Assembly (NCBI GenBank): GCA_001824825.1
Contig: MHTK01000004.1
Coordinates: 1-61,503 of the forward strand
Length of the DNA stretch: 61,503 nt
DNA from: Candidatus Vogelbacteria bacterium RIFOXYD1_FULL_46_19
GTDB taxonomy: Bacteria; Patescibacteriota; Minisyncoccia; Phycocordibacterales; XYD1-FULL-46-19
Reading direction: 5' to 3'
The notes under the pieces are model-generated. The model was not told where the DNA came from. It worked only from the letters and a program-made list of their open reading frames with translations, and searched no databases. Positions 1 through 61,503 of the stretch are shown piece after piece. Position numbers and translations under genes: made by a program. How positions within the stretch are numbered: the stretch's first letter is position 1; each line of letters opens with the position of its first letter.

Positions 1-400
1 CGCGGAAGCGGTTTAAAATATCCCGGGCATCACTCGCCACCTCAAGCAAGGCTAGGAGTAAGTGCTCGGTAGACACAAATTCATCATCAAACTGAGTCGC
101 CATTTTAGCGGCTACGTCAAAAATACGCACCAACTCGGGCGTCAGATAAATTTGATAAGATGGTGAAGACACACTACCACCTTCGGTTGTTTCCATCAGC
201 TCCATAATGTAGTCGGTCAGCATCAAGCTGTCGACTTCAAGTTTATCAATAATCGAAATGGTGGTACTTTCTTCCTGCAGGAGTAAAGCCGCCAACAAGT
301 GGCTCGGATTGACGTGGTTCTGGCCTCGCTCAATCGCCAATTCATGAGCTTTACGAATCACTTCACGAGCTTTAGAGGTAAATTTTTGAAATGGAGGCAT
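1..400 (-). CDS. ClpB/ClpC-family ATP-dependent chaperone, N-terminal Clp repeat domain (partial, runs off the window edge)
   Basis: Manual translation from ATG at 400: MPPFQKFTSKAREVIRKAHELAIERGQNHVNPSHLLAALL...EFVSTEHLLLALL, two Clp-N repeats. Not in the ORF track because it is truncated. Confidence 0.9.
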   Translation of the reverse strand, partial: MPPFQKFTSKAREVIRKAHELAIERGQNHVNPSHLLAALLLQEESTTISIIDKLEVDSLMLTDYIMELMETTEGGSVSSPSYQIYLTPELVRIFDVAAKMATQFDDEFVSTEHLLLALLEVASDARDILNRFR

Positions 401-491
401 AAATAATTTTAAGTTAAAGGACAATAAAATTCGTAACAGCCAAGAATACTCAGTCACACTCGTTAAGGTGTCTACAGGTACTATACAATTT

Positions 492-1313
492 TTAGTTTAT
501 TGAGTCAATGGTAGAGGTAATCACTTTTTTGCCTACCGCCACCCCTGGTTCTAGACTAAGGCCAATGACTTGACCACTAATATTAACCAAGGGTCCGCCC
601 ACATTGTCGGCCGAGGCCGCATTGGTGGAGATAATGGTGGTCGAACCAGTCTGGCTCCCGGTGCCAGCAAACAAGTCAGCAACGATTCCAATAGCCACCC
701 GATGATTACCCCTGACAGTGGCTCCAAAACTGATCACTGTCTGACCAACGGCGGTATCACTCTTCCCTAGCTCCAAAGGAACAACCGAGGTAGAGGGCTC
801 CGCTGTCTCACCAACAGAACCGGCCTTGGGAGAGAGCACAGCCACTTCCCCACCAGCACTAAACCTTGTCACTGTTAGTAGACGAATCTCCCCACTCTCC
901 ATTACGACTTCATAACGGCCTTTATCCTTAACTAAGCTGCCGGCTGTCATGAAGTGGCCGGCCACATCAGCCAGCCAGGCTGTACCCAGCGTCACCCCAG
1001 CCTCCCGACTAGTACTTTCAGCCCGCAACAAACCAACTGCCGGTGACACTTTATCGATCGCTTTTAAAACCAACTCTTCCTCAGTCACTATTACCGGCAC
1101 TTCCACTTCTTTGATCACGGTCGCTACTTGAGTTTCTTTAGGTCTGACTTGTTCGACGGTCCTTTCCACCACGTGCGTAATAGTGCGACTCACCCCTTCC
1201 GGCGCTTGATCCATCAAAGTCACCGTCACAATACCGGTGGCAATCGAAGTGATAAAGCTAATGAGTAGGGTGAGTAAAATTATTTGGCTTTTGTTTAGCT
1301 GTTCTATATCCAT
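492..1313 (-). CDS. Membrane-anchored trypsin-like (S1C/HtrA-like) protease-fold protein, catalytic triad lost
   Basis: N-terminal TM, VxPAV motif, and NVGGPLVNISGQVIG in place of NSGGPL. Confidence 0.75.
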   Translation of the reverse strand: MDIEQLNKSQIILLTLLISFITSIATGIVTVTLMDQAPEGVSRTITHVVERTVEQVRPKETQVATVIKEVEVPVIVTEEELVLKAIDKVSPAVGLLRAESTSREAGVTLGTAWLADVAGHFMTAGSLVKDKGRYEVVMESGEIRLLTVTRFSAGGEVAVLSPKAGSVGETAEPSTSVVPLELGKSDTAVGQTVISFGATVRGNHRVAIGIVADLFAGTGSQTGSTTIISTNAASADNVGGPLVNISGQVIGLSLEPGVAVGKKVITSTIDSIN

Positions 1314-1357
1314 CTTTTATATATTAAGCAAGGATTGGTTAAAACACAAATTTCCCC

Positions 1358-1969
1358 TTACGACAGAAACCGTCGATTCACCTCCTCCCAATTAATGACT
1401 TTGAAAAAATTTTCCACATACTCCGGTCGCCGGTTTTGGTACTTAAGGTAATAAGCATGTTCCCACACATCAATACCTAACAGGGGGGTGACGCCCAGAC
1501 TCCAAGGTGAATCTTGATTGGCGGTGGCTAAAACGGCCAAACCGCTATCACCCCGAGTAAGCCAGGCCCAGCCCGAGCCAAACTGCCCCAGAGCGGCCTC
1601 GGTTAACTTAGATTTAAAAGACTCGAAACCACCAAAGCTATCGTCAAGAGCTTCCTTGATATTGCCCACTGGCGCTAAAACTTCACCCGCCGGCGCTAAA
1701 ATTGACCAGAAGAGCGAGTGATTAGCATGTCCACCGCCATGATTTCTAACCGCCAACCGAATAGCTTCCGGCACTTGATCTAAATTTTTTAGCAAGTTTT
1801 CCACAGGGTGAGTTGCCCAGTCCGGATATTTTTCCAGAGCCGTATTTAATTTATCAATATAGGCCTGGTGATGCCGATCGTGATGCACGGTCATGGTAGC
1901 AGCATCAAGGTACGGCTCGAGCGCATCATAAGCGTAGGGTAAGGGTGGTAACTGGTGCATAATAGCCAT
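1358..1969 (-). CDS. sodA: Superoxide dismutase, Fe/Mn family (Mn-type signature)
   Basis: [44 protein letters not shown]. Confidence 0.97.
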
Positions 1970-2044
1970 GTAAATTAGTTTTTATTAAACAGACTTCAAC
2001 TTATTATATCACGTTCAACTAAACGCTAATGTTACAACTAGAAC

Positions 2045-3241
2045 TTAGCTAGGTCTTTTCATTATTAAGTCCAAAGCTGCCAGAAATTTATCCGCCACCG
2101 CCACCGTCACTTCTTTATCTAAAGATAAGCGAACTGACGATTCGGCTGGAGCGGCACTTTGATACAAAGCTCGGAGGACGTGCTGATCATGGTCATGGTT
2201 AGTAGAACAAGCACTGCCGGTTGACGTAGCAAAGCCTAAAGCATCCAACTGAATCACTAGCCACTCCGCCTCCATCCCCGGAACAGTGAAGTTAATATTA
2301 TTCGGTGACCGATTGGTAAGAGCGCCGTGAAAAATTAAACCAGACCCTTGTTCCTTTAATCTAGCTACTAAATAATCTCGGGCAGCTGTGACTAGCTGAT
2401 TAGAAACCGAAGCTTGCTTGGTGGCAAGGCTAAGCGCGGTCGAAAGCCCTACTAGCGCCGGCACATTTTCCGTACCGGAACGTTGACTATGATTTTGGCC
2501 ACCCCCTAAAATTTGGGGTTGCAAAGAAATACCTTGGCGACAGTACAACAAGCCCGACCCCTTGGGGCCATAAATTTTTGAGCCGTTTAAAGTCATCATA
2601 TCCACCCCCAACTTGCGGACGTCGAGATCAAAAAACCGTGGTGCCTGGCAAGCATCGGTATGAAACAACGGATAAGCTTGTTGGCTCCGCTTTCTTTCCA
2701 GTCGAATTAGTTTGGCCAGCTCCCGCAAGGGAAAGACGGTGCCAATTTCATTATTAACATAACTAACCGAGACTAAAGTAGTAGGCCTTTTTAAGGCCCG
2801 CTTAAACTGGTCCAAATTAATTTCTCCCAATTTATTAACCGGCAAAATTTCCACTTCCCAACCTTGACTAGCCAAACAGCTAAGCGGGGCGAGGACACTC
2901 CGATGTTCGGTGGCCACCGCCACTATCCGGCCGGGCCGGCGAAACTGCTGCTCATAACCCCGTGCTACTCCTAATAAAGCTAAGTTATTAGCTTCCGTTC
3001 CGCCCGAGGTAAAAATGATTTCCTCAGCCTTCACCGAGAGGCACCCCGCCACCTGCTCCCTGGCCTGCCGCATGGCTTTAGCGGCAATCACTCCTTCCCG
3101 GTGGATACTTGAAGGATTACCAAAATCAGTCTCGAAAAATGGCTTCATCGCTTTAAAAACTTCAGGCTCCAAGGGGGTGGCCGCTGCCGTATCAAAATTA
3201 TAGCGCTGACGCTTCGACTTAAACTTAAAAAGTGTTTTCAT
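2045..3241 (-). CDS. iscS: Cysteine desulfurase, group I (IscS/NifS)
   Basis: FTSGGTEANN, HTDACQ, GSKIYGPKG (PLP lysine), RSGTENV, STGSAC. Confidence 0.93.
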   Translation of the reverse strand: MKTLFKFKSKRQRYNFDTAAATPLEPEVFKAMKPFFETDFGNPSSIHREGVIAAKAMRQAREQVAGCLSVKAEEIIFTSGGTEANNLALLGVARGYEQQFRRPGRIVAVATEHRSVLAPLSCLASQGWEVEILPVNKLGEINLDQFKRALKRPTTLVSVSYVNNEIGTVFPLRELAKLIRLERKRSQQAYPLFHTDACQAPRFFDLDVRKLGVDMMTLNGSKIYGPKGSGLLYCRQGISLQPQILGGGQNHSQRSGTENVPALVGLSTALSLATKQASVSNQLVTAARDYLVARLKEQGSGLIFHGALTNRSPNNINFTVPGMEAEWLVIQLDALGFATSTGSACSTNHDHDQHVLRALYQSAAPAESSVRLSLDKEVTVAVADKFLAALDLIMKRPS

Positions 3242-3314
3242 CGGCTAATTGTAACCACTTCTTAGGTTTTTGCCAAAACCAACCTTTTACGCTATAATTT
3301 CCAGTATCGTGACT

Positions 3315-3770
3315 ATGAACATCGACCTTTTTCAAATAGTCGTTTTCCTAGGGCTTATTTTCGTCCTGGCCGTTTGGATATTTACTCTAGAGTGGCGACT
3401 TAAAAAGTTGTTTCGGGGCCAAAAGGGCCAAGACCTAGAAGGGGTAATGGCTGATTTGGGCCAAGCAATGGACGGGGTGATCCAAAAATCCAAGCACGAC
3501 GATGCCCTCTTTGAAGATATTTATCGCCGCCTCCGTCATACCCTGCAACGTCTCCACACCGTCAGATTCAACCCTTTTTCCGATCAGGGTAGCAATCAGA
3601 GCTTTGCTACCGCTTTAATGGACGAAGATGGTAACGGTGTGGTAATGTCGAGTTTATACTCGCGGGATAAGGTTAGTATTTATGCCAAGCCTTTGACCCA
3701 TTTCCAATCGGAATACGAACTATCTAAAGAAGAAGCTAGGGCTATTGATGAAGCTCGTCGGAAAAGTTAG
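3315..3770 (+). CDS. DUF4446-family membrane protein
   Basis: N-terminal TM, then VRFNPFSDQGSNQSFATALMDEDGNGVVMSSLYSRD..YAKP. Start moved to the MNIDL ATG at 3315. Confidence 0.8.
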   Translation: MNIDLFQIVVFLGLIFVLAVWIFTLEWRLKKLFRGQKGQDLEGVMADLGQAMDGVIQKSKHDDALFEDIYRRLRHTLQRLHTVRFNPFSDQGSNQSFATALMDEDGNGVVMSSLYSRDKVSIYAKPLTHFQSEYELSKEEARAIDEARRKS

Positions 3771-3800
3771 TCACAATCGGTTTTAATTCATTGTATATTT

Positions 3801-5324
3801 ATGACTGCAGCCACCTCTGCACAATTTAAAAGTGCGGTTCGTCCGCCGGTAGTGGTAGTCGTGGGTCATATTGACCACGGCAAATCCACCCTGCTCGACT
3901 ATATTCGGAAAAGCAATGTCGTGGCAACTGAAGCAGGCGGTATTACCCAGCACACTAGTGCTTATGAAGTTATTCATCCAGCTGAAGATGGTATCGAGCG
4001 AAAATTAACCTTTTTAGATACTCCTGGTCACGAAGCTTTTGCGGAAATGCGAGCCCGAGGAGCTAGTGTTTCCGACGTAGCTATTTTAGTCGTATCCGCC
4101 GAAGACGGCGTGAAGCCGCAAACCCTAGAAGCCTTGGCTGCCGTGAAAGCGGCCGGGATTCCTTTTGTAGTCGCTATCAATAAAATTGACCGCCCTAATG
4201 CCAATCCCGATCGCGTCAAACAAGAGTTGGGTGAACACGAAGTTTACGTGGAAAGTTATGGCGGTAAAGTACCAAGCGTCAATATTTCCGCCAAAACCGG
4301 TGAGGGTATTTCGGACTTGCTCGATCTAATCCTCTTAGTGTCCGATCTGGAAAACTTGACCGGTATCATTTCGGAGCCGGCCGATGGCTATGTTTTAGAA
4401 TCATATTTGGATCCCAAAGTAGGTATTACTATCACCCTCATCATTAAAAACGGCACCTTACTCTTAGGTGACTTGGTGGTGATTGAAGATAAGATGGCTA
4501 AAATTAAAAAAATTGAAAACTTCTTAGGTAATAGTATTAAATCAGCTTCGCTCTCTGCTCCGGTTAAAATTTACGGTTTTACCGACCCGGTGGAAGTGGG
4601 TCAAGACTTTAAAGCTTTTGGTAATAAAAAGGAAGCTGAAAAATATGTCAAAGATCATACGGATAAAAAAGAAGTTACCGACGCCAAATCGCCAGTCGCG
4701 GCCACCCTGGGATCTGAATCGGTGGAGCTAGCCATGGTCATTAAGAGTGACTCGCATGGCACCCTAGAGGCTGTTATGCATGAAGTCTGTAAGCTCGCCA
4801 GTGACCGGGTGCGATTTAAAATTGTCGATACGGGTATTGGTACCATTACTGACCGGGACTTAAAACTCCTGATTGGCTCCAGTCACCCGCTAGTGGCCGG
4901 CTTTAACGTGCGAGCCGATCGGTCCGCTTCTGACCTCGCCGAACGCTACAATGTTCCCTTGCAAACTTTCGATATTATTTACAAACTGACCGAGTGGTTA
5001 GAGGAGCAACTAAAACTTAATCGTCCCGAACTAACCGAAGAGGTGGTTATGGGCCAAGTTAAAATCTTAAAGGTATTCAGCCAAAATAACACCAAGCAAG
5101 TCGTGGGTGGGCAAGTGCAAACTGGCCGCTTTAAGAAAGGGGCTAGTGTTAAAATTGTGAGGCGCGAAGCCGAAATTGGCCGGGGTAAAGTGGTAGAGCT
5201 ACAAGCCCAAAAAGTAGCCGTAGCAGAAGTGTTAGAAGGCGATCAGTTTGGAACGATGATTGATGCCAAAATTCAACTGTCAGCCGGTGATGTCCTGCAA
5301 GCGGTGGAAATGGTCACTCAGTAA
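3801..5324 (+). CDS. infB: Translation initiation factor IF-2 (compact, no N-terminal extension)
   Basis: RPPVVVVVGHIDHGKSTLLD, EAGGITQH, DTPGHEAF, NKID. Confidence 0.97.
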   Translation: MTAATSAQFKSAVRPPVVVVVGHIDHGKSTLLDYIRKSNVVATEAGGITQHTSAYEVIHPAEDGIERKLTFLDTPGHEAFAEMRARGASVSDVAILVVSAEDGVKPQTLEALAAVKAAGIPFVVAINKIDRPNANPDRVKQELGEHEVYVESYGGKVPSVNISAKTGEGISDLLDLILLVSDLENLTGIISEPADGYVLESYLDPKVGITITLIIKNGTLLLGDLVVIEDKMAKIKKIENFLGNSIKSASLSAPVKIYGFTDPVEVGQDFKAFGNKKEAEKYVKDHTDKKEVTDAKSPVAATLGSESVELAMVIKSDSHGTLEAVMHEVCKLASDRVRFKIVDTGIGTITDRDLKLLIGSSHPLVAGFNVRADRSASDLAERYNVPLQTFDIIYKLTEWLEEQLKLNRPELTEEVVMGQVKILKVFSQNNTKQVVGGQVQTGRFKKGASVKIVRREAEIGRGKVVELQAQKVAVAEVLEGDQFGTMIDAKIQLSAGDVLQAVEMVTQ

Positions 5325-5364
5325 TGCATTTTTAAAAACTCTCTTGTATAATATTTAAGGTAAT

Positions 5365-5673
5365 ATGCCTGATTTGCACCATCATAGGCTCGAGCGATCC
5401 CTCACTGAACTGGTGGCTAAGTTCATTAACCAAGAAGCCTCCACTCAGTCCTTGGTCACAGTCACCCGTTTGAAACTATCTGAAGATCAGTATCATGCTG
5501 ATATTTACATTTCAGTTTTGCCGGAAGCGGAGGAGCGAGCCGCCTTGGCTTTTGTAAAAAACCATTTGAGCGAATTGCGCGACTATGTCAAAAAGCAGGC
5601 CAACTTTCGCTCACTACCGCACTTTACTGTGGATCTGGATTATGAAGAAAAGGCTCGCCAAATGGGAAGTTAA
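5365..5673 (+). CDS. rbfA: Ribosome-binding factor A
   Basis: Directly after infB; VTVTRLKLSED..ADIYISV and LPHFTVDLD match the RbfA KH pattern. Confidence 0.85.
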   Translation: MPDLHHHRLERSLTELVAKFINQEASTQSLVTVTRLKLSEDQYHADIYISVLPEAEERAALAFVKNHLSELRDYVKKQANFRSLPHFTVDLDYEEKARQMGS

Positions 5674-5678
5674 GTCAT

Positions 5679-5750
5679 GGCCTGGTGGCGAAGTGGTAAC
5701 GCAGCGGTCTGCAAAACCGCGATGCGCGGGTTCAATTCCCGCCCAGGCCT
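5679..5750 (+). tRNA. tRNA-Cys(GCA)
   Basis: GGCCTGG acceptor / CCAGGCC, anticodon arm GCGGT-CTGCAAA-ACCGC, T loop GGTTCAATTCC; CCA not encoded. Confidence 0.95.
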
Positions 5751-5777
5751 CAATAAATTTATATATAATTTAATAAT

Positions 5778-5850
5778 GCCCTGTTAGCTCAGTTGGCCCG
5801 GCCCGCAACGCCTGAGCAAGCTCTAGACTAGCGATGGCGGGCGAGTAGAA
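5778..5850 (+). pseudogene. tRNA-Lys 5' fragment with a palindromic insert at the D loop
   Basis: GCCCTGTTAGCTCAGTTGG is identical to 6015-6033, followed by a 48-bp GC-rich insert and GTAGA; no 3' half. Confidence 0.85.
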
Positions 5851-5900
5851 ATTTAAACAAAAATATGATGACATAATTTGACAAATTTTAGTTTTATAAT

Positions 5901-5956
5901 GCCCTGTTAGCTCAGTTGGCCCGCCTGCCATTGCTACGCTTCAGGCGTTAGTGGGC
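5901..5956 (+). pseudogene. Second tRNA-Lys 5' fragment with the related palindrome in the opposite orientation
   Basis: Same 19-nt tRNA 5' end, then CCCGCCTGCCATTGCTACGCTTCAGGCGTTAGTGGGC. Confidence 0.85.
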
Positions 5957-6014
5957 ACAAGATAGTTAACAACTTAGTGATCAATGATACAATAGTGAAA
6001 ATTTAATCTTATAT

Positions 6015-6087
6015 GCCCTGTTAGCTCAGTTGGTAGAGCAGTCGCCTCTTAAGCGAACGGTCGCAGGTTCGAATCCTGCACGGGGCA
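6015..6087 (+). tRNA. tRNA-Lys(CTT)
   Basis: GCCCTGT/ACGGGGC acceptor, TCGC-CTCTTAA-GCGA anticodon arm, GGTTCGAATCC. Confidence 0.95.
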
Positions 6088-6120
6088 CAAAATAAAAACG
6101 CCGTTAGGCGTTTTTATTTT

Positions 6121-6426
6121 GTGCCCCGTGAGCAAGCCAACTGCTTGGCTTGCGGTCAGGATTCGAACACCGGAGTTATGTTTGGTAAGCTTGCCAAACA
6201 AACGAGGTGGTGCCCAGACCAAAGTGAGTGGCGACGAGCTTTGAGTCGCGGGAGAATCCTGCCCCTAACTGCTTTGGTCGTGTGCAGGATTCGAAGAGGC
6301 TAAACATATCGCAGTGATCCGCCTTTGGCGGAGAAACGAGATGTGAAGCCTGTACCGTTCCCGCCCGCCTGCCATCGCCTGCTGGCTTAGGCGCTGGCGG
6401 GCAGGTAGGGGGAGAATCCTGCACCA
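6121..6426 (+). repeat. Two tandem tRNA-anchored structured mini-elements (class B then class A) tailored to tRNA-Lys
   Basis: CAGGATTCGAA...GAGAATCCTG arms repeated twice around conserved cores. Confidence 0.85.
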
Positions 6427-6512
6427 ACTGCCGGACGACTTTAAGACTTAGTAAGCAAAACAATAGCCCAACTTTTTAAAATATGGTAGCATCTAGAATG
6501 TTAACAACTAAA

Positions 6513-6594
6513 GCCCGGGTGGCGGAATTGGTATACGCGCACGACTTAAAATCGTGTCTCGAAAGGGATGCGGGTTCGATTCCCGCCCCGGGCA
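6513..6594 (+). tRNA. tRNA-Leu(TAA)
   Basis: GCCCGGG/CCCGGGC acceptor, CACGA-CTTAAAA-TCGTG, long variable arm. Confidence 0.95.
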
Positions 6595-6612
6595 CCTGTT
6601 ATTTGAAAGACC

Positions 6613-6696
6613 GCTGGAGTGGTGAAATTGGTAGACACGCAGCGTTCAGAGCGCTGTAGGGGCAACCCTATGGAGGTTCAAATCCTCTCTCCAGCA
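6613..6696 (+). tRNA. tRNA-Leu(CAG)
   Basis: GCTGGAG/CTCCAGC acceptor, CAGCG-TTCAGAG-CGCTG, long variable arm. Confidence 0.95.
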
Positions 6697-6723
6697 CACG
6701 TTTCGCTGTAAGCAAAAGATAGA

Positions 6724-6850
6724 GTGGTGGAGAAGCGACTGAACTGCTTCCGTCGCGTGAGAATTTGAAAGACTTTTCGTTGCCAAGCACCTGGTAAAGA
6801 TGACTTGGTCGAAAAGTACCAGCCCCCGTAGGGGGAAAGTCCTCTCTCCC
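6724..6850 (+). repeat. tRNA-anchored mini-element (class C) tailored to tRNA-Leu(CAG)
   Basis: GTGGTGGAGA..GAGAATTTGAA antisense arm, ACTTTTCG..CGAAAAGT stem, CCCCC-GTA-GGGGG, AAGTCCTCTCTCC sense arm. Confidence 0.8.
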
Positions 6851-6894
6851 GAAGGAAATAAACAAAGCGTAGGTTTTCAACACAAAAAAAATAT

Positions 6895-6976
6895 GCCGGG
6901 GTGGCGAAATTGGTAGACGCACTAGCCTTAGGAGCTAGCGGAGCAATCCATGGAGGTTCAAATCCTCTCCCCGGCA
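6895..6976 (+). tRNA. tRNA-Leu(TAG)
   Basis: GCCGGGG/CCCCGGC acceptor, CTAGC-CTTAGGA-GCTAG, long variable arm. Confidence 0.95.
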
Positions 6977-6992
6977 CAAAATTGAAAATTTT

Positions 6993-7126
6993 GAGCCGGG
7001 AACAAGTAAACTGCTTTACTTGTGGGAGGGGATTTGAAGAGGTTGATCATGTTGCAGTGAGCGGAGCGAAACGAGACGCGAAACCTGTACAGATTCCGTA
7101 GGAATCGAGTCCTCTCCCCGGCACCA
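6993..7126 (+). repeat. tRNA-anchored mini-element (class A) tailored to tRNA-Leu(TAG)
   Basis: GGAGGGGATTTGAA antisense arm, AGGTT..AACCT-GTAC, GATTCC-GTA-GGAATC, sense copy TCCTCTCCCCGGCACCA. Confidence 0.85.
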
Positions 7127-7191
7127 GTAGTAACTTGTTTGGCACCCTCCACTCCCCTTTTTAAGCCTTAAATCGAGGCGGATTTTTATCG

Positions 7192-7220
7192 TTGACTTTT
7201 AGGACTGAAAATGTTATAAT
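7192..7220 (+). promoter_or_regulatory. Sigma70-type promoter of the SPFH operon
   Basis: TTGACT-17 bp-TATAAT with an extended -10 TG. Confidence 0.8.
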
Positions 7221-7274
7221 TAAAGAAGTGAAATAGCTGTTTGACAACCGAACAGACATACAAGGAGAAGAAAG

Positions 7275-8633
7275 ATGTTTTGGTTAGGAATAATAATAGT
7301 CGTATCGACTTTCGCTTTAATCCTGATCCCAGGGGGGGTCTATATCTTTCAAAGAACGAAAGACGGAACAGATAACCAAGACATTTGGTTATCTCGTCCT
7401 GTTGTGGCGAGTGCAATTTATCTCGTCATAACCACCCTCTCTATAGTCGGGCTATACGCCGACTATCAACTGAAGTGGCCATACTGGTCATGGACAGTTT
7501 TCATCCTTCTCTTGATTCCCCTCCACTTAATCCTGTCCATCAGAAAAGTGGACATCGATGAGCTCGGAGTCATTCTCTTCTTCGGAAGAGTAGTTCAAGA
7601 TTTGGAGAAAACCGGCCCAGTCTGGATCCCGTGGCCACTGTATCAAATTGAACAAGTGACTGCACATATGCAGGAACTTGAACTCCCGGCGGCATCTTCT
7701 AAGATTTGGCGCGGGGAGATTGATGGTATGCCAAAGGACCAAGGTCTGCAGCCGGCATTTCGAGTAGTTCACCTGGCTCAAGACAATGAGGAATACCTGA
7801 AGAGCCTAAGGAACCTCGGTTACAAGATACCATCAGATGAGGAGATGGTGAAAAATGAGGCACAGGATAAAAGTGAATTAGATGCCTTATTCCGTAGACG
7901 CATAACTTCGGAAGTCGAAATATTCATAAGATGGAGAGTCTCCCCAGGAAACGCCGCTAGGTTCCTTAGAAACTATGGGGGTATCGAAGCGGTTAACTCC
8001 CAACTCGAAGACACCGTCAAAGGGACCGTCCTTGGGAACTTGGCCAAAATGAGCGCCGGAACAGCCCTTACACTCATAGACACCCTCAACGCTCAACTCA
8101 GAGACGAGTTAGACATAAGTCTAATCTCATTAGTACGATCTAATCACGGTTCTTCAGAAATTTCTGAACTGAGTCCGGAAGAATTCCGCGGACTTCCAGA
8201 GAAGGAAAAAAGGAAATTGATCGGCTCTCTCGGAATTGTATTTGAGGAAGCCCGGATCAAAGCTCTTAACCTCAATCATGCTTTGAATAAGTCGATGGCG
8301 GGGGCCGCCCAGGCTCAGTACGATAAACTCGATATCGAAGCAAGAGCTGAGGCTGAGAAGACTCGTTTGTCCAGAGAGGGTGAAGGTAAAGCTGAGGCAG
8401 CTAAACAGTTACTTCTGGCAGAAGCCGAAGGTCAAGCAGCTTTGGCAGAAGTCGCCGCCAGCGAAGGCGGGCAAGCTGCTCTGGCTTTCAAAGCCTTACA
8501 AACTGGACTGGAACAGTCTAAACACACCATCATCCCTGCTGGAGATGGCTTTGCTAGCCTAATGGGCCTAGCCGTTTCCGCCAAAGAAGTGCTGAAGAAT
8601 CAAGATCAAGGAGAAAAGGAGAACTCCGAATGA
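7275..8633 (+). CDS. SPFH (band 7/HflK-C-like) domain membrane protein
   Basis: N-terminal TMs, ELGVILFFGRVVQDLEKTGPVWIPWP, and a C-terminal A/E/K-rich coiled coil (AEAEKTRLSREGEGKAEA). Confidence 0.75.
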   Translation: MFWLGIIIVVSTFALILIPGGVYIFQRTKDGTDNQDIWLSRPVVASAIYLVITTLSIVGLYADYQLKWPYWSWTVFILLLIPLHLILSIRKVDIDELGVILFFGRVVQDLEKTGPVWIPWPLYQIEQVTAHMQELELPAASSKIWRGEIDGMPKDQGLQPAFRVVHLAQDNEEYLKSLRNLGYKIPSDEEMVKNEAQDKSELDALFRRRITSEVEIFIRWRVSPGNAARFLRNYGGIEAVNSQLEDTVKGTVLGNLAKMSAGTALTLIDTLNAQLRDELDISLISLVRSNHGSSEISELSPEEFRGLPEKEKRKLIGSLGIVFEEARIKALNLNHALNKSMAGAAQAQYDKLDIEARAEAEKTRLSREGEGKAEAAKQLLLAEAEGQAALAEVAASEGGQAALAFKALQTGLEQSKHTIIPAGDGFASLMGLAVSAKEVLKNQDQGEKENSE

Positions 8634-9166
8634 CAATCTGGTCCTTCCTGATTCCAATAATCTTTTTCCTGGTCATCACTGTAGCGATAGCTTTAAAGTA
8701 CTACTACAGTCAGAAGACAAGAACACCTACTCCAACTCCCGCTCCCGCGACACCAGTGGCGGCTACCACCCCAAGAACCATCACCTGGCCCCGTGCTAGA
8801 CCTTGGATCATCGGGGTAGTGGTACTCCTACTGGTATTGTGGCTCGGTGCTGGGCCAGCCTACCGATCCTGGAAGGCAATACCTCCAGACCGGGCCGAAC
8901 TGCAAAGCGAGTACTCAGTGCTCGCGACCGCAGACCACTGGTCTGAACCGATTCCGGTTAAACCTGGAAAAATTAGGTTTCTAACTATTCCCGACACGTC
9001 CCTCCGGATCCAAATTCCGGCTGGGGCTGGGGAACCGGGCCAAGACTACATCTTCCCCAAGGGGCACTACGTGAAAGTGCCCCACAATCAAGCCCAAAAA
9101 GCCTGGCGGTTTCGAGCGATTGAAGAATCCGCCCCCGTCCAGGTTGAGGTGTGGTGGGAAAAATAA
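8630..9166 (+). CDS. Hypothetical membrane protein, two TMs separated by a Pro/Thr linker
   Basis: ATGA overlap with the SPFH gene; hydrophobic segments. Confidence 0.7.
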   Translation: MTIWSFLIPIIFFLVITVAIALKYYYSQKTRTPTPTPAPATPVAATTPRTITWPRARPWIIGVVVLLLVLWLGAGPAYRSWKAIPPDRAELQSEYSVLATADHWSEPIPVKPGKIRFLTIPDTSLRIQIPAGAGEPGQDYIFPKGHYVKVPHNQAQKAWRFRAIEESAPVQVEVWWEK

Positions 9167-9181
9167 AACCCACCACCCAAC

Positions 9182-9220
9182 AAGGCGAAGCCGTGCCCCG
9201 CACGCGCTTCGCCTTTTTTT
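9182..9220 (+). terminator. Rho-independent terminator
   Basis: AAGGCGAAGC...GCTTCGCCTT followed by a T run. Confidence 0.75.
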
Positions 9221-9290
9221 ATAACCAAAACCGGCCACAGCTTGCGCTGTGGCCGGTTCATTTAACTTCACATCTTTAAAGCCTGAGAAT

Positions 9291-9536
9291 TTAGTTACAA
9301 CCAATCGTGGTACAGATAATTTTCATAATGCCAAACACTGACACCATCACAAACAAACCAATCACCCCCCACAACATATGACTGGCTCCCTCCCGACGCT
9401 TCACATCATTATCTCCGTTTACTATAAACACCGCCACCCCGTACATAAAATAGAGCAAAGCCAGTCCAAACAGTAAACCAATAATCGGATTTACAATGTA
9501 AGTGTTGATATTATCTAGGAGTGGAAAATCGGTCAT
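9291..9536 (-). CDS. CPR T4SS/TrbC-VirB2-like pilin 5
   Basis: NPIIGLLFGLA..FMYG...KRREG..MLWGVIGLFVMVSVFGI motif. Confidence 0.7.
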   Translation of the reverse strand: MTDFPLLDNINTYIVNPIIGLLFGLALLYFMYGVAVFIVNGDNDVKRREGASHMLWGVIGLFVMVSVFGIMKIICTTIGCN

Positions 9537-9559
9537 GGCTTAAGTCCAACAAATGTAAG

Positions 9560-9919
9560 CTAGTTGCTTGGAACTTGAGGCAAATCAGTCGGAATATTTG
9601 TGTTTAGGTCCAAAGTATCAACCAAAATATTTACCAAGCCCCAGACGGAGATCATCACGAAAATCGCCAAAATACCATAAGCCATCAGTGCTCCTCCTTC
9701 TTTTCTCTTGGTCGAATCGGAACCAGCAATAACGTATTTCACCACGCCCCACAAGAAGACAATGACCGCAATACCGATTAGCAACGGAATAAGGTCATTA
9801 AGCCAGCCTGTAATAGTGGAAATGGCATCATCAAAGTCATTAAAAGCAGCAAAAGTTAATGCTGGTATTAATAAGGTAGTAAACAAGGAAGCACTTAAAA
9901 CCTTTAATTTATTATTCAT
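9560..9919 (-). CDS. CPR T4SS/TrbC-VirB2-like pilin 4
   Basis: Leader ending FAA; LIPLLIGIAVIVFLWGVVKY..KRKEG..MAYGILAIFVMISVWGLV. Confidence 0.7.
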   Translation of the reverse strand: MNNKLKVLSASLFTTLLIPALTFAAFNDFDDAISTITGWLNDLIPLLIGIAVIVFLWGVVKYVIAGSDSTKRKEGGALMAYGILAIFVMISVWGLVNILVDTLDLNTNIPTDLPQVPSN

Positions 9920-9965
9920 AACCTATAATTTAACTGATTAATTTCTAAACCCTAATAATAAAAAA

Positions 9966-10403
9966 CTATATCTGAATCGTCGGAATCGGTGGTTGTTGTG
10001 GCGCTCCTCCGTCAAAGAAAGTGTTGGTTAAGATGCCAACTAGGCCCCAGACCGACAACATTACGAAGAAACCCACAACCCCATACATCATCATCGCTCC
10101 ACCTTTTTTCCGTTCTTCAGGCTTATCACCATCCCTGATAAATTTTAGCACACCAAACAGAAACACAACAAGGGCGGCGCCCATAATCAGAGCTACTAGT
10201 GGATTTAAAATATTACTACCAATACAACTGATCAGACTTTTAAAGTCAGTCAACTGACAACTACCACCACCCCCGTCGCCCGCATTTATCGGATCGCCCC
10301 CCATACCAGGAATGTCAGCTAACACTGTTAGTGGCATGAAACTAAACGAAAGTATAACTATCATCAGTACTCCCAAAATCGAAACTTTCTTTTGGCCAAT
10401 CAT
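9966..10403 (-). CDS. CPR T4SS/TrbC-VirB2-like pilin 3
   Basis: Leader ending VLA, Cys pair, LNPLVALIMGAALVVFLFGVLKF..MMYGVVGFFVMLSVWGLV. Confidence 0.7.
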   Translation of the reverse strand: MIGQKKVSILGVLMIVILSFSFMPLTVLADIPGMGGDPINAGDGGGGSCQLTDFKSLISCIGSNILNPLVALIMGAALVVFLFGVLKFIRDGDKPEERKKGGAMMMYGVVGFFVMLSVWGLVGILTNTFFDGGAPQQPPIPTIQI

Positions 10404-10449
10404 AACTAAATTATTTATTTTAATAAAATTAACGGTTATTCATAATTTA

Positions 10450-10827
10450 TCACTTTAATTGATCAATGGTTCCCTGCACAATTTCCAAAATCACAAAAGC
10501 CCCCAGAATAATTAAAGCGCCAACAATCGTCCACATAAAAACTTCTTTCGCTTTAGTGATAGCCTCTGGCTTACCTTGTGCTTTAACAAACAAAAAGCCC
10601 GAGTAAATAATCCCGACCGCCACCACCGGCACCCCAATCTGCACCACGGCATTGATAATTATTTCTACTAACTTAGGGATAGTATCTACCCCACTGCGCA
10701 AAGGATTTTCAATGTGTATTGAGACACTCTGAGACCCTTCTCCTTCAACCGCGTAAACATTTGAGCTAAAACTAAAAATAACAGTGACTGCAATCAATAA
10801 GATTAAATAGGGTGATAAATTTTTCAT
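10450..10827 (-). CDS. CPR T4SS/TrbC-VirB2-like pilin 2
   Basis: Leader ending VYA, IENPL, IIYSGFLFVKAQGKPEAITKAK..WTIVGALIIL. Confidence 0.7.
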   Translation of the reverse strand: MKNLSPYLILLIAVTVIFSFSSNVYAVEGEGSQSVSIHIENPLRSGVDTIPKLVEIIINAVVQIGVPVVAVGIIYSGFLFVKAQGKPEAITKAKEVFMWTIVGALIILGAFVILEIVQGTIDQLK

Positions 10828-10830
10828 ATA

Positions 10831-11226
10831 TTAAAAACTTTCGGTTTGTGATTGAATAAGGTCTTCAGTCCCAGTCAAAGAGGTCACTACAAATTTTACA
10901 ATTAAATAAGCGGCGAGCACTATCACCAGGCCCCCGACCACGATATAAATCATCGACTTGGCTTTGGTACGCTCGCCAGCATTACTCGAGTAAATCACCA
11001 TGCGCACGCCGGCATACACTATCAAAACGACCGCGAGCGGCACCGCCAGATACACTACTATAAATTTTATCACATCATTAATCAGAGTCACCAAATCATT
11101 AAAATCACATTGATCGTTACCACGCCCACACTTCACCAAGCCCTCCCCAGCCGTCTGAGCCGCCACTGGTAAAGCTAAAAACCAGACCAAGAGGGAACCC
11201 GAAAAGTGTTTTAATAACTTGATCAT
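10831..11226 (-). CDS. CPR T4SS/TrbC-VirB2-like pilin 1
   Basis: GLVKCG..CDFNDL, IVYAGVRMV..KAKSMI..VVGGLVIVLAAYLIV. Confidence 0.7.
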   Translation of the reverse strand: MIKLLKHFSGSLLVWFLALPVAAQTAGEGLVKCGRGNDQCDFNDLVTLINDVIKFIVVYLAVPLAVVLIVYAGVRMVIYSSNAGERTKAKSMIYIVVGGLVIVLAAYLIVKFVVTSLTGTEDLIQSQTESF

Positions 11227-11232
11227 AAAGAG

Positions 11233-12546
11233 CTATTTAGTAAACAAAGATTGCAACTCTTGATTAGCTTGATTGACCGCCACATTGGTTTGTTTTTGGC
11301 CGGTCGCTACCGAGTCCACTAAGTTCTGCATTAAGACACTAACGCGACCAGGGTTAGGGTTCCACCAACTCTGGCTAATCAGGGCCGATCGGTAAAAGAC
11401 TGCTTGAAAAGGATTAGGATGACTAGCCCCCAGTAAACCACCGCGAGCCGGGGGCAAGTTAAACAAGCTCGCTAAAACTTGACTCTCAGCTGGGGCGGTC
11501 AGTAAAAAAGCTGTTTGAAAAGCCGTATTAAAATTGCGTGAAGAGCGGACAATACCCAAACCGTAGAAGCGGGCTCCAGTCACCTGGCGGTCCGTCTCAC
11601 TCACCCCTCGCTGAGGTAAGATAGCAACATCAAAATTTAAGTTGGGGTTAGTCGCCTGCAAATTGGCGTACTCACTAGCATAACCAAAATAAGTTGCGAG
11701 GCGTCCGGCGGCAAACATTTGTCGGTCTAGTGGTAAAGATTGGTTCCAACTGTACACACTTTTAACCGGCGATGAAAACTGGTTAAAGAAGTCCACCGCC
11801 GCTACCGCCGGCACCTGGCTGAAACCAAAAGAGTCACTTAAGGTAACTTTTTTGCCACTAGTGCCTTGTATCACCAGCGGATTCCCTGCTTGGAAAAAAA
11901 GTGTGGTTAAAATCGCTTCGGCGTTCCGAATATTAGAGAAGACGCCCAAGGCGACCAAAGTCCGATTGATAGTTTGTCGGTCGGCAATCGAGTTGACTTT
12001 AGGTAAATCAGCTACCATCTCCGACCAGGTTAAAGGTGGGCGAGTCAGACCGGCCCCCGCTAAAATGTCCCGATTGTAGTACATCACCAGCGGGTCAACA
12101 ACGACAGGTAAAGCTACCGTCCCTTCACTGGTCAAAAAAACTTTAGCCCCGTCGGCAAAGTTATCTTGAAAGTCTCGAAGGGGATAAGACTCGAAAGGAA
12201 CAGTAAAGAGGGTATCTGCGTAGCGGTAAATAAATGTATCAGGAAGAATTAATAAATCCGGACCCTGGTTACGAGCTAAGGCTTGAACATAATCTTGCTC
12301 TAACTGTTCTGGGCTCTTGTAAACATAACTGACAGTAAATTCCCCATCATGAACTCGATTGAAATCAAGTAAAAAATCCGCCACAGCCGACTCCGGCAAG
12401 GGGCCCCACAAAGTAACCACTCCTCCCGAACTAGTTGCTCCTTGTCTTAAACCAGGTAAAACCCCGGAGAAGATCAAGACGGCGACTAAAATAAAAAACC
12501 CTAGGATAACTAAAATTATGTTTCGAAAAAAATCGCCTTTTTCCAT
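11233..12546 (-). CDS. Membrane-anchored extracellular solute-binding protein (SBP_bac_1-like)
   Basis: N-terminal anchor, VTLWG, GPDL, ALPVVVDPLVMYYNRDIL, PPLTWSE. Confidence 0.85.
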   Translation of the reverse strand: MEKGDFFRNIILVILGFFILVAVLIFSGVLPGLRQGATSSGGVVTLWGPLPESAVADFLLDFNRVHDGEFTVSYVYKSPEQLEQDYVQALARNQGPDLLILPDTFIYRYADTLFTVPFESYPLRDFQDNFADGAKVFLTSEGTVALPVVVDPLVMYYNRDILAGAGLTRPPLTWSEMVADLPKVNSIADRQTINRTLVALGVFSNIRNAEAILTTLFFQAGNPLVIQGTSGKKVTLSDSFGFSQVPAVAAVDFFNQFSSPVKSVYSWNQSLPLDRQMFAAGRLATYFGYASEYANLQATNPNLNFDVAILPQRGVSETDRQVTGARFYGLGIVRSSRNFNTAFQTAFLLTAPAESQVLASLFNLPPARGGLLGASHPNPFQAVFYRSALISQSWWNPNPGRVSVLMQNLVDSVATGQKQTNVAVNQANQELQSLFTK

Positions 12547-12552
12547 AAAAAA

Positions 12553-13080
12553 TTAGGTATTAGAAAAAACCAAACCATAGTGATGGTCGCCGGCATCGAA
12601 AGTGTTGGTAAGAGTTAGGCCGGCCTTCGTCATCACCTCCGTCGCTTTCACCTGGTCAAAAACTTGGTCCACCAGTGGCCCCAAACCGCCATAAGAGTCT
12701 TGCCAATCCACCACCAGCGCCTGCCCCTTGGGCACCAAAATCCGCTTAGCCTCCCTCGCGAGCCCAAATTGTGAGTCCACTTGGAACAAGATGTTGGAGA
12801 TAATCACCGCATCCACCGACTGGTCGGCCAATTTCACACCACCAGGCACCTCAATATCACCCCAAATTATATCCACATTACCAAGGCCCGCAGTTTGAGC
12901 CTGGCCCCGCAGTCGATCGAGTAACTCTTTTTGCACTTCTACTGCAAAGACGCGACCAGTGGGGCCAACCGCTTCGGCAGCGGCGAGTGTGTAATCGCCA
13001 CCACCAGCGCCTAAGTCGGCCACCTTGTGGCCGGGCAATAAGTTTAGATACTTTAAATTTTGGCGAGGGTTAGCAAACAT
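12553..13080 (-). CDS. Class I SAM-dependent methyltransferase
   Basis: VADLGAGGG motif I, VFAVEVQ, VDAVIISNIL. Confidence 0.9.
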   Translation of the reverse strand: MFANPRQNLKYLNLLPGHKVADLGAGGGDYTLAAAEAVGPTGRVFAVEVQKELLDRLRGQAQTAGLGNVDIIWGDIEVPGGVKLADQSVDAVIISNILFQVDSQFGLAREAKRILVPKGQALVVDWQDSYGGLGPLVDQVFDQVKATEVMTKAGLTLTNTFDAGDHHYGLVFSNT

Positions 13081-13099
13081 TTGCGTCCTCTAAATAATA

Positions 13100-15580
13100 C
13101 TATAAACAAGTAAGTGATGCTATTGCGTCATCCCCTTTTAGCTTCATAATTCGCACGCCTTGGGTCTGACGACCTAAAGTTGGAATTTCTTCCAAGCTAG
13201 TGCGAATAATTTGACCATGTTTGGAGATCGCTACAATCTCCTCTTCACTCTCTGTTAGGACTTTAGCCGCCATTAGTTTGCCGGTTTTAGTCGTGACTTT
13301 AAAAGTTTTAATACCGGACCCGCCCCGCTTTTGTATTTTGTATTCTTTGACTTTAGTTTTTTTACCGTAGCCATTGTCCCCCATCACCAGCAAATCAGCC
13401 TGTGGGTTATCGGCTTTAATGACATCCGCCCCAATGACTAAGTCGTCTTTAGCGAGCTTAATAGCTCGCACCCCACCGGCCGCTCGGCCCATTTCTCTAA
13501 TATCGGAATCCTTAAAGCGAATACTCTGACCCTTTCTGGTGGCAATAATAGGGGAGTCACCTTTTTTGACCGGAAAAACCGATAATAATTCATCACGAGT
13601 CTCCAGTTTAATGGCAATAATCCCCGTACGGCGCACGTCCCGGAAACTTTCAGCTTTCACTTTTTTGGCCTCCCCGTTTCTGGTAACCATCATCACCGAC
13701 AAAGCGGAGTGATCAGTCCCCTTATCAAAAGACAAGACGGACGTAATTTTTTCTTCCGCCGATAGCGATAAGAAGTTCATTATCGATTTGCCTCTCGTGG
13801 CCCGTTTACCCTCCGATATTTCATACATTTTCAGTTGATAGACTTTGCCTTTGTCGGTGAAAAAGAGTAAGTCATCATGAGTGCCGGCCGACAGGAAAAT
13901 GGACACAAAATCTTCTTCCTTAACATTTAAATCAATCACCCCTTTACCACCGCGCCGTTGAGCCCGGTATTCAGACGGATCTGTCCGCTTAACATAACCC
14001 CCGGCCGTGAGGACTAAAACATTTTCCTTCTCCTCGATTAAATCTTCCACATTTATTTCCTTGACCCCGCCCTTCACCACTTTGGTTTTACGGGCATCAC
14101 CATATTTGTCTTTAATCTCAGCAAATTCATCTTTCACTATCTGAATCACCCGCTTAGGGTCGGCTAAAATTGCCTTCAGTTCTTTAATTAGAATTTGTTT
14201 CTCTTTTAATTCCTCCTCGACTTTCTGTCGTTCCAAGCCGGCTAGCTTTTGCAAACGCATTTCCAAAATAGCGGTAGTTTGCAAATCAGAAAATTTAAAC
14301 TCCTTCATTAAAGCCGCGTGAGCAGCCGCCGTGTCTTTAGACTTTCTAATCGTCTTAATAATCGCGTCGATATGATCAAGCGCTTTCTTAAGGCCCAGTA
14401 AAATATGCTCCCGGGCTTCGGCTTTAGCCAAATCAAACTTCGTGCGCCTGACGACCACAATTTGCCGGTAGCCAAAAAATTCTTCAATAATACTGCGCAG
14501 GGACAACAGTTTCGGTACGCCGTCGACCAGCGCCAGCATATTGAAGTGGAAAGCGGTCTCCAAGTCAGTGTGCTTATACAAAGCATTTAAAATTTTCTGC
14601 GGTTGAATACCAGTTTTTAGGTCGATCGCCACCCGAATATCACTAGTGGACTCGTCACGAATATCTTTGATTCCCTCAACTCTTTTTTCCCGCACCAAAT
14701 CGGCCATCTTGATAATCATCTCAGATTTATTCACCTGATAGGGAATCGAGGTGATAATAATTTGATGCTGGCCGGCTTTGTTTTCCACAATCTCCGCCTC
14801 CCCGCGCACTACTACCCCGCCGCGGCCGGTGGCATAAGCATGATGAATATCCTTTTGATTAAAAATCATCCCGCCGGTGGGGAAATCCGGACCTTTCACA
14901 AATTGCAACAAGTCTTCGTTGGTGGCCTTTGGATTATCGGCGAAATAAATCAAGGCTTCCAAAACTTCCGTCAAATTATGAGGCGGAATTTTGGTGGCCA
15001 TGCCCACCGCAATTCCAAAAGTACCATTCAATAAAATGTTAGGGACAGCCGATGGTAACACGACCGGCTCTTTACGTTCACCATCAAAGTTTGGCGTGTA
15101 GTCAACGGTATCTTTTTCAATATCACGTAAAAGTTCAGCGGTAATGCGAGCCATTTTAGCTTCGGTGTAACGATAGGCAGCGGCCGAGTCGCCATCAATC
15201 GAACCAAAGTTACCTTGGCCCCACACCAGCGGGTAGCGGGTGGCGAAACTCTGAGCCAGTTTAACCATCGCTTCGTAAACCGAAGAGTCTCCATGCGGGT
15301 GATATTTACCCAGCACGTCTCCCACAATGGTGGCGGATTTCTTGAACCGCGCTGAGGCAGTCAAACCCAGCTCATGCATTGAAAACAAAATTCGGCGGTG
15401 CACCGGCTTCAAACCATCTCGCACGTCTGGCAAAGCCCGCGACACAATCACCGACATTGAGTAGTCAAGATAAGACTCTTGCATTTCCGTCACAATACTA
15501 ACCGGCTTTACGGCATCCAGGCGCAAAACCACCTCTTTGGGTTCTTGATCGTTATTATTGTTTTTTTTGTGACGAGCCAT
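13100..15580 (-). CDS. gyrA: DNA gyrase subunit A
   Basis: [30 protein letters not shown] (catalytic Tyr), GyrA-box QRRGGKG. Confidence 0.98.
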
Positions 15581-15607
15581 AAATAATAAAGCTAGGGAAC
15601 TTAAATG

Positions 15608-15865
15608 TTAGCGAAAAGATAAAAAATTAACAATATAGTCAACCACCAGTTGGGCGCCGGCCATCACCCTATCCCACTCTCCGGCCAGGCCGGCCGGCAC
15701 TAAGCCTTGCCACCAGTCGGCTGAGGCTGATGATACCAGCCACAGATTAAAAAGCCATAAAATAATCACCGCTAAAGTTAGACCAGTGGTCCACACCAAA
15801 AGTAAATGACGCCGCCGGGGCAGCGGATAAGTGCGAACTTTTTCTACATAATTTAAAAGCCACAT
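15608..15865 (-). CDS. Hypothetical small membrane protein
   Basis: Single TM after VRTYPLPRRRH; start moved to avoid overlap with the upstream gene. Confidence 0.55.
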   Translation of the reverse strand: MWLLNYVEKVRTYPLPRRRHLLLVWTTGLTLAVIILWLFNLWLVSSASADWWQGLVPAGLAGEWDRVMAGAQLVVDYIVNFLSFR

Positions 15866-15881
15866 TAAAATCGAAGTCAGA

Positions 15882-16505
15882 CTAAGTCGTTTGTAAAACC
15901 ACAATTTCGGCTTCTTGGCCTTCCAAATCTTTTTTCTTCACCGACAATTTGTCTATTGGTGTTCGGGCGGCTGCTCCGGCTTCCGCCAGAAACTCTGAAA
16001 GCAGACCCGATTTACTATCCCCAAAGAGAACAGGAATAATTATTTTAGATTCGAGGGACGCGGCAAGTTTGGCCGCTGCCTTCGCCGGCAAACTTCCTTC
16101 AGCTCCGGCCGGCGCCACCACAATATCGGCCCCGCTAATTTCTTCGAGCACGTCCGGTGGTAAAGTAGCGACCGCTAAAGCGCCGAGGTGAACCACTCGA
16201 ATACCTTCCAGTAAAAAGCTATAGATAGTGTTAACCTGATCCTGCGGCCCGACCGACTCGTAACCCTTGATAAAAATACCGGAATATTCATACTCACCGG
16301 GACCGTCAATCACAAAAGGTTCTTTAGAGCCAAAAGCGACCGCCTCTTGCCCGTTAAACCCCTCAGTCGGCACCGAAATTAGCGCCACATCCGCCCCAAA
16401 GCGAGCACTTTTAACATCATGACCCTTACCAATCGGGTTCACGGCTACCACAGTGTCCCCAAAGGACACCTTCAAACAGGCTAAGCCATAGTAGGTAATA
16501 ACCAT
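15882..16505 (-). CDS. MBL-fold (Lactamase_B_3-like) protein with degenerate metal site
   Basis: MVITYYGLACL, IDGPGEYEYSGIFIKG, EGIRVVHLG; no HxHxDH motif. Confidence 0.75.
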   Translation of the reverse strand: MVITYYGLACLKVSFGDTVVAVNPIGKGHDVKSARFGADVALISVPTEGFNGQEAVAFGSKEPFVIDGPGEYEYSGIFIKGYESVGPQDQVNTIYSFLLEGIRVVHLGALAVATLPPDVLEEISGADIVVAPAGAEGSLPAKAAAKLAASLESKIIIPVLFGDSKSGLLSEFLAEAGAAARTPIDKLSVKKKDLEGQEAEIVVLQTT

Positions 16506-16721
16506 ATTTAACCATTATAGCAGAAACTAGCCTCAAGTGGAAACCAAACACCCCAGCTCGTCACGAGTTTGGCAAAACTGCCAAACTATGCAATACTAGC
16601 CGCATTATTTATTAGTCCCACTAGAGGGCAACCAGCCTGGAAAGAGTGAGGAGACGCTGGGCCAAGAGTGGGGTCGCCGACTTAAGTATAAGCGGCGGCT
16701 AAAGTTTAAAGAATATTATTA

Positions 16722-17885
16722 ATGACTACTGATACAGCAGTGATGACGGAAGATCGCAGTGTTGTCGACAAAACACCAGTGTCCCTAATGGACAGTCTGG
16801 TGCGCACCACTCCCGAGCGGCCAGAAGTGGATACTTTGATTGATGGCGTGGTAATTGCCAAGGATAAAATGGCGATGTTTGTAGACTTGCCACCTTTTGG
16901 CACCGGTCTTATTTTTGGCCGCGAGTATTTAAATGCCCGCGATCTGATCAAAAAAATTAATATTGGTGATACGGTGACGGCCAAAATTGTAGCCACCGAG
17001 GGGGAAAACGGCTACCTCGAGCTATCCCTCAAAGAAGCCAAGCAGGCTATTCTCTGGGATTCCGCCGAGCGAGCGATGAAAAACAAAGAAATCTTTTCTT
17101 TGGTGGTGCGCGAAGCTAATAAGGGTGGTTTGATTTTAGACTGGCAAGGTATTGATGGCTTTGTCCCTGCCTCTCAGCTTAAGCCCGATCATTACCCCCG
17201 AGTACCGGATGGTGATAAAGACAAGATTGCCGACGAACTGGCCAAATTGGTCGGCTCACCGCTCGAGGTGAGCATCATCGGTATTGATCCGAAAGAAGGC
17301 AAGCTGATCTTTTCCGAAAAAACCCTAGACAGCAAATCACGTAAAGAAATTGTGAATAAGTATGTTTTGGGTGACGTGGTGGAAGGTGAAGTTACCGGGG
17401 CTGTTGATTTTGGTGTTTTCCTTAAAATTGAGGAAGGTTTAGAAGGTCTGGTTCACATTTCTGAGCTGGATTGGTCTTTGGTAGAAGACCCTCGCAGTCT
17501 TTACAAACCGGGTGACAAAATCAAAGCTAAAATTATTGAAATAAAAGAGGATAAAATTTCCTTATCGATCAAGGCTCTAAAAACCAATCCTTGGCATGAA
17601 GCTGAGAAAAAGTACCACAAGGGCGACTTGGTCAGCGGAGTAGTTATTAAATACAACAAACACGGCGCCCTCATCGCCATTGAAGAAGGAGTGGCCGGCT
17701 TGGTGCACATCTCCGAATTTACTGATGAAAGTGACTTACGATCTAAGTTAGAACTAGGTAAAACCTACAATTTTACCATCAACTTATTCGAACCCAAGGA
17801 ACAGCGTATGACTCTAGTCTTTGGCGACCGGCGCGAAGAAATCTTGCAAGCCGGTTCGAAAAAAACCACGGAGCAAAAAGCTTAA
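16722..17885 (+). CDS. rpsA: 30S ribosomal protein S1 (short, multi-S1 domain)
   Basis: Repeated S1 domains (ANKGGL, GFVPASQL, FGVF..GLVHISEL, GLVHISEF). Confidence 0.9.
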   Translation: MTTDTAVMTEDRSVVDKTPVSLMDSLVRTTPERPEVDTLIDGVVIAKDKMAMFVDLPPFGTGLIFGREYLNARDLIKKINIGDTVTAKIVATEGENGYLELSLKEAKQAILWDSAERAMKNKEIFSLVVREANKGGLILDWQGIDGFVPASQLKPDHYPRVPDGDKDKIADELAKLVGSPLEVSIIGIDPKEGKLIFSEKTLDSKSRKEIVNKYVLGDVVEGEVTGAVDFGVFLKIEEGLEGLVHISELDWSLVEDPRSLYKPGDKIKAKIIEIKEDKISLSIKALKTNPWHEAEKKYHKGDLVSGVVIKYNKHGALIAIEEGVAGLVHISEFTDESDLRSKLELGKTYNFTINLFEPKEQRMTLVFGDRREEILQAGSKKTTEQKA

Positions 17886-17901
17886 CAAACAAGATCAAAA
17901 C

Positions 17902-17931
17902 ATTAAAACCCCGCTTAAGCGGGGTTTTAAT
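17902..17931. terminator. Bidirectional terminator between convergent rpsA and pth
   Basis: ATTAAAACCCCGC-TTAA-GCGGGGTTTTAAT. Confidence 0.8.
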
Positions 17932-18580
17932 TTGTCTCTGGAATTGAAGCAGCCGACCGATGAATTTTTTCCACCGTCTGCGGCCAGCCGACAGTCACTA
18001 GACTCTCTATGGCCTCTTTCACCGCCACCCAAGTCTTTTCAATCTCAACCTCTTCAGTGGATGTAAAGGGGGCTAAAACAAACTTTTCAATTGGCTCGGT
18101 CAGAGTATTACTAAGGGGCCGGATACCCACTCTAATTCGCTTAAAGTTTTGATCTTTCACCCAAGCCATAATAGACAGCACCCCCTTATGTCCGCCCGGC
18201 CCACGGCCAACAGACAATTTAAGCTTACCCACCGGTAAATCTAAGTCATCATGCACGATCACCACTTCCACCCCGCGGTGATACTTGATAAATTGGTCCA
18301 CACTACGACCGGACTCATTCATATAAGTATCCGGTAACAGTAAATAAACTTGGCGGTCCCCAATCACTCCTTCCGAAAGCTGGCCCTGGAACTTCAGTGA
18401 AGTCTGCCAGGGCGAAAAAGTAGAGTCAGCATCCGTGGCCAAAAAAGTTAAAGCCGCGCGACCCACATTGTGTCTAGTTTTGGCATAAGCGCGGCCAGGA
18501 TTACCCAAACCGACCACCACCAAACTCTCCGGTAACTCTACTTCTCGCTTGAACTGTTTAATAGTTTGCCAAATATTCAT
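17927..18580 (-). CDS. pth: Peptidyl-tRNA hydrolase
   Basis: VVGLGNPG..TRHNVG, TYMNESG, VHDDLDLP, GHKGV, RIRVGI. Confidence 0.96.
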   Translation of the reverse strand: MNIWQTIKQFKREVELPESLVVVGLGNPGRAYAKTRHNVGRAALTFLATDADSTFSPWQTSLKFQGQLSEGVIGDRQVYLLLPDTYMNESGRSVDQFIKYHRGVEVVIVHDDLDLPVGKLKLSVGRGPGGHKGVLSIMAWVKDQNFKRIRVGIRPLSNTLTEPIEKFVLAPFTSTEEVEIEKTWVAVKEAIESLVTVGWPQTVEKIHRSAASIPETN

Positions 18581-18688
18581 AAGTTAAGTACGTTTTTTGA
18601 TTATACAATATAAGCTTTGCTTGCGTCAATAAAGGCTTTATAGTATGATAATGGCCTAATAACAATTTGATTTTTATCATTTTTTCTC

Positions 18689-19249
18689 ATGGCTCAAGAT
18701 TCTAAGCAAACAGTGGCTGATATTGTTCGCTTCGCTCTTATTACCCTCATTATTGTGGTACCCATCCGAGCTTATGTAGCTCAACCTTTTATCGTCAGCG
18801 GTGTCTCGATGGATCCCACTTATCATGACGGTGAATACCTCATCATCGACGAGCTATCCTATCATTTCCGGTCGCCCAAGCGAGGCGAAGTGGTAGTGTT
18901 TCGCTACCCGAAAGATCCGTCAAAATATTTTATCAAACGCGTCGTCGGCCTGCCGGGCGAGACCATCTCTTTTGCCCGTGAGGCCATCACCATTAAGAAG
19001 GGCGAACAAAGTTGGACTATTAAAGAGCCCTACCTGACTGATGGTATCAGCTACCAAGCTGAAGTTATTGAGCTAGGACCGGAGGAATATTTAGTTTTAG
19101 GCGATAACCGCAACTTAAGTTTAGACTCTCGGTCTTGGGGACCAGTCCAGGAAAAGTTAATCAAAGGCCGAGTCCTGGTCCGCCTATTACCCTTATCAGA
19201 AATTCAACTTTTACCCGGTGACTTTAGCAATGCCGATTTCTTAAATTAA
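18689..19249 (+). CDS. lepB: Signal peptidase I
   Basis: VSGVSMDPT (Ser), IKRVVGLPGE (Lys), GDNRNLSLDSRSWG. Confidence 0.96.
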   Translation: MAQDSKQTVADIVRFALITLIIVVPIRAYVAQPFIVSGVSMDPTYHDGEYLIIDELSYHFRSPKRGEVVVFRYPKDPSKYFIKRVVGLPGETISFAREAITIKKGEQSWTIKEPYLTDGISYQAEVIELGPEEYLVLGDNRNLSLDSRSWGPVQEKLIKGRVLVRLLPLSEIQLLPGDFSNADFLN

Positions 19250-19253
19250 ATTT

Positions 19254-20591
19254 ATGGCCAACAAACCCACACCCGCGAGCAGTAAAAAAAATATTGCCCG
19301 CGATGAACTCCAGACTCCGAAAGGGACGAGAGACTTAATCGGTGACAATCTCTTACACTATCAGGGCTTTTTTGAAAAAGCGGCCGAGATTGCTCTATAT
19401 TACGGTTTCACTCCGATTGAAACTCCCATCTTGGAAAAAGAGAGTCTCTTTACCCGAGCAGTGGGTGACGGCACCGACATTGTCGATAAAGAAATGTATA
19501 CCCTAAAAACCAAAGGGGGTGATCGACTGGCCCTACGGCCGGAAGGAACGGCCGCCGTTATGCGCTCTTATTTTGAAAACGGCTTTCAGTCCAAGCCCCA
19601 GCCGGTGATGCTTTATTACCATGGTCCTTTTTTCCGACATGAAAACCCTCAACGTGGCCGCTATCGACAGTTCTACCAATTTGGCTTGGAGATAATGGGC
19701 AGTAGCAAGAGTATTGCCGATGCTACCATCATTCGTCTAACCTCACTCATACTCCAAGAAGTAGGTTTAAAAGACTTAACGATCAAAATCAACAGCATTG
19801 GCGATAAAGAGTCTCAGGCCAGCTATCGCCGCGAGCTCACCAACTACTACAAAAAACACGCTCGGATGATCTGCCCCGACTGTCGTGATCGACTAAAGAA
19901 CAATCCTCTGCGCGTTCTCGATTGCAAAAACCCAAAGTGTGCCCCGATTAAACAAGAAGCTCCGGAAACTTTAGAATTTTTATCACCCGATAGCAAGGCT
20001 CACTTTAAACAAGTTTTGGAATACTTGGGCTCTATGGGTATCAACTATGAAATTGACAGTACTTTGGTCCGGGGCCTCGATTATTATTCGCACACCGTTT
20101 TTGAAATTTCGACCACCCCTAAAGATGACGCCAATAACACTGTCCCCAGCACTGCCCCTTTGTCAATCGCTGGTGGCGGACGCTATGACTATCTCGGTAA
20201 AATCCTATCTGGGAAAAAAGATGTGCCTAGTATGGGGGCCGCTATCGGAGTGGACCGCCTGTTTGATTTGCCTAGTTTTTCCAAACCCACACCCCGGATT
20301 GTCAAAAAGCCCAAGGTTTTCTTCATTCAATTATCTTTTGATGCCAAGCTTCGCTGTTTTGAAATTATCGAGATATTACGCCGGGCCAAAGTACCGGTGG
20401 CCCAGTCTCTCACCAAAGATTCTTTATCGGCCCAACTAGCCACGGCCGAAAGATTGAATGTGTCTTACGCCCTTATTTTGGGCCAAAAGGAAGCTCTGGA
20501 AGGAACAGTGATCGTCCGCAATATGGACACCCGGTCCCAAGACACCATTAAAGTGGACAAACTGCCTGAATACTTAAAGAAAATGAAGTGA
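19254..20591 (+). CDS. hisS: Histidine--tRNA ligase
   Basis: PKGTRD, LRPEGTA, FRHENPQRGRYRQFYQ, LVRGLDYY, GGGRYD. Confidence 0.97.
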   Translation: MANKPTPASSKKNIARDELQTPKGTRDLIGDNLLHYQGFFEKAAEIALYYGFTPIETPILEKESLFTRAVGDGTDIVDKEMYTLKTKGGDRLALRPEGTAAVMRSYFENGFQSKPQPVMLYYHGPFFRHENPQRGRYRQFYQFGLEIMGSSKSIADATIIRLTSLILQEVGLKDLTIKINSIGDKESQASYRRELTNYYKKHARMICPDCRDRLKNNPLRVLDCKNPKCAPIKQEAPETLEFLSPDSKAHFKQVLEYLGSMGINYEIDSTLVRGLDYYSHTVFEISTTPKDDANNTVPSTAPLSIAGGGRYDYLGKILSGKKDVPSMGAAIGVDRLFDLPSFSKPTPRIVKKPKVFFIQLSFDAKLRCFEIIEILRRAKVPVAQSLTKDSLSAQLATAERLNVSYALILGQKEALEGTVIVRNMDTRSQDTIKVDKLPEYLKKMK

Positions 20592-20695
20592 GACTGAAAG
20601 TGGACCTCGCTTACTTTCGACCGCAGCTAGGCCCTAGGTTTAGCTCGCGACCGAAATTGCCAATTTTTACTTAATATGTTAGTCTTAAGCCCAAT

Positions 20696-20938
20696 ATGAT
20701 TATTGTAGAAATCGAAAAATCAGATAATGAATCGAATGCCAGCATGTTGCGGCGTTTTTCCAAGCGCGTGCGAAATTTCGGCCATTTAAAGCTGATGCGT
20801 AAAATACGCTACGCCACCAGGCCTAAATCCAAATTAAAGAAAAAACAAGACAAGCTCAAACGCATAAATAAATACGAAGAATTGGAAAGATTGAAAAAAT
20901 TAGGCAAAGTCAGGGAGACTACTTATAACAATCGCTAG
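20696..20938 (+). CDS. rpsU: 30S ribosomal protein S21-like
   Basis: Small basic protein, ES..SMLRRFSKRV pattern. Confidence 0.7.
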   Translation: MIIVEIEKSDNESNASMLRRFSKRVRNFGHLKLMRKIRYATRPKSKLKKKQDKLKRINKYEELERLKKLGKVRETTYNNR

Positions 20939-20982
20939 CCAAAAAAATAACCGCCCCTCGGCGGTTATTTTTTTGGCTAGCG
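20933..20982. terminator. Terminator hairpin extended to a perfect 23-bp palindrome that includes the rpsU stop codon
   Basis: CGCTAGCCAAAAAAAATAACCGCC-CCTC-GGCGGTTATTTTTTTGGCTAGCG type inverted repeat. Confidence 0.8.
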
Positions 20983-21115
20983 AAGATTTTTACGTCGCTA
21001 TTTTCAAAAAATGAAGAATCCCCTTTATCCACGGCTTTTTTAATTTGAATGCCGAACCACATAGTAGTACAATGTGAGGAAGTGAAAGTAAAGTCACCTA
21101 CTCCTTAGCCCTATT

Positions 21116-22279
21116 ATGACCAGACATATCGTCACCGGTATTGATATCGGTACCAGTTCAATTAGAATAGTCGTGTGCGAGTACAAAAGCGGCAGCAAAG
21201 TGCCGCAAGTTCTTGCTCTGGTGAAAAAAAATTCCCGCGGCTTACGTCGGGGCTATATTTTACAATATGAAGACGCCGTCGACTCTATTACTGAAGCCCT
21301 ACGGGAAGCTGAGCGCGTGGCTGGTGTACGTATCAAACAGGTAATTTTGGCCTTAGGCGGGGCTACCCTAGAATCAAAAGTTATCGAGGGTGGTGTCATT
21401 GTCTCTCGTGCTGACTCAGAAATAAACTCCAATGATATTAACCGAGCCATTGAAGCCAGTGAAGGTGGGCTCACGGACCTGGCTAATAAATCGATTGTAC
21501 ATCGCGTCCCGATTGCCTTTAAGCTAGACGGACGTAAAGTCTTGGGCCGGCCGGAGGGTTTGAAGGGCTCTAAGCTCGAAGCCCAGGTCCTGTTTATTAC
21601 TTACTCCAGCCACCACCTCAAAGATTTCTTAAGTGCGATTGAGGCCGCTGGGGCTCATGTTGATGACGTGGTCGCTTCCCCCTTGGCCGCTAGTTTTGCC
21701 ATCACCACCAAACTCCAAAAAACCGCCGGTTGTGTGCTCGCTAATATTGGTTCCCAAACCACGTCCATCATTGTCTTTGAAGAAAGTTTACCGATATCAC
21801 TTAAAGTCTTTCCGATTGGTTCCACCGATATTACCAACGACATCGCCTTGGGCTTGAAAATTCCTTTAGAAGAAGCGGAAAAAGTAAAAACTGGAGAAAA
21901 CGATCCGGCCGCTGTGCAAAAAAAATTGGATGAAATCATTGAAGCGCGTCTATCGGACATTTTTGAATTTATTGAAAATCATTTAAAAAGGCTGGGTCGG
22001 AACGGCCTCCTGCCGGCTGGTATTATTATTACCGGCGGCGGATCGGGTATTTCGGACATTGAAGACTTAGCTAAAGAATACTTTAAGCTGCCGGCCAAGG
22101 TAGCCGTGCCAGCGGTAGCGGCCAGTTCGAGAAACCAAATCCGCGACTCCGCCTGGTCGGTCGCTTACGGCTTGTGCTTGTTTGGGGCCGATATGGAGGC
22201 CGAGGAATCACTCGGGATAAAAATCGGCAAGCAAGCTAAATTGAACATTATACGTTGGATAAAGGAATTGTTGCCGTAG
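21116..22279 (+). CDS. ftsA: Cell division protein FtsA
   Basis: GIDIGTSSIR, NIGSQTTSI, ITNDIA, IITGGGS; adjacent to ftsZ. Confidence 0.95.
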   Translation: MTRHIVTGIDIGTSSIRIVVCEYKSGSKVPQVLALVKKNSRGLRRGYILQYEDAVDSITEALREAERVAGVRIKQVILALGGATLESKVIEGGVIVSRADSEINSNDINRAIEASEGGLTDLANKSIVHRVPIAFKLDGRKVLGRPEGLKGSKLEAQVLFITYSSHHLKDFLSAIEAAGAHVDDVVASPLAASFAITTKLQKTAGCVLANIGSQTTSIIVFEESLPISLKVFPIGSTDITNDIALGLKIPLEEAEKVKTGENDPAAVQKKLDEIIEARLSDIFEFIENHLKRLGRNGLLPAGIIITGGGSGISDIEDLAKEYFKLPAKVAVPAVAASSRNQIRDSAWSVAYGLCLFGADMEAEESLGIKIGKQAKLNIIRWIKELLP

Positions 22280-22473
22280 GAGGGATGGGGTTTTAGGTAG
22301 TATAGGATATTGGGTATACATGCAATTAAATCTTAACCTTTAGCTCCGCCAGGGCTAAAACGGCCAATCTGTGGCTAAAATATCCCTTTTTTACCCTCAA
22401 ATAGTGATTTGCTTTTTCTCCCTCGTTTGTTACCATAGACACAACCAATTTCACGATCTAAACCTTTCATTAC

Positions 22474-23640
22474 ATGCCAAAAATTCAACCAGAAATAGAA
22501 GCTTTTGCTCGCATTAAAGTCATCGGGGTCGGCGGCTCCGGCACCAATGCCGTGAACCATATGGTACACAATAAAGTACGCGGGGTAGAGTTTGTCGCCA
22601 TGAATACTGATGCTCAGCACTTGCACGCCTCGGTGGCTCAGAAAAAAGTCCATATCGGAAAAAATTTAACCCGGGGCTTGGGTACCGGGATGGATCCGGA
22701 AATCGGTCGTAAAGCGGCTGAAGAAAGTCTGGAGGATATTCAAAATGTTATTAAGGGGGCTGATATGGTTTTCGTCTCGGGAGGCCTCGGTGGTGGTACC
22801 GGCACCGGCGCTATGCCGGTGATTGCTCGTACCGCCAAAGAGCAAGGCGCGCTCACGGTCGCCGTCGTCACCAAACCTTTTATTTTTGAAGGTAAACAAA
22901 GAATGATCTTGGCCGATCGCGGTATGGCCGAGTTACAGAAAGAAGTGGACGCAGTAATTGTCATCCCCAACGACCGCTTATTAGGCATCATTTCTAAAGA
23001 CACCACCGCTGAACAAGCTTTTGCGATGTGTGATGAGATTTTACGGCAAGCGGTGGAAGGCATTTCTAATATTATTACCATCCCTGGTATCATCAATGTC
23101 GACTTTGCTGACATTAGAGCCATTATGCAAAACGCCGGTTCGGCCTTAATGGGTATCGGCAACGCCTCGGGTGAAAATCGAGCCGTCGAAGCTGCGCGTA
23201 ATGCCATCAACTCCCCGCTCCTCGATTTGTCAGTCGATGGGGCCAAAGGGGTACTCTTCACTATTGCCGGTGGTTCCGATATGACTATGTTTGAAATTCA
23301 AGAGGCCGCTAAAATCATTACCGAATCGATTGATACTGACGCTAAGGTTATCTTTGGAGCCATTCATGATGACAAACTAAAGAAATCCGAAATTAAGGTC
23401 ACGGTTATTGCCTGTGGCTTTCCGGAATCACAAAAGAAAAAAGGCGGGCTGTTTGGCTTTGAAGGCGGCGCCGGTAAAGACGAGACCCCAGTTAAAGAAC
23501 GTCCCACTGGCGACCTAATTCCCAAGCAAGTGCCTTTAAATCGTAATCAAGCCGACCTAGAAGATAAAAGTGGTTTGGATGAGGATGATGATGACTGGTC
23601 TTCCATCCCCGCCTTTCTCCGCCGCCAAAACAAAAAATAA
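22474..23640 (+). CDS. ftsZ: Cell division protein FtsZ
   Basis: IKVIGVGGSG, GGLGGGTGTG tubulin signature, C-terminal IPAFLRR. Confidence 0.98.
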   Translation: MPKIQPEIEAFARIKVIGVGGSGTNAVNHMVHNKVRGVEFVAMNTDAQHLHASVAQKKVHIGKNLTRGLGTGMDPEIGRKAAEESLEDIQNVIKGADMVFVSGGLGGGTGTGAMPVIARTAKEQGALTVAVVTKPFIFEGKQRMILADRGMAELQKEVDAVIVIPNDRLLGIISKDTTAEQAFAMCDEILRQAVEGISNIITIPGIINVDFADIRAIMQNAGSALMGIGNASGENRAVEAARNAINSPLLDLSVDGAKGVLFTIAGGSDMTMFEIQEAAKIITESIDTDAKVIFGAIHDDKLKKSEIKVTVIACGFPESQKKKGGLFGFEGGAGKDETPVKERPTGDLIPKQVPLNRNQADLEDKSGLDEDDDDWSSIPAFLRRQNKK

Positions 23641-23708
23641 GTAGCCGCTAATTTTGGCTCCCCTTTGGTGTAGTCATACTCGATATTTTATACGCTATAA
23701 ACTCCCCT

Positions 23709-24641
23709 ATGCTTTACGATCTTGTAATAATCGGCGGTGGACCCGCCGGAGCCGCCGCCGGTGTTTATGCCGCTCGCAAAAAATTGACCACCACCCTGTT
23801 GACGCCGGATTTTGGCGGTCAATCTATCGTCTCACCAGATATTCATAATTGGATCGGCACTAAAGCTATTTCTGGTAATGATTTAGCCAAAGCCCTCGAA
23901 AATCATGTTCGGGCTTATGAAGGGGCAGATTTTGTGATTCAAACCGGGCCGGCCGGCCGGGTGACCAAGATCAAACAGACGGAGACTGGTTTTACCATTG
24001 AGAGAGCGGAGGGTGAAAACTTAGAGGCTAAAACTGTTTTGTTAGCCGCCGGGTCTAACCGCCGGAAGTTAGCCGTGCCTGGAGCCGAACAGTTTGACCA
24101 AAAAGGTCTCACCTACTGTGCCACTTGCGACGGCCCGCTATTTACCGGCCGCGATGTGGCCGTGATTGGGGGCGGGAATGCCGGCTTTGAGACAGCGGCC
24201 CAGCTCTTGGCTTACGCTAAATCCGTCACTTTATTGCATAAAAACCCCGACTACAAAGCCGACCAAATCACGGTGGATAAAGTGCTGGCCCACCCCCAAA
24301 TGAGCGGCCTCGCCAATGTGGAAATTATAGAAATCAAAGGTGACCAATTCGTGACCGGCCTAATTTATAAAGATAAAAATACTAATGAAACTAAGGAATT
24401 ACCGGTGACGGGAATTTTCGTGGAAATCGGTTTTGTCCCTAATACCGCTTTTGCTAAGGAGGTTGTCCAATTAAACGAGTACGGTGCCATAAAAGTAGAC
24501 CCCCGGAATCAGCAAACCCCAACGCTGGGTCTGTGGGCGGCCGGCGATTGTACTGATTCGCTCTATCATCAAAACAATATTGCCGCTGGGGAAGCCGTGA
24601 AGGCGATTGAGGATATTTATAATCACTTGCATTTAAAATAA
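23709..24641 (+). CDS. trxB: Thioredoxin-disulfide reductase (TrxB/AhpF-C-like)
   Basis: GGGPAG FAD motif, YCATCDG, GGGNAG, AAGD. Confidence 0.88.
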   Translation: MLYDLVIIGGGPAGAAAGVYAARKKLTTTLLTPDFGGQSIVSPDIHNWIGTKAISGNDLAKALENHVRAYEGADFVIQTGPAGRVTKIKQTETGFTIERAEGENLEAKTVLLAAGSNRRKLAVPGAEQFDQKGLTYCATCDGPLFTGRDVAVIGGGNAGFETAAQLLAYAKSVTLLHKNPDYKADQITVDKVLAHPQMSGLANVEIIEIKGDQFVTGLIYKDKNTNETKELPVTGIFVEIGFVPNTAFAKEVVQLNEYGAIKVDPRNQQTPTLGLWAAGDCTDSLYHQNNIAAGEAVKAIEDIYNHLHLK

Positions 24642-24711
24642 AAAATTGGTAGTTAGTTAAATACACTTCCTCCCCCGAGAAGTGACCAATCGTCTCCCGT
24701 TGGGGCGATGG

Positions 24712-24751
24712 AGCACCAGAACACCTTCCACTGTTGTTCTGGTGCTTTTTT
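24712..24751 (+). terminator. Rho-independent terminator after trxB
   Basis: AGCACCAGAACA...TGTTCTGGTGCT plus a T run. Confidence 0.75.
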
Positions 24752-24798
24752 ACCTTAAGAGTACTTGATTTTTATCAATAAGGCGCTAAACTAAAAAA

Positions 24799-24912
24799 GA
24801 TCCCCCGACATCACGTCTGCCTAGGGGGGATTCACCTCAGGTCAAGACTTCCCCGCCTTGACCACCGTCGGAACCAACCCTTCCCTAAAAGAAGGTTCCG
24901 GCGGCTTTTTTT
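24799..24912 (+). ncRNA. Candidate small structured RNA (unidentified)
   Basis: TTGATT-16-TAAACT upstream (24765-24792), three hairpins, ends in a T run, no ORF. Confidence 0.3.
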
Positions 24913-25023
24913 GTGGGGGATAGAGGACTCGAAACTTACAGTTTCAGTACAGGTTGTCGATATTTTCATACCAAAGGTCTCTGAAAATATCTGACTAACC
25001 TTTTCAAGTCCTCTATCTGCCAC
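24912..25023 (-). repeat. tRNA-anchored mini-element (class A) tailored to tRNA-Val
   Basis: Minus strand: GATAGAGGACTTGAA, AGGTT..AACCT-GTAC, GAAACT-GTA-AGTTTC, AGTCCTCTATCCCCCAC. Confidence 0.85.
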
Positions 25024-25077
25024 CCAAAATATAAAAAGCTGGAAACTTTAGGTATTCGCTTCCAGCTTATTATTTTG

Positions 25078-25151
25078 TGGGCGATACAGGACTTGAACCT
25101 GTGACCTTCTCAACGTCAATGAGACGCTCTAGCCAACTGAGCTAATCGCCC
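25078..25151 (-). tRNA. tRNA-Val(GAC)
   Basis: GGGCGAT/ATCGCCC acceptor, TCTCA-TTGACGT-TGAGA, GGTTCAAGTCC. Confidence 0.95.
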
Positions 25152-25421
25152 TATTTTATTTACAGATGAAACCGAGGAACTAATTCCGTCAATCTCCGCT
25201 AGTAAACCTAGTTATCATAGCCACCTTATCATAAAATAATTTCCTTAGGAAGAGTCATCCTACTTGCGACTAATCCATTTTTAACTTAAAATTCCTCCTT
25301 GCCTAATTGGATAAAAATGATAAAGTAATTAGAGATTTTTAGACCCCGTGACCCCTGTGATGGGTCCCGGGTCCTCCGCCGAAGCCCCCGACTCTCGGCG
25401 GAGGTTTTTGTTTGAGGAATA

Positions 25422-25973
25422 TCAATCTAACATAATCTTTAACTTCGGCCACTTTTCTAACCACTTTTTACTTTCAATTCTTTTATAAAACCCATCAAGC
25501 TGATCTTTATGAGTGGGAGATGGTTTTATAATTAAATTAACTAAATCGTTAATCCCATGAGGTGCAACTATTTTTGGTTTTTTATTAACTAGGGTTACAG
25601 CCACAGAAGTAGCTGTTTCTACCCATTCTGCCAAGGCTTCAGTGGTATTCAGATAAGGTATTTCCCTATGATGCCATTGGTGTGTGTAAGCCTGATTCAC
25701 TATCTCCCAATCTAAACCCAGGACCCCACTCATATTCTTTGAAAGTTCCTCATCCCCTTTTTCATCTAAATTTTTTTCGTCAAAGTACACCAAATCAATA
25801 TCGTTAGTGTCAGCAACTTCTCTAACTATTCCATGCAAATGGTCCCAAACTTTGTTCCTTAAAAATCCAGCACCAATCATCCAATCTGGAAGACCAAGTT
25901 TTTCCGCCTCGTGCAAAACATTCATCATCCATTCGTCATCTTTTACCATTTGAATTATATCCTTCTCATTCAT
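25422..25973 (-). CDS. Nucleotidyltransferase-family protein (DUF925-like)
   Basis: LPDWMIGAGFLRNKVWDHLHG, DIDLVYFD, WEIVNQA, ETATSVAV. Confidence 0.85.
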   Translation of the reverse strand: MNEKDIIQMVKDDEWMMNVLHEAEKLGLPDWMIGAGFLRNKVWDHLHGIVREVADTNDIDLVYFDEKNLDEKGDEELSKNMSGVLGLDWEIVNQAYTHQWHHREIPYLNTTEALAEWVETATSVAVTLVNKKPKIVAPHGINDLVNLIIKPSPTHKDQLDGFYKRIESKKWLEKWPKLKIMLD

Positions 25974-26069
25974 AAATAAATTGTATCAAAGTTCTGTTAA
26001 ACAGTGTCAGGAACCATACTTTAGGTAAATATGTGTTGTAATATTTCTCTTACTTTTTGACTTTAGTAT

Positions 26070-26240
26070 TGGTGTGCTTCGCACTCTAGATTGTTGTGGT
26101 CCACAATATTTTGTTTTTCGTCAAAAACAAAATTTCCAGACCCGGTCTTAGTTGTTTTTCTTGCTAGAAAAACATACTTCCGACTTCACACATCGCTTAT
26201 CAAACTAAAGCAGTTTAGTTTGAATAAGTCTCGTGTGACC
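26070..26240 (-). repeat. Orphan class-B mini-element with no adjacent tRNA
   Basis: AACTGCTT-loop hairpin, then CGGAAGTATGTTT-hairpin-AAACAAC, resembling CCGGAGTTATGTTT-hairpin-AAACAAAC at 6170-6215. Confidence 0.6.
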
Positions 26241-26586
26241 CGTTACGGAACACGAGTCGAACTTTTAAAAAATGGATTAGGAAGTTAATCGCTGCGTTCA
26301 TGGCAGATGAAGAGTCAAAGCGATCAGTGGATGGAAGTGATCGCGCTGACTTGGAGGTAGTGTAGCGAATGATAAGGATGGGAGAAAGAAGGTCAAATAT
26401 GGCGAGATAGATATAGAGATAAAAAAAGGCGCGCTTCCAGATGGATAGCGCGCCCCTAGTCTTTCGCCCTGGTCGGACTAAAGACGAAACCCATAAGGGG
26501 TTTCCGGAGACTCCTGACCAAATCCTGCGTTGCTCACAAGATGCAAAAACTGGCAATGGAAACATTGTCAGTTTTTGCATAATTCC

Positions 26587-27378
26587 TTATTGTTCAATTT
26601 TTTCTATCAATTTTTTAATATAAGAATTAACATCAATTTTTTCACTATATTGTTTCATAAACTCAACAATCATTTTTAATGTTTTAACTAATACCTCATC
26701 TTTAATGATATAAGCTTTTTCTGTTATTGGTTGAATAATAATAACATTATCGTGAAAAATATAAAATTCCGTGTCGAAATCCATATATTCATCTGGCACT
26801 AAATAAACAATCGTTAGACGTCCATAATGTGACTTCAACTCTCGTAGAGACATTTTTTCAAAAACCGAAAGACTCTTTCTACTTGTGATCCCCTCAAGAA
26901 TAATCGGCTTCTGTTTTTGGGCGACATGGATTCTCTCGATGAACTCTGTCGGTAATTTTTTTAGTGCTGCAAAAGGGGCACGGCTACCTTGAACCACAAA
27001 AACTCTTTCAGCTTTGCCAACCTCAATTATTTTCTCGTAAGCTGTCCTAACTTGCTCATATCCTTCCTTGCTTGCCAGTGTAGTTAATCCAGGTAAAGTA
27101 ATACCAACCGACGAAAAGAATCCGGAAAGCGAATTTTTTATTTCGTTTCTTTCTTTGAGAAACCATAATGGGTAACGTGATTTGGTGGTTTTTATTTTGT
27201 CTACCCAGCCACGATCTGATAATTTATTTAAATAAAAATTTACTGTTGTCCGTGGCTCTGCTACTAGGACCCCTATTTTGGTAGCAGTAAGCCCAACCCG
27301 GCTTTTATTAAGTAGATTTACAATCTTTTTCTCTTGAGTAGATAAACCAAATAGACTAGTTTGTTGTGCATTTAACAT
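26587..27378 (-). CDS. TrmB-like HTH transcriptional regulator
   Basis: FGLSTQEKKIV..EPRTTVNFYLNKLSDRGWV winged HTH plus an effector-like C domain. Confidence 0.7.
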   Translation of the reverse strand: MLNAQQTSLFGLSTQEKKIVNLLNKSRVGLTATKIGVLVAEPRTTVNFYLNKLSDRGWVDKIKTTKSRYPLWFLKERNEIKNSLSGFFSSVGITLPGLTTLASKEGYEQVRTAYEKIIEVGKAERVFVVQGSRAPFAALKKLPTEFIERIHVAQKQKPIILEGITSRKSLSVFEKMSLRELKSHYGRLTIVYLVPDEYMDFDTEFYIFHDNVIIIQPITEKAYIIKDEVLVKTLKMIVEFMKQYSEKIDVNSYIKKLIEKIEQ

Positions 27379-27572
27379 AAATAAAGTATACCACTGACAA
27401 TAATCTTGTCAACAGATTGTGAAATAACCCTTATTTTATAACCTCTAATGAATACCTATCAAAATTGTTTTTAACTAATTTTTTAAATAGACTGATTATA
27501 GATTTTAAGGAAAAGAAGGGTGTTCTTTCTTAGTCCTGTGTGTAAGTCTATGTAAATGAAAAGGGGTCTTCA

Positions 27573-27740
27573 ATGACAAACTGGAGAGAAGTAGAAGGTG
27601 GGTGGTATCGAGATCAATCAGACAATCCAGCAGCTTGGGGTGACTATTCTGGGTCTGGAAACAGCGACTTCATTTCTGATTGCGATCACCTCAATCCCCC
27701 TTCGGAGAATCCCAATCGGCCACAGCCGGTGTACAGATGA
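27573..27740 (+). CDS. Small 55-aa ORF (MTNWREVEGGWYRDQSDNPAAWGDYSGSGNSDFISDCDHLNPPSENPNRPQPVYR)
   Basis: Manual translation; AAGGGG SD-like motif upstream; divergent from the TrmB-like gene; terminator near 27885-27920. Confidence 0.4.
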   Translation: MTNWREVEGGWYRDQSDNPAAWGDYSGSGNSDFISDCDHLNPPSENPNRPQPVYR

Positions 27741-28007
27741 AATAGGACAAATTCTGTAGCTCACTAGCTGGTAAGAGATTCTCAAAAGTAATCGTTTCCA
27801 GTGTTGTGGTTACAGATAACTCTTGTTGTCATCATGGTTACTGTATGAGATTAAGAGCTGTGGTTTTTGTGATAGACTACAGCTTCCGCCAAGGGCTCCC
27901 GAACCTTGGCGGCCTTTTTATTTAGGAAGGGGATATTAGTGGAACGCCACGTGTAAAATTTTATGTGGTCCCCAATAATTCACTCGTTGCCACTCGTGAA
28001 TTTTCCA

Positions 28008-28137
28008 GACCCCTACGGGGAATCTTTCCCTACGGGAACGGTACAGGCTTCACATCTCGTTTCGCTACGCTCACTGCGATATGTTCAGCCTCTTCGATTC
28101 CCCGACGTGAGCAAAGCAGTTTGCTCACTTAGGGTCA
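28008..28137 (-). repeat. tRNA-anchored mini-element (class A) tailored to tRNA-Glu
   Basis: Minus strand: TGACCCTA[AACTGCTT hairpin]GGGAATCGAA, GAGGCTGAACATATCGCAGTG..CCTGTACCG, TTCCC-GTA-GGGAA, GATTCCCCGTAGGGGTC. Confidence 0.85.
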
Positions 28138-28184
28138 CTCAACAAAAATGGCCCGCCATAATAGCGGGCTCATTTTTGTACGAG

Positions 28185-28256
28185 TGACCCTACCGGGAAT
28201 CGAACCCGGATTACCAGCTTGAAAAGCTGATGTCCTAACCGTTAGACGATAGGGCC
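28185..28256 (-). tRNA. tRNA-Glu(TTC)
   Basis: GGCCCTA/TAGGGTC acceptor, CAGC-TTTTCAA-GCTG, GGTTCGATTCC. Confidence 0.95.
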
Positions 28257-28363
28257 AAAAACTTAAACATTGAAATTCTAACAAAAAATAGCCAAAAGGC
28301 AAAGAAAAGGCCCCGGCGTCGGTTTAAAGTACCAACGGCGGGGCTCTGGTCGGACAGAAACTG

Positions 28364-28786
28364 CTAGGGGAAATTTTGGGCCCGGGCAGCCAGATCTTCT
28401 CGGTGAAGGCTCCAAGCCTTACCTGGTTTCAAGTCGACCCAAGGGATGACTTTAGGGAAACCTAGGCGACTGGCCAACTGCTCGAACAATCCAAGCCCCA
28501 GATCCCGATCGACCACCACGACCACGAAAGTCTCGTTGTGGCGATAGACCGCATAAAGCGCCCGCACCAGTTCCATCAAGCCTTCCTCATCGAGAATATT
28601 TTCGTAGCAAGCCGTTTCCAAGGGCTCGAGTTCGCCGGCCAGAATCACCCCCAAGTCCGCGTAAGCCGGGCTACTGGGTACCACCAGCACAAATTCTTCA
28701 TCCAAGAGCCCAGAGTCTTCCGCCCCCCATAGCCACTGATCGAGGTCTACCTGATGGCGAGCCAACACGATATACAAAGATTTCAT
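28364..28786 (-). CDS. Hypothetical protein, possibly a degenerate histidine-phosphatase fold
   Basis: MKSLYIVLARHQ, SSPA and a VVVVV strand; strong SD (AGGGGAGG). Confidence 0.55.
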   Translation of the reverse strand: MKSLYIVLARHQVDLDQWLWGAEDSGLLDEEFVLVVPSSPAYADLGVILAGELEPLETACYENILDEEGLMELVRALYAVYRHNETFVVVVVDRDLGLGLFEQLASRLGFPKVIPWVDLKPGKAWSLHREDLAARAQNFP

Positions 28787-28907
28787 CGGCCAATCCTCCC
28801 CTTTTGTTCCTCTTACATAATAACATTATTGCCCAGACTAGTCAAATCTCAACCTTGAAAAACCCCTTTGAAATTGGTATGATTGCTTTTACTAACCCTA
28901 CACACCT

Positions 28908-28995
28908 GGAGAGGTGGCTCGAGTGGTCTAAGGCACCGGTTTCGAAAACCGGCATACGGGCAACCGTATCGAGGGTTCAAATCCCTCCCTCTCCG
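28908..28995 (+). tRNA. tRNA-Ser(CGA)
   Basis: GGAGAGG/CCTCTCC acceptor, CCGGT-TTCGAAA-ACCGG, long variable arm, discriminator G. Confidence 0.95.
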
Positions 28996-29112
28996 CATCT
29001 AACAGCTAGCACGAAGAACCTCGTTTTAGCTTTACAAAACCACATCACTACGATGTGGTTTTGTAATCTTGAGATGTTATCTTTTAAGATAACATTGTGT
29101 TATACTCAAGAA

Positions 29113-29319
29113 ATGAAAAGTGAGGCTGAAAAGCTCGGTAAAAACCTTAAGCGAATCCGAACAGAAAAAGGAATTACTCAAGGTGATATCGCTAAATCAC
29201 TTAGTGTTAGTCGTGGTTTTGTAAGCAATATTGAGAATGGAAAAACAAATCCAACTCTCTCAACTATTTCGAGACTATCTAACGCGATAGGCGTAACAAC
29301 TGATGAGCTTTTAAAATAA
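29113..29319 (+). CDS. XRE-family HTH regulator (possible controller protein)
   Basis: LGKNLKRIRTEKGITQGDIAKSLSVSRGFVSNIENGKTNPTLSTI; true ATG at 29113. Confidence 0.9.
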   Translation: MKSEAEKLGKNLKRIRTEKGITQGDIAKSLSVSRGFVSNIENGKTNPTLSTISRLSNAIGVTTDELLK

Positions 29320-29320
29320 T

Positions 29321-30073
29321 ATGGCGAGTTTAACGACAATCGAAAAGCAAATACTAGAGAAACTTTTCCAGATGAATGGTGGGTATGTTTTGAATTTTTC
29401 CGATCGGACAATGGGCGAATTTTTCCGAGACGATGTTGGACTTGATATTTACACACAAAAATATAATTACGCCAGTGGATCAAAAGCAAATCGCTTAAGA
29501 GGTTTGTGGCTCAAAGCAGATAATAAAGTAACTGCAAAAAGCATATTGAAGTTGATCGAATATATTGAGAGTCAGATTTTGCTAGATAATCTTAAAAAAT
29601 CAGATTTTCCAGACGATAGAATAAATGCAGGAAGAGAGATTGCTGAAAAGCTACTTGGTAAAAAAGCTGAAGCTAAGGAGAATAAATCAAAAGCGACATT
29701 CAAAAACGGGAATATCAGTATTACTCTGCAAAAGGAGGTCTTTGATCATGTTCAAAAATTGTTAAATGGCGGGCACTATTTTAATGCCGTCGAAGAAGCG
29801 TACAAAATCGTCAGAAAGAAATTGAAAGATGTAACAGGTAAAGAAAAGGCGACCGATGCTTTTAATAATGCAAATTACGAAAAGATTTTTGGTCATCAGC
29901 CTACCGACGATGTAGAAAGCGACTTTTTCGAAGGGGTAAAGTTTTTACACATGTCGATTCAATTTTTGAGAAATGAAAAAGCACATACGCCAGCGCGAGA
30001 TCTCGATAAAAATCTAGCTATTCACTATATTTCGCTGGCTAGCCTTGCGTACGATTTGATAACTAGAAAATAA
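29321..30073 (+). CDS. TIGR02391-family protein with an AbiJ-N-terminal-like domain
   Basis: N-terminal GGYVLNFSDRT..SKANRL; C-terminal HYFNAVEEAYK..G..FLRNEKAH (HEPN-like RxxxxH). Confidence 0.7.
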   Translation: MASLTTIEKQILEKLFQMNGGYVLNFSDRTMGEFFRDDVGLDIYTQKYNYASGSKANRLRGLWLKADNKVTAKSILKLIEYIESQILLDNLKKSDFPDDRINAGREIAEKLLGKKAEAKENKSKATFKNGNISITLQKEVFDHVQKLLNGGHYFNAVEEAYKIVRKKLKDVTGKEKATDAFNNANYEKIFGHQPTDDVESDFFEGVKFLHMSIQFLRNEKAHTPARDLDKNLAIHYISLASLAYDLITRK

Positions 30074-30074
30074 T

Positions 30075-31172
30075 ATGTCTACCAAATCTTCAAACTCAAA
30101 TTTACATCGAGCCGCCAAGGTAAAGAATGACGAGTTTTATACTCGGTTGGTTGATATTGAAAAGGAGCTAAAACATTACAAGGATCAATTTCGAGGTAAG
30201 GTTGTTTATTGTAACTGTGACGATCCATTTGAAAGCAACTTTTTTAAATACTTTGCAGGTAATTTCAATGCACTTGGATTAAAAAGGCTTATTGCTACTA
30301 GCTATAAGCCGTCACCAATTGCCAATACGGAGCTTGTGTTGCAATCATCTCTTCTTCCTGGCTATGAAGATAAGGTTGTTCAAAAACCATCAAAACCAAA
30401 AGGTCGACCAAAAGTAACCGCCAACAAATTTATTATCAACGAAGTAAGTGACATAGACGGCGATGGAGCTTTTGATTTACGCGATATCGCGGAACAGCTT
30501 AAGGCTAACAAGAACAATGAGTGGGCACCACTTGAACTTGAGGGAGATTTTAGAAGCGAGGAAAGTATTGAGCTACTGAAGCAAGCTGACATCGTTGTAA
30601 CAAATCCGCCTTTTTCTCTGTTTCGGGAATATGTAAAGCAATTAGTTGAGCACAAAAAGAAATTTCTAATTATTGGAAGTGATAACGCAAGAAAGTATCA
30701 GGATATCTTTAAACTAGTTCAGGAAAATAAATTGTGGCCTGGGTACAGCAGAGTTAATGAATTTATGCAACCAGATGGGACGGTAAAGAAATTTGGTAAT
30801 GTTGGTTGGTTTACAAATCTTGATGTGTCCAAGCGTCATGAACTTTTGACGCTCTATAAAAAATACTCTCCAGACGAGTTTCCTAAATATGATAATTATG
30901 ACGCTATAGAAGTCTCAAAAGTTTCAGATATTCCAGTTGATTATAAAGGCGTAATGGGTGTTCCAATAACTTTCCTCGATAAATATAATCCGGAACAATT
31001 TGAAATTTTAGGAATGTCAGATAATAGAGATCCAAATTACGAGTATAGAACCAAACTGTATACTCAAGAGGATTCACCACAATACAATGATTTAAATAGG
31101 GGTACTGTGTTGAAGATCAAAGGAGAGCTTAAATCTACATATACGCGTTTATTAATAAAAGCCAAAAAATAG
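30075..31172 (+). CDS. Adenine-specific DNA methyltransferase, EcoRI-methylase family
   Basis: KNDEFYT, VVYCNCDDP, GDFRS, VVTNPPFS, GVPITFLDKYNPEQFEI. Confidence 0.9.
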   Translation: MSTKSSNSNLHRAAKVKNDEFYTRLVDIEKELKHYKDQFRGKVVYCNCDDPFESNFFKYFAGNFNALGLKRLIATSYKPSPIANTELVLQSSLLPGYEDKVVQKPSKPKGRPKVTANKFIINEVSDIDGDGAFDLRDIAEQLKANKNNEWAPLELEGDFRSEESIELLKQADIVVTNPPFSLFREYVKQLVEHKKKFLIIGSDNARKYQDIFKLVQENKLWPGYSRVNEFMQPDGTVKKFGNVGWFTNLDVSKRHELLTLYKKYSPDEFPKYDNYDAIEVSKVSDIPVDYKGVMGVPITFLDKYNPEQFEILGMSDNRDPNYEYRTKLYTQEDSPQYNDLNRGTVLKIKGELKSTYTRLLIKAKK

Positions 31173-31173
31173 T

Positions 31174-32292
31174 ATGAAAATCGATTTACATAAAATTAAA
31201 GTACGGCACGTGGTTGATGGCTACAAAGACAGCGCCGAAGAAGGTGTTGTTGCATACGGTGGCAAGCTCGATGTTCGTCCAAAATATCAACGTGAGTTCG
31301 TCTATAAAGACAAACAGCGAGATGCAGTTATTGATACTGTCAGAAAAGGGTTCCCACTTAACGTCATGTATTGGGTAAAGAGCGCCAAAGACAGTTTTGA
31401 GGTGCTCGATGGACAGCAACGAACAATCAGTGTTGGTCAATTCGTAAATGGAGATTTCTCTGTTGATTTCAATGGTCGAACAGCAATGTTCCATAATCTC
31501 ACTAAAGAGGAGCAAGAACAAATTCTCGACTACGAGTTGATGATCTATTTCTGTGAGGGTACGGACAAGGAAAAGCTTGATTGGTTCAAGATCATCAATA
31601 TCGCTGGTGAGCGACTTACAGATCAGGAACTACGCAACGCTGTATACACTGGTCCGTGGCTATCGGACGCAAAACTCAAGTTCAGTAAATCAAATTGTGC
31701 CGCATATCTCTTAGCGAACGATGGTGGAGCACTGCTTACGGGTTCCCCAATACGACAGGAGTATTTGGAAACTGCGCTTTCTTGGATAAACAACGGAGAA
31801 GTAGCTGACTATATGGCGAAACATCAGCACGACAAGAATGCTAATGAATTGTGGGAATACTTCCAGAACGTTATCGCGTGGGTACGAAAAACCTTCCCTA
31901 ACTACCGCAAAGAAATGGCAAATGTTAATTGGGGTGAGCTATACAACAAGTTTAAAGACAAGAAACTTGATGCTAAAAAGCTAGAAGTTGAAGTTGCAGA
32001 ACTGATGCAGGATGAGGACGTAACGAAAAAATACGGTATCTACCCCTACATTCTCACCAGGCAAGAAAAACATCTCTCAATACGCGCCTTCAATGACAAA
32101 ATGAAGCGTGAGGCATATGAGAGGCAGAAAGGAATATGTGTTGCTAGAAATGCTTCATGCAAAAATGGACATTTTGATATTAGTGAAATGGAGGCTGACC
32201 ACATAAAGCCTTGGCATGAGGGCGGAAAAACAGATGCAAAAAACTGCCAAATGTTGTGCAAGCAGGACAACAGAACTAAGTCCGGGAAATAA
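31174..32292 (+). CDS. DUF262 + HNH endonuclease (GmrSD-like)
   Basis: RPKYQREFVY, EVLDGQQR, C-terminal EADHIKPWHEGGKTDAKNCQMLCKQDN. Confidence 0.9.
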   Translation: MKIDLHKIKVRHVVDGYKDSAEEGVVAYGGKLDVRPKYQREFVYKDKQRDAVIDTVRKGFPLNVMYWVKSAKDSFEVLDGQQRTISVGQFVNGDFSVDFNGRTAMFHNLTKEEQEQILDYELMIYFCEGTDKEKLDWFKIINIAGERLTDQELRNAVYTGPWLSDAKLKFSKSNCAAYLLANDGGALLTGSPIRQEYLETALSWINNGEVADYMAKHQHDKNANELWEYFQNVIAWVRKTFPNYRKEMANVNWGELYNKFKDKKLDAKKLEVEVAELMQDEDVTKKYGIYPYILTRQEKHLSIRAFNDKMKREAYERQKGICVARNASCKNGHFDISEMEADHIKPWHEGGKTDAKNCQMLCKQDNRTKSGK

Positions 32293-32300
32293 AAGGGTGC

Positions 32301-33233
32301 ATGGAAAAACAGGTGACAAAAAATCAACATATTGTACCTCAAAGACATTTGAGAAAATTTTCCCTAACAAGTGACAAGAATAAGCTTAAAGCCTTTGATT
32401 GTGATCTAATTAAAATTTTAAACAAAGATCAGTCAATTATATCGGTTTGTAGTGGACATTTTCATTATGCTCTCGAACCAGGCACAGAAGATAAGTACAG
32501 TCAGGCAGTTGAAGATGCATTTGGAAATCTAGAGACTTGGTATGGAGACAATATCGAGAGAATAGAAAAATCTCTCTTAAGTCAAGAAAAATTGAGTGAC
32601 TCTGATAGATTTGGTCTTTCGTGTGTGATTGCAAATTTCTTCTTTAGGGGTCAAAACTTTAGACGTGAATCGCTAAGTGCACTTAAAGAATTAGTGGACT
32701 GGATGCAGCCGACTGTTAGCGAGCATATTTTTAGCGGAGTTTCAAAAAAGTACCCAGACATATTTACGGATAAGAAAAAAGGCAAAGAAATTGCAGACAA
32801 GGTAACACAAAACGAACTACAGAAAGTTGCTGGTAAAACATCCCACGCGACGCAGAGAGCTTTTGATGTCGGTCATGCTAATACGCTGACACGCAAGAAA
32901 TGGGATATTTTTCTGAATAAGACAGAATATCCTTTCATAACTAGTGATGAAGCAGTGATTGATTTAATGGATCCACGAATTCCAGAAAATTATATGTTGC
33001 GCGGGGCATGGTTGCTTAAAACACAAATTTTTAATCTATCTCCTAAAGTTTCTATCAGTCTCACTTTTCCATTCACAGAAGATCTACGCGGGAAAGTAGA
33101 ATATCGAGAAATGAACAACAAGGGGGACATTTTTAGACACAATTTGTTTTATGTGAATTTTTCTCACAAATACGCCTACGCACCAAATACTGATTTCTTT
33201 AAAGATCTAATCGCTTTTGAAGATAAAAAATGA
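32301..33233 (+). CDS. DUF4238-domain protein
   Basis: KNQHIVPQRHLRKF N-terminal motif; PFITSDEAV. Confidence 0.75.
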   Translation: MEKQVTKNQHIVPQRHLRKFSLTSDKNKLKAFDCDLIKILNKDQSIISVCSGHFHYALEPGTEDKYSQAVEDAFGNLETWYGDNIERIEKSLLSQEKLSDSDRFGLSCVIANFFFRGQNFRRESLSALKELVDWMQPTVSEHIFSGVSKKYPDIFTDKKKGKEIADKVTQNELQKVAGKTSHATQRAFDVGHANTLTRKKWDIFLNKTEYPFITSDEAVIDLMDPRIPENYMLRGAWLLKTQIFNLSPKVSISLTFPFTEDLRGKVEYREMNNKGDIFRHNLFYVNFSHKYAYAPNTDFFKDLIAFEDKK

Positions 33234-33279
33234 AAATAATTTTATGAATAAGTTATCAAAATTATCCAATCTAATATCG

Positions 33280-33486
33280 CTATCTTTCGACGGAATAATC
33301 GACCACATTCTTCCCCTTATCTGACTTCGGCTTTGGCACCTCAAACCATTCCGAATGCTCCTTATGCATTTTCCTCAATTTCTGTATACTTGTATCAAGA
33401 ATCCATAAATTAAACTGCCGTTTTAGTTCTAACTTCGGGACATCATCATCGCCGAGCTGTGACCAAATCTCCCCCTCCCTACCCAA
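33280..33486 (-). CDS. att-adjacent small ORF (GDDDVPKLE family), TTG start in the integrated state
   Basis: Ungapped protein similarity to 54844..55005. Confidence 0.5.
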   Translation of the reverse strand: MGREGEIWSQLGDDDVPKLELKRQFNLWILDTSIQKLRKMHKEHSEWFEVPKPKSDKGKNVVDYSVER

Positions 33487-33502
33487 TTAACCAAAAAAAA
33501 TT

Positions 33503-34150
33503 ATGAAAACCCAAACCCCCATAATCATTATCATTCTTTTAATAGTCATCGCTCTCTTTGGCTGGGGGCTAATTCGTGATGAGTCATCTATCAACAATCC
33601 GCCAGAGATTAATGACAACTCCCTACCACCAGACTGGACTTATCAATCAAGCACCATCTGCCAGGTCGACCTACCCCTACCACCCCAGACCGAAACCTAC
33701 ACCACCGACCGCGGTGAATACTGGCGTTTCCAGGAGAATCCCCAGAGTAACCAATTCTTCACTCACAATGCGGTGGTTATTTTACAAAATCCCGAGCTTG
33801 GTGGCTCTGGTTATATCGCCGGTGCCGTCATTGTGTCTTGCCAGCCTAACACCGAAAACCTAAGCTCGACCGAACTTGCCAGTAGTTACGCCGACTACTT
33901 AGCCACTCAAGGTGCAAGTGCTCCAGCCGAAGCCCAAATCACTTTAAACATCAACCGAACGACTCGTCTGTGGGGCGAGAATGTGGTAGTAGCTAGTCTA
34001 GCCGGCGGCCTGTTCAACCCGGCTGAGGAAATATTTATTGTAGCTACCCCCACCACCAATTATGTTATTGCCAAACCCGCTCACTCCACTGATGACTTCG
34101 TCCGCACTACGACCAACCAAATCTTTGAAGGTTTAAAATTAGCCAACTAG
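33503..34150 (+). CDS. Hypothetical membrane-anchored exported protein
   Basis: N-terminal hydrophobic anchor, 215-aa ORF. Confidence 0.75.
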   Translation: MKTQTPIIIIILLIVIALFGWGLIRDESSINNPPEINDNSLPPDWTYQSSTICQVDLPLPPQTETYTTDRGEYWRFQENPQSNQFFTHNAVVILQNPELGGSGYIAGAVIVSCQPNTENLSSTELASSYADYLATQGASAPAEAQITLNINRTTRLWGENVVVASLAGGLFNPAEEIFIVATPTTNYVIAKPAHSTDDFVRTTTNQIFEGLKLAN

Positions 34151-34184
34151 GTTAAAATCTTATGACTCGGATAATCCAACCAAT

Positions 34185-34256
34185 ATGGTAATTTTAGCCA
34201 TCGAAACTTCCTGCGACCCTGGTGAAATAAAAAGACATTTCACAGGGCAAGACTAA
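34185..34256 (+). pseudogene. Duplicated tsaD 5' fragment ending in a palindrome
   Basis: MVILAIETSCD then PGEIKRHFTGQD*; 23-bp TAGCCATCGAAACTTCCTGCGAC identical to 34303-34325. Confidence 0.8.
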
Positions 34257-34292
34257 TTTAACACAACCACCAACTTTCTCTTAATAATTATC

Positions 34293-35441
34293 ATGACCAT
34301 CCTAGCCATCGAAACTTCCTGCGACGACACCGCGATCAGTATTGTGGACACCTCTGGTGACCTTGGGCACCCGACTTTTCAGGTGTTAGCCCAAATAATT
34401 TCTTCGCAAACATCCATCCATGCCCCGTGGGGTGGAGTGGTACCTAACCTCGCCAAACGCGAACACCTTAAAAACCTGTTGCCGGTTTTAGACCAAGCTT
34501 TAACAGACGCTAATTTAAAAAAATCAGCCGACGCCTCGCTAACAGCAGACCAGCAACTAGCTATCGCCAAAGCCCTCGAGCGCGAGCCCGACTTAGCTGT
34601 AAGTTTAACCAACTACTTGTCGGCTAACGCCAAGCCAAACATCGAAGCTATCGCCGTTACGGCCGGTCCCGGTTTAGAACCGGCCCTCTGGGCCGGTATC
34701 ACCTTTGCCGAAGCCCTCGCGAGCGCTTGGAACCTACCGCTCATTCCTGTCAACCACTTAGAAGGCCATGTCGTTTCTCCCCTCTTAAAGCAAGAGGCCA
34801 CTTTACCAGCCTTGGCCTTAATCGTCTCCGGTGGGCACACTGAGCTGATTGAAATCTCCGCTTGGGGTAAGTATCAAAAGCTCGGTAGCACTCGCGACGA
34901 TTCGGTGGGTGAAGCTTTTGACAAAGTCGCCCGCCTCTTAAACCTCCCTTACCCGGGCGGCCCAGCTATTTCTAAACTAGCCCTCGAGGCCGAAACCAAT
35001 CACTATCCCAACTCGTGGCAACTACCTCGGCCCATGATTGATTCCCCTGATTTGGACTTTTCCTTCTCTGGCTTAAAAACGGCGGTACGTTACGCCCTAG
35101 ACAAGAAAGGTGACTTAACGCCTGAAGACCGAGCGACCCTAGCTTTAGAGTTTGAACAAGCGGTGGTGGATACACTGATGGCTAAAGTGGCCAAAGCCCT
35201 ATCTGCCCACTCAGCTCGAAGCTTTATTTTAGGCGGCGGGGTAGCGGCCAACCAGCGCCTGCGCCAAACACTCACCACCCGTCTTCAAACTGACTTCCCT
35301 GATGTCCAGTTACTCCTACCCGAACCAACGCTGGCCACCGACAACGCCACCATGATCGCCCTGGCCGCCGGCTTAAAACTGCTGGCCGGCCCCCCGGCAC
35401 CACCAACTACCATCCGAGCCCAAGGTAATTTATCGCTTTAA
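34293..35441 (+). CDS. tsaD: tRNA N6-threonylcarbamoyladenosine transferase TsaD
   Basis: LAIETSCDDT, GGVVPNLAKREH, HLEGH, VSGGHT, DFSFSGLKT, TDNATMIA. Confidence 0.96.
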   Translation: MTILAIETSCDDTAISIVDTSGDLGHPTFQVLAQIISSQTSIHAPWGGVVPNLAKREHLKNLLPVLDQALTDANLKKSADASLTADQQLAIAKALEREPDLAVSLTNYLSANAKPNIEAIAVTAGPGLEPALWAGITFAEALASAWNLPLIPVNHLEGHVVSPLLKQEATLPALALIVSGGHTELIEISAWGKYQKLGSTRDDSVGEAFDKVARLLNLPYPGGPAISKLALEAETNHYPNSWQLPRPMIDSPDLDFSFSGLKTAVRYALDKKGDLTPEDRATLALEFEQAVVDTLMAKVAKALSAHSARSFILGGGVAANQRLRQTLTTRLQTDFPDVQLLLPEPTLATDNATMIALAAGLKLLAGPPAPPTTIRAQGNLSL

Positions 35442-35504
35442 AATTGGTTTAATTTAAAGCTGAGGTCGTTCACTCAACATTTAATTTATGTTACGATAAC
35501 TTCC

Positions 35505-37643
35505 ATGGATCAAAGACTCACCAAACCCTACAACCCCGGCGAAACCGAAAGTCGCATCTACACTAAGTGGGAACAGTCGGGTTATTTCAACCCGGACAAT
35601 CTACCCAACCAAGCCGGGAAACCTTTCACTATTATTATGCCCCTGCCTAATGCCAATGGCCGCCTGCACGCCGGACATGCTTTGTTTATTGCCCTCCAAG
35701 ATATAATGACGCGCTATAAAAGAATGCGAGGCTTCCGGGCCCTCTGGGTCCCGGGCGCCGACCACGCCGGTTTTGAGACGCAAATTGTTTACGAGAAAAA
35801 ACTGGAAAAAGAAGGGCGCTCCCGTTTTGGGATGGACCCCGAGGCTCTGTACCGAGAAATTTATGACTTCACGATTGAACAGAAAAAGTTTATGGAAGAC
35901 GATGTGCGCACAGTGGGGGCTTCTTGCGACTGGTCACGAGAAAAATTTACCTTAGAACCGGAGATAGTGGGTAAAGTGCAAGCTTCTTTCAAGCGGATGT
36001 ACGACGACAACCTTATCTACCGGGGTAAGCGCCTGATCAACTGGTGTTCCAAACATCAGACTTCCCTGTCCGAAGTGGAAACGGACTTTATCGAAAAAAC
36101 CGAACCTTTTTATTACTTTAAGTACGGGCCTTTTACTATTGGCACCTCCCGTCCGGAAACTAAGTTTGGCGATAAGTATGTGGTGATGCACCCAGACGAT
36201 AAGCGTTATGCGGACTATAACCATGGCCAGCAAATAGATGTGGAGTGGATTAATGGGCCAATTACCGCGACCGTGATAAAAGATGAAGCGGTGGATATGG
36301 AATTTGGCACTGGGGTGATGACTATCACCCCTTGGCACGATCAGGTAGACTTCGACCTGGCCGAGCGTCACCATCTAGACAAAGAGCAAATTATCGATAG
36401 CTACGGTAAACTCCTACCGATTGCCGGCGAGTTTGCTGGTCAAAAAATTACCATCGCTCGCCCCCAGATTGTAGCCAAACTAGAAGCTAAGGGTTTGTTG
36501 GTAAAAATTGACGATAAATATTCCCATAACTTAAAAGTTTGTTACAAGTGTCAAACCCCAATCGAACCCCAAATCAAAGACCAGTGGTTTGTAAAAATGG
36601 CCCCCTTGGCTAAATTGGCCGTTGAGGCGGTTGAAAGTAATAAAATAAAATTTGTCCCCGACAACTTCCGTAAAATTTTTCTCTACTGGATGTCCAACCC
36701 TATCGACTGGAACATCTCCCGCCAAATTGTCTGGGGTATTCCCATTCCCGCCAAACTTTGTGTTAAGTGCGAGGCTGGCTGGCCAGATTTAAACAATGAA
36801 CTTAGTGCCTGCCCCACTTGTGGTGGCCCAGTGATAGCCGATACCGACACTTTTGATACCTGGTTTTCTTCCGGTCAGTGGCCCTATCTAACTTTAGATT
36901 ACCCTGACGGTGACAGTTTTAAAAAATACTACCCCACCGACATTATGGAAACCGGTCGTGACCTTATTTTCAAATGGGTCCCGCGCATGGTTTTCTTAAG
37001 TCTTTACACCACCGGCCAGATCCCTTTCCACACGGTTTATATGCACGGCATGGTTAATGATGCCAAAGGTCAAAAAATGTCTAAGTCAAAAGGCAATGTG
37101 GTTTCACCTTTAGATCTAATCGCCAAGTATGGCGCTGATGCCCTGCGGATTGGGCTAGTCGTTGGCAATACCCCCGGGACCGATTTAGCTTTAGCTGAAA
37201 ACAAAATAAAAGGGTACAAGCACTTTACCAACAAACTGTGGAATATCAGTCGGTTTATTTTAGACAGTACTAGTGCAATCACTTTTGACTCTGATTTTAG
37301 CGACTGGTCCGAGACTGATCATGCCCTGAGGACAGAGCTAAAAACCCTCATGGCCGATGTGACGGATGATATGGAAAACTTTCGTTTTCACTTGGCAGCT
37401 GAAAAACTGTATCACTACACTTGGCATCGTCTGGCTGATGATATTATTGAAAACAGTAAAAGTGTTTTACGCGAGCAGCGAGCAGCAGAGATTTTATCTC
37501 GTCAACAATTTTTACTACTCTCTCTGCGCACAGTAGTAGCGGCTCTGCACCCCTTTATTCCTTTCGTGACCGAAGAACTCTGGGGTATAATGAATGATAA
37601 TGACTCACTGCTTATGGTAGAGTCCTGGCCTCATCTTAACTAA
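35505..37643 (+). CDS. valS: Valine--tRNA ligase (short, no C-terminal coiled-coil arm)
   Basis: LHAGH (HIGH), DHAGFETQ, DWNISRQIVWG, DTWFSS, KMSKS. Confidence 0.95.
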   Translation: MDQRLTKPYNPGETESRIYTKWEQSGYFNPDNLPNQAGKPFTIIMPLPNANGRLHAGHALFIALQDIMTRYKRMRGFRALWVPGADHAGFETQIVYEKKLEKEGRSRFGMDPEALYREIYDFTIEQKKFMEDDVRTVGASCDWSREKFTLEPEIVGKVQASFKRMYDDNLIYRGKRLINWCSKHQTSLSEVETDFIEKTEPFYYFKYGPFTIGTSRPETKFGDKYVVMHPDDKRYADYNHGQQIDVEWINGPITATVIKDEAVDMEFGTGVMTITPWHDQVDFDLAERHHLDKEQIIDSYGKLLPIAGEFAGQKITIARPQIVAKLEAKGLLVKIDDKYSHNLKVCYKCQTPIEPQIKDQWFVKMAPLAKLAVEAVESNKIKFVPDNFRKIFLYWMSNPIDWNISRQIVWGIPIPAKLCVKCEAGWPDLNNELSACPTCGGPVIADTDTFDTWFSSGQWPYLTLDYPDGDSFKKYYPTDIMETGRDLIFKWVPRMVFLSLYTTGQIPFHTVYMHGMVNDAKGQKMSKSKGNVVSPLDLIAKYGADALRIGLVVGNTPGTDLALAENKIKGYKHFTNKLWNISRFILDSTSAITFDSDFSDWSETDHALRTELKTLMADVTDDMENFRFHLAAEKLYHYTWHRLADDIIENSKSVLREQRAAEILSRQQFLLLSLRTVVAALHPFIPFVTEELWGIMNDNDSLLMVESWPHLN

Positions 37644-38428
37644 TGGATTTTGAGTGGACAATGTCGGTGTTTGCCCTTCTCGGCGGCTTATTGCCAGCCT
37701 TAGTTTGGTTGTGGTTTTGGCTCCGGGAAGATAAAGCTCGGCCCGAGCCTAGCGGCCTTATCCTTAGCGTGTTCCTGGCCGGTGGCTTTGGGGTAGTGAT
37801 GGCCTTTTTTCTCCAACGTTTGACTAATAACGGTTTACATAATTTAGGTTGGGACAATTTCAGCTTGTTAAATCCGACTCTTACCCGTGACTTCTTTTTT
37901 TCTTCTATTGGTTTCTTGGCTTTATGGGCCGCCATTGAGGAGGTAATGAAACTTTTAGCCGCTTACTTTATCGCTTTTCGGCACCACAGTTTCGATGAGC
38001 CAATTGACGCTATGATCTATCTGATCGTAGCAGCCATTGGCTTTTCGGCCGTTGAAAATTCCTTGTTCCTACTCAACACAATAATGTCGGGGGAAACCAA
38101 CTTATTCTTTGCCCTGACCGGCAACTTACGCTTCCTGGGTGCCACCGTCGTTCACATTGTCAGTTCCAGCTTGGTCGGTGGCATGATTGCCCTCTCCTTC
38201 TGTCACCCGCGCTTAACCAAAGTAATGGCGGCCACCATTGGTTTGTGCACTGCTACTATCTTGCACACTGTCTTTAACTTTTTTATAATTACCTCTAGTG
38301 GACAGGAGATGCTTCAGATTTTTGCCTTGCTCTGGCTCCTGGCAATTTTCATTATTTACTTTTTTGAAAAAGTGAAAAACATTATTTGCTCGACTCCCAC
38401 TCCGGATATTAATCCTATTAACCAATAA
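37643..38428 (+). CDS. PrsW-family glutamic-type intramembrane protease
   Basis: EEVMK, GFSAVEN, HIVSS, LHTVFN; multiple TMs. Confidence 0.88.
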   Translation: MDFEWTMSVFALLGGLLPALVWLWFWLREDKARPEPSGLILSVFLAGGFGVVMAFFLQRLTNNGLHNLGWDNFSLLNPTLTRDFFFSSIGFLALWAAIEEVMKLLAAYFIAFRHHSFDEPIDAMIYLIVAAIGFSAVENSLFLLNTIMSGETNLFFALTGNLRFLGATVVHIVSSSLVGGMIALSFCHPRLTKVMAATIGLCTATILHTVFNFFIITSSGQEMLQIFALLWLLAIFIIYFFEKVKNIICSTPTPDINPINQ

Positions 38429-38438
38429 TCTAAAAGTT

Positions 38439-38897
38439 ATGTCTAAAGATCGACGATCCTTCTTTGAACGCATTACTGGCACCATTTCCGTGGCCGATGA
38501 TGAGGAAAACTACGAGGAAATAGTCCCGGAACCAACCCGCCCCGAGCCGGAGTGGGTGGAAGAAGAGGAAGGCGAGCTCTCGGTGGATGTGTATCAAACG
38601 CCGAGCGAGATTATTATCCAAACCATGGTGGCTGGCGTTAAACCGGAGGATTTAAATATTTCCATTACGCGCGAAATGGTAACAATTAAGGGTACTAGGG
38701 AAGCTGTGCGAACCATTTCCGATGAGGATTACTTCCAGCGAGAATTGTACTGGGGCTCATTCTCCCGCACTATTTTACTTCCAGCCGAGATTGAAACCGA
38801 AGAGGCCGAAGCAGCCGAAAAGAATGGGCTGTTAACGATTCGCTTGCCAAAGATTGACAAGGATAAGACAGCCAAGTTGAAGGTCAAGACGAGTTAA
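38439..38897 (+). CDS. Hsp20/alpha-crystallin small heat-shock protein
   Basis: LSVDVYQT, AGVKPEDLNI, ELYWGSFSRTILLP, NGLLTIRLPK. Confidence 0.93.
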   Translation: MSKDRRSFFERITGTISVADDEENYEEIVPEPTRPEPEWVEEEEGELSVDVYQTPSEIIIQTMVAGVKPEDLNISITREMVTIKGTREAVRTISDEDYFQRELYWGSFSRTILLPAEIETEEAEAAEKNGLLTIRLPKIDKDKTAKLKVKTS

Positions 38898-38940
38898 GAT
38901 TAGTTTAAACTAAAAAATACCCGTGAGGGTATTTTTTTGA

Positions 38941-39088
38941 TGGGGGGCGGGCGATCTCACTCGTCGCTTCGCTCCTCTTTGAGAACCCACGGTTCTCAAC
39001 GTCTCTTCGCTTAAGCTCGGTCTGCTCTCCTCCACGGAAAAACTAGAGTTTTTCCGACCCTTTTCCTGTTCGAGCCCGCCCCCAAGCA
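38941..39088 (-). repeat. tRNA-anchored mini-element (distinct core) tailored to tRNA-Phe
   Basis: Minus strand: TGCTTGGGGGCGGGCTCGAAC antisense arm, GGAAAAACT..AGTTTTTCC and TTGAGAACC..GGTTCTCAA hairpins, sense GATCGCCCGCCCCCCA. Confidence 0.85.
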
Positions 39089-39113
39089 AAAACACCCTTA
39101 CGGGTGTTTTTTG

Positions 39114-39186
39114 TGCTTGGGGGCGGGCTCGAACCGCCGACCCTTCGCTCTTCAGGCGAATGCTCTACCAACTGAGCTACCCAAGC
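39114..39186 (-). tRNA. tRNA-Phe(GAA)
   Basis: GCTTGGG/CCCAAGC acceptor, TTCGC-CTGAAGA-GCGAA, GGTTCGAGCCC. Confidence 0.93.
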
Positions 39187-39192
39187 AAATAA

Positions 39193-39441
39193 TTAGTTGT
39201 TCCCCGGTAAAGATAATCCCTGAAACAAGCCGTTAACTTGACTATAGGCGGCTAAAACCTGCTCTAAATAGGGCTGAAGATAGTAGTAGGCCCAGAGAGT
39301 CGCTCCAGCAAAAATTAGCCATTTAATCACCGCATAAAGGGCCTCTAATCGCCGGTAGCGTAGGAGCTTTTTCAACATCCGGCGATTATCACAAGCTAGA
39401 GTTTCAATCGCCTCTAGGCGCTGTTCCAATTCGGCTTCCAT
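39193..39441 (-). CDS. Hypothetical single-TM coiled-coil protein
   Basis: 82-aa ORF with one TM. Confidence 0.7.
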   Translation of the reverse strand: MEAELEQRLEAIETLACDNRRMLKKLLRYRRLEALYAVIKWLIFAGATLWAYYYLQPYLEQVLAAYSQVNGLFQGLSLPGNN

Positions 39442-39507
39442 ATCGTTTGCCAGTATAACCGATTAGGCCCTAAAAATCAAAAAATAGGTGCTAAAAAATG
39501 TCCGTCC

Positions 39508-40131
39508 CTACTCGCATTTTAAGACATTTAAACATTGACCTTGCTGTGGTTCAGGCAGCTTAGCACAAGCTGTACATTGCTCGGCATTACCACTTAGGCT
39601 AGCGCCGGCCGGTGTGCTGGCGCCCATCAGGGCCGACAAATCGGTAAATTCAATATTACCTGGTAATTCAAAAACAGCTGAGTCGGTAGACCAGTCTTCA
39701 CAACTATAAGTAACATTCTCGTCATCTAAATTAACTGGGCTTGACCGCAAATTACTTTCTGTGGTGGTAGATAAGTCCAGAGCCATGGTCATACCCTTGG
39801 TATCGTCCTCCAGCCACACATAAACCTGACCACTTTTGACAATCACATGGCCATTTTGGGTCGTAGACGCCACTTCCGACTCGAAGTCGGTTCTCATCTG
39901 CCTGTCGGCCACGTAAACCGTGCCGGTGGTGGTAAATTCATCCGCCAACTGACTGAAGGTACAAACTTGAGGCTGATCTACTGACAGCAACTCTCGCAAG
40001 GTTTTAGGGGTCGTCTCTGTTACAACTTCATCTTCAGACTGCGGTGCCTTCGTTTCTGTAGACCAAGCGAACCAGGCCAAACCAATGACAGCAATAATGG
40101 CGACGAGGGATAAAATATGGGTTTTGGACAT
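39508..40131 (-). CDS. Hypothetical exported protein with Cys pairs
   Basis: N-terminal anchor; VCTF...YSCEDW..FELP; C-terminal CTACAKLP...C...C. Confidence 0.75.
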   Translation of the reverse strand: MSKTHILSLVAIIAVIGLAWFAWSTETKAPQSEDEVVTETTPKTLRELLSVDQPQVCTFSQLADEFTTTGTVYVADRQMRTDFESEVASTTQNGHVIVKSGQVYVWLEDDTKGMTMALDLSTTTESNLRSSPVNLDDENVTYSCEDWSTDSAVFELPGNIEFTDLSALMGASTPAGASLSGNAEQCTACAKLPEPQQGQCLNVLKCE

Positions 40132-40195
40132 ACGATTTATTAACTTATGAGTACACAGTTGATATCAGACTATTTTAGCATATTTAGGAGTTTTA

Positions 40196-40472
40196 TGCCC
40201 TCGGCAGGAATCTCCCCCAACGGGGGCTGGTATTTTTCGTCTCGCTCGCTTGGTAAAGCTCACTCTCATCGAAAAACCATTCGATTCCTGACGCAAAACA
40301 AGCCCTAAAGCCATCCAGCACGGAGTAGGCCAGTTGTTTTACCTAACTCGGCAGGAATCTCCTTCGACTCAAAATTTGGCCGTTGCCAAATTTTGGTCTA
40401 GGCACCCCCTCGCGCCAAAATTCTACTGAATTTTGACTTCGTGCGCTCCGGCGTTCGATTCCTGCCGAGGGC
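40196..40472 (-). repeat. Two tandem tRNA-anchored mini-elements (class B at 40347-40472, class C at 40196-40292) tailored to tRNA-Arg
   Basis: CAGGAATCGAA ... AGATTCCTGCCGAG arms twice; cores CCGGAGCGCACGAAGTC.. and TTTTTCG..CGAAAAA-TACCAG-CCCCC-GTT-GGGGG. Confidence 0.85.
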
Positions 40473-40521
40473 TACAAACCAATAGTCGCAAAATGTATCC
40501 ACATTTTGCTCGTTTGTTTTG

Positions 40522-40593
40522 TGCCCTCGGCAGGAATCGAACCCACATTAATCCCTTAGGACGGGACTGTTCTATCCATTGAACTACGAGGGC
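40522..40593 (-). tRNA. tRNA-Arg(CCT)
   Basis: GCCCTCG/CGAGGGC acceptor, TCCC-GTCCTAA-GGGA, GGTTCGATTCC. Confidence 0.93.
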
Positions 40594-40669
40594 GGAATTA
40601 ATTAAACAAACAGGATACCCAAGTTCGGTATCCTGCTCATTTTGGCACAAGTTGCGACTTTAAGAAAGA

Positions 40670-40906
40670 CTACAAGCCAAGGGCGGAGCGAATACCACTC
40701 TCATCGAAACCGACAATGATTTGATCATCAATCATAATCACCGGCACACCCATCTGACCGCTTTTTTCTACCATCTCTCGGGCTTTAGCCTGGTCGACAG
40801 CGACATCATACTCTTCAAAAGCTACATTATTAGTCTTGAAAAAGTCCTTAGCCAAATGGCAAAAGTGACAAGTCGGCGTAGTATACATAACTACTTTTTT
40901 ATCCAT
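40670..40906 (-). CDS. Glutaredoxin-like protein (NrdH/YruB type)
   Basis: YTTPTCHFC CxxC, SGQMGVPVI, IVGFD. Confidence 0.92.
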   Translation of the reverse strand: MDKKVVMYTTPTCHFCHLAKDFFKTNNVAFEEYDVAVDQAKAREMVEKSGQMGVPVIMIDDQIIVGFDESGIRSALGL

Positions 40907-40939
40907 AATAAGTAAGCAGATTTAGTATTAATGGGGCTA

Positions 40940-41233
40940 TTATAGCACACCCTCCAAGTAGGCTGAAATATCATCCTCCCGGCTGGTTTTATTGGGTTTT
41001 TCATAACCACAGTCTAAACAACGGTGAAGTACTACAAAACTCTCTCCGGCCTTTGATAGAGCTTCCGGGGCCATGAGACCCCCACAGACGGCCGCTCGGT
41101 CTCCCGGATTGACATCAACATGCTTGCTCCACAGGCAGTGGGGGCAATGGTTGGTATAGCCATTACCCTCGACCAGCTCCCTGCAATGCTCGCAAGTAAA
41201 ATCTTCTTGATGTTTGATGAAATTTTGGGCCAT
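40940..41233 (-). CDS. RNHCP-domain protein
   Basis: FTCEHC, YTNHCPHCLWSKHVD..PGDRAAVCGGLM, HRCLDCG. Confidence 0.9.
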   Translation of the reverse strand: MAQNFIKHQEDFTCEHCRELVEGNGYTNHCPHCLWSKHVDVNPGDRAAVCGGLMAPEALSKAGESFVVLHRCLDCGYEKPNKTSREDDISAYLEGVL

Positions 41234-41297
41234 GATTGAACGAACTTTTGAGCTCCTTGTTTTAGTTGGATGCCATAAATCTTTATCAAAGTTGAAA

Positions 41298-41425
41298 GGG
41301 TAGGGAGATCGGTCACAACTCTTCTGCTTCGATAAATCTACGCTACGAAGGTCGCGACCCCGCCTCGCGCCGGAGTCCTGCTGGTCTCCGACTTCGTGCG
41401 CTCCGGCTTTCGATTCTCCCTACCC
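41298..41425 (-). repeat. tRNA-anchored mini-element (class B) tailored to tRNA-Gly
   Basis: Minus strand: GGGTAGGGAGAATCGAA, GCCGGAGCGCACGAAGTC..GGCGCGAGG, sense GATCTCCCTACCC. Confidence 0.85.
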
Positions 41426-41475
41426 ACTACTAAAACATACTCCCTCGAACCGGCAGTTCGAGCTCCTTGTTTTAG

Positions 41476-41546
41476 TGCGGGTAGGGAGAATCGAACTCCC
41501 GTCTCAACCTTGGGAAGGTCGCGTCATACCACTAAACTATACCCGC
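41476..41546 (-). tRNA. tRNA-Gly(CCC)
   Basis: GCGGGTA/TACCCGC acceptor, GACC-TTCCCAA-GGTT, AGTTCGATTCT. Confidence 0.93.
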
Positions 41547-41550
41547 TTTG

Positions 41551-41943
41551 TTAAAACCACCAGTTTTTAATCGCCTCGACTGATCGCCGCCACCATGACT
41601 CTCCGGCCGACCAGTCCTCACCATTAGTACTAGTTCCCACCCCATCCACTACCACAATCAGATTCTCCCCCGGAGCAATAACCGAAAAATTTTTCCTAAT
41701 TTCTTCTTCTTGCCCCCGCGCTGTCGACAACCACTCCACCCGCTTCTCCAGTTGCCGCTGTTGATCTTCGAGTTCAAAGAGCGAGGCCCTGGCTTGATCT
41801 TTCCCCGCCTCGGCCAAGCTGTTTTTACGATAAGCCCCCCATAAAGCTTTACTCATTAGTAAAACCAGAACTACTAACACCACAATTGTCACCTTGGAGT
41901 ATAAAAAGTGTCTAAGCCGCCGACGGCCTTGAAATTCCTTCAT
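41551..41943 (-). CDS. Septum formation initiator (FtsB/DivIC-like)
   Basis: Basic N-terminus, one TM, coiled coil, EEEIRKNFSVIAPGENLI. Confidence 0.75.
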   Translation of the reverse strand: MKEFQGRRRLRHFLYSKVTIVVLVVLVLLMSKALWGAYRKNSLAEAGKDQARASLFELEDQQRQLEKRVEWLSTARGQEEEIRKNFSVIAPGENLIVVVDGVGTSTNGEDWSAGESWWRRSVEAIKNWWF

Positions 41944-41966
41944 AATTTAGCTTATACTACTACAGT

Positions 41967-42080
41967 ATGTTATTTGGACGCAAACAACAGAAATACGTGC
42001 GAGTACTGGCCATTATCGTCGGGGTCCTGGTGATCATCAGCATGGTGGCCTTTTATTCTTTCCCCGCCTTACTCGGCTGA
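41967..42080 (+). CDS. 37-aa single-TM small protein (MLFGRKQQKYVRVLAIIVGVLVIISMVAFYSFPALLG)
   Basis: Manual translation; basic N-terminus plus TM; TATACT -10-like motif upstream; overlaps the lepA 3' end by 12 bp. Confidence 0.55.
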   Translation: MLFGRKQQKYVRVLAIIVGVLVIISMVAFYSFPALLG

Positions 42081-43871
42081 TTTCATCATTTTCAAAAATA
42101 CCTGCTGGGGGATATTAACTTTCCCCAGTTGTTGCATCTTTTTCTTACCTTTTTTCTGCTTTTCCCGTAATTTCATTTTGCGCGTAATATCACCCCCGTA
42201 TAAATAATCGGTTACATCTTTGCGTAAAGCCGCAATAGTCCTAGAGGCTAAAATCCGCCCCAGGGCTTGCGCTTGAATTTTAATAGTGATTAACTGCCGC
42301 GGCAGTAAATTTTTTAATTTATTCACCGCCTCCTCGGCTTCAGTCTGAACCCGCCGCCTGGCGATAACCCGCGAAAAAGCCGGGATAACTTCACTGTTGA
42401 TTAAAATATCAAGCCTAGCCACGTCGGCCAGGCGCTTATCCACCCGTTCATAAGAAAAACTAGCAAAGCCCGATGTCGCACTTTTAAGTTCATCAAAAAA
42501 GTTGCGCATCAATTCCCGTAAAGGCATAGAAATGGTTAGGGTCGCCCGCTTATCACCAAAATTTTCCATATCCCGAATTTCTCCCTCGTGATCATGCAAA
42601 ATCGGCATCAGACTGTTTAAATAATCCGTCGGCAAAATTAGCTTGACCGAAACCCAAGTTTCTCTAACTTCCTTGTTCTTTAAATCTTCCGGAAACAAAT
42701 GGGGGGTATAAACGGTATCAGTCTCACCAGTTTTATCATCTTTAATGTCATAGCTAATAGTGGGCGTGGCGATAATCAGTTGCAAATTAAACTCTCGCTT
42801 CAAGCGCTCACTAATTATTTCTAAGTGTAGCATTCCCAAAAAGCCACAACGAAAACCCCGCCCCAAAGACCCGGAAGCTTCTTCCTCAAACGATAAAGAT
42901 GAATCCTCGAGTTGAAGCCGGAGCAAAGCTTGACGGAGAAGGGAAAAATCATCCTGACCCTCCGGATAAATACTGGCCCACACCACCGGTGATGGCGTCA
43001 TATAACCCGGTATGGCCGTCACTGGCTCCTTAGTGCCCATTAAAGTGTCCCCCACTTTCGTTCCGCCAGCTTGTTTAATACCGGTTACCACGTAGCCAAT
43101 CTCGCCGGCCTTAATCGTCTCCACTGGGGTTTTAAAGGGAGCAAAGGTTCCCACTTCCAAAATGGTAAATTTTTCACCCGACGCGGCAAAAGTAATACTA
43201 TCACCTTTTTTAAGTGAGCCGTCGAAAACTCGAGTGTAAACAATCACTCCTCGATGCGTCGAATACTCAAAATCAAACACTAGAGCGCGAGTAGGAACAC
43301 TAGCCACTTGAGCCGGGGCCGGTATACCGCGCATAATTGCCTCAAACAACTCCGGAACACCGGCCCCAGTTTTACCGGAAACTTTAATAATATCAGCCGG
43401 GTCACAACCTAAAAGCTCCACCACCTCTTCAATGACTTTATCGATGGCGGCACTGGGTAAATCGATCTTATTAATAACTGGAATAATAATTAAATTCTCA
43501 GCTCGTGCCATATCGAGGACACTTAAAGTCTGGGCCTGCACTCCTTGAGTGGCGTCCACCAGGAGCAAAACCCCCTCCACCGCCTTCAAGGCCCGTGACA
43601 CCTCATAGGAAAAGTCGATATGGCCCGGGGTATCAATGAGGTTAAGAATGTAAGTCTCGCCCGAGGAGTGGTCCCGATAGGTCATACGCACGGGTTGCAT
43701 TTTGATAGTAATCCCCCGCTCACGCTCGAGCTCCATCGAGTCCAAGACCTGCTCCTTCATCTTTCTTTTTTCTATCGTCGCTGTGTGCTCCAACATCCGA
43801 TCGGCCAAAGTCGACTTACCGTGGTCTATGTGGGCAATGATGGAAAAATTACGGATATTATTACTAGACAT
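42069..43871 (-). CDS. lepA: Elongation factor 4
   Basis: IRNFSIIAHIDHGKSTLADR, ERERGITIK, GFRCGFLGMLHLEI, CTD GGDITRKMKL. Confidence 0.97.
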   Translation of the reverse strand: MSSNNIRNFSIIAHIDHGKSTLADRMLEHTATIEKRKMKEQVLDSMELERERGITIKMQPVRMTYRDHSSGETYILNLIDTPGHIDFSYEVSRALKAVEGVLLLVDATQGVQAQTLSVLDMARAENLIIIPVINKIDLPSAAIDKVIEEVVELLGCDPADIIKVSGKTGAGVPELFEAIMRGIPAPAQVASVPTRALVFDFEYSTHRGVIVYTRVFDGSLKKGDSITFAASGEKFTILEVGTFAPFKTPVETIKAGEIGYVVTGIKQAGGTKVGDTLMGTKEPVTAIPGYMTPSPVVWASIYPEGQDDFSLLRQALLRLQLEDSSLSFEEEASGSLGRGFRCGFLGMLHLEIISERLKREFNLQLIIATPTISYDIKDDKTGETDTVYTPHLFPEDLKNKEVRETWVSVKLILPTDYLNSLMPILHDHEGEIRDMENFGDKRATLTISMPLRELMRNFFDELKSATSGFASFSYERVDKRLADVARLDILINSEVIPAFSRVIARRRVQTEAEEAVNKLKNLLPRQLITIKIQAQALGRILASRTIAALRKDVTDYLYGGDITRKMKLREKQKKGKKKMQQLGKVNIPQQVFLKMMKSAE

Positions 43872-43955
43872 ATAGAAAATTTCACTCCGGGGCCAATTTA
43901 TTGGTTGCCGAATTATCTTATACTAACCCAAAAAAGCTTTAAATCAATAGAGATC

Positions 43956-45632
43956 TTAAAGTTCCTCCTGGTCCACTCGAATAGGCTGAGGCCAGAGTTT
44001 ACTAGAGCCCGCTCTAATTACTTCCAATAACTCTACACTTTTCAAAAACCATAAGAGAGCTACTCCCCCAACAACTCCAGCCAAACCAGCTAGTAAGCCA
44101 TGAGCAAAAATACCCCAATAAGTCTCCAGATTAAGCCAGGGCGCGAGTACAGCTAAAAATCGATAAGCTATAAAACCGGCCACAATAGCGGCCGCGCCCG
44201 ACCGAAAACAAGATTGATAAAGATATGGTTTAAAGCGGCCAAAGCGGCGTTGAAATAAAATCCAGTAAGCACTCATATTAACGATTAGGCCAAGGGAAAA
44301 AGCCAGCGGCAACATTAAAATACTACTACCGCTTAAGTCTTCCACTCGTAAGAGACTCTCAATAAAGTAGCGAAATAAATCCACCTGATTAAATAATCTA
44401 ACTAAAACTACCGCCGCCGCCATAATGAAAATGGAGGAACCGGCGTTAACCAAGAGCGGTAATTTGGTTTCATTACTGGCATAGTAAGCGCGGACGAAAA
44501 GTTGGACTAAACCTTGAGCGGCCACTGATACAATAAACAAAGCCAGGGCGGCCGCTACTAAACGCGTATCCGACCAAGAAAAGTTGCCGGCCCCCAGTAC
44601 CACTCGAACAATGTGGGCTCGAAGCACCACAAATAGTACCAAGGCCGGCAGAGACCAAAACAAAATATGACGAATGGCTGTTTCAATTTTACCAACAAAT
44701 TCCGCCTGCTGACCTTTGGAAAAAAGAACAGCCAGAGTCGGAAAGGCGGCTACCGAGTAGCTAACGCCAACCACAATTAAAGGTACGGACTGTAAATTGA
44801 AGGCTAAATTAAAAATTGTAATCGAACCCACCGCCATTAAAGAACCCAGGGCCACCAATAGGGCCAGAGAAATTTGGTAAGTAGCTAAGGTTAAAGTTCG
44901 TGGCAAAGAGATCGAAAAGACTTCCTTAATCGACCGCCAGTCAATACTAAGACGGAGTCTGGGCACCAGACCCAGTTGATAGACACTAGGAATTTGAATG
45001 GCTAAATGTAAAGCCGCTCCCAAAACAACTCCAAAGACTAAGCCCACCAACCCCCACTGCGGATAAAAGGCAATAATACCGATGATGATACCAACATTAT
45101 AAAAAACCGGACTAAGAGTGTAGGCAAAAAACTTCTTGTAAGTTTGAGTCACACTGCCCAAGAGATTGGAAATCCCCAATAAAAAAGGTGATAGAAGCAA
45201 AATCCGCGACAGGGTTGTTAATTCGGCTAAAGCCGAAGCGCTAAAGCCGGGAGCCAGGAGTGGCGAGAGAAGCGGCATTAAAATATACAAGATGACACTA
45301 ACCACTATCATTAAGACACAAAAGACTGTAAACAAACCACTCAGAAAAATCACCGCCGCCTCACGACCACCATCCCGCTGCTCTCGTATAATAAAAGGAA
45401 TCAAAACGGTTACCGACACAAAAGAGGCCAAGGAAACGTACATCAGATCCGGAATCCGAAAAGCAGTGTAGTAAATATCCAGTTCTAACCCAGCCCCGAA
45501 AGTTCCCGCGAGTAGCCGATCACGCAGCAAGGACAAAATTTGCGCCAGTAAAGAAAAACTACCCAAGAGAAAGGCGGCCTGGTGTAGGCCGCCCCACTCC
45601 TTATAAAACAACTTAAAAAACCGATCAACCAT
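43956..45632 (-). CDS. murJ: Lipid II flippase MurJ
   Basis: SLLRDRLLAGTFGAG..LDIYYTAFRIPD, many TMs. Confidence 0.9.
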   Translation of the reverse strand: MVDRFFKLFYKEWGGLHQAAFLLGSFSLLAQILSLLRDRLLAGTFGAGLELDIYYTAFRIPDLMYVSLASFVSVTVLIPFIIREQRDGGREAAVIFLSGLFTVFCVLMIVVSVILYILMPLLSPLLAPGFSASALAELTTLSRILLLSPFLLGISNLLGSVTQTYKKFFAYTLSPVFYNVGIIIGIIAFYPQWGLVGLVFGVVLGAALHLAIQIPSVYQLGLVPRLRLSIDWRSIKEVFSISLPRTLTLATYQISLALLVALGSLMAVGSITIFNLAFNLQSVPLIVVGVSYSVAAFPTLAVLFSKGQQAEFVGKIETAIRHILFWSLPALVLFVVLRAHIVRVVLGAGNFSWSDTRLVAAALALFIVSVAAQGLVQLFVRAYYASNETKLPLLVNAGSSIFIMAAAVVLVRLFNQVDLFRYFIESLLRVEDLSGSSILMLPLAFSLGLIVNMSAYWILFQRRFGRFKPYLYQSCFRSGAAAIVAGFIAYRFLAVLAPWLNLETYWGIFAHGLLAGLAGVVGGVALLWFLKSVELLEVIRAGSSKLWPQPIRVDQEEL

Positions 45633-45640
45633 GACTAAAG

Positions 45641-48109
45641 TTACAAATCTGTGTCTACCAATTCAGCGTCACGACCAGCTTCCAACTCCTCAGCCTCGGC
45701 TTCTGTTTCAATAGGAGCCGTCTCTTGAACTTCACTTTCTATACCAGCCAAAGCTGGTAAATCACTCTGGATATTCCTAATAATCCGTTTGATTTCTTGA
45801 TTGTCGGGATTGTACTGCTCGATCGTCTTAAATTGGCTTAGAGCCTCCGCCGACCGACCCAGCGCATCATAACTTAAACCTAAAAAGTACGAGGCGTTGG
45901 CATTTAAGCCGTTCGGACTAAGGGTAAGGACACGCTCAAAAGCCGTCGCCGCTTGCCGATAGTTTTGATCCTGAAAACGCATAAAGCCGAGCTGAAAATA
46001 CAAGTTCACTTCATTAGGCATCCGAATAGCAGCTGACTCTAAACGCTCCAAGGCGGCCGCACGCCCACCCGACTCTTGGTCTAGTTGTGCCAGCAGTAAA
46101 ACCGCCGGCGTGTAATTAGATTTAATATTCAAAGCTTCCTCCAAGTAAGCCCGGGCTTCGGCTTGATTACCGGCCCCAATTTCCAAGCGAGCCAAGCTAA
46201 GTAATATCTCCGGATCAAAAGGGCTCAAAGTTCTGGCTTCGGCATAGTGACGAAGCGCTTCCGTGTAAGCCCCTTCTAGTTTTAGTAGAGCTAAAAATTC
46301 ATAAACATTGCCCAGGGCCACCACATTTAAATGATCAGTGGGATTTAACTCATAGGCACTCCTCGCAAAAGTCACTGCGCTCCCTATCAACACACCCAAC
46401 TGTTGCTCTGTGATAGAATCCATCTCCCCCTCGATAGAAGCCAGCAGGGCATTAACCTCTTCAATTTTAGTATTAGCTAAAGCTCGTAAATAGATAGTAT
46501 TGTGGGGATCTAAATTAACAGCTTGACCTAGTGACTGGCCAGCGGCCGTAAAATTATTCTGAGTTAGAAGTTCAACGGCTTCACGATAACTAAGCACCGA
46601 CCAAAACTTTTGAATAATAGTGTAACCAGCAGCGATTAGTCCAATGAGTAACAGTACTATGACAAGCAAGGAAACAAAATAACTATTAGTAGTTTTATAT
46701 AAAGAGTATTCTTTTACTTTTATCGCCTTAGCGCTAATCAGAGAAGCAATAAATAAGCCGGTCGAACCAAATAGCATCACGAGCCCTAAAGAATCGGCGG
46801 TGTAAAAAATGGACACGACCCAAAAGTAAATCATCGACAAAGACGATAAAGCCACCAAAGGCTTAGCCAAAGGCTCCGAGGCTAAGTGACCAGGTATACG
46901 CACAATCGTAAAAACAATACTTATTAGTAACAACAACCAAGCTAAAACCCCCAACAGTCCTGCGGTAACCGCAAAGGTCGGTATCAAGCCCACACCCTGC
47001 GTAAAATTAAGATTCCAATAAGCTTGCTCGTTTAGTAACTTAGGCTTATACAAATTCCAAGCCGAACCAAAGTTATTGGGCCCCACTCCCAGCAAAAGAT
47101 CCTCTTGCCAGGTTTCTTTGACCACGGTCATAGTACTAGACCAAGTTGGACGCACCTCCAGAAAAGACAACCCCAGCCGATCATACAAACTATCGATAGA
47201 CTGGCCAAGGGGTTTACCGGAAGGACCAAGAGTTAAAAAGAGAACCGCAATCAAAACCACCACAAAAGATGGTCGGAAGACTTTCTGCCCACTTAAAGAG
47301 ATATTTACTCCCGGCTCGCTAGACTTACTCCTTTCTACGTTAACAATTGAAGTATAAATAAAAATCAATAGGGACGCTAAACCGAGCAAAAGCCAAACGA
47401 GCGCAAAATTAGTCAAGCCTAACATTAGAAGCGAGGAGACCAGGGCCCCGATCGACAACCACTTAATAAGTGGGCTACCAGCCACCGACTTTACTTCCAA
47501 TAGGACCAGAGCCACCAAAGCTACGAAACCATACCAGATACTGATTTCATACCACTTGCCAATCAAAGTCTGTGGCAACCACTTTAAAAGGACAGGGACC
47601 ACCGTGCCACCAATGGAAAATATTATTAGATGATACAAAGCTGATAATAGTCCCACCGCCAGCACCGCTAAGTAAAAGTTGAAAAGACGACGTCGACTGT
47701 CAAATAAAACAGCGGTCAAAAATAAAAGAACCGAAAGAGAAACGATCGATAAAGCCGTGCCCGATTCTACCAATGTTCCTAAAATAGACTGCCGCCAATT
47801 ACTACCTAGCAAGCCGGCGATAACTACCGAGAGTGGTAATATCGGTAAAGCCGCTAAAATCCAAGTCCAAGGCAGTTTCAGGGTGCCCACTTGCAACCGA
47901 CCCACCAACCATAAGACAACCGTCACCACGAGAATGCCTAATAAAAAATATTTCTTGCTCAAGTCAGGAGCTAAGCCCAAAAACCATAAACTTACAGTCG
48001 GCAAGAGGCTAAGTCCGACAAAGAGGACTAAAAACGCTGATTGATCAGCTGTCAAAAAACTTTGTTTGAGCGGCAAATTCTCTTTAGTCGCACTTTTAGA
48101 GATGGTCAT
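45641..48109 (-). CDS. Polytopic membrane protein (O-antigen-ligase/Wzy_C-like) with C-terminal TPRs
   Basis: About 12 TMs, LLGVGPNNF periplasmic-loop motif, then TPR repeats (LYFQLGFMRFQDQNYRQA, ASYFLGLSYDALG). Confidence 0.7.
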   Translation of the reverse strand: MTISKSATKENLPLKQSFLTADQSAFLVLFVGLSLLPTVSLWFLGLAPDLSKKYFLLGILVVTVVLWLVGRLQVGTLKLPWTWILAALPILPLSVVIAGLLGSNWRQSILGTLVESGTALSIVSLSVLLFLTAVLFDSRRRLFNFYLAVLAVGLLSALYHLIIFSIGGTVVPVLLKWLPQTLIGKWYEISIWYGFVALVALVLLEVKSVAGSPLIKWLSIGALVSSLLMLGLTNFALVWLLLGLASLLIFIYTSIVNVERSKSSEPGVNISLSGQKVFRPSFVVVLIAVLFLTLGPSGKPLGQSIDSLYDRLGLSFLEVRPTWSSTMTVVKETWQEDLLLGVGPNNFGSAWNLYKPKLLNEQAYWNLNFTQGVGLIPTFAVTAGLLGVLAWLLLLISIVFTIVRIPGHLASEPLAKPLVALSSLSMIYFWVVSIFYTADSLGLVMLFGSTGLFIASLISAKAIKVKEYSLYKTTNSYFVSLLVIVLLLIGLIAAGYTIIQKFWSVLSYREAVELLTQNNFTAAGQSLGQAVNLDPHNTIYLRALANTKIEEVNALLASIEGEMDSITEQQLGVLIGSAVTFARSAYELNPTDHLNVVALGNVYEFLALLKLEGAYTEALRHYAEARTLSPFDPEILLSLARLEIGAGNQAEARAYLEEALNIKSNYTPAVLLLAQLDQESGGRAAALERLESAAIRMPNEVNLYFQLGFMRFQDQNYRQAATAFERVLTLSPNGLNANASYFLGLSYDALGRSAEALSQFKTIEQYNPDNQEIKRIIRNIQSDLPALAGIESEVQETAPIETEAEAEELEAGRDAELVDTDL

Positions 48110-48178
48110 ACTTTTTTATTTAAATTTAGTTACTTGCTTTACCGCTACAGTATACTAAAATTTGAAACAACAGCCAAT

Positions 48179-48397
48179 ATGAATAAACGAAACTCCAAAA
48201 CTGAAGTTACTATTGGTACGGCCGCCGATATATTAGGCGTCTCTATCAACACCGTTCGACTGTGGGGTAAAAAAGGCTTACTTAAATCCAAACGCCACCC
48301 TAAAAATAACTATCGCCTGTACTCCATTTCCAATTTAGAACAGTTTGCTGAACTTAATCAATTAAACCGAGGACGCCGGACTCTTCGAGCTGATTAA
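48179..48397 (+). CDS. MerR-type HTH DNA-binding protein
   Basis: TIGTAADILGVSINTVRLWGKKG..RHPKNNYRLY; true ATG at 48179. Confidence 0.85.
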   Translation: MNKRNSKTEVTIGTAADILGVSINTVRLWGKKGLLKSKRHPKNNYRLYSISNLEQFAELNQLNRGRRTLRAD

Positions 48398-48446
48398 ATC
48401 CACCCTATCAAAAAACCCCGCCTTAGGCGGAGTTTTTTGATTTTAT

Positions 48447-49024
48447 ATCTGTTGTCTATAAGCCGAATTCTGTACCAAGCATCACTTTCAATACTCTTAC
48501 TTGTCTCTCGAAAAATACTGAAAGTGATGCTCGGCGATGGCTATTTATCTGGGAGTACTGTTGCCAGTACCCTCTAGCGGCACAAACCGGTGACTAGCAC
48601 CGGAGTACGGCCTTGCACTTAGGTAAGGATTTAGCCGTTTCACCAATATGTTACCATATTGCTAATCCTTAAAAAGGATTCTCTCGCCTTTCAGCTCAAG
48701 CGTCTCTGCTCGCACCTCTACATTTGCATGCGACGGGTGTTACCCGCTACCCGGCTGCCCCTCACATGAAATAGTCTTATGAATTTTGTGAGCTAAGGTT
48801 GTCACCGAGTTTATAAAAAAGTTGGCTCGATTGAACAAACACAACTACACGGCTTAAACCTCATCTAGACTCACGAGACCATTTCATGTGAGGGGCAAGT
48901 GTTCGGACTTTCCTCCAAGCACCACTTTCAACCATCAAACTTAGACGAGCTTGATTATATGGTGATTAACTAAAATTCACCTTTAGCTGAAAGTGGTGCT
49001 CGGCAACCATCCGGCAACAGACTC
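48447..49024 (-). ncRNA. rnpB: RNase P RNA with large insertions
   Basis: Minus strand: GAGGAAAGTCC (P4 5'), GGTAAC in P8, GTGAAACGG, TGCAAG, ACAGAATTCGGCTTAT (P4 3'); P1 TCTGTTG/CAACAGA. Ends approximate. Confidence 0.92.
48757..48896. repeat. 140-bp insert with perfect 16-bp terminal inverted repeats inside rnpB
   Basis: GCCCCTCACATGAAAT ... ATTTCATGTGAGGGGC. Confidence 0.75.
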
Positions 49025-49100
49025 TCAAATTATACTACAAACTACAAACAAAAACAAGGGCTTCTGGCCCTGGTTTTTGCTCACAACCCGACGTCTCCTC

Positions 49101-51419
49101 CTAACTACTCGCTTGTTCACTCCCTGTCCCTGCTTCAGCTGGAATGTCAATTTCGCACGTCCCCCCAGCACAAGCCAGCTCTTTTTTAACTTCAGTCTGA
49201 TCTTCTTTTTCATAACTGACAATTTTAGAAAAATCCATATCACCAAAAGCTTTAGATAACTCCAAGTACCTGGCTTCGTCTATTTCTTCGTACGGTGCCA
49301 ACTGATAGACATGCTCACTGCGAGGTAAGAAGGACAGTCCACCGATAATATCCCAGTGTTCGTACAACCAGTTGACGACGGTAATCCACTCATCATTACC
49401 CACTGAAATAGTGACCGATGGGTTATGTTCGGTAAAATTTTCCTTAAGCATTTTCCAATATTCAAGCTGTTCCAAAGCACTCATATCATTTTTGAAAGTA
49501 CTATTGTCCGGGGCTTTAATCGGAAATTCCAACACATAGGTCGTGGCATTCGTCGCCGACTGACCAACCTCCGGATGGTAAGGTACACCTTGATCTTTCA
49601 ACATTTGAAACAAAGCATCCGTCGCTGAAATTCTAATACGGCGAATATAGTAGGCGGCGTGTCGAGGGTGCATACCAGAGGCCGCATCGACGGTTTGCGA
49701 CACAGTCCCCGACGGCTTAACGCAAGTAATAGCGGTTGATTCGCCTACCCCAAAACGCTTAGCATACTCCCGATTTACCTCCAACGCATAATCACGCATT
49801 TTTCGTAAAGTCTCTGCAGTCCTGACCGCCGGTGAGTCCCACTGACCAGTAATCGACACCCCGAGCAACCGCTCGGCTTCGCAGTTAACTTTCCAATCTT
49901 TAGATAAATAAGCGAAGTTCGTCAAAGTGGACTGATAAGTGCCCAGGATAGTAGCGATCCTGATTTTTTTCAGCAAAGTCTCTTCCGTATCTTCCGCCCG
50001 AGCCACCACTTCTGATAAGTTGCAAAACTGTTTGGATCGTAAAATTATTTCCCCACAAGGGTTAGTTCCCAATTGGTTGAAAAAGCCTTCCGACACCTTA
50101 AGGCGACGAGCTGGTAAAGTATGCTTCAAGGCTCCGCGGTTAAAAATTCCTCTTTCGCCGGTGCCACTGGCGACCAGCGCCGTCCACTCGTTTAAAAGTT
50201 CCGAAGCATGAGGCTTTTCATCATAGACGGCCGAGTTATTCGCAAGGCTACGCTGAGGATCAGTCAACCAGAACTGACCGGTCTTAGCATCACGAATGTC
50301 TTTATCATCCAGATCAGATAAGGAAATAAGAGCACTACGCCGAACACCGCCAGCCACCACAATCTCGCCAATTTTACAGATAATGTCATGAGCATCCAAG
50401 TTGGTGAGGCGTTTGCCCTGACGTCGTAACACTCGCTCCCGGGTAAAAACTATCAGTTGACGCAAGGGCTCCGGACCAGATGACTTGCCTCCCATCGTCT
50501 TAAGCCTGGCCCCGGCCGGTCGGAGCTTAGACAAGTCAAAATCTACATCCTGCCCGGCGTACCAAGTCTTCAAGCCATAGGTTAAAGCATCGCACCACCC
50601 TTCTTTACTGTCCTCCACCACAAAGGTGGTAAGTTTTTGACCGGTCTGCTTGGTGATAATCGGCAACTGTTGAATGTTTTGACTTTCAGCCGCAAAACCG
50701 CAACCAGTACCACACATCGAGACATACATAATCTCCGCGAAATCTTCCAGTTTAGACGGGGCGATAAACGAACAGTTATAAGCGCAGACATTGGTCTTGC
50801 GGGCCGCTTTGCCGGCAAACTGCATCAAGCGCATCGAGGGCATAGCTTCCTGTTTTAAAATAGCTTGTCTCACTTCTTCGTATTCGGCCTCCGCCAGCTT
50901 GTCCCCTAAATTTTCTTTCATAAAATCAATATACCGCCCCACTGTCTCCACCCAGGTTTCCCGCCTGTTCTCACCCTCAATCCAATTGGAGTAAGAGCGA
51001 TAATAAACAAATTCGCCCAGCGAATTACGAAAATACTGACGACTTTCTTCCACCAGCGCTTTGACTTTTTCTGGCACCTCACCATGTTCCCGCCTAGCTT
51101 CGGCTCGTCGTTCACGATAGAGAATATAAGCCTTGGCTGTACTTGGAAACTGGCTTAAAATAAGGCTTTTTTCAACTAAGTCTTGGATTTCTTCCACCCC
51201 CGGCAAATACTCTTTACCCTCTTGTTTAGCCGCCGTCGCGGCCATTTCTTGCCCCACCAACTTGGCGACCGAAGCGGCCTCACCCTCTTTACCTTCACCC
51301 GCCGCTTTCATCGCCTTCATGATGGCGTGTTCGACTTTAGCCAAATCAAAATCCACTACCGATCCGTCACGCTTGGTAATTTTAGTAACGGTCGTCAAAG
51401 TAGATTTCTGATTGGACAT
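49101..51419 (-). CDS. nrdJ: Class II (adenosylcobalamin-dependent) ribonucleotide reductase with an N-terminal ATP cone
   Basis: ITKRDG ATP cone, GTNPCGEI, FCNLSEV, TCVKPSGT, C-terminal CAGGTCE. Confidence 0.92.
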   Translation of the reverse strand: MSNQKSTLTTVTKITKRDGSVVDFDLAKVEHAIMKAMKAAGEGKEGEAASVAKLVGQEMAATAAKQEGKEYLPGVEEIQDLVEKSLILSQFPSTAKAYILYRERRAEARREHGEVPEKVKALVEESRQYFRNSLGEFVYYRSYSNWIEGENRRETWVETVGRYIDFMKENLGDKLAEAEYEEVRQAILKQEAMPSMRLMQFAGKAARKTNVCAYNCSFIAPSKLEDFAEIMYVSMCGTGCGFAAESQNIQQLPIITKQTGQKLTTFVVEDSKEGWCDALTYGLKTWYAGQDVDFDLSKLRPAGARLKTMGGKSSGPEPLRQLIVFTRERVLRRQGKRLTNLDAHDIICKIGEIVVAGGVRRSALISLSDLDDKDIRDAKTGQFWLTDPQRSLANNSAVYDEKPHASELLNEWTALVASGTGERGIFNRGALKHTLPARRLKVSEGFFNQLGTNPCGEIILRSKQFCNLSEVVARAEDTEETLLKKIRIATILGTYQSTLTNFAYLSKDWKVNCEAERLLGVSITGQWDSPAVRTAETLRKMRDYALEVNREYAKRFGVGESTAITCVKPSGTVSQTVDAASGMHPRHAAYYIRRIRISATDALFQMLKDQGVPYHPEVGQSATNATTYVLEFPIKAPDNSTFKNDMSALEQLEYWKMLKENFTEHNPSVTISVGNDEWITVVNWLYEHWDIIGGLSFLPRSEHVYQLAPYEEIDEARYLELSKAFGDMDFSKIVSYEKEDQTEVKKELACAGGTCEIDIPAEAGTGSEQASS

Positions 51420-51696
51420 AAATAGGAGTTTTATATTAGGAATAAGAGTTTAAAGCAGACCTTAGGTCACTCATTATAGTACACAGATCAACTTGACCCA
51501 AGAAATAATGTTGATAAACTCACCTCAAAAATAGTTAAGAAATGAAAATTAAAAAACTTCAAGCGAGGGTCAAAATTAACTCGTGATCACAACGTTATTT
51601 CGGTCATAATTCTTGAGTTTTAGATTTAGCTGCAAGATGAATTTAGTCCTAGGGCCCGCTTCATAGCTCGCAACCTAAGTTGAAAGATCCAGGTAA

Positions 51697-52161
51697 CTAA
51701 AATTTCTTCCTGGTAATAAAGCGCGAAAATACCAACAAAAAAATTAGAATGGAAATGCCGGCCGACACTAAGCAGTAAAAGCAGTAAGCGCCTAAAATAG
51801 CGGCTTGCAAATATAAGAGCCAACCGGAAAATCCTAGACCCAACAAAGACCAGCCAGCGAGTAGCCACCACCATAAGTCTCGACCAGTCTCCCGATGCAA
51901 GAAAATAAAAGTCAAAATAAGGCTGTAATACAGTACACCAAGCAGGGCCACCGGTATCACCCCGCCAATAGTGGAGTACTGGCTACCGGTCACCACGTCA
52001 CAACCCTCGACCAGCAAGCACCTAACCGAACCACCTAAAAAGTGTTTGGCGGTCAAATAGGAAGCATCAAGAAACCCTAGTAAGCCCAGAGCGGCGATAG
52101 TTAGAGTTAACCGATTACTCGTTAACTGTAGTTTGGGTGGTAGTGGAACTATTTGGTTCAT
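51697..52161 (-). CDS. Vitamin K epoxide reductase (VKOR) family protein
   Basis: CLLVEGC, SQYSTIGG.PVALLG, AYCFYC; start uncertain. Confidence 0.9.
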   Translation of the reverse strand: MNQIVPLPPKLQLTSNRLTLTIAALGLLGFLDASYLTAKHFLGGSVRCLLVEGCDVVTGSQYSTIGGVIPVALLGVLYYSLILTFIFLHRETGRDLWWWLLAGWSLLGLGFSGWLLYLQAAILGAYCFYCLVSAGISILIFLLVFSRFITRKKF

Positions 52162-52873
52162 TGTTTTTAGTCTTTATGGCCGCTTCAATTAAGTCGGCAA
52201 ATTCTCCCGCCGTTCTAGCCTTGACTTCCACGCCGTCTAAATAAAAAGTGGGGGTGCCACTAACACGAGCTTGAACACCACTTAAATAGTCGCGCTCGAC
52301 CCGCTCAGCGACTGCCTCACTTACTAAGTCAGCCTCAAAGCGGTTCATATCTAACCCTAGCTCGGAGGCGTAACTAGCGAAAGTGACTCGAGCGGTGGTC
52401 GGACTTTGGCTCGCCCAGGCGGTTTGATTGGCAAACATTAAAGTAGATATTTCCCAAAATTTGCCTTGCACAGCGGCCGCTTCACTAACCTGGGCCGCCA
52501 GGCGGGCATTCTGATGCTGGGGTAGTGGATAATGCCGATAGACAAACAATAAGTCATCCCGAAAGTCAGCTACTACTTCTTTTACCAATGGCTCATAGGC
52601 GGCACAAGCCGGACACTGAAAGTCGCTATACTCGATTAAAGTAACACCGCCCGGGGTACCCAAAACGTGATCATCAGCCGTAATCGAGGCTAGATCAACT
52701 TTTACCGTTTGGGGACCACTGGTAGTCCCGGATTGTTGGGCTGACCAAACCACGCCAAATATTAAAGCCACCAAAGCTGCCAGACCAATTATTAATAAAA
52801 TAAATTTTTTAACTACTCGTTCTCGGCTTTTGCGCAAAGATCTTTCTTGTTTAGTTTCTTTGATTATAGACAT
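52115..52873 (-). CDS. DsbA-family thiol-disulfide oxidoreductase
   Basis: IEYSDFQCPAC, RHYPL, VSGTPTFY; N-terminal TM. Confidence 0.92.
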   Translation of the reverse strand: MSIIKETKQERSLRKSRERVVKKFILLIIGLAALVALIFGVVWSAQQSGTTSGPQTVKVDLASITADDHVLGTPGGVTLIEYSDFQCPACAAYEPLVKEVVADFRDDLLFVYRHYPLPQHQNARLAAQVSEAAAVQGKFWEISTLMFANQTAWASQSPTTARVTFASYASELGLDMNRFEADLVSEAVAERVERDYLSGVQARVSGTPTFYLDGVEVKARTAGEFADLIEAAIKTKNNEPNSSTTTQTTVNE

Positions 52874-52939
52874 AAATAACAATATACCATTCTCATAGTC
52901 TTTAGCCAAAAACCTGGTTTAGTGGTAATTAATTCGTCT

Positions 52940-53260
52940 TTACTTGCCAGCCGGCAGATAAATAGACGTTTTACCGGTGATGATTTTAAACAGATTTTCA
53001 ATAAAATCCCCACCGGCATAGCCAATGATAAAACCCAGAGCCGGAGTGAGAGTCTCGAGCCCTAAGAAAGTAATCCCTAAGTCTTCGGTCACCCAAGCCG
53101 CCAAAGAACCAACTAGACCAGAAAGGACCACTCCACTAATAAAATAAAGCGGATTAAAAGTCACATTGCGATAGGAGTAATGATATTTAAAATAGCCCAC
53201 CAAACCCCGCACCACACCCCCACCAAGTCCAGCAAGTAACACTCCAGAAAATATATCCAT
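52940..53260 (-). CDS. Hypothetical Gly-rich small membrane protein
   Basis: Three hydrophobic segments with GxxxG motifs. Confidence 0.7.
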   Translation of the reverse strand: MDIFSGVLLAGLGGGVVRGLVGYFKYHYSYRNVTFNPLYFISGVVLSGLVGSLAAWVTEDLGITFLGLETLTPALGFIIGYAGGDFIENLFKIITGKTSIYLPAGK

Positions 53261-53431
53261 AGTTAAATTAAAAGACTGCTAATAGATGAAACTCTGCTTA
53301 AATCATAACAAAAGTTAAAAAAATTAACTCATCCTTTATCAACTATCTTGAAACTTAAGTTGATTTGGTAAAATTAGACCCGGTTCCACCTATGGTAAGT
53401 GGCCGGGTCTATTATCAACTGTCTCATTTTT

Positions 53432-53722
53432 CTACTCTTCCTTATACCAATCGTCCCGTTCTTGGGACCAGTCTGGTTGCCCAAATAATTCCTGCCGACC
53501 GAAAGTGCAGTCCAAATGGTCGTCTTCCGGTTCTCCTGGTTGTGGTGAATCAGGTGAGTTAAATGGGCACTCCACCGGGTCCACAGTCGCCGGTGGTTGC
53601 CAGTTTTGTCGACAAAAAATCCTTTCCACTGGCCACCGAGTTTCAAAATCAGCTAGAAGCTTGATTCCATCCGCAAGAGTCCAAGGGCCCAAACGATCGA
53701 GTAGTAAACTAAGGTGTGTCAT
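53432..53722 (-). CDS. Hypothetical acidic protein
   Basis: Strong SD AAGGAGGT before the ATG. Confidence 0.5.
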   Translation of the reverse strand: MTHLSLLLDRLGPWTLADGIKLLADFETRWPVERIFCRQNWQPPATVDPVECPFNSPDSPQPGEPEDDHLDCTFGRQELFGQPDWSQERDDWYKEE

Positions 53723-53853
53723 GTCTGACCTCCTTTAATTTGTCCCGATACTTCATCTCCCTATACTCTAGCACTAGCCACCAAGCTCAGCAATTACTCC
53801 AACCCCTTAAACTATTTGACCAAAACCCATCTGGCCAGTTATGATGATCTTTC

Positions 53854-54291
53854 ATGAAAAAAATTACCACTGGCGAGCTGATTAATAAATCCGCCTCCCC
53901 CTGCTTTCGGGTGGCCCGGGGTCTATCTGGACTCGGTCTCGTGGCTACTCGCGACATAACACGGGGTCAAACTATTGTGGAGTACATTGGCCCTCTCTTA
54001 AGTCGGACGGAGGCCGACGACAAAGGCGGTCGTTACTTGTTTGATGTCAATAGTCGCTGGACCATGGATGGCTCCGGCCGGACTAATGTCGCCCGCTACG
54101 TCAACCACTCCTGCCGACCCAATGCCGAGGCCGTCATAAAAAACCGGCGCATTTTTATTACCGCTCTCAAAAAAATTAAACCCGGGGAAGAAATTTGTTA
54201 TGACTATGGTAAAGAGTATTTCGACGAGTTCATCGAACCCCACGGCTGCCACTGTGCCAGCTGTCAAAAGAAGAGCCCGAAGCGAGTCTAG
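53854..54291 (+). CDS. SET-domain protein-lysine methyltransferase
   Basis: GLGLVA, RYVNHSCRPN, EICYDYG, post-SET CHCASC. Confidence 0.93.
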   Translation: MKKITTGELINKSASPCFRVARGLSGLGLVATRDITRGQTIVEYIGPLLSRTEADDKGGRYLFDVNSRWTMDGSGRTNVARYVNHSCRPNAEAVIKNRRIFITALKKIKPGEEICYDYGKEYFDEFIEPHGCHCASCQKKSPKRV

Positions 54292-54319
54292 GACTCGCTT
54301 CGGGCTCCGAGAGGAGCGT

Positions 54320-54547
54320 TTAGAATTTAACGAACTGATCTTGAGTCTCCTCGTGAAAGTGTTCGGCACCCCCATTTCGGATATAGTGCCAGGCCAATTC
54401 TGCAGGAGTCGGATCCCGGTCGATACCCTGAGCTCGCAGAGCTTGGATCGTATAATACCGATTGTCAGCACTCAAAATTTGCGCGCATTGGGCCGCCATT
54501 CGAGCGGCGGTATCAACCACTCCTTCCCTTTCTTTTGATTCCATCAT
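54320..54547 (-). CDS. Hypothetical protein
   Basis: SD GGGAGG upstream; 75 aa. Confidence 0.5.
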   Translation of the reverse strand: MMESKEREGVVDTAARMAAQCAQILSADNRYYTIQALRAQGIDRDPTPAELAWHYIRNGGAEHFHEETQDQFVKF

Positions 54548-54697
54548 GATAAACCCTCCCTGCCCGACTATTCCGTTAAATTACCCAGTGGAATAGATTG
54601 TCTAATCCTAGAGTAGCATAAGGAGCTTGAGTGTAAATACTTTAAAAGTCGAGTGGTGGACAACTTTACAGTAGAATTCCTCGTGCTAACTATTAGA

Positions 54698-54850
54698 TGC
54701 GGAGGATGAGGGATTTGATTCCTACAGAATCTGTTCAGGTTGACGATATTTTTCTTCTCTAATTCGAAAAATATCAGGCAACCTTTTCTAATCCCTCCTT
54801 CCGCTTGGCGGAACCGCCCCACAGGCGGCCTCCGCAAAAAAGCTTGCGGA
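54698..54850 (-). repeat. Class-A mini-element tailored to a tRNA-Ser but with no tRNA beside it
   Basis: Minus strand: TCCGCA-hairpin-TGCGGAGG[hairpin]GGAGGGATTAGAA, AGGTTG..CAACCT, GATTCT-GTA-GGAATC, AAATCCCTCATCCTCCGCA. Confidence 0.8.
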
Positions 54851-55005
54851 TCTCGCTTTTTGGCGGTGACGATGTCCCGAAGTTAGAACCCATTAGGACG
54901 CTACACTTCAGTCGTGTCGATAAAATTGTAAGGGATTTACGCCGATTATACAAGGAGAATCCTAGCTATTTTGACGTTCCGGCTTTCGCCCAGAAGATTT
55001 ATTAG
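54844..55005 (+). CDS. att-adjacent small ORF (GGDDVPKLE family), TTG start in the integrated state
   Basis: Ungapped similarity to 33280..33486. Confidence 0.5.
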   Translation: MRISLFGGDDVPKLEPIRTLHFSRVDKIVRDLRRLYKENPSYFDVPAFAQKIY

Positions 55006-55038
55006 AATTTCCTTATCCACAATAACGATAAATAGATA

Positions 55039-55067
55039 TTGACAAACGATAAGGGCTAGATTAAGAT
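55039..55067 (+). promoter_or_regulatory. Sigma70-type promoter
   Basis: TTGACA-17 bp-TAAGAT directly before the 55074 operon. Confidence 0.7.
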
Positions 55068-55073
55068 GAATAT

Positions 55074-55430
55074 ATGAATATTTCAAGAACAAAATTCGTT
55101 ATTCTCTTCATCATTTCTGGGTTCGCTTTTATGTTTATCACCAGCACGCTTTTGGGGTCAACAGGCCCCCGAGTATTCCCTAAGCACCCAGACTCTTTCT
55201 TGGGAACAGCGTCACCAATAGCCTGGAAGAATACCGTATCCACAATTATATCGCCTATTAAAGTTGTTTTAATAGGACCTTTGTTGCTTTCTACCGATTT
55301 TTTGCGGGATGATCCTCCACCCCCATTTATTGGTATCTATCTTATTTTCTACTGGACGATTCTTGCCTCAATTATTCATTATCTCCTCCGCAAAATAAAC
55401 ATTCTTAAAACTACAAAAAATAATTTATAA
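55074..55430 (+). CDS. Hypothetical membrane protein
   Basis: Three hydrophobic segments. Confidence 0.65.
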   Translation: MNISRTKFVILFIISGFAFMFITSTLLGSTGPRVFPKHPDSFLGTASPIAWKNTVSTIISPIKVVLIGPLLLSTDFLRDDPPPPFIGIYLIFYWTILASIIHYLLRKINILKTTKNNL

Positions 55431-55439
55431 GAATCACCT

Positions 55440-55922
55440 ATGAAAAAAAGCTCAACAGTATTTCTTCAAGTAGTCATCGTGCTCATCGGCATCGTGGCAC
55501 TAGCCATTATGATTCGGTTTCCCCAAACCGAAGGGAGGGCCGCAAACTTAGACCTGTTCAGTATTTATGCCGATCCATTCATTGTGTATATGTACCTCGC
55601 GTCTATTGCATTTTTTGTTGCGCTGTATCAGGCATTTAAACTGCTCGGGTACATTGGAAAAAACAGGGTGTTCTCGCAAGCGTCCGTGAACGCATTGCGT
55701 GCAATAAAATACTGCGCAATGATACTCATCGGTTTTTTTGTGGGGGCAGAAGGCTACATCAATATTGTCTCGCGCAAAGCAGGGGAGGATATTGCCGGCG
55801 GAGTGATGATGGGAGTTATCTTGATCTTTATCTCTGCTGTGGTAGCCACTGCGGCGGCGGTGTTTGAGAAAACGTTGCAAAGTGCCGTCGATATCAAGTC
55901 CGAGAACGACTTAACCGTTTAA
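55440..55922 (+). CDS. DUF2975-domain membrane protein
   Basis: LYQAFKLL..FSQASVNALRAIKYC..VFEKTLQSAVDIKSENDLTV. Confidence 0.9.
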   Translation: MKKSSTVFLQVVIVLIGIVALAIMIRFPQTEGRAANLDLFSIYADPFIVYMYLASIAFFVALYQAFKLLGYIGKNRVFSQASVNALRAIKYCAMILIGFFVGAEGYINIVSRKAGEDIAGGVMMGVILIFISAVVATAAAVFEKTLQSAVDIKSENDLTV

Positions 55923-55926
55923 TGCT

Positions 55927-56130
55927 ATGGCAATCATCATAAACATCGATGTCATGTTGGCGAAGCGGAAGATGAGCGTCACCGAGCTCGCCGAGAAAGT
56001 CGGCATCACAATGGCTAATATTTCTGTATTGAAAAACAGCAAGGCAAAAGCAATTCGCCTCTCAACGTTGGAGGCAATTTGCAAAGCTTTAGAGTGTCAG
56101 CCCGGAGATATTTTGGAGTATAAGAAGTAA
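55927..56130 (+). CDS. Cro/C1-type HTH regulator (YozG-like)
   Basis: IINIDVMLAKRKMSVTELAEKVGITMANISVLKNSKAKAIRLSTLEAICKALECQPGDILEY. Confidence 0.93.
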   Translation: MAIIINIDVMLAKRKMSVTELAEKVGITMANISVLKNSKAKAIRLSTLEAICKALECQPGDILEYKK

Positions 56131-56170
56131 AAGAAAATCCGGTCTTACATAAGCCGGATTTTCTTTTACT
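56126..56170. terminator. Bidirectional terminator between the DUF2975 operon and the lysis cassette
   Basis: AGTAAAAGAAAATCCGG ... CCGGATTTTCTTTTACT. Confidence 0.8.
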
Positions 56171-56178
56171 TAAGAGGA

Positions 56179-56388
56179 TTATTCCTCTCCTCGGGCATCC
56201 TCTATCAATCTCTGTTCTTTGAGGTATCTGGTCACTGAATACCACCCCGCATTGATCACTGGGATCAGTAACGCCCAACGAGGGTCGTTCTCGGCATAGG
56301 CGATCAGTATCGGCAGGATTGCTGATACTGCGGAGTAAAAGAACACGATCGCAAGGTGCTTCAGAGCTTCTTTTTGAGGTGTTGTCAT
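56179..56388 (-). CDS. Putative holin (2 TM, charged C-terminus)
   Basis: Directly downstream of the amidase. Confidence 0.55.
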   Translation of the reverse strand: MTTPQKEALKHLAIVFFYSAVSAILPILIAYAENDPRWALLIPVINAGWYSVTRYLKEQRLIEDARGEE

Positions 56389-56393
56389 AGTGG

Positions 56394-56960
56394 TTAAAAT
56401 GATCGCTTAATAATTGCCAATCCTTCCTCGATTTTCCTCACACCGTCCTCGATAGAGGGATTGGTCGTTTGTTGGCCGGCAAGTGCGACCAGCTCGTCGA
56501 GGATCGCCTTGTTGATTGCTGGACAGTTTGGTTTCTTTGAGAAGATCTCAAAGTGGCCAACGATGTGATTCCGGTCGATTGGAATCTGCCATCGCTGGCA
56601 AATTTCTCGAATCAGGGTTGCACTTGATTGCTTCATGGCATCAGTCCACACGTCGTTCGGTTTACCCTCATGTTCAATCCCGACCGTGTACAGGTTTGGA
56701 TTGACGTTCGGTTTTATGAGCTTCCATAGAGGCGCATCGACACGACCGGCGTGCCAGGCGGCATCGTTTTCTTGCACATACTGGTGGACTTCACCGGTTT
56801 TCCCGATTCCGTAATGTGCGCTTACTTGTGATGATGGATTCGCAAACCACGAATCGGTGCCAATGAGCGTTCCATCCATGATGTGGATGACGATGCCCTC
56901 CGGTCGGTAACCTTTGCGACCACTCCAGAAGTTAGGAGACTTTTTTTGAATGATGTTCAT
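56394..56960 (-). CDS. N-acetylmuramoyl-L-alanine amidase (Amidase_2), probable endolysin
   Basis: IVIHI, SAHYGIG, AWHAG, VGIEHE, IVGHFE, KPNCP. Confidence 0.92.
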   Translation of the reverse strand: MNIIQKKSPNFWSGRKGYRPEGIVIHIMDGTLIGTDSWFANPSSQVSAHYGIGKTGEVHQYVQENDAAWHAGRVDAPLWKLIKPNVNPNLYTVGIEHEGKPNDVWTDAMKQSSATLIREICQRWQIPIDRNHIVGHFEIFSKKPNCPAINKAILDELVALAGQQTTNPSIEDGVRKIEEGLAIIKRSF

Positions 56961-56964
56961 AATC

Positions 56965-57192
56965 TTATTTGTTAATTGTTAGTAGTAAGTTAATGACTGC
57001 AGTGATCAAACCTCCCACCGATGCGGTGGCAACAATCCAGAAGAATCGTTTGACCCAATCGACATCCGTACCGACCTTGGTTAGTTCGATCTGTATGTGT
57101 GGCAGATGATTGTCTTTGATTTCATTCACCGTCTTTTCAACACGGTCGAGACGCTCATCTTGCATTCGGTTTTGATACTCTGATCTTTCCAT
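56965..57192 (-). CDS. Small coiled-coil plus C-terminal TM protein (XhlA/holin-like)
   Basis: True start MERSEYQ at 57192; NHLPHIQ..DVDWVKRFFWIVATASVGGLITAVINLLL. Confidence 0.65.
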   Translation of the reverse strand: MERSEYQNRMQDERLDRVEKTVNEIKDNHLPHIQIELTKVGTDVDWVKRFFWIVATASVGGLITAVINLLLTINK

Positions 57193-57196
57193 ATGA

Positions 57197-60010
57197 TTAT
57201 TTCGGCACGTACACCGAGTCGAACCTATTGATGAGACCTCTGCTTTCCAGTGTTTCCTCAAGACTGTCTTGCATCTCTCGATCTCGCCAGAATTTCTCCT
57301 TTTCCATGTCGACCGATCTCGCTTTCGCCCCGACAATTCCATATAGGAATTTCACAACACCGGCAGTCTTATCATCGGTAAGTTTGCCGGCCGTAGTGTA
57401 GAAGCGTCCGAGAGCGGTGTTTAGGAAGTGGAGTTTGTAAGCGTTGGCTCGATAGCTCACGATTCCGTTTTTGTTCGTGTGCTCTGATACTTCCATCCAG
57501 TCTCGCAGTCCGGGGATTGAATTGATGAATGGATAGACTCGGCTGTTTTCTTTGATCGGCTCGCCCATGAAGAGGTTTTGTCCGGTGGCCGCTTCAATCG
57601 GATATTTCAGGATCGGTGACAGTTCACCCACGAAGCTCGCTAGTGTTCGTTGAGGACTTCCTTTATAGAGTCGGTTGATGTCCTCGACCGGCAGACCGAG
57701 ACCGTAGAGATATTGCGAGAATCCCTCTTTCTCACCGAGTCGGACTGGCAATCCCTCTCGCATGTATGGTGGCAAGTATTGGAATTCCTCTTTCGCTTTT
57801 TCCTTATCGACTTGAAGGTTGTCTACAAGCTTGCCGATGGCGGCGTATTTACCGGGCTGTTTTGCCATTTGCTCAAGTTGGAGAGGGATATTGCCACGAG
57901 TCCATCGGTAGAACGGCATGAGTCGCTTCATTACGTTTTGTTCAAACTTCGCAAGACCCTCTGGTGCATAGTCGAAGTGAAATTGGAATACTGCCTTGGC
58001 GGCATCCTCCGGTGCGTCACCTTTTATCAAACGATCCAAGAAGAGTGGTAGACGCAGACGGTTTTCAGTGATCTCCATCGCACCTTTCGGGAGATCCATC
58101 AGTTTCCCAACAGGACTTTTTCCTATGTCTTTCTCGACCTCACGCATCACATCCAAGTAGCCGGGCTGGCCAACGACTCCCAGTTTTTCAGTCATCTCTT
58201 TTATTTGTTGGTAGGTGTACTTGGTACCTAGTTTTGTTGTTATTGAACCTTTCATACCCCGAGCGATCTGATCGCCTTGGAGGTATCGTGCCGGATTTTT
58301 CACACCGGCTATAAAGTTGTTGAAAATTCCACCGATTGAGTTGCGAACATGGAAAGCTGGAAACCAGCCGGTTACTGATCCCTTCCAGAAATTGAGAGCT
58401 TTATCGTAGAGCTTTAGGAATCCCTTAGTTGCTTCATCATTCGTGAGCACCTTATATGTTTCCTCGACATGCTTCACGATCTGTTCAGGCAAAAGCACTC
58501 CCTTTAATTGAGGCACGGTGCTTTCAACGTACCGAATGCCGTTCTCAAAGATTGGCTTTACTGTCTCTCTGGTCATCATCTTTCCGGTTACAGGATTCCT
58601 TATTTCTTTCGTGATGACTTCGCCTTGCTTGCCGAATTGCTTTCCAGCTTCAGTTAAAAAGTCGTAGGTGTTTACAGCTCTGATATGCTCGGCTTTGCGT
58701 GCGCCGAATGCTTTAAATGCATCCTGCTCAAACAGTCTCACTCCGTGAGTTCTTCGGAAGTATTTATTGATATTGTCGACTGTGTCGTCGAGGGTTCGAG
58801 ACTTTGCAAACGGTGTGCTTACTCGCATCTTTCCTGTTAGCTCGTCAGCGACATCACTATTCTTTTGCAAAAAGTCACGGCCTTCCGGTGTCAGATAGTG
58901 GCGTAAGTAATCCGGTAGCTCGGTATGGAGTAGACCCTTTTCTTTTTCAATATTTGCAAATCGTTTATGCTCGCCCTGAATGTGACTAATAATGTTGTCG
59001 ATCGCACCGCTTCCTTTGGTAGCGATTTGCTCGACTCCGTCGGCCGCCTTTGCAGGAAGATCGGCCATTCCCTCGATCAGTCGGCCGACTCTGGTGCCAG
59101 CATCTTTGCCAAGTTCTTTTCTTGCTGTTTTACCGAGATCGATTGCTTCGTCAGCGGCCTTACCGACTTCGGACCGGGTTGCTTTGGTGAATTGAGAAAA
59201 CTTGTCGACATACTCCTCACCGATACGTCCCGGCAGGTCTTTGATGCTTTTAAATGGTACAAATGCTTTGCCAGCGAGGTCTTTTGCACTTTCATACATT
59301 TTGCCGACGACAGGTGTCTTTTCTACGAGCCAGTCTGCGGCCTTGAATGGTGCGGTGACAGCCGATCGTGGAAGCACTTGTTGACCGGCAAATTTTAGAC
59401 CTCCTTTGGCAAGATACCTTTCGCCCCCTTCCGCAAGAATCTTTTCTGCCAATGCTTTCCGGGCGGCTGTCTCACCGACTTCCTGTATAGACTTTTTGAG
59501 GAGTGACGTTCCGGATTTACTGAGCACGACCGTCCCGGCTTTGGTTGCGAGTTTTGCACCGGCCCCATAGCCGAATGTTAAGTACGTTGTCGGATCAAGC
59601 AGGACGTCTGCGATAAAACCACCGACTTTGCTCTTGATTCCGAGTGCTTCAGACGGCTGTATGTGTTCTTGGATTCCGGCTTTGATTCCTTTTCCGCTTA
59701 TAAGGCCTCCGACAGCATACCCACCAGTATTGAGTACGTGGAGGATTCTTTGCAGAGTTGATGCTTTCGGTTGAGTGGAGGATACATCGAGATTATTTTG
59801 CAAGGCAAAGTCTCGCAACCCCTCGACAGTGGTCACGTTTGGTTTACCGGCCGGTTTCTCAACCTCGGTCGTTACATATTTCCCCTCGGCATTCTTTTGA
59901 TACTGCACGACGTTACCGGGAGCGGGTGCAGACTTTGGGAGTGGAGGAGAGACCGGTGCAGAACCGGTGTTTATGTACTTTCCAGTTTTTGGGTCTTTGA
60001 TGTAGGCCAT
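57197..60010 (-). CDS. Large phage virion-associated protein (internal/ejection-like; LPD38-like C-terminus suspected)
   Basis: 937 aa, Ala/Gly/Lys-rich; FHFDY..FEQNVMKRLMPFYRWTRGNIPLQ; located between the LysM gene and lysis genes. Confidence 0.55.
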   Translation of the reverse strand: MAYIKDPKTGKYINTGSAPVSPPLPKSAPAPGNVVQYQKNAEGKYVTTEVEKPAGKPNVTTVEGLRDFALQNNLDVSSTQPKASTLQRILHVLNTGGYAVGGLISGKGIKAGIQEHIQPSEALGIKSKVGGFIADVLLDPTTYLTFGYGAGAKLATKAGTVVLSKSGTSLLKKSIQEVGETAARKALAEKILAEGGERYLAKGGLKFAGQQVLPRSAVTAPFKAADWLVEKTPVVGKMYESAKDLAGKAFVPFKSIKDLPGRIGEEYVDKFSQFTKATRSEVGKAADEAIDLGKTARKELGKDAGTRVGRLIEGMADLPAKAADGVEQIATKGSGAIDNIISHIQGEHKRFANIEKEKGLLHTELPDYLRHYLTPEGRDFLQKNSDVADELTGKMRVSTPFAKSRTLDDTVDNINKYFRRTHGVRLFEQDAFKAFGARKAEHIRAVNTYDFLTEAGKQFGKQGEVITKEIRNPVTGKMMTRETVKPIFENGIRYVESTVPQLKGVLLPEQIVKHVEETYKVLTNDEATKGFLKLYDKALNFWKGSVTGWFPAFHVRNSIGGIFNNFIAGVKNPARYLQGDQIARGMKGSITTKLGTKYTYQQIKEMTEKLGVVGQPGYLDVMREVEKDIGKSPVGKLMDLPKGAMEITENRLRLPLFLDRLIKGDAPEDAAKAVFQFHFDYAPEGLAKFEQNVMKRLMPFYRWTRGNIPLQLEQMAKQPGKYAAIGKLVDNLQVDKEKAKEEFQYLPPYMREGLPVRLGEKEGFSQYLYGLGLPVEDINRLYKGSPQRTLASFVGELSPILKYPIEAATGQNLFMGEPIKENSRVYPFINSIPGLRDWMEVSEHTNKNGIVSYRANAYKLHFLNTALGRFYTTAGKLTDDKTAGVVKFLYGIVGAKARSVDMEKEKFWRDREMQDSLEETLESRGLINRFDSVYVPK

Positions 60011-60016
60011 AGCGTT

Positions 60017-61354
60017 TTAATTTCCGATACCGAAGAGACCCTTCAAGAAGCTCTTGCCGGTGTTGTATCCGGACTTCGCGAGGTTCGGTATCTGTTGTGT
60101 GAATACGTCTTTGACCCCAGCACCGAAGTCTTGAGCGGTTATTCTTGGTTGACCTGATTTCAAAGCTTGAGCGGCGGCCGCATCCGCTTGCTGTTGAGCA
60201 TTTGCTTCAGCGATGATCTGATCTCGTTTCTGCAGGACTTGGGCCCGGATGTTTTGCGGTACATTGCTTGCGGTAAAGTTCGGATTATTAAGAAGTTCGA
60301 GTGCGTAAGCTTCTATGTCGCTCGATGAACCTCCTCCATCTGATCCGCTACCTGACTTTGCGCCGACTACTTTTGTGCCAGCAATGTCATGCACTGTTCC
60401 GGCTGGGGTGCTGTTGGAAAGGTTTGCGAGTTGAATTGCTCGATTGATCACATCTTGAGCGTCTTTCTTTTCCTGCTCTTTGCCGTACTTGGATGCTTCG
60501 ACGATGTTTGCAACATCTTTTTCTGAAGCACCGAATACTTGTTTCAAGATGTCCCCGAGGACGCTGTATTGGTCTTTCTGGAATCCAAGTGTTTTTTCTG
60601 CGACCGTGAGTGGCAATGTAGAATCCTCGTACTGCATGCCGGCCGCATCTTTGGCAGATGAATCTGCAACCCCGAGCTTATCGGCCAGTCGATTTCTTTC
60701 GTTGAGAAGTTTTCGGTATTCGTCTATGAGTGGTTGCTTTTCTGAAGCGACAAGTCTTTGAGTTTGACTCTCGGTTACGAGACCGCCACCCTTTACCATT
60801 CGATTGCGGATGTCTTTCTCTGAATCATCGATCGCAAGTTCCATCGATGCCAAGCGATCATCTAAACTCAAAAGATTTTTCTGCATCACATCTACACCAC
60901 GCTTCACCTTTTCTTGCTCATAAATGTCTGCTTTTTTAGGCAGATTTTTGAGTGATTCGAGGTAGGAAGTCTGGCTATCCTGCATGCTTTTGAGGGCAGA
61001 ATCGAGACCGAGTTCGGATCGGTACTTTGTGAGCAAACTGGTCGAAGAAGGCACTTCAGCGCCATACAGGGTGCTTTTCTGGGGTACACCGCTCGCCCCC
61101 GGGCTCGAAATTTGGTCAACGCGCTGGGTTACGGGCGAAGAAGGTGTTACGGGTGCAGGAGGAGTTGGAACGCTCGCCTTAGGGGCAACAACGGGTGAAG
61201 TCGGTGCTCCGGGCAAGTTCAGGCTCGAACCGGCGTATATCAGGTTCGGATTCTTGATACTTGGATTCGCTTTCAGCAGGGCGTCGATCGACGTTCCTTG
61301 CTGTCTGGCGATTCCCGATAGGGTCTGACCTTTTTGTATTGTTATTGTTGCCAT
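60017..61354 (-). CDS. LysM-domain phage virion protein
   Basis: ITIQKGQTLSGIARQQG..LLKANPSIKNPNLIYAGSSLNLP, then Pro-rich and coiled-coil regions. Confidence 0.85.
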   Translation of the reverse strand: MATITIQKGQTLSGIARQQGTSIDALLKANPSIKNPNLIYAGSSLNLPGAPTSPVVAPKASVPTPPAPVTPSSPVTQRVDQISSPGASGVPQKSTLYGAEVPSSTSLLTKYRSELGLDSALKSMQDSQTSYLESLKNLPKKADIYEQEKVKRGVDVMQKNLLSLDDRLASMELAIDDSEKDIRNRMVKGGGLVTESQTQRLVASEKQPLIDEYRKLLNERNRLADKLGVADSSAKDAAGMQYEDSTLPLTVAEKTLGFQKDQYSVLGDILKQVFGASEKDVANIVEASKYGKEQEKKDAQDVINRAIQLANLSNSTPAGTVHDIAGTKVVGAKSGSGSDGGGSSSDIEAYALELLNNPNFTASNVPQNIRAQVLQKRDQIIAEANAQQQADAAAAQALKSGQPRITAQDFGAGVKDVFTQQIPNLAKSGYNTGKSFLKGLFGIGN

Positions 61355-61360
61355 AAGTTT

Positions 61361-61503
61361 TTAAGTAAGTGTTGCGTACCTCCACGCTCCGTTAAAAAAT
61401 ACGTAGAACCGTCGCGTACCACCGTTCTCGTACAACGCAAAGCTGATCTGGTATCCCGGTGTCTCAGTCGGCACGCTGTTCAAGATTGGAATGTCACGCA
61501 GAA
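61361..61503 (-). CDS. C-terminal end of a phage protein (partial)
   Basis: Manual translation ...LRDIPILNSVPTETPGYQISFALYENGGTRRFYVFFNGAWRYATLT*. Confidence 0.6.
   Translation of the reverse strand, partial: LRDIPILNSVPTETPGYQISFALYENGGTRRFYVFFNGAWRYATLT

Follow-up and report, generated by a model that had tools for sequence, protein, structure and literature searches.

Hairpin-plugged tRNA-Lys stubs in a patescibacterial genome: probable relics of a hairpin/mini-nuclease element

In the 61.5-kb stretch of DNA analysed here (the window), the sole intact tRNA-Lys(CTT) gene stands behind two truncated copies of its own 5′ end, each of them plugged by a GC-rich palindrome. We consider these stubs to be, more likely than not, the relics of two successive insertions of a selfish element at the junction G19|U20. 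The constant part of this element would be a GC-rich hairpin, which we named E, and its complete form would add a gene for a stand-alone GIY-YIG nuclease of 78 aa. The host is a member of the Patescibacteria (CPR), of the Paceibacteria/Nomurabacteria type, whose closest species representative shares 67% identity in IF-2. The locus lies 3′ of infB, rbfA and tRNA-Cys, with infB, rbfA and a Band_7 gene as neighbours.

The duplicated 5′ end is recognisable by the 19-mer GCCCTGTTAGCTCAGTTGG, which occurs three times in the window (5778–5796, 5901–5919 and 6015–6033). The third copy is the start of the intact tRNA-Lys(CTT) gene (6015–6088, forward strand; ARAGORN; Rfam tRNA, 69.5 bits), and the first-pass annotation was thus right in placing an intact gene downstream of duplicated 5′ ends. 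The other two copies, identical to 6015–6033 and on the same strand, represent tRNA positions 1–19 of stub 1 and stub 2. Neither stub was called as a tRNA by ARAGORN or Rfam, and an Rfam search of 5300–7400 at a permissive threshold yielded nothing beyond tRNAs and noise. Each copy follows an AT-rich leader. The leader of stub 1 (5752–5777, forward strand) is promoter-like, ends with AATAAT and shows partial homology to the other two (repeat family D1). The leader of stub 2 ends with TATAAT (5895–5900), located immediately 5′ of the stub at the end of spacer 1 (5850–5900, forward strand), while the TTATAT leader of the intact gene is carried by spacer 2 (5959–6014, forward strand). A stretch of 28 nt (ATAATG...GGCCCG) is identical between stub 1 and stub 2.

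The element in stub 1, E1 (5797–5845), is a partly decayed long form in minus orientation with respect to the consensus. It is followed by TAGA (5846–5849, forward strand), corresponding to tRNA positions 20–23, with which the stub ends. Since the tRNA resumes for these 4 nt, E1 represents a clean insertion at G19|U20; the same junction, GG|E|TAGAGC, was also found in three metagenome loci (L160, L162 and L163). Stub 2 ends at position 19 and is followed by E2 (5920–5958, plus orientation), a short-form element of the T:A variant (CCTGCC...GGCAGG) with a decayed 3′ end. The third element, E3 (6364–6405, forward strand), belongs to a third subfamily, has an intact hairpin and splits the GTA triloop of the class-A unit 3′ of tRNA-Lys between G and TA (CCCG^TAGGG); in the sister units behind tRNA-Glu and tRNA-Leu the triloop is uninterrupted. 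The family alignment, which places E1, E2 and E3 in one family, bears out two claims of the first-pass annotation, namely that the two truncated copies carry the same kind of palindrome in opposite orientations and that a third relative interrupts the triloop. The inserts it had delimited are indeed homologous, although their ends had to be shifted by 1–2 nt. The shared 12-mer CCCGCCTGCCAT that had linked the inserts is, with two mismatches, not significant by itself; significance comes from the full-length similarity and from at least 119 copies outside the window. Because E1, E2 and E3 fall into three subfamilies and two orientations, they represent separate arrivals and not the outcome of local duplication.

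The surroundings of the stubs showed further structure. A perfect 24-nt inverted repeat (6079–6130) links three features: the tRNA-Lys 3′ end, a hairpin resembling a terminator, and the antisense arm of the unit that comes first downstream. Structured units of about 130–160 nt stand behind nearly every tRNA of the window (6119–6430, 6700–6860, 6985–7125, 24900–25070, 28020–28180, 38940–39110, 40200–40520 and 41300–41470). They consist of an antisense and then a sense copy of the T-arm/acceptor 3′ strand of the respective tRNA, with a conserved core between the arms; there are several core classes, and Rfam gave no match. The order of tRNAs in the window is Cys, Lys, Leu-TAA, Leu-CAG, Leu-TAG. 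Among relatives (L007–L029, 6800–9100) the content of the infB–rbfA–tRNA cluster (Cys, Leu-TAA, Lys-CTT, Leu-TAG) is kept, while its order is repeatedly inverted or reshuffled.

A repeated tRNA 5′ end is a place where collapsed strain variants or chimeric joins might produce such a pattern artificially, and the first-pass annotation had asked for assembly collapse to be checked. The ENA contig (103 kb), a JGI contig and Logan contigs from three groundwater samples turned out to agree: these five assemblies match the region 5365/5500–6049..6443 with 0–2 differences, and neither a joint lacking the stubs nor a filled/empty polymorphism was found among them. All five are short-read assemblies and the Logan contigs stop within the tRNA near 6050, which is what an artefact would have in its favour. 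However, independent assemblies from different samples and assemblers span both stubs into the tRNA with the same sequence, which speaks against a mis-assembly, and the identical design is present in unrelated genomes. An assembly artefact is therefore almost certainly the wrong explanation. A second contig of 339 nt from the same groundwater sample (run X1, record 3) resembles window positions 5785–5849, i.e., the end of stub 1 with E1, at about 92% (4 substitutions and one deleted base); it may represent a strain variant or another stub locus.

To delineate the family, a degenerate pattern was built from the copies of the relative L007 described below and run on public metagenome contigs. 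This single pattern matched at least 119 metagenome stretches. The contigs of the matches listed are groundwater and sediment sequences with a median GC content of 42%. To judge by sample types and GC content, and by housekeeping proteins that resemble those of CPR loci, the E-bearing contigs probably belong to CPR bacteria. Two high-GC matches (L132 and L203) were set aside as probably due to chance. In the viral contigs of IMG/VR the pattern was absent, so a phage vector is not supported. No published description of E was found in the literature searched, the coverage of which was incomplete. A reading of E as a DNA-uptake sequence was rejected, as there are only three copies in 61.5 kb, all of them clustered.

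The matches listed gave a non-redundant set of 112 copies; 120 copies were used for the frame and motif tests. The 112 non-redundant copies are 37–49 nt in length, with two main forms of 37–41 and 44–49 nt, and their ends are exact (CC...GGG) within unconserved flanks. At the variable position of CCYGCC/GGCRGG, 81 copies have a C:G pair and 15 have T:A (Fisher p = 3e-9). In the register (CCCG)CCYGCC-AT-CGC-T-ACGC-TCAG-GCGT-T-A-GCG-GGCRGG, 95.8% of the cells are paired, three pairs have changed on both sides and 0 of 500 shuffles reach the score, a result to be read with the caveat that several columns were fixed beforehand by the search pattern. A second register, whose outer stem would have 9 bp (CCCGCCCGC/GCGGGCGGG), was no better than shuffles, and the shifted register was preferred on covariation. 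Judged from these base changes, the hairpin appears to be under selection. Its copies in the window have aged to different degrees: E3 still forms an intact hairpin (−14.3 kcal/mol; DNA fold z-score −2.5), while the folding of E1 and E2 does not exceed that of shuffled sequence (z-scores −0.8 and −0.4). Against a common metagenome variant, 4 of the 39 positions of E2 are different.

Copies of E are also carried by the relatives L007 and L050. Three of them lie near the corresponding tRNA cluster of L007: an E1-like copy within the GTG triloop of the unit that follows tRNA-Cys, a copy placed in a truncated tRNA-Cys 5′ end at its anticodon loop, and a 45-nt member of the E3 subfamily (4955–4998) which is inserted in frame in the N-terminal region of IF-2. 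The latter encodes PRLPSPAGSATGGQA just before the conserved RPPV...GHIDHGKS and is absent from the IF-2 of the window; it shares 37 of 41 nt with E3. Between E1 and its L007 counterpart, blocks of 16/16 and 13/13 nt are identical.

Comparison of filled stubs with the empty, intact tRNA in five loci (L160, L163, L186, L193 and L121) revealed an exact CC...GGG insertion and no target duplication. The D-loop proved to be a hot spot: 12 of the 112 non-redundant copies (about 11%) lie directly 3′ of a D-arm-like sequence ending with GG or GG(N)TA, a context that accounts for 0.17% of random positions, which corresponds to an enrichment of about 60-fold. Other stub sites of E are the junctions 7|8, 9|10 and 12|13 and the anticodon loop. 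The preference for GG in loops put forward in the first-pass annotation is thus real in the D-loop; outside tRNA stubs, however, the flanks exhibited no general sequence preference, and many copies reside in protein genes. Open frames of at least 150 codons contain 53 of the 120 copies, and those deep in frames are mostly 39 nt long. At least ten of the in-gene copies are plain in-frame insertions of 11–16 residues relative to homologues. They are present in LepA (L130, compared with window 42072–43922) and GyrA (L136 and L173, compared with window 13103–15607), the homologues of which lack them, as well as in IF-2, GyrB-like and DnaJ-like proteins. Several solitary copies (L197, L200 and L184) are flanked by direct repeats of variable length. 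Within stubs, E occurs in both orientations (about 10 versus 9).

At many loci, a truncated tRNA 5′ copy is followed by the hairpin, an ORF of 78–85 aa and the intact tRNA gene. This design was found at tRNA-Lys(TTT), tRNA-His, tRNA-Gln, tRNA-Thr, tRNA-Leu and tRNA-Asn (ORF-bearing loci L186, L126, L201, L121, L160, L162, L116, L188, L202 and L155), with tandem modules in L202 and L155. The ORF encodes a bare GIY-YIG catalytic domain (PF01541, E = 1e-15) whose closest solved proteins are UPF0213 BH0048 and EF2693 (1ZG2 and 1YWL); a family-level match in NCBIfam was not found. GIY-YIG was the sole recurrent protein family among the 119 E loci listed, with 27 ORFs in 21 of them, lying a median of 43 nt away from E and usually on its 5′ side; most E copies have no ORF nearby. 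Long-form elements are over-represented beside the ORF (11/13 versus 30/102, p = 2e-4). This association could partly reflect a common liking of nuclease and hairpin for tRNA 5′ regions. The recurrence of the stub design at many kinds of tRNA, the D-loop hot spot and the three subfamilies support the earlier proposal of a palindromic unit of about 40–50 nt landing repeatedly. Normally, however, a 78-aa GIY-YIG gene stands between stub and tRNA; the window lacks it, and it was out of sight for the first-pass annotation.

Loci that were fetched by infB synteny, independently of E (L014, L023, L072, L054 and L032), extended the design to other palindromes. In L014, a stub, a different GC-rich palindrome and a 97-aa GIY-YIG gene are located directly 5′ of the syntenic tRNA-Lys(CTT). 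The same arrangement with other palindromes is present at tRNA-Cys in L023, L072 and L054 and at tRNA-Leu in L032. The 16-nt palindrome TCCGCCAGCTGGCGGA plugs stubs in L014 (7033–7048) and in L155 (the stub of the second ORF). As these contigs are unrelated, at least one other hairpin family plays the role of E. A series of stubs 5′ of tRNA-Cys (L007, 6850–6945; L050, 7250–7400; L023, L072 and L054) is made up of 5′ halves that break off within the anticodon loop (CTG(C)|...|(C)AAAAC). Either E or pairs of small hairpins serve as their plug, and a GIY-YIG gene is present in some cases and absent in others; in L050 the tRNA-Cys is intact, and behind it stand half an E and a 3′ half. In L193 (6050–6410), the stub before the GIY-YIG gene (GCCCTGGTAGCTCAACGGATA...) is unlike the tRNA behind it (GCGCCCATAGCTCAATGGATAG...), where the contig ends, and this mismatch suggests that the stub may be transferred to another tRNA jointly with its hairpin and ORF. 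A protein gene of the window shows the same stub design: at tsaD (34186–34330) the first 11 codons (MVILAIETSCD) are duplicated, the upstream copy is plugged by a different hairpin (CCCTGGTGAAAT..ATTTCACAGGG, 34217–34247), and a spacer of about 55 nt leads to the intact start (MTILAIETSCDD).

Stub loci without an ORF were found as well (L163, L120, L099, L100, L178, L175 and L007), with spacers of 23–58 nt; in L163 a pair of identical stub units stands in tandem ahead of tRNA-Asn, and L120 has one at tRNA-Lys(CTT). In L175 a piece of the ORF start is retained, and L007 has a junction sequence in common with the ORF-bearing L023. By eye, the spacers of ORF-less loci gave no convincing mutual alignment because all of them are AT-rich. 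Neither a GIY-YIG gene nor a remnant was detected in the window by tblastn or with the family profile (six-frame translations of the spacers and the whole window), and its spacers showed no homology to ORF-bearing cassettes. An ORF may have been lost from the window locus, as comparison with other loci suggests.

The closest known counterpart of the hairpin/ORF pair is the Ssn family of single-domain GIY-YIG nucleases, which attach to a hairpin repeat of single-stranded DNA and cleave next to it (Chenal et al. 2025, Nat Commun 16:2388, PMC11893778). Ssn genes are flanked by the NTS/SRM repeat, a hairpin of 20–50 nt with many solitary copies, which is enriched in reduced-genome symbionts and rarely found inside genes; the authors remarked on the insertion-sequence-like layout, and the paper mentions neither CPR bacteria nor tRNA genes or stubs (PMC11893778). 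The two systems resemble each other in a tiny GIY-YIG gene flanked by a conserved hairpin whose asymmetric flank gives it an orientation. Repeats flank the nuclease gene in related E loci (21 of the 119 listed), but not in the window. In contrast to NTS, E is often located in frame in genes, and neither any of 120 E copies (with 25 nt on each side) nor any of E1–E3 fits the degenerate SRM motif HGTCWY...RNCYNB on either strand. The CPR protein is a candidate member of clade cd10448 (Ssn) or of cd10456 (UPF0213).

By analogy with the Ssn nucleases, we infer the following route for the mobility of E: with the DNA single-stranded, the nuclease would bind to the hairpin and cleave next to it, and repair or copying would then spread the hairpin together with its cargo. 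Hairpins standing alone, E3 and the in-frame copies among them, would be mobilised in trans. Each insertion into the tRNA would leave the old promoter and tRNA positions 1–19(–23) upstream, plugged by the hairpin, and would supply, on the downstream side, an intact tRNA gene together with a new AT-rich leader; as the gene would be rebuilt, the essential tRNA would never be lost. In the window, the nuclease genes would have been deleted, or else a nuclease-less miniature would have inserted, so that hairpin, a spacer of about 55 nt and stub remain. E3 would represent a separate, solitary insertion. Simple neutral decay does not account for the decayed state of E1 and E2 beside unmutated 19-nt stubs; the latter may reflect gene conversion with the live gene.

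The two insertions could also be explained by the hairpin alone. A MITE- or REP-like palindrome moved in trans would then have hit the D-loop twice, promoter and 5′ end would have been duplicated locally, either in rescue of each hit or as its direct product, and the nuclease cassette would never have been present at this locus. A window without a trace of GIY-YIG is what such a course of events would leave, and it fits well with the ORF-less stub arrays elsewhere, whose spacers are of similar length (23–58 nt), with the variable direct repeats round solitary copies (L197, L200 and L184) and with the fact that most copies of E lack a neighbouring ORF. Yet a relative (L014) has an ORF-bearing cassette and stub at the syntenic tRNA-Lys, and L175 as well as the pair L007/L023 represent ORF-less forms derived from ORF-bearing ones. 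Moreover, clean insertions occur without any duplication, and a simple insertion predicts the 3′ part of the tRNA right behind E, which is not what was observed. We thus regard a history without the nuclease as unlikely, though worth keeping in view.

Far less probable is a function of the stubs as small-RNA genes, with the 5′ tRNA half and the hairpin acting as a decoy or regulator, e.g., against tRNA-directed nucleases. The TATAAT or AATAAT directly 5′ of both stubs, and the 19-nt stubs left unmutated while E1 and E2 drifted, would suit such genes. An RNA-level role for E is unlikely, however, since it occurs in stubs in both orientations (about 10 versus 9) and inside protein genes; in addition, E1 and E2 fold no better than shuffles, no terminator follows the stubs, and three metatranscriptome runs of the same study contained no match to the stretch. 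It is similarly hard to believe that the stubs are att remnants of deleted integrase-type islands in tRNA-Lys, with the palindromes as recombinase-binding sites. Integrative elements usually leave a partly duplicated tRNA behind, and the tRNA cluster is rearranged among relatives, but with integrases it is the 3′ part of the tRNA that is found twice, whereas the 5′ part is duplicated here; no integrase was found nearby in the window, none recurs among the 119 E loci listed, and E is found in frame in housekeeping genes. A split tRNA or a tRNA intron was rejected, as every E-bearing tRNA copy is truncated and adjoined by an intact one. Relics of a hairpin/mini-nuclease element therefore remain our preferred explanation.

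Such an element shares single traits with several other known systems. The free-standing GIY-YIG homing endonuclease SegB of phage T4 is encoded in a tRNA gene cluster (PMC2330249). Like the ORFs described here it combines a GIY-YIG gene with a location among tRNA genes and spreads with flanking sequence, but SegB has a DNA-binding domain and no hairpin partner, while our ORFs are bare 78-aa catalytic domains. Mobile endonuclease ORFs of mitochondria bring a replacement gene end and leave the old end behind as a pseudo-copy; the replaced end is the 3′ end in mitochondria and the 5′ end here. The REP/BIME elements with RAYT and the IS200/IS605 family rely on short imperfect palindromes recognised as single-stranded-DNA hairpins, and they share with E the lack of a target duplication and the many solitary copies per enzyme gene. 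Unlike REP/RAYT, however, E is often intragenic, lacks a conserved external 5′ tetranucleotide of the GTAG type and has no HUH/Y1 protein recurring nearby (119 loci listed). MITEs differ in that E exhibits no target-site duplication of fixed length, as seen from the comparison of filled and empty tRNAs.

Palindromes of comparable behaviour are also known from reduced and organellar genomes. The Rickettsia palindromic elements (RPE) of 100–150 bp, reportedly described by Ogata et al. in 2000 and also mentioned in PMC1779305, are found in frame in protein genes and also in RNA genes. They resemble E as selfish palindromes of a reduced-genome symbiont which occur in frame in protein genes and do not destroy RNA genes. 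E is unrelated in sequence and shorter, and RPE, in their classic description, have neither a nuclease gene nor a stub-forming 5′ duplication. The GC clusters of yeast mitochondria are conserved GC-rich palindromes in an AT-rich genome and are presumed mobile; the PstI palindromes of Neurospora, as reported by Yin et al. (1981), flank tRNA genes. These mitochondrial GC palindromes are likewise scattered, often adjoin tRNA genes and are occasionally intragenic, but they are organellar, unrelated in sequence, have no linked nuclease gene and form no stubs.

It is conceivable, at odds we would put somewhat below even, that hairpin and bare 78-aa GIY-YIG nuclease constitute a new class of prokaryotic mobile elements. 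This class would be hairpin-guided and HUH-independent, would insert duplicatively with formation of stubs at the 5′ parts of tRNA genes and of some protein genes while the target is kept active, and would spread in its nuclease-less miniature form across the Patescibacteria, even in frame within essential genes; the window would then preserve two fossil rounds of its activity. On the practical side, hairpin/nuclease pairs are of interest as site-specific single-stranded-DNA nucleases. For genome annotation, the stubs account for spurious partial tRNA matches and for contig breaks at tRNA genes, and in-frame copies of E for odd inserts of 13–16 aa (e.g., RPLTPERSDGGR) in CPR proteins.

The genomes of CPR bacteria/Patescibacteria are regarded as streamlined and poor in mobile DNA. 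E represents a single hairpin family with near base-level conservation across many lineages, residing in genes for tRNAs and essential proteins as well as in loops of structured RNAs, and it is physically tied to one of the smallest known nuclease genes. Movement of the hairpin by the nuclease, if it occurs, would provide the first evidence that hairpin/nuclease pairs of the Ssn type are mobile. It would also show how an element can inhabit an essential tRNA gene present in one copy, namely by restoring that gene on its far side.

Follow-up and report, generated by a model that had tools for sequence, protein, structure and literature searches.

The window, a 61,503-nucleotide stretch of contig MHTK01000004.1 from Candidatus Vogelbacteria bacterium RIFOXYD1_FULL_46_19, an ultra-small groundwater bacterium, contains 11 tRNA genes as called by ARAGORN and Rfam. 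A k-mer scan, combined with reading each region in tRNA orientation, showed that eight of them (Lys, Leu-CAG, Leu-TAG, Val, Glu, Phe, Arg and Gly) are followed by copies of their own 3′ end in antisense and in sense orientation and that the Cys, Leu-TAA and Ser tRNAs are not. These copies frame ten units (two each at Lys and Arg, one each at Leu-CAG, Leu-TAG, Val, Glu, Phe and Gly), and two orphans lie elsewhere in the window, confirming the census and layout given in the original prediction. Each unit follows the order tRNA 3′ end (a), AT-rich or terminator palindrome (T1, 17-51 nt), antisense copy of the tRNA 3′ end (a′), often interrupted by a 23-26-nt hairpin (HP1), structured core (about 45-118 nt) and sense copy (a). 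Units measure 110-180 bases, are tightly folded and repeat the tRNA's last ~20 bases twice, once inverted and once direct. The claim that no ORF lies inside them held in that they are without genes, although mechanical ORFs of 60-99 amino acids, none common to different units, overlap some of them. T1, described beforehand as a terminator-like hairpin, deserves that name in Lys, Phe and Glu but is merely a weak AT-rich palindrome in Leu-TAG and Leu-CAG, and a terminator consensus scan of the window units called no T1 as a terminator on the tRNA strand.

On the plus strand, Lys unit 1 (6089-6263) comprises T1 (6089-6120), a′(acceptor) (6121-6130), HP1 (6131-6153, loop AACTGCTT), a′(T) (6157-6168), a class-B core (6169-6253) and a truncated sense arm (6254-6263), and its a′ agrees with tRNA-Lys at all 22 positions. 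Lys unit 2 (6280-6425; R1, 79.7 bits) consists of a′(T) (6280-6295), a class-A core (6296-6413), with a GC-rich hairpin inserted in the HP3 loop at about 6357-6400, and a sense arm (6414-6425). The Leu-CAG unit (6698-6849; R1, 25.9 bits) has a weak T1, a′(acceptor) at 6724-6733, HP1 at 6734-6756, a′(T) at 6757-6769, a class-C core at 6770-6837 and a sense arm at 6838-6849. The Leu-TAG unit (6978-7124; 95.4 bits) likewise has a weak T1, followed by a′(acceptor) (6993-7001), HP1 (7002-7023), a′(T) (7024-7038), a class-A core (7039-7106) and a sense arm (7107-7124) with 16 nt the same as the tRNA end.

The remaining units lie on the minus strand. At Val (24913-25076; 82.3 bits), T1 (25026-25076) and a′ (25003-25025) precede a class-A core (24931-25002) and a sense arm (24913-24930); CCTCTATC is common to both arms, whereas tRNA-Val itself reads CCTGTATC. 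The Glu unit (28008-28183; 103.4 bits) contains T1 (28139-28183), a′(acceptor) (28130-28138), HP1 (28107-28129), a′(T) (28093-28106), a class-A core (28025-28092) and a sense arm (28008-28024). The Phe unit (38912-39112) is built from T1 (39088-39112), a′ (39068-39087, matching at 20/20), a class-D core (38955-39067) that recurs at tRNA-Phe in the related locus L018 and at tRNA-Arg in L027, a sense arm (38942-38954) and a second terminator-like hairpin (38912-38938). Two units stand in tandem at Arg: unit 1 (40347-40520) with T1 (40473-40520), a′ (40453-40472, again 20/20), a class-B core (40360-40452) and a truncated sense arm (40347-40359), and unit 2 (40196-40346; 30.6 bits) with a′(T) (40280-40292), a class-C core (40213-40279) and a sense arm (40196-40212) whose 17 nt are the same as the tRNA end. 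The Gly unit (41298-41474) carries T1 (41428-41474), a′ (41409-41427), a class-B core (41311-41408) and a sense arm (41298-41310). Orphan 1 (26089-26262) combines a degenerate tRNA-Glu 3′ end copy (~26235-26262) and HP1 (26201-26222) with a core of class-B-like type; its homologue in L018 stands immediately 3′ of tRNA-Glu, whereas in the window the Glu unit and ~2 kb of low-GC cargo come between it and tRNA-Glu. Orphan 2 (54699-54850; 51.5 bits) has T1/HP1-like hairpins (~54805-54850), a′ (54786-54804), a class-A core (54717-54785) and a sense arm (54699-54716) of the tRNA-Ser type; arm and 3′ flank resemble the end and flank of tRNA-Ser(CGA), and there is no upstream tRNA within the window.

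Cores fall into a few classes common to units at different tRNAs. The Lys-2 and Glu cores had been reported as near-identical, which holds outside the apical loop (blocks of ~30 and 22 nt, one mismatch). The class sampled best folds into a three-way junction with conserved junction nucleotides and an HP3 bearing a GUA triloop, and double, compensatory changes occur in 27 of its 29 pairs; paired cells in the core alignment amounted to 91%, versus 66% when shuffled and at most 53% when slid. The core fold is under selection, and the units form, as predicted, a real family with constant structured cores. Together, the tRNA 3′ end, T1 and a′ form near-perfect hairpins (-28 to -54 kcal/mol, DNA parameters), and in whole-unit folds the a′/a pairing is the closing stem in each unit, with HP1 near the point at which a real tRNA body leaves the acceptor/T helix. 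The two strands are not equivalent: on the tRNA-sense strand, G·T exceeds A·C about 4-6:1 (30 versus 5 in the model alignment; 6 versus 1 and 24 versus 8 in pattern-defined sets without a pairing requirement), an excess that is a classic RNA signature and not specific to single-stranded DNA. Units are also co-oriented with their tRNA in 15 of 17 model hits and in all 54 metagenome cores whose locus includes a tRNA or tmRNA upstream.

The arms are specific to the adjacent tRNA, far beyond chance. Using the upstream side and swapped-in arms of other tRNAs as controls, we found an antisense match of at least 9 nt within 400 nt downstream of 38 of 173 tRNAs in the window and related loci, versus 3 of 173 upstream and about 8.7 expected with another tRNA's arm, bearing out the prediction that arms match the local tRNA. 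Metagenome sense arms agreed with their own tRNA at 10.8 of 13 positions and with other tRNAs at 6.9 of 13, with matches of at least 12 in 31 of 51 units versus 0% of controls. The a′ segment covers inverted tRNA positions ~54-74, and the left limit of the duplicated segment varies, lying at T-loop position 54-60 in most units and taking in the whole T arm in L079. By hand tally, a′ mismatches number ~3.8/20 in units with perfect sense arms, which are presumably the recent ones (for example, L089), versus 2.1/20 otherwise, a tendency that does not agree with a′ as the targeting guide. Many sense arms have decayed, and several window units (Lys-1, Arg-1, Gly and Phe) pair a truncated sense arm with a perfect a′, indicating that the a′/a stem is not always maintained.

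Units are carried by 16% of tRNAs across 83 related loci, and metagenomes yielded >118 exact pattern hits with intact arms behind 17 tRNA kinds and tmRNA. Occupancy of orthologous sites is patchy (Arg 11/57, Phe 6/41, Gly 5/27): tRNA-Arg is empty in L018 and followed in L021 by an extra ~270 nt immediately after ...GGGCAC, and tRNA-Phe has different core classes in three relatives. The prediction of insertable, gene-less behaviour is supported by these patterns. Of its further claim that arms are rewritten per tRNA, the data bear out that a given core class is found with many different arms and that arms and cores reassort; active rewriting would go beyond them. Empty and occupied sites, together with arrays, show that each unit starts immediately behind a '...CAC' tRNA end and extends to the following one. 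The window, L018 and L027 contain tandem units, and elsewhere units are interleaved with promoter-bearing cargo genes of toxin and restriction-modification types, some units lying kilobases from any tRNA between such genes. In L157, tRNA-Glu is followed by an empty unit, a promoter-ORF-terminator-a* cassette and another empty unit, with all junctions after GGGTCAC; L107 has eight a-sites with RhuM/Fic, MOSC and zeta-toxin cargo, L155 has four a-sites, and in L141 a unit comes after an island of 13 kb that encodes a large serine recombinase and type III restriction-modification. Repeated insertion at one and the same tRNA is further apparent from the low-GC island lying between orphan 1 and the Glu unit and from islands in L086 and L141.

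We give an even chance to the reading that the units are small, gene-less, non-autonomous insertion cassettes that dock at tRNA and tmRNA 3′ ends in Patescibacteria and whose a′/a stem, in a folded single strand, re-forms the docking site. One cassette would comprise T1, a′, optional HP1, folded core and its own tRNA-end copy, running from '...CAC|' to the next. In a putative single-stranded intermediate of the tRNA-sense strand, a′ would pair with a to give a double-stranded replica of the docking site, with the three-way-junction core at one stem end and T1 at the other, and a recombinase encoded elsewhere might carry out strand exchange between the folded site and the end of the tRNA gene, in parallel with integron attC × attI or CTX-phage attP(+) × dif. 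Arms would match the tRNA because the shared a segment is required for recombination; once inserted, a-T1-a′ would form a long hairpin, and a′ could be homogenised against the selected tRNA sequence. Since each cassette brings its own tRNA-end copy, the docking site would be recreated for the next insertion, and cargo cassettes (promoter, one gene, own a-type end) would use the same sites, so that mixed arrays accumulate. Set against this reading, the public runs, which consist of assembled contigs, showed no single-stranded intermediate, excised circle or empty-site read. Among the roles originally proposed, the best fit is that of a mini integrative element with direct repeats of the tRNA 3′ end at its borders; a guide-like or REP-like substrate for an enzyme whose gene lies elsewhere is possible, and decoy att sites are conceivable. 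The earlier interpretation as a whole is partly supported.

Like integron attC cassettes (IntI tyrosine recombinase; attI × folded attC), the units have a structured imperfect hairpin at the cassette 3′ end, structure more conserved than sequence, one defined strand that folds, and arrays beside a fixed docking site in which gene-less cassettes occur. Unlike integrons, they dock at a tRNA or tmRNA 3′ end, their hairpin stem copies the docking site itself, their loop is a conserved three-way junction and each cargo cassette brings its own promoter; we saw no IntI gene and, by eye, no integron R or L boxes in the units. The attP(+) of CTX-phage type IMEX is a single-stranded hairpin that mimics dif and is integrated by host XerCD. 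As there, inverted and direct target copies around a spacer can fold to rebuild the target, the result reads target, element, inverted copy, spacer, target copy, and tandem arrays form; the units differ in targeting a tRNA end rather than dif and in being gene-less and 110-180 nt long, and we identified no filamentous-phage functions or Xer sites in them. Integration of the casposon or CRISPR-repeat type (Cas1) likewise duplicates a long target segment at tRNA 3′ ends (14-15 bp in family 2 casposons), whereas the units are without casposon-type terminal inverted repeats, the length of their duplicated segment varies and no Cas1 was noticed. Islands, prophages and tycheposons at tRNA and tmRNA genes (Islander, PMC4383910; doi 10.1101/2020.12.28.424599) use the same targets, with a tRNA 3′ direct repeat bounding each insertion, newer insertions pushing older ones outwards and defence or accessory cargo, and no inverted copy or hairpin is described for tycheposon attachment sites (doi 10.1101/2020.12.28.424599). 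Unlike the units, these elements span kilobases and have an integrase gene. We know of no other tRNA-integrated element with an inverted copy and a covarying folded core. The units matched nothing in Rfam, where a described family had been named in advance as counter-evidence, or in phage, plasmid or viral collections, and we found no paper describing such tRNA-docked units; they resemble the empty members of a cassette-insertion system, apparently undescribed so far, for which tRNA ends serve as docking sites.

Strong covariation, conserved junction nucleotides, the GUA triloop and G·U-type wobble on the tRNA-sense strand would also suit units that act as RNA, either as read-through trailers or as small RNAs co-transcribed with the tRNA, with spread being secondary. 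The a′/a stem with HP1 might then mimic an acceptor-T minihelix, or a′ might bind the 3′ half of the tRNA, with possible roles in the processing of tRNA 3′ ends, in quality control, in regulation or as a decoy for tRNA-binding enzymes or toxins; orientation with the tRNA, the position of HP1 and retention of the units in a strain with about 93% identity to the window agree with this. We nevertheless consider an RNA function unlikely: several T1s are good terminators between tRNA and unit, a promoter scan found no promoter-like site inside the units, occupancy is patchy, a given tRNA has other core classes or none in relatives, some units lie amid distant cargo genes and Rfam has no matching family. 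The pre-tRNA trailer originally envisaged gained no support from the promoter and terminator scans, and metatranscriptome contigs of the same study, in which the depth of this organism is too low to be informative, gave no unit signal. Passive scars without mobility or function of their own, left as tRNA-end direct repeats when larger tRNA-targeting islands integrate and decay, are improbable. Serial integrations and decayed sense arms would suit them, as would the direct-inverted-direct layout, the expected product of replication template-switching at quasi-palindromes (tandem-inversion duplications), here the terminator palindrome and the palindromic T-loop (TTCGAA); against them stand the compensatory changes across unrelated genomes, 17 tRNA kinds and tmRNA, the near-identical Lys and Glu cores within one genome and the metagenome hits with intact arms.

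The remaining alternatives turn on the enzyme. We attach a low probability to units being peel-and-paste substrates of an HUH (IS200/IS605 or REP/RAYT-like) or other structure-specific nuclease, with left cleavage at the target '...CAC|' and right cleavage at the unit's own, both set by a′ as a guide across T1 or the core. Like those elements, units are hairpin-rich on one strand only, insert immediately 3′ of a sequence equal to their right end without classical target duplication and contain a segment, a′, complementary to both candidate cleavage sites, much as an internal guide recognises a short target by pairing. However, known guides are 4 nt rather than ~20 nt, units carry a full target copy, and a′ has mismatches in the units that appear to be recent. 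A search of 1.9 Mb of related loci yielded no IS200-type TnpA, which is weak evidence, and neither TnpA nor RAYT turned up near units. No recombinase is encoded in or adjoining units in the window, and the sole recombinase observed at these sites in related loci is a large serine recombinase, whose genes lie next to tRNA or a-sites, in convergent orientation, in L021, L074, L128 (fragment) and L141. Large serine recombinases act on double-stranded DNA without needing hairpins, which counts against the folded-single-strand reading; their sites are dyad-symmetric, so that an element with the tRNA end as one half-site would naturally carry an inverted copy as the other. That the near-perfect palindrome a-T1-a′ is such a double-stranded site is very improbable, because T1 or the core holds the half-sites too far apart for a ~50-bp site, core covariation would be unnecessary, and cargo cassettes of the same mixed arrays end in different, unstructured a-type sites.

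Behind 8 of the 11 tRNA genes in the window (Lys, Leu-CAG, Leu-TAG, Val, Glu, Phe, Arg and Gly; ARAGORN and Rfam were concordant on the 11) we found one common downstream layout, established by reading the region downstream of each tRNA in tRNA orientation and by a 10-mer scan with tRNA ends. The tRNA's own 3′ end (a) is followed by a palindrome of A-tract, hairpin and T-tract (T1), an antisense copy of tRNA positions ~54–74 (a′), a folded core and, closing the unit, a sense copy of the tRNA end from about position 57 ('GA.TCC...'; the distal a). Ten tRNA-linked units are present, two apiece at Lys and Arg, together with two minus-strand orphans that adjoin no tRNA (orphan 1, 26089–26262; orphan 2, 54699–54804). 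In 5 of the 10 tRNA-linked units, among them Lys-1, Leu-CAG, Leu-TAG and Glu, a further hairpin (HP1) adding a constant 23–26 nt splits a′ near the acceptor/T-stem boundary, an arrangement also seen in many units of relatives. With DNA parameters, the tRNA end, T1 and a′ are predicted to form near-perfect hairpins of −28 to −54 kcal/mol, and each unit alone is predicted to fold into an a′/a closing stem enclosing two or three inner hairpins. The tRNA calls, scan, oriented reading and folds together bear out the layout set out in the original prediction, except that the label 'terminator-like' suits only some T1 hairpins, others being merely weak AT-rich palindromes.

Cores were assigned to class A (Lys-2, Glu, Leu-TAG, Val and orphan 2), to class C, a shorter relative of A (Leu-CAG and Arg-2), to class B (Lys-1, Arg-1, Gly and, roughly, orphan 1) or to class D (Phe). 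As had been noticed from the sequence, the same core can stand between unrelated arms: the Lys-2 and Glu cores are the same but for one mismatch and a replaced apical loop. Units are 110–180 nt long, and the earlier statement that no ORF lies inside them holds for conserved ORFs, although mechanically called ORFs of 60–99 aa overlap some units. One GC-rich hairpin (GCCCGCCTGCCAT...GGCGGGC) recurs at three places, namely in the loop of the core hairpin HP3 of Lys-2 (window 6357–6400), after a 5′ fragment of tRNA-Lys (window 5920–5958) and in a tRNA-Arg unit of a related locus (L015:11720–11775), and may be a separate mini-insertion. Separately, the sense arm of orphan 2 with the next 22 nt (CCGCATCTAATAGTTAGCACGAGGAA, window 54673–54716) agrees at 23 of 26 positions with the end and flank of tRNA-Ser(CGA) (CCGCATCTAACAGCTAGCACGAAGAA, 28978–29021), 25.7 kb away on the opposite strand, a likeness that implies a putative rearrangement or duplication between the two.

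We compared the window with 80 loci of related Paceibacteria-type genomes, fetched via the neighbouring LepA gene, and with three closer syntenic contigs. Across the window and related loci, the 400 nt downstream of 38 of 173 tRNAs contain an antisense match of at least 9 nt to the 3′ end of that tRNA, compared with 3 upstream and about 8.7 expected when the arm is taken from a different tRNA. Four class-A cores served to build a covariance model that retrieved 17 copies, 15 of them 43–229 nt downstream of a co-oriented tRNA, and the exact class-A pattern occurs in at least 118 stretches of metagenome contigs. Among the metagenome matches listed (83 cores at 80 loci), 51 have a co-oriented tRNA or tmRNA at most 400 nt upstream, the preceding tRNAs span 17 amino-acid kinds plus tmRNA, and an oppositely oriented tRNA is the nearest upstream gene in none. 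The sense arms of these listed units, considered outside the conserved T-loop, match their own tRNA at 10.8 of 13 positions, compared with 6.9 for other tRNAs, and are thus clearly specific to the adjacent tRNA, as proposed; at least 12 of 13 positions match in 31 of 51 listed units and in 0% of controls, and by a hand count 23 of 54 metagenome units have an arm with 15 of 15 positions identical. At one related locus (L062:13001–13081), a class-A core downstream of tRNA-Arg is inverted, the outcome to expect were recombination across the inverted a′ and a arms able to flip the core.

The class-A cores show covariation. In the model alignment, 91% of cells are paired, compared with 66% after shuffling and at most 53% with slid partners, and both-sided changes occur in 27 of 29 pairs, figures that lean towards structure because the alignment was fitted to the model, the margin being large nonetheless. 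Among unpaired positions, conservation is found at the junctions (..TYGAA-RA.. and ..GTAC.G..), in a GTA triloop and in the 'GA' that precedes the sense arm. G·T pairs exceed A·C pairs on the tRNA-sense strand by 30 to 5 in the model alignment, and pattern-defined sets carrying no pairing requirement gave 6 to 1 in HP3 and 24 to 8 in the inner closing stem, with one ambiguous column left out of the latter. This excess indicates that the single-stranded form of the tRNA-sense strand is under selection, which fits RNA and single-stranded DNA alike. In class B, covariation was seen in the first helix only (..CGGAG.../...GAG..CGG), and MAFFT was unable to align the variable hairpins.

Units have been both gained and lost at sites whose gene order, near tRNA-Gly, tRNA-Arg and tRNA-Phe, is preserved in relatives. 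The tRNA-Arg site is empty in L018, with the flank directly after the tRNA; in L021, a close relative, about 270 extra nt stand between ...GGGCAC and the L018-type flank, with AAAAAT at both joints, and consist of T1, a′, a class-B core, a degenerate sense arm and an additional hairpin. The tRNA-Phe site holds one class-D unit in the window; in L018 it holds D and B units, and in L021 a single B unit that includes HP1. Occupancy in related genomes was 11/57 for tRNA-Arg, 6/41 for tRNA-Phe and 5/27 for tRNA-Gly, and 26 of 162 tRNAs overall versus 8 of 11 in the window. A ~93%-identical strain retains the same units, with change mostly in the apical part of one core hairpin, and this retention, taken with the patchy occupancy in relatives, places unit turnover as slower than strain divergence and faster than genus divergence. 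Among assembled contigs we found no credible case of an empty-site or circle joint, tRNA cross-mapping from other organisms dominating there.

Two neighbourhoods in the window vary in other ways. tRNA-Gly(CCC) and its unit (window 41298–41546) lie between FtsB-like and RNHCP genes, as in L015; in L018 (10384–10394) and L021 (10384–10392) these genes are 7–9 nt apart with neither the tRNA nor a unit between them, so the tRNA gene itself is variable at this locus. Just past the two Arg units, a 207-aa ORF with no Pfam match (window 39508–40131) is missing at the same position in L018 and L021, and other genes are found there in L015; it is probably cargo at a tRNA-Arg hotspot.

Among the compared loci, units also occur in tandem with gene-bearing cassettes. 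L157 reads tRNA-Glu, a T1–a′–HP1–core B–a unit, a promoter–ORF–terminator–a* segment, the same T1–a′–HP1 with core A and a, and then flank, with all joints directly after GGGTCAC. L107 carries eight tRNA-Tyr-type ends, 0.2–1.2 kb apart, between empty units and single-gene cargo cassettes (RhuM/Fic, MOSC and zeta toxin), each cargo cassette ending in its own unstructured a-type site, and four tRNA-Asn-type ends in L155 are similarly arranged. Large serine recombinase genes were seen only in separate, larger islands at unit-type sites, never inside units: downstream of tRNA-Asn in L141 are a recombinase gene convergent with it, a type III restriction-modification system and an AAA_21 ATPase, and a complete class-A unit bearing tRNA-Asn arms lies about 13 kb beyond; recombinase genes adjoin tRNA-Glu in L021 and tRNA-Arg in L074; and L128 has a recombinase gene fragment behind a unit. 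The window itself has a low-GC island (26000–28000; GC 0.38 vs about 0.46) between the Glu unit and orphan 1, which looks like cargo inserted at tRNA-Glu. Orphan 1 starts with a degenerate tRNA-Glu end and is homologous to the L018 sequence directly after tRNA-Glu. The arrays and islands therefore indicate docking sites common to empty units and cargo cassettes, at which newer arrivals displace older ones outwards. The island encodes a TrmB-like regulator (26587–27378), a gene that is likewise cargo in L155, and an orphan 121-aa ORF, and a PF06042 nucleotidyltransferase gene (25422–25973) lies just beyond it.

The reading to which we give about half of our credence is that a unit is a gene-less cassette with its own copy of the docking site as right boundary, acting in the manner of integron attC or CTX attP(+) sites. 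Complementarity of a′ and a would let the sense strand, in single-stranded form, rebuild the docking-site duplex, with the core as a three-way junction at one end of the a′/a stem and T1 at the other. This reading explains why selection acts on pairing, why one defined strand folds, why units sit at cassette ends and form tandem arrays, and why they lack genes; the passage through single-stranded DNA, the place of the crossover, the enzyme and the homogenisation of arms are parts of the scheme that we infer. The match between arm and tRNA would stem from the need of recombination for a shared segment, and after insertion an a–T1–a′ hairpin would let a′ be corrected against the selected tRNA sequence, reinforcing the match. 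Templated correction of quasi-palindromes is an established process that may act on the units: in a hand tally, a′ had about 3.8 mismatches per 20 in units with a perfect sense arm and about 2.1 per 20 in those with a decayed one, and a tendency towards a less perfect a′ beside a perfect arm, with a near-perfect a′ beside a decayed arm, favours correction of a′ against the tRNA. A more far-reaching proposal, which we consider rather unlikely, is that units are the cis-acting half of a pairing-guided insertion system built from a ~50–120-nt scaffold and two ~20-nt arms. Any tRNA or tmRNA gene could then be addressed at its 3′ end through a′ and a, the enzyme acting on single-stranded DNA would be a small nuclease or recombinase supplied in trans, and retargeting would consist of copying new arms from a new target across T1 and the core hairpins.

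Other explanations cover part of the evidence. Function as RNA would account for the G·U signal and the tRNA-like geometry, but we judge it unlikely given the terminators ahead of several units, the lack of promoter-like sites inside them, the patchy occupancy and the distance of some units from any tRNA; three small metatranscriptomes from the same study yielded no signal from this organism, at a depth too low to bear on unit transcription. It is quite improbable that units are passive scars elaborated by template switching, which would leave the conserved, covarying cores unexplained. HUH-type peel-and-paste with a′ as an extended guide fits the geometry and is to us very doubtful: no such enzyme emerged from a tblastn search of 1.9 Mb of loci with an IS200 TnpA query, which gave nothing below E = 0.6 and was a weak test. 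Were the units instead double-stranded dyad sites for the co-located serine recombinases, the inverted target copy within an element would have an explanation; the distance between half-sites is too great, however, and hairpin covariation would not be needed, and we regard this as highly improbable. An insertion point within the T-loop, which would make the distal copy the native 3′ end in displaced form, accounts for the Glu island and orphan 1 but not for the L018–L021 comparison or the L157 and L107 arrays, where boundaries fall after ...CAC, and was rejected.

Among known systems, three come closest: integron attC cassettes, CTX-type hairpin attP sites and tRNA-targeting islands. Like attC, the units are folded, imperfect 3′-end hairpins kept in structure rather than sequence (the a′/a stem and the core hairpins HP2 and HP3 covary), and in L157, L107 and L155 they stand on the 3′ side of the cassette boundary. 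The R''/L''...L'/R' boxes, GTTRRRY crossover and adjacent intI/attI/Pc of integrons were, however, not seen; unit junctions read ...CAC followed by A-rich sequence, the inner arm ends are TYGAA and GA.TCC, and no tyrosine recombinase was found among the window ORFs scanned. In CTX-type IMEX attP(+), the recombination site arises in single-stranded DNA by pairing of two inverted target copies; the units have inverted and direct copies, a predicted fold and a strand asymmetry compatible with a defined folding strand, and no Xer or dif context was identified. With tRNA-targeting integrative elements they have in common a direct tRNA-3′ repeat at both ends and an intact tRNA, whereas such islands (Islander, PMC4383910; tycheposons, doi 10.1101/2020.12.28.424599) carry an integrase inside and the units none. 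IS200/IS605 and REP/RAYT elements combine a Y1 HUH transposase, encoded in the element or elsewhere in the genome, with subterminal hairpins and short guide tetranucleotides; hairpins are present in the units, and the weak tblastn test of 1.9 Mb of related loci gave no TnpA match below E = 0.6. MITEs have constant terminal inverted repeats and a short fixed target duplication, whereas the inverted arms of units vary per tRNA and equal the target, with a repeated segment of about 17–30 nt and variable extent. By these comparisons the units appear to fall outside the definition of each nearest system, yet their layout appears consistent with attC-like or CTX-like action.

Rfam at the gathering threshold, hammerhead, tRNA-like, YrlA and T-box families included, returned the 11 tRNAs and no other family in the whole window, and with E up to 10 on 5600–7300 only chance-level miRNA and sRNA matches; two class-A patterns had 0 matches in viral contigs, phage and plasmid collections contained no similarity to units, and we found no description of such units in the literature searched. 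Four specific identities were rejected. The Lys, Glu and Leu-TAG cores contain GCAGUGA...GAAAC, which resembles the hammerhead ribozyme motif but lacks one nucleotide, shows no conservation across the other class-A cores and has no Rfam hammerhead match even at E = 10. A primer-binding site for tRNA-primed reverse transcription is contradicted by a′, which mirrors genomic sequence past the discriminator (CAAAA) and not the mature CCA end, and no reverse transcriptase was seen. As a TnpB/IscB guide RNA (scaffold plus flank-derived guide), a unit would target itself, its 'guide' matching the occupied locus too because the intact tRNA persists there, and no TnpB-sized ORF lies nearby. The arms are complementary to one another over about 20 nt, and there are no two internal loops as in an IS110 bridge RNA.

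Patescibacteria account for a large part of bacterial diversity and have tiny genomes, which are regarded as carrying few classical mobile elements. Gene-less cassettes forming a widespread family would be a main channel of their genome flux, docking at essentially all kinds of tRNA gene and at sites common to defence-gene and toxin-gene cassettes. A folded site that rebuilds its own target from a constant scaffold and per-target arms would be intermediate between sequence-specific integrases and guide-programmed systems, and identifying its enzyme could give a compact tool for site-chosen DNA insertion. If the pairing-guided reading were true, the units would be categorically new: a natural, compact and programmable DNA-insertion device.

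Units, together with intron-bearing or fragmentary tRNA copies nearby, also cause assembly breaks at tRNA genes and mislead tRNA callers. Anticodon-loop insertions of about 280–300 nt, group-I-intron-like by size and position, interrupt tRNA-Phe (L015:13946–14290) and tRNA-Asn (L141 reverse strand, 84–434; L128, about 10900–11185); ARAGORN misses all three genes, that of L141 because of its ~280-nt insertion. Upstream of the real tRNA-Lys gene (window 5773–5960), two additional copies of its first 19 nt (5778–5796 and 5901–5919) each have a TAATAAT or TTATAAT −10-like box in front and a GC-rich hairpin behind (5797–5850 and 5920–5958); they look like a 5′-side counterpart of the 3′ units, D-loop insertions bringing a new promoter and 5′ end. 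A different kind of tRNA-gene invader is found in L015 (10400–10920), where the D-loop of a tRNA-Gly pseudocopy, just upstream of the intact tRNA-Gly, holds a gene for a 90-aa GIY-YIG nuclease with 13-nt inverted repeats (CCCACACACTAAC / GTTAGTGTGTGGG) on either side.

Follow-up and report, generated by a model that had tools for sequence, protein, structure and literature searches.

Elements behind tRNA Genes

In the 61.5-kb stretch of DNA analyzed here (the window), 8 of the 11 tRNA genes are followed by one or two units of a non-coding element of ~130–200 nt that ultra-small, Vogelbacteria-like groundwater Patescibacteria carry directly 3′ of tRNA and tmRNA genes; the genes for tRNA-Cys, tRNA-Leu(TAA), and tRNA-Ser are unit-free. 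A full unit comprises, in this order, usually a terminator-like hairpin with a T-run, then an antisense arm, a core, and a sense arm. The antisense arm is an inverted copy of the gene 3′ end (acceptor 3′ strand, T-stem 3′ strand, and T-loop), the sense arm is a direct copy of the same gene end, and the core belongs to class A, B, or C, the three classes named in an earlier reading of the window (the original prediction) and distinguishable in this follow-up as well. The class A consensus is GAAGAGGYUGA..AU.UCGCAGUGA-(hairpin)-GAAACGAG....GAARCCUGUACC-(hairpin with GUA loop). As originally described, the antisense copy of the tRNA 3′ end is interrupted by a hairpin, here placed between its acceptor and T-stem parts.

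Antisense arms are usually near-perfect complements of the adjacent gene 3′ end and are often better kept than the sense arm (20 of 20 positions for tRNA-Phe and 21 of 21 for tRNA-Lys; also tRNA-Arg and tRNA-Gly). Sense arms were located 130–310 nt downstream with 0–4 mismatches behind the Leu, Val, Phe, and Arg genes and at three of the 16 related loci fetched for comparison (L004, L009, and L011). Four sense arms end in N73-CCA beside genes without an encoded CCA, namely tRNA-Leu(TAG) of the window, tRNA-Asn of L004, tRNA-Met of L005, and tRNA-Tyr of L011. A 16-nt direct repeat, CTAAAACAAGGAGCTC, brackets the Gly unit, and a repeat running from the T-loop to the 3′ end brackets the others; a consistent short target-site duplication was not seen across units, and no ORF or integrase/recombinase gene was found in the bounded segments (130–320 bp).

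Five units in the window carry all or part of the interrupting hairpin. Two are stacked behind tRNA-Lys (6110..6433, plus strand), the first consisting of an antisense arm, the hairpin, a class B core, and a truncated sense arm, and the second of a half hairpin, a T-arm antisense segment, a class A core, and the sense arm GAATCCTGCAC. The class A core of the second unit contains a GC-rich palindromic insert (6364-6404); a GC-rich palindrome of 40–50 bp also interrupts hairpin loops in this genome. The tRNA-Leu(CAG) unit (6720..6854, plus strand) is of class C, and the tRNA-Leu(TAG) unit (6990..7127, plus strand) is of class A with a sense arm ending ...CCCCGGC-A-CCA. On the minus strand, the tRNA-Glu unit (27975..28142) combines class A with a class-B-type 3′ module (GGTCTGGAAA-hairpin-ATTGGGGACCAC).

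Hairpin Sites in the Window

The hairpin has the form of an A, a 7-bp variable stem, the loop AACURYUU, and G(U). The six positions originally given for the loop 8-mer AACTGCTT were all recovered by exact search (6139, 6267, 6742, and 7009 on the plus strand; 26208-26215 and 28114-28121 on the minus strand), with no further exact copy in the whole window, and AACTGCTT is the only 8-nt loop that recurs there. The expectation of about two chance occurrences also held (2.67 ± 1.87 in 100 dinucleotide-preserving shuffles), but it did not serve as an argument for significance: 11 of the 100 shuffles gave at least six copies, so that the raw count is not significant and significance comes from context. 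A perfect stem of at least 7 bp is present at four of the six sites, against a background for stems of at least 5 bp of 0.0014 per position.

The perfect stems agree with those originally described, and three of them belong to units. The complete hairpin of tRNA-Lys unit 1 (6131..6155, plus strand) reads A-GCAAGCC-AACTGCTT-GGCTTGC-GG and is preceded by the acceptor-antisense segment GTGCCCCGTG and followed by the T-arm-antisense segment T-CAGGATTCGAA; that of the tRNA-Leu(TAG) unit (7001..7025, plus strand) reads A-ACAAGTA-AACTGCTT-TACTTGT-GG, and that of the tRNA-Glu unit (28105..28129, minus strand) reads A-GTGAGCA-AACTGCTT-TGCTCAC-GT. The fourth, CTTATTCAAACTA-AACTGCTT-TAGTTTGATAAG (26196..26228, minus strand), is an orphan that tips a longer stem (TCACAC.../...GTGTGA) inside an ACGAGA...TGTGAAG motif; no tRNA gene is nearby, and it overlaps the stop codon of an ORF at 26215-26580. 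The tRNA-Leu(CAG) hairpin (6734..6758, plus strand), A-GCGACTG-AACTGCTT-CCGTCGC-GT, has a single mismatch, and its counterpart at locus L009 is perfect (GCGACTG-AACTGCTT-CAGTCGC).

The site at 6267, originally listed as having a weak stem, does contain the loop but is a truncated remnant. Only a half hairpin is present (6267..6284, plus strand), namely the loop and 3′ half-stem AACTGCTT-TGGTCGT-GTG-CAGGATTCGAA at the start of stacked tRNA-Lys unit 2; in the window, an extra unit has taken the place of the 5′ half-stem. The loop and the half-stem TGGTCGT are identical to those of a complete hairpin at the orthologous place in L009, ACGACCA-AACTGCTT-TGGTCGT. The supposed variant AACTGCC near 41450 (41452-41458, minus strand) is not homologous: it lies in a hairpin outside this family, CTCGAAC-TGCCG-GTTCGAG (41444..41462, minus strand), with its AAC in the stem of the tRNA-Gly terminator, and the sequence that follows (...GTTTTAG) is terminator-like.

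Fold of the Elements

When the antisense arm pairs with the sense copy, the hairpin sits at the boundary between acceptor and T-stem and therefore forms the third arm of a three-way junction. The Glu unit folds in this way (−55.7 kcal/mol, z = −4.5), and the Leu(TAG) unit has the same outer stems (z = −2.9). In a joint fold of tRNA-Glu and its unit (z = −10), the antisense arm instead reaches over the terminator to pair with the 3′ end of the tRNA itself, and the partner of the distal sense arm is the 5′ strand of the tRNA; the antisense arm thus has two possible partners. The arms of the Glu unit have changed jointly away from the tRNA (CCGGG/CCCGG to CGGGG/CCCCG), as have those of the Val unit, which indicates that unit arms pair with each other. 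The proposal that the hairpin bulges out of the antisense arm is borne out in so far as it is a separate arm of the junction; preventing a perfect duplex is not a general requirement, however, because the Val, Phe, Arg, and Gly units lack the hairpin and have continuous arms.

For ten class A units, RNAalifold predicted 39 pairs, of which 23 show compensatory changes. A covariance model built from these units yielded 25 unit matches in 13 sources, including an orphan unit in the window at 54698-54824. In the alignment of the 25 matches, which is model-fitted and leans towards structure, 91% of cells are paired and 37 of the 39 pairs are compensatory. On the tRNA-sense strand, G-U pairs exceed A-C pairs both in the core (20 to 6) and in the arms (19 to 9), which points to folding of this strand, whether as RNA or single-stranded DNA. 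The unpaired nucleotides of the core show strong conservation between genomes with only ~65% IF-2 identity.

Conservation of the Loop and Covariation of the Stem

Fifteen complete hairpins from nine contigs were aligned. Their loop consensus is AACTRYTT, beginning with an invariant A-A-C-T, after which come R, Y, T, and T or C; the A before the stem and the G(T) after it are almost constant. The stem is 97% paired, with compensatory changes in six of its seven pairs and 37 double-change cells, a level of covariation that was reached in none of 500 shuffles, and sliding the partner strand cuts pairing to 27–45%. The position of the hairpin within the element is the same in 14 of the 15 complete copies across genomes. 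The loop is thus invariant while the stem pairs covary, and a fixed loop beside a wholly turned-over stem is the signature of a recognition stem-loop, one that recent copying would not produce. The recognition loop put forward in the original prediction fits this pattern. Its description of the hairpin as repeatedly inserted, on the other hand, is misleading: since stem sequence varies among copies in a fully compensated way at an unvarying position, the hairpin behaves as an inherited, selected module and not as a recurrent landing repeat. The AACTGCTT hairpin is a genuine, conserved, and selected module.

Distribution in Related Genomes

Hairpin context and proximity to tRNA genes, originally proposed as a check, were examined in a 215-kb census of the window and the 16 related loci. 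The census contains 15 exact AACTGCTT matches, 10 of which follow the 3′ end of a same-strand tRNA or tmRNA gene at a distance of 32–179 nt. Perfect 7-bp stems are present in 8 of these 10, as opposed to none of four ordinary background matches.

Relatives were compared at syntenic infB-rbfA-tRNA loci. The nearest IF-2 to that of the window belongs to Candidatus Vogelbacteria (66% identity), the source habitat is groundwater, and genomes with the hairpin have IF-2 proteins 59–99% identical to that of the window. Hosts of the hairpin are the Lys, Leu(CAG), Leu(TAG), Glu, Tyr, Asn, and Ser tRNA genes and one tmRNA gene. Outside the window, it lies behind Tyr in L001 (loop AACTACTT) and L015, behind Lys in L002 (also AACTACTT) and L011 (loop AACTGCTC), behind Asn in L004, behind Ser in L006, behind Lys and Leu(CAG) in L009, and behind Lys and Leu in L013; in L008, it follows the tmRNA gene with the loop AACTGTTT, and the arms match the tmRNA. 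Units without the hairpin are present at a Yonathbacteria locus (L016), and a Nomurabacteria locus (L017) has no units. Since the hairpin is missing from many units (Val, Phe, Arg, and Gly) and some units have alternative loops (CCTGCG, AAATTTATTT, and GTA), it is not essential to every element.

Matches to a class A core 23-mer were found in two species-representative genomes (Patescibacteria MAGs) and six metagenome contigs. In the viral contigs searched, the class A core, a class B 23-mer, and the hairpin consensus were all absent. Rfam 15 returned only tRNAs above threshold for the whole window, a permissive Rfam scan of 5500-7400 gave merely chance-level matches of miRNA type, and the literature searched, including that on tmRNA gene forms, held nothing relevant to the hairpin or its host elements.

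Turnover between Strains

Locus L009 comes from a sister strain, with IF-2 99%, RbfA 95%, and DNA ~93% identical to the window. The class B Lys unit of the window is missing there, and the core that follows an identical AACTGCTT-TGGTCGTGTG-CAGGATTCGAA is of class C in the sister strain and of class A in the window. Its Leu(TAG) unit differs from that of the window and lacks the hairpin, and a block of three tRNA-Leu genes is inverted relative to the window. In stacked arrays, the second unit begins at the hairpin loop with the 5′ half-stem lost, examples being window site 6267, Lys unit 2 of L013, and Tyr unit 2 of L001 (loop CTGCG).

The T-loop of tRNA-Leu(TAG) in the window is TTCAAAT and is matched by the antisense arm of its unit; the distal sense arm retains CGAGT, which corresponds to the T-loop of the L009 tRNA. 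These arm sequences fit a history in which the element inserted into the T-loop and brought along a new 3′ end, and the inversion and a shared trailer keep the history ambiguous. A clean pair of empty and filled sites with defined ends was not captured among the compared loci, so the case for mobility is built on differences between strains, for which recombination would be another possible source. DNA reads on this region are noisy for strain-level indels, as tRNAs of many organisms map there.

Two sister units contain small ORFs (~80 aa) of the GIY-YIG family (Pfam E = 4e-14 and 9e-13). The ORF in L001 is embedded behind tRNA-Trp in a class C core, within its central loop, and that in L009 lies at a 5′ duplication of tRNA-Cys; no GIY-YIG gene occurs in the 61.5-kb window.

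Proposed Role of the Hairpin

An intrinsic-terminator-like hairpin with a T-run separates the tRNA gene from many units, so that a unit RNA would need read-through or its own promoter. No promoter for the units was found, and three metatranscriptomes from the same study gave matches to tRNAs of other organisms only. The terminators, the lack of a recognizable promoter, and the metatranscriptome result point against an RNA function.

The explanation that we favor, at about even probability, is that the hairpin is a conserved stem-loop module of probably mobile, non-autonomous elements and is recognized sequence-specifically on a folded single strand of tRNA-sense polarity. The elements would be non-autonomous selfish DNA that moves or recombines, acting through a folded strand that may be read-through RNA or single-stranded DNA. 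The loop would be a sequence-specific docking site for a trans-acting protein that the elements need, for which the ~80-aa GIY-YIG nuclease embedded in sister units is a putative partner. If the loop does dock a protein, it offers a handle for finding the machinery of a widespread and undescribed element family of CPR bacteria, with the constant 8-mer as a simple bait and mutational target. Such a family would also help explain the rapid change of tRNA flanks in tiny genomes, including the inversions, stacking, and core swaps seen at ~93% identity.

Several other readings compete with that of a mobile-element module. It is possible, if unlikely, that the units are non-coding RNAs of benefit to the host, each a mimic of the acceptor and T-arm of a tRNA in which the AACUGCUU hairpin stands in for the D and anticodon arms and makes contact with a protein that handles tRNA; putative contacts include enzymes of tRNA processing, CCA addition, or quality control, or a nuclease directed at tRNA and titrated by the mimic. 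Topologically, the hairpin lies between the acceptor and T stems, as the D and anticodon arms of a tRNA do, and a functional RNA would be in keeping with the conservation of the unpaired core at ~65% IF-2 identity, the covariation with its preference for G-U over A-C pairs, the arms that covary with each other and away from the tRNA, and the four sense arms that end in N73-CCA beside genes that encode none. Units lack a T-loop, however, and the same arms are common to several core classes; gain, loss, core-class swaps, and truncation between strains with 93% identical DNA would be unusual for a housekeeping RNA, and the terminators before many units, the missing promoter, and metatranscriptome matches confined to foreign tRNAs weigh in the same direction. 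If true, this reading would add a new class of tRNA-specific decoys or regulators. The units might also form a two-part, self-programming guide, which we consider improbable. The hairpin would then be a protein-docking scaffold, and the flanking acceptor- and T-antisense halves of the inverted copy would capture the strand from T54 to the 3′ end of a tRNA or tmRNA (gene or RNA), thereby aiming a minimal trans-acting nuclease or recombinase, e.g., the GIY-YIG enzyme, in a guided homing or gene-capture process of CPR bacteria that is anchored at their tRNA genes, and constituting, if real, a new type of programmable targeting system. The usually near-perfect complementarity of antisense arms to the adjacent tRNA 3′ end, their splitting by the hairpin at a fixed place, the GIY-YIG ORFs embedded in sister units, and the tmRNA-matching arms behind the tmRNA gene agree with such a guide. 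Yet the Glu and Val arms drifted from their tRNAs and stayed mutually complementary, which favors cis pairing; near-perfect complementarity, trailer included, could also result from the correction of quasi-palindromes around the terminator; and the rewriting of arms for a new target is left unexplained.

That the hairpin is a tiny independent palindromic insertion, which landed secondarily in the antisense arm in the manner of the GC-rich 40–50-bp palindrome, appears very improbable: the stems have no common sequence of the kind expected for recent insertions and show compensation at six of seven pairs, and 14 of 15 complete copies are in the identical position, even though the surroundings of the orphan copy differ, in that it caps a longer stem, the hairpin is missing from some units, and another palindromic mini-element clearly does enter loops. 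Scarcely credible is the view that the 8-mer is functionless and kept only through recent duplication or as microhomology for recombination between units. The stacked-array junctions that fall at the loop (window 6267 and the second units behind tRNA-Lys in L013 and tRNA-Tyr in L001) would suit microhomology; against it, the loop is constant down to 59% IF-2 identity beside a stem that has wholly turned over, and because this adjacent stem is saturated, recent common descent cannot account for the fixed loop.

A number of more specific roles were considered and rejected. No partner of the loop in cis was found among the class A GCAGU and the tRNA D-loop: for a pseudoknot between loop ACUGC and class A GCAGU, units of L001 and L002 with AACUACUU loops keep GCAGU uncompensated, and classes B and C have no GCAGU, while the D-loop sequence CAGUU is absent in most host tRNAs (Glu, Leu, and tmRNA). 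Mimicry of an anticodon loop or T-loop by the 8-nt loop gave no fit. The hairpins are not intrinsic terminators, as they are followed by G(T) and T-arm antisense (e.g., GGTCAGGATTCGAA) without a T-run and none was called in a terminator scan. A DNA-uptake sequence was set aside given that AACTGCTT shows no excess outside units in the 215-kb census. The class A core resembles a hammerhead in its UGA-stem-GAAAC (GCAGUGA-(stem)-GAAAC) but has no stem III after GAA and no Rfam match. For a primer-binding site of retroviral type, the antisense arms complement the trailer (AAAA) and not CCA; for rolling-circle nick sites or CRISPR-repeat-like unit junctions, the two hairpins of an array have different stems.

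Comparison with Known Systems

The ends of tRNA and tmRNA genes are classic landing sites of mobile DNA, including islands and prophages that encode tyrosine integrases and use the T-loop as a sublocation. Each of the nearest known systems shares some features with the units and fails on a defining one, and we know of no described element in which a mirror copy tailored to the target is divided by a hairpin of conserved sequence. Like the tyrosine-integrase islands and prophages, the units occupy the 3′ end of the gene, leave the gene intact, stack serially, and have at their far side a direct repeat from the T-loop to the 3′ end, as expected of an att repeat. Unlike them, they are just 130–200 bp long, encode no integrase, have arms that differ for each tRNA, and contain a hairpin-split inverted copy of the target together with a conserved, covarying core. 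Units are small, non-coding, hairpin-rich, multi-copy, strain-variable, and nesting, as are MITEs and the REP/BIME, Correia, ERIC, and RUP elements. The constant terminal inverted repeats of MITEs are absent, however: the terminal inverted repeats of units vary between loci, being copied from the end of the neighboring tRNA gene that they match, and the targets are tRNA and tmRNA flanks only.

With the integron attC site and the CTX-phi attP, the units have in common a stem conserved in structure over sequence, a single folded strand with bulges, and cassette-like arrays. In contrast, their core is sequence-conserved, they have neither the R/L box consensus nor a link to IntI or Xer, and the varying hairpin stems do not match the attC boxes (RYYYAAC / GTTRRRY). 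A constant loop on a stem kept merely as structure is also the pattern of the iron-responsive element, lambda boxB, and the MS2 operator; AACURYUU equals none of their loops, and the partner here is putative. Two target-complementary segments around a structured RNA, with a guide corresponding to the sequence that flanks the element, recall EBS1/EBS2 of group II introns, IS110 bridge RNA, and the omega RNA of TnpB/IscB, whereas the units have no adjacent effector gene or Rfam match and their arms also pair with the sense copy in cis. Finally, tRNA mimics such as the tRNA-like domain of tmRNA, viral tRNA-like structures, and bacterial Y RNA resemble the units in an acceptor/T-stem-like helix and, for some unit copies, a CCA end; the units differ from them in having no T-loop or elbow and a large core in the place of the T-loop, and each unit mimics a different tRNA.

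Unit boundaries and sequences shared between units

The units are structured non-coding elements located 3′ of tRNA or tmRNA genes, with an antisense arm, a core of class A, B, or C, and a sense arm. Four sense arms (window 7105-7125 and the related loci L004, L005, and L011) terminate in the discriminator plus CCA, while the tRNA genes beside them end in N73-CAA, with no encoded CCA. Such termini may be left over from an earlier gene end or, alternatively, may provide a functional tRNA-like 3′ end. The tRNA-Gly unit (window 41245-41494, minus strand) is bordered on both sides by a 16-nt direct repeat, CTAAAACAAGGAGCTC, which takes in the ribosome-binding site of the RNHCP-domain gene lying downstream, so that the target duplication reaches beyond the tRNA into the trailer.

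Within this Gly unit (~41320-41362, minus strand), a 40-mer, TTCGTAGCGTAGATTTATCGAAGCAGAAGAGTTGTGACCGAT, is near-identical to a stretch at 2600-2645 of L002, both being class B units, from two genomes whose IF-2 proteins are only 67% identical. Class B units, the 3′ extension of the Glu unit, and the orphan at 26100-26260 have a repeatedly occurring 3′ module in common: GGGTC-KGGAAA, a hairpin whose loop is GTGRCRAC, and then TTATTSNKGACC. This module was located at window 27975-28010 and 26100-26150 (both minus strand) and in the L013 and L005 units.

Insertions, inversion, and an orphan unit

Hairpin loops are interrupted by a GC-rich palindromic mini-element of ~40-50 bp (CCCGCCTGCC...GGCGGGC), found at window 5788-5845, 5903-5960, and 6364-6404 and in the L002 Cys unit, where it is likewise held within a hairpin. 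In the class A unit of tRNA-Lys, one copy lies inside the hairpin with the GTA loop; in two other cases the mini-element is preceded by tRNA-Lys 5′ fragments truncated in the D-loop.

GIY-YIG-only ORFs of ~80 aa occur at L001 (2572-2805) and L009 (2372-2614). The L001 ORF is nested inside the central loop of a class C core that follows tRNA-Trp, and the L009 ORF is flanked by a tRNA-Cys 5′ fragment, cut at the anticodon loop, and an intact tRNA-Cys containing the stop codon of the ORF.

In the sister strain (L009; DNA ~93% identical to the window), the block of three tRNA-Leu genes with their units has the opposite orientation (window 6513-6978 versus L009 3647-4079), with both flanks co-linear.

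The covariance model, built from class A units, also recovered an orphan class A/C-like unit at window 54698-54824 (minus strand, 36.5 bits), with no adjoining tRNA gene call. Its arms read GCGGAGG.../...CCTCCGC, and two other small hairpins replace the AACTGCTT hairpin.

Follow-up and report, generated by a model that had tools for sequence, protein, structure and literature searches.

The cassettes of classes A and C that stand behind tRNA genes of CPR bacteria end in a short hairpin with a GTA loop, here called P4, which is real and kept by selection. It was studied in contig MHTK01000004.1 (GCA_001824825.1) of Candidatus Vogelbacteria bacterium RIFOXYD1_FULL_46_19, the whole analysed stretch of which, 61,503 nt, is referred to as the window, and in 27 further copies from other CPR genomes and metagenomes. 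The latter were fetched with a core pattern free of both the hairpin and the linker preceding it, giving 34 copies in total. The existence of P4, its position, its conservation and its covariation are established, and we tentatively favour the view that selection maintains it as a hairpin at the end or junction of a small, non-coding insertion cassette, which would act in single-stranded form.

The cassettes are about 110-180 nt long, contain no open reading frame and are flanked by a direct repeat of 17-23 nt, of which one copy, X1, is the tRNA's own 3' part and the other, X2, is a spare sense copy located downstream. A mirror copy, the antisense arm, lies inside the cassette, and the junction is found after the GTTC of the T-loop. 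P4 is the last folded piece of the unit and stands at the start of the spare tRNA 3' copy. The window contains the following parts of these units.

6358-6412, plus strand: split P4 of the class A1 unit behind tRNA-Lys, the seventh copy in the window, with two T.G pairs; its parts are TTCCC (6358-6362), G (6363), an insert (6364-6405), TA (6406-6407) and GGGGG (6408-6412)
6772-6779 and 6810-6817, plus strand: P3 strands ACTTTTCG and CGAAAAGT in the tRNA-Leu(CAG) unit, which is of class C
6816-6819, plus strand: linker GTAC of the same class C unit
6823-6835, plus strand: P4 CCCCC-GTA-GGGGG of the same class C unit
6995-7038, plus strand: antisense arm of the class A1 unit behind tRNA-Leu(TAG), ending at the complement of T54
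6995-7000, plus strand: anti-acceptor GCCGGG of this arm
7002-7023, plus strand: P1 hairpin of this arm, with loop AACTGCTT
7024-7038, plus strand: anti-T GGGAGGGGATTTGAA of this arm
7040-7044 and 7082-7086, plus strand: P3 strands AGGTT and AACCT of the Leu(TAG) unit
7087-7090, plus strand: linker GTAC of the Leu(TAG) unit, between P3 and P4
7092-7106, plus strand: P4 GATTCC-GTA-GGAATC of the Leu(TAG) unit, loop at 7098-7100, with the terminal ATC standing in place of T54-C56
7107-7126, plus strand: sense arm X2, GAGTCCTCTCCCCGGCACCA, the spare copy of the tRNA-Leu(TAG) 3' part from G57
24945-24931, minus strand: P4 GAAACT-GTA-AGTTTC in the unit that follows tRNA-Val (class A2), with linker GTAC at 24950-24947
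28038-28026, minus strand: P4 TTCCC-GTA-GGGAA in the unit that follows tRNA-Glu (class A1), with linker GTAC at 28044-28041
40226-40214, minus strand: P4 CCCCC-GTT-GGGGG of a class C unit; tRNA-Arg(CCT) is followed first by a class B unit, behind which this one is stacked
40233-40230, minus strand: linker ATAC of this class C unit
54731-54717, minus strand: P4 GATTCT-GTA-GGAATC of an orphan class A2 unit without a tRNA in front, closing pair T.G
54736-54733, minus strand: linker GAAC of the orphan unit

Apart from the split copy, these hairpins had been quoted in a preliminary description and were all found where, and on the strand on which, it had placed them; the long stem (AGGTT..AACCT or ACTTTTCG..CGAAAAGT) and the GTAC, ATAC or GAAC linker that it reported are likewise present before each of them. 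The hairpins lie 1-3 nt past this linker, which closes the long stem, and a copy of the neighbouring tRNA's 3' part follows after 0-1 nt. In the orphan unit, the sense arm together with 23 nt of flank is an inverted repeat of the end of tRNA-Ser(CGA) at 28972-29018. The loop of the Lys P4 is interrupted by a nested GC-rich palindrome of 42 nt, and the orthologue of the Leu(CAG) class C hairpin in the related genome L036 has the identical stem with the loop GTT. The left part of the unit contains P1 (AGCGAG..CTCGC, with the loop listed above) and a terminator palindrome, neither of which is P4-like. Palindromes that are centred on a terminator and extend back into the gene are common in this material.

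The place of P4 within the unit is identical in all 34 class A/C copies, and the hairpin was present in the same position in all 20 distinct A1 units from other genomes (L029 repeats L011). The claim that the triloop is conserved in additional copies held, as the loop is GTA in 28 of the 34 copies, GTT in two, GTAA in one and split between G and TA in three; the 20 A1 units have GTA in 18 cases and GTAA and a split G..TA in one case each. The linker occurs as (T)GTAC, GAAC, ATAC, GCAC or GTGC, with C as the fourth base and 1-3 nt from the stem, and TGTAC is nearly invariant among the 20 A1 copies. The stem had been called sequence-variable, and at least 14 different alleles bear this out, but it is not free to vary: only about 15 alleles recur, the closing pair is always Y-R (Y-GTA-R; in a 28-copy alignment T-A in 19 cases, C-G in eight and T.G in one), pyrimidines prevail in the 5' strand, and all five of five class C units keep CCCCC/GGGGG. 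P4 is limited to the related classes A and C, and classes B, D and E have the same R57 junction without a GTA hairpin. As these three classes lack P4, it is not a universal recognition element of the superfamily, and as they share the junction, it is not needed for the overall architecture.

In the 28-copy alignment, the inner five pairs of P4 are Watson-Crick in 138 of 140 cells, the other two being one G-T pair and one misaligned cell, and five P4 pairs show changes on both sides. The covariation score of P4 is 0.74, compared with 0.24 ± 0.03 in shuffles, none of 500 of which reached this value, so that the stems covary beyond chance, as had been proposed. Shifting the partner by 1-3 columns lowers the score to 0.05-0.21. 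Also the consensus fold of 20 full A1 units retains pairs via double changes in each of P1, the arms, P3 and P4, and the unit folded more stably than shuffles, with z = -3.4 as DNA and z = -3.0 as RNA. Conserved unpaired motifs in the A1 fold are GCAGUGAG .. CGAAAC and UGUAC; a hammerhead reading of the former was discarded after comparison by eye with the hammerhead consensus, because C3, U4, G5 and A6 are missing. An alifold-based count of G.U against A.C (23 vs 3), considered as a sign of the RNA strand, was discarded because invariant pairs and the structure chosen both distort it, and a direct tally of the arm mismatches yielded five G.T versus three A.C, with no clear strand asymmetry.

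Along the tRNA-sense strand, the fold contains a three-way junction in which P4 meets P3 and the helix of antisense and sense arms, with the invariant (T)G(T/A)AC linker single-stranded within it. In 19 of the 28 copies, G57 is the pairing partner of alignment column 9, and in the 6-bp stems the 3' strand of P4 ends in (T/A)TC, which corresponds to T54-C56. As the base of P4 thus pairs with the first tRNA-derived base or bases, P4 clamps the right-hand junction of the cassette. In L027, the arrangement occurs in tandem as [GTAC-P4-X][GTAC-P4-X]. A pseudoknot between loop and linker (GUA with UAC) was rejected because its geometry would leave both connecting loops with zero length, and the purine-rich 3' strand is not taken as a Shine-Dalgarno or CsrA site, as no start codon lies downstream.

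Comparison with L036, a close relative whose RbfA is 95% identical to that of the window, revealed how the stems change. Behind tRNA-Leu(TAG), L036 has an A2 core with the P4 GAACTT-GTA-AAGTTC, whereas the window has an A1 core with GATTCC-GTA-GGAATC; as the same tRNA gene carries another core class and another P4, cassettes are replaced rather than slowly mutated, and the stems vary mostly because whole cassettes are swapped between loci. The compensatory stem evolution that had been suggested is visible in one G.T intermediate, the Lys stem, which reads TTCCC..GGGGG in the window versus CCCCC..GGGGG in L036, but it does not account for most of the variation. The Lys locus of L036 bears a different unit, and its homology to the window restarts exactly past the loop G of the split P4. 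The loop is in turn a target: two independent P4 copies carry a second palindromic element precisely at G^TA, and this element also lies at GG^TA in tRNA-Lys D-loop fragments; L036 has the split form CCCCC-G[insert]TA-GGGGG, and the same kind of insert is found at G^TA in L012.

Besides this cassette turnover, the relic nature of X2 is shown. X2 is the displaced old tRNA end and keeps the ancestral T-loop at Leu(TAG), where it retains GAGT like the tRNA of L036 and the window tRNA and the antisense arm carry AAAT. A comparison of X1 with X2 over nt 57-65 in 18 units gave 20 differences at 162 positions. X1 alone yields intact tRNAs, and X2 is degenerate at Val, where its CCTCT is unable to pair with the T-stem ACAGG, and at Leu(CAG), where the acceptor part is affected; since X2 cannot complete the tRNA there, an intron or intervening sequence was rejected. 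The antisense arm is sometimes closer to X2 than to X1 (Glu, L023 and part of Val), which is not predicted by a simple model in which X1 and the mirror copy arrive together. On contigs encoding an identical RbfA the array was identical, and neither an empty site nor an excised circle nor a strain polymorphism was seen among them; metagenome DNA contigs at 85% likeness gave just the tRNAs of other organisms.

In the mechanism that we tentatively favour, P4 would be a structural module under selection, shared by the scaffolds of the related classes A and C, and the cassette would be a non-autonomous insertion or recombination unit. It would land in the T-loop region, bringing a replacement 3' end (X1) and its mirror copy, and would displace the old tRNA 3' end (X2) downstream. 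The Y-GTA-R loop and the linker would form an end structure that is read by a trans-acting factor in single-stranded nucleic acid, and this reading would set or hold the right-hand junction. Selection on structure together with a recognised loop had been proposed before, and the selected hairpin and the constant loop are borne out by the data, whereas we only infer that a protein would read the GTA loop and that cutting or joining would take place at the base of P4. Rather improbable is a further proposal, that P4 and the G(T/A)AC linker would be the end-recognition and target-reading module of a self-retargeting, protein-less insertion cassette, in parallel to the guide tetranucleotide and subterminal hairpin of IS200/IS605. 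Here the linker, which matches the complement of the universal T-loop GTTC in three to four of four positions, would together with the hairpin direct a single-strand nuclease or recombinase acting in trans to the boundary of C56 and R57 in any tRNA gene, and each new target would serve as template for the arms. The GTA loop would then be a recognised cut-and-join site, which could explain the second palindromic element at G^TA here and in tRNA D-loops. Among ten ORFs adjacent to the units, Pfam searches detected neither a domain of a recombinase, transposase or nuclease nor a Y1_Tnp match, the A1 core was not found in viral contigs, the organism was absent from three metatranscriptomes of the same study, and a look for RNA runs for L004 gave none.

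As alternative to the insertion cassette, P4 could be a helix of a structured non-coding RNA that arises from tRNA read-through or as a processed 3' trailer, which we regard as possible, though not probable. The GUA loop and the GUAC junction would make tertiary or protein contacts, and the task of the RNA would concern the tRNA 3' end, for which it could be a sensor, a decoy, a processing signal or a ribozyme, with the DNA turnover being secondary. All helices covary, the unpaired motifs of the A1 fold resemble RNA internal-loop motifs, the orientation of the unit always follows that of the tRNA, and of 22 units, 17 fold better on the sense strand than on the complementary one (p = 0.001); all of this would suit an RNA, as would the G.U intermediate at Lys. 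Two units, L015 and L018, also have no terminator between the tRNA and the unit, but most first units are preceded by a strong bidirectional intrinsic terminator and have no space for a promoter of their own. Furthermore, G.U pairs are scarce in P4 (one of 140 inner-stem cells in the 28-copy alignment), the arm layout is common to at least five unrelated cores, a search of Rfam 15 gave only tRNAs above the gathering threshold and no match over the units at E <= 10, and close relatives have different cores at orthologous sites, which would be unusual for a functional partner RNA.

That P4 is functionless, being either a palindromic by-product of copying or a decayed copy of the T-loop and the 3' strand of the T-stem paired with its complement, we consider unlikely. 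Such a palindrome would originate, as for the mirror arm, from a process such as template switching or fold-back at TTCGAA, the palindromic T-loop, and GTAC(N)GATTCC and GTACCGTTCCC indeed look like the T-arm G53-C63 (GTTCGATTCC). However, P4 is not re-templated locally: only three of the 14 five-bp stems agree with the local T-stem, and one scaffold with one P4 allele (ACATGTACCG-TCCAT-GTA-ATGGA) is found behind tRNAs that ARAGORN names Lys, Pro, Arg and Pro, the TCCAT allele also occurring at a fifth locus, L020, the upstream tRNA part of which is not resolved, so that at least three different tRNA species are involved overall. The arms match the local sequence every time at these loci, which speaks for retargeting of the cassette and thus for the favoured reading. 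As P4 is not re-templated from the local tRNA, both of its strands are inherited, yet they are complementary in at least 14 alleles. A by-product would fit the perfect palindromes with nearly no wobble pairs, the terminator-centred palindromes running into the gene, and the ability of the P4 3' strand to pair with either the 5' strand or the start of the sense arm; at Glu, the alternative partner of GGGAA is the TTCCC of the sense arm just 3' of it, and TTCCC-GTA-GGGAA-AGA-TTCCC is exact in the window Glu unit, L017 and L026. It would not fit the constancy of loop, stem length, Y-R closing pair and linker between distant CPR lineages. Chance hairpins or ordinary terminator stems are extremely improbable and already refuted by the simulation count, the fixed position and the covariation. 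Six perfect 5-bp GTA triloops were counted on both strands of the window, compared with 1.7 ± 1.2 in 200 Markov simulations; some are thus expected, and unrelated ones with a 5-bp stem are indeed present at 2480, 27326 and elsewhere, but four of the six, plus one with a G.T pair, share one unit position, the loop is invariant in this place, and no T-run follows the hairpin.

The cassettes apparently represent a so far undescribed family of gene-less, structured elements behind tRNA genes of the ultra-small CPR bacteria (Patescibacteria); a literature search did not find the family described, and no RNA family or mobile element was found that they match. Throughout the CPR superphylum, which accounts for a big part of bacterial diversity, a large fraction of the tRNA and tmRNA genes is followed by such a cassette. 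With its constant loop, constant linker, covarying stem and position at the junction, P4 is a directly testable feature that could serve as bait for a partner protein, help to choose between a single-stranded DNA and an RNA mechanism, and allow the automatic annotation of class A/C units. If it is true that the arms are copied per target on one scaffold, this would be a new way to program site choice.

The loop itself resembles the GNA-triloop DNA mini-hairpins such as d(GCGAAGC) of Hirao and colleagues, which are reportedly most stable when closed by C-G. P4 shares with d(cGNAg) the G-N-A loop, the Watson-Crick closure and the very compact form, but its closing pair is C-G in eight and T-A in 19 of 28 copies and two loops are GTT, and stability alone leaves the fixed T of the loop unexplained. 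The comparison with substrates that are recognised as folded single strands, which the preliminary description had made, is reasonable. The Y1 HUH transposases of the IS200/IS605 family reportedly act on folded single-stranded DNA with a subterminal hairpin and a guide tetranucleotide (work of Barabas et al. from 2008). As in these elements, a short hairpin is located by the end of the cassette with a conserved tetranucleotide just 5' of its foot, this linker, G(T/A)AC, matches the complement of the T-loop GTTC at three to four of four positions, the feature is strand-specific, and insertion would adjoin a fixed tetranucleotide (GTTC, G53-C56). In contrast to IS200/IS605 and their gene-less PATE derivatives (overview in PMC6006769), the left end of the cassette has no P4-like hairpin. 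Also, the cassette is flanked by a direct target repeat of 17-23 nt, which IS200/IS605 do not generate, it contains a mirror copy of the target with arms that change with the target, and no TnpA or TnpB was found.

The REP, BIME and REPIN sequences with their RAYT nucleases (PMC3479197, PMC3333891, PMC3733652) likewise have a GTA-containing tetranucleotide 5' of a palindrome with covarying stem, and the REP structure is recognised as folded single-stranded DNA, as the cassette may be. The proposed REP analogy nevertheless fails on the defining points that were compared, as the cassettes have GTAC at 1-3 nt from the stem instead of GT[AG]G abutting the palindrome, a hairpin of 13-15 nt compared with 20-40 bp in REP, and one P4 per unit in a fixed tRNA-linked place, never dispersed or in inverted pairs. 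The analogy to integron attC sites also does not stand, since P4 is a perfect stem of 5-6 bp without R and L boxes or extrahelical bases, and there is no gene cassette with an ORF. The IS91 family (PMC13181058) targets 5'-GTTC (GTAC in about 1%), has a subterminal palindrome by the terIS cleavage site and uses single-stranded intermediates. It has the GTTC target and the subterminal palindrome in common with the cassettes and nothing else, as the cassette order from tetranucleotide to hairpin is opposite to that at terIS, IS91 does not duplicate its GTTC/CTTG target whereas the cassettes have a direct repeat, and the unit is about ten times smaller and contains no HUH Y2 transposase gene. In their relation to the target, the cassettes resemble the islands and prophages that integrate into the T-loop of tRNA and tmRNA genes by tyrosine integrases (attL/attR), and the remnants of these that have lost the integrase, as the insert rebuilds the tRNA 3' end, a direct repeat remains of the end that was displaced, and tandem stacking occurs; a direct repeat of the tRNA 3' part with the tRNA restored, which characterizes integrative elements, is indeed found in the cassettes. 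Unlike these islands, they have no integrase gene and no inverted integrase half-sites about an overlap of 6-8 bp, they carry the GTA hairpin where the integrase half-site (the 5' strand of the T-stem) would be, and they are gene-less units of 110-180 nt with an inverted target copy and a conserved folded scaffold, one version of which serves many different tRNAs.

Most of the 11 tRNA genes in the window, which comes from a CPR (Patescibacteria) genome, are followed by one or two same-strand units of ~110-180 nt each, built as follows.

Parts of a unit in order, and core classes
Part 1: X1, the tRNA 3' end
Part 2: bidirectional terminator, usually present, whose palindrome extends back into the tRNA
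Part 3: anti-acceptor segment
Part 4: hairpin P1, base AGCRAG..CTYGC, loop about AACTGCTT
Part 5: anti-T segment, its last base the complement of T54 exactly (..ATTCGAA)
Part 6: core
Part 7: X2, a sense tRNA copy that starts at T-loop position 54-57 and runs to the 3' end
Core class A1: AGGYT..GCAGTGA-hairpin-GAAACGAGAYGYGAARCCT
Core class A2: AGGTT..GATATTTTC..GAAAATATC..AACCT
Core class C: ACTTTTCG..CGAAAAGT

Classes B, D and E have cores unlike those of A and C. Only in classes A and C does (T)G(T/A)AC, followed by 1-3 nt and a 5-6-bp GTA-loop hairpin (P4), stand directly before X2. These two classes are related, and the class C interior GAGTGAGC..GCGAGCGAGACG, found at the window Arg locus and in L036, resembles the A1 motif GCAGTGAGC..GCGAAACGAGACG. 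The junction at X2 is shared by classes B, D and E, which lack P4, so the hairpin is a class-specific module and not a universal signal. The class E core occurs in the trailers of tRNA-Phe (L006) and tRNA-Val(TAC) (L017), where ..GGAAAATTTTTGTCGGAWCAAAAATTTATCTGTGRCC is followed immediately by the sense arm without a GTA hairpin. In the anti-T arms of L020, L022 and L025, the T-loop complement ATTCGAA is changed to ATGAGAA or ACGAGAA, with the T-stem complement retained.

The six window hairpins from which the preliminary description derived a constant GTA triloop on variable stems were all recovered at their exact positions. A seventh lies in the tRNA-Lys A1 unit (6358-6412), where a 42-nt GC-rich palindrome splits the loop between G and TA. 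Perfect 5-bp GTA triloops number 6 in the window, against 1.7 +/- 1.2 in simulations. The stronger argument is the shared position: four of these six stand at one and the same position of their units, as does a further hairpin whose closing pair is G.T.

The A1 core pattern GCAGTGA-N(5-25)-GAAACGAGAYGYGAA, which excludes both linker and hairpin, was run against the JGI metagenomes and against one genome for each GTDB species. This returned 21 true units behind tRNA genes, 20 of them distinct after one duplicate, from Parcubacteria, Nomurabacteria, Paceibacteria, Saccharibacteria and unnamed Patescibacteria; other matches were chance occurrences in GC-rich genomes. In each distinct unit the hairpin occurs at the identical position. 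The scanned loci yielded additional copies as well, in L004b and L012c (both class C), in L012b (a variant of A1) and in a further tandem module of L027, and four more came from L036, a close relative whose RbfA is 95% identical to that of the window. Among the total of 34 P4 copies the loop is GTA in 28, GTT in 2 (both class C, the window Arg and L036 Leu(CAG) units), GTAA in 1 and split at G^TA in 3. The L027 locus (4316-4380, minus strand) shows two successive modules of GTACC, 6-bp GTA hairpin and AAGTCCTCT.., with stems GAATCT and GATCCT, behind one A1 core.

Covariation was scored on 28 aligned copies (alignment A2, distinct from core class A2). All five inner pairs show two-sided changes and are Watson-Crick throughout, save one G.T and one misaligned cell. 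Covariation clearly exceeds chance, at 0.74 against 0.24 +/- 0.03 in shuffles (none of 500 as high); sliding the partner by 1-3 columns lowers the score to 0.05-0.21. At least 14 different stems occur.

P4 stems, 5' strand
5 bp: TTCCC, TTCCT, TTCAT, TCCAT, TCCCT, CCCAT, CTCCT, CCCCC
6 bp: GATTCC, GATTCT, GAATCT, GATCCT, GAAACT, GAACTT

Linking the 5-bp stems takes at least eight compensated double changes, and the sole intermediate observed is the Lys unit: L036 has CCCCC..GGGGG there, the window TTCCC..GGGGG with two T.G pairs. The stem is sequence-variable, as had been described, but not free: every closing pair is Y-R, pyrimidines predominate in the 5' strand, and class C keeps one constant stem. 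Only 3/14 five-bp stems match the local T-stem, and P4 is inherited with the scaffold rather than re-copied per target. No allele has lost complementarity between the two strands, and distant CPR lineages share the same loop, length, type of closing pair and linker, which amounts to selection on a folded structure whose loop is sequence-specific.

In the RNAalifold consensus of 20 full A1 units, the helices are P1, an anti-T:X2 helix, P3 (the long stem before the linker, outer and inner) and P4, and double changes preserve 24/35 predicted pairs. TGTAC, GCAGTGAG and CGAAACGAGA are invariant or nearly so. This fold implies a three-way junction of P3, P4 and the arm helix, in which GTAC(N1-2) is the only long single-stranded joiner. 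The P4 base extends into the tRNA-derived part. With 5-bp stems, the C that precedes the stem by two bases forms a pair with G57 beyond a G.A mismatch (19/28 copies have C-G or U-G here), and with 6-bp stems the (T/A)TC ending the 3' strand is T54-C56, R57 following immediately. The 6-bp type occurs only behind tRNAs with an RA(G/A/C)T T-loop (Leu, Ser, Val) and the 5-bp type with GAWT-type T-loops in 13/14 cases; L022 and L023 have identical P3 and different P4 types.

Contigs with identical RbfA carry identical arrays, and the informative comparison is with L036. There, a block inversion covers the three tRNA-Leu genes (3240-4115, against window 6428-7137), with breakpoints adjoining X2 of the Lys unit and X2 of the Leu(TAG) unit; L036 further carries ~250 nt of additional sequence. 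At Leu(TAG), L036 has an A2-type core with P4 GAACTT-GTA-AAGTTC, and the window an A1 core with GATTCC-GTA-GGAATC. The T-loop is TTCGAGT in the L036 tRNA, AAAT in the window tRNA and antisense arm, and GAGT in the window X2, which, by retaining the L036 type, is the old displaced 3' end, X1 having arrived with the cassette. At tRNA-Lys, the window has class B then A1, and L036 a single C-like unit (TTCAT-GTA-ATGAA) followed by the relic CCCCC-G[insert]TA-GGGGG-X2; homology picks up again precisely behind the loop G. At Leu(CAG) the class C units are orthologous (about 90% identical, loop GTA in the window and GTT in L036) and differ in the P3 interior, exchanged for Arg-unit-like sequence. The scaffold and allele ACATGTACCG-TCCAT-GTA-ATGGA recur at five loci, four with tRNAs called by ARAGORN as Lys, Pro, Arg and Pro, the fifth being L020, and at each the arms fit the local sequence. 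Over T-loop and T-stem positions 57-65 of 18 units, differences number 15 between antisense arm and X1, 23 between antisense arm and X2, and 20 between X1 and X2; Glu and L023 are among the few units whose antisense arm is nearer X2.

In stacked units (window 6259-6275 and 6425-6432; L004 1385-1400) the first sense arm joins the P1 loop and 3' half, (A)ACTGCTT.., and the second unit lacks terminator, anti-acceptor segment and P1 5' strand. Breakpoints recur in the P1 loop. The spacer between tRNA-Asn and the A1 unit of L018 (about 6195-6215, minus strand), AGTGAGCGTAGCGAGAC, is a piece of another A1 core and looks like a relic of an earlier unit. The tRNA-Ser(CGA) end with 23 nt of its trailer (28972-29018, plus strand) is repeated in inverted orientation 25.7 kb away (54677-54723, minus strand), where it forms the sense arm in an orphan A2 unit, whose upstream tRNA copy is reduced to TCCGCA (54850); the enclosed segment begins with a defence-like gene cluster.

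A GC-rich palindromic element of 40-50 nt, CCCGCCTGCCATYGCC..GGCGGGCAGG, is inserted exactly at G^TA.

Copies of the G^TA element
Window: 5777-5845, 5900-5960, 6364-6405
L036: 2834-2875, 3173-3215
L012: 184-225

It entered the P4 loop in two independent copies (window/L036 lineage; L012), and it also sits in the D-loop (GTTGG^TAGA) of two tRNA-Lys 5' copies that are truncated and keep the promoter (5797, 5920). The G^TA site is thus a target in its own right, and something in these cells acts on a G-T-A displayed two bases ahead of a hairpin's 3' strand.

The scaffold serves many tRNAs, gives way to another between close relatives and leaves relic 3' ends behind; on these grounds we interpret the unit as a small, non-autonomous cassette for insertion or recombination, with P4 as its putative right-end junction hairpin. 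That P4 is a selected junction or end hairpin of such a cassette, acting in single-stranded form, has, in our estimate, slightly less than an even chance. Upstream terminators, scarce G.T pairs and rapid turnover point to single-stranded DNA rather than RNA, and the same observations speak against P4 being a helix of a functional ncRNA. RNA is favoured instead by the conserved motifs in internal loops and by a strand bias in folding energy: the tRNA-sense strand outfolds its complement in 17/22 units (p = 0.001). Relative to shuffles, the unit folds better both as DNA (z = -3.4) and as RNA (z = -3.0). On balance we think that the ncRNA helix is rather unlikely. A by-product palindrome is improbable, and a chance hairpin hardly deserves consideration.

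An intron is excluded, as X2 is often defective and X1 yields intact tRNAs, and an integrase att site is unsupported, the GTA hairpin occupying the expected T-stem-like half-site. Pfam found no recombinase, transposase or nuclease domain in the ten ORFs beside the units. Between the tRNA-Gly and tRNA-Arg units lies an RNHCP-domain zinc-ribbon protein (40940-41233, minus strand; PF12647, E = 3e-26) with a glutaredoxin-like ORF.

IS200/IS605 ends carry a subterminal hairpin and a guide tetranucleotide and are handled as folded single-stranded DNA. REP elements, which carry GTAG, are handled likewise (PMC3479197, PMC3333891), and IS91-family elements have a terIS palindrome and the target GTTC (PMC13181058). 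On the points that were tested, membership in each of these families fails. The units hold no gene, and a long target repeat and the lack of a matching left-end hairpin speak against IS200/IS605 and IS91. The REP analogy fails as family membership, both the tetranucleotide of P4 and its spacing being wrong. The P4 linker G(T/A)AC matches the complement of the T-loop GTTC at 3-4/4 positions, and the junction lies immediately after GTTC. The nearest mechanistic parallels of P4 are element ends handled as folded single-stranded DNA, as in IS200/IS605, REP and IS91.
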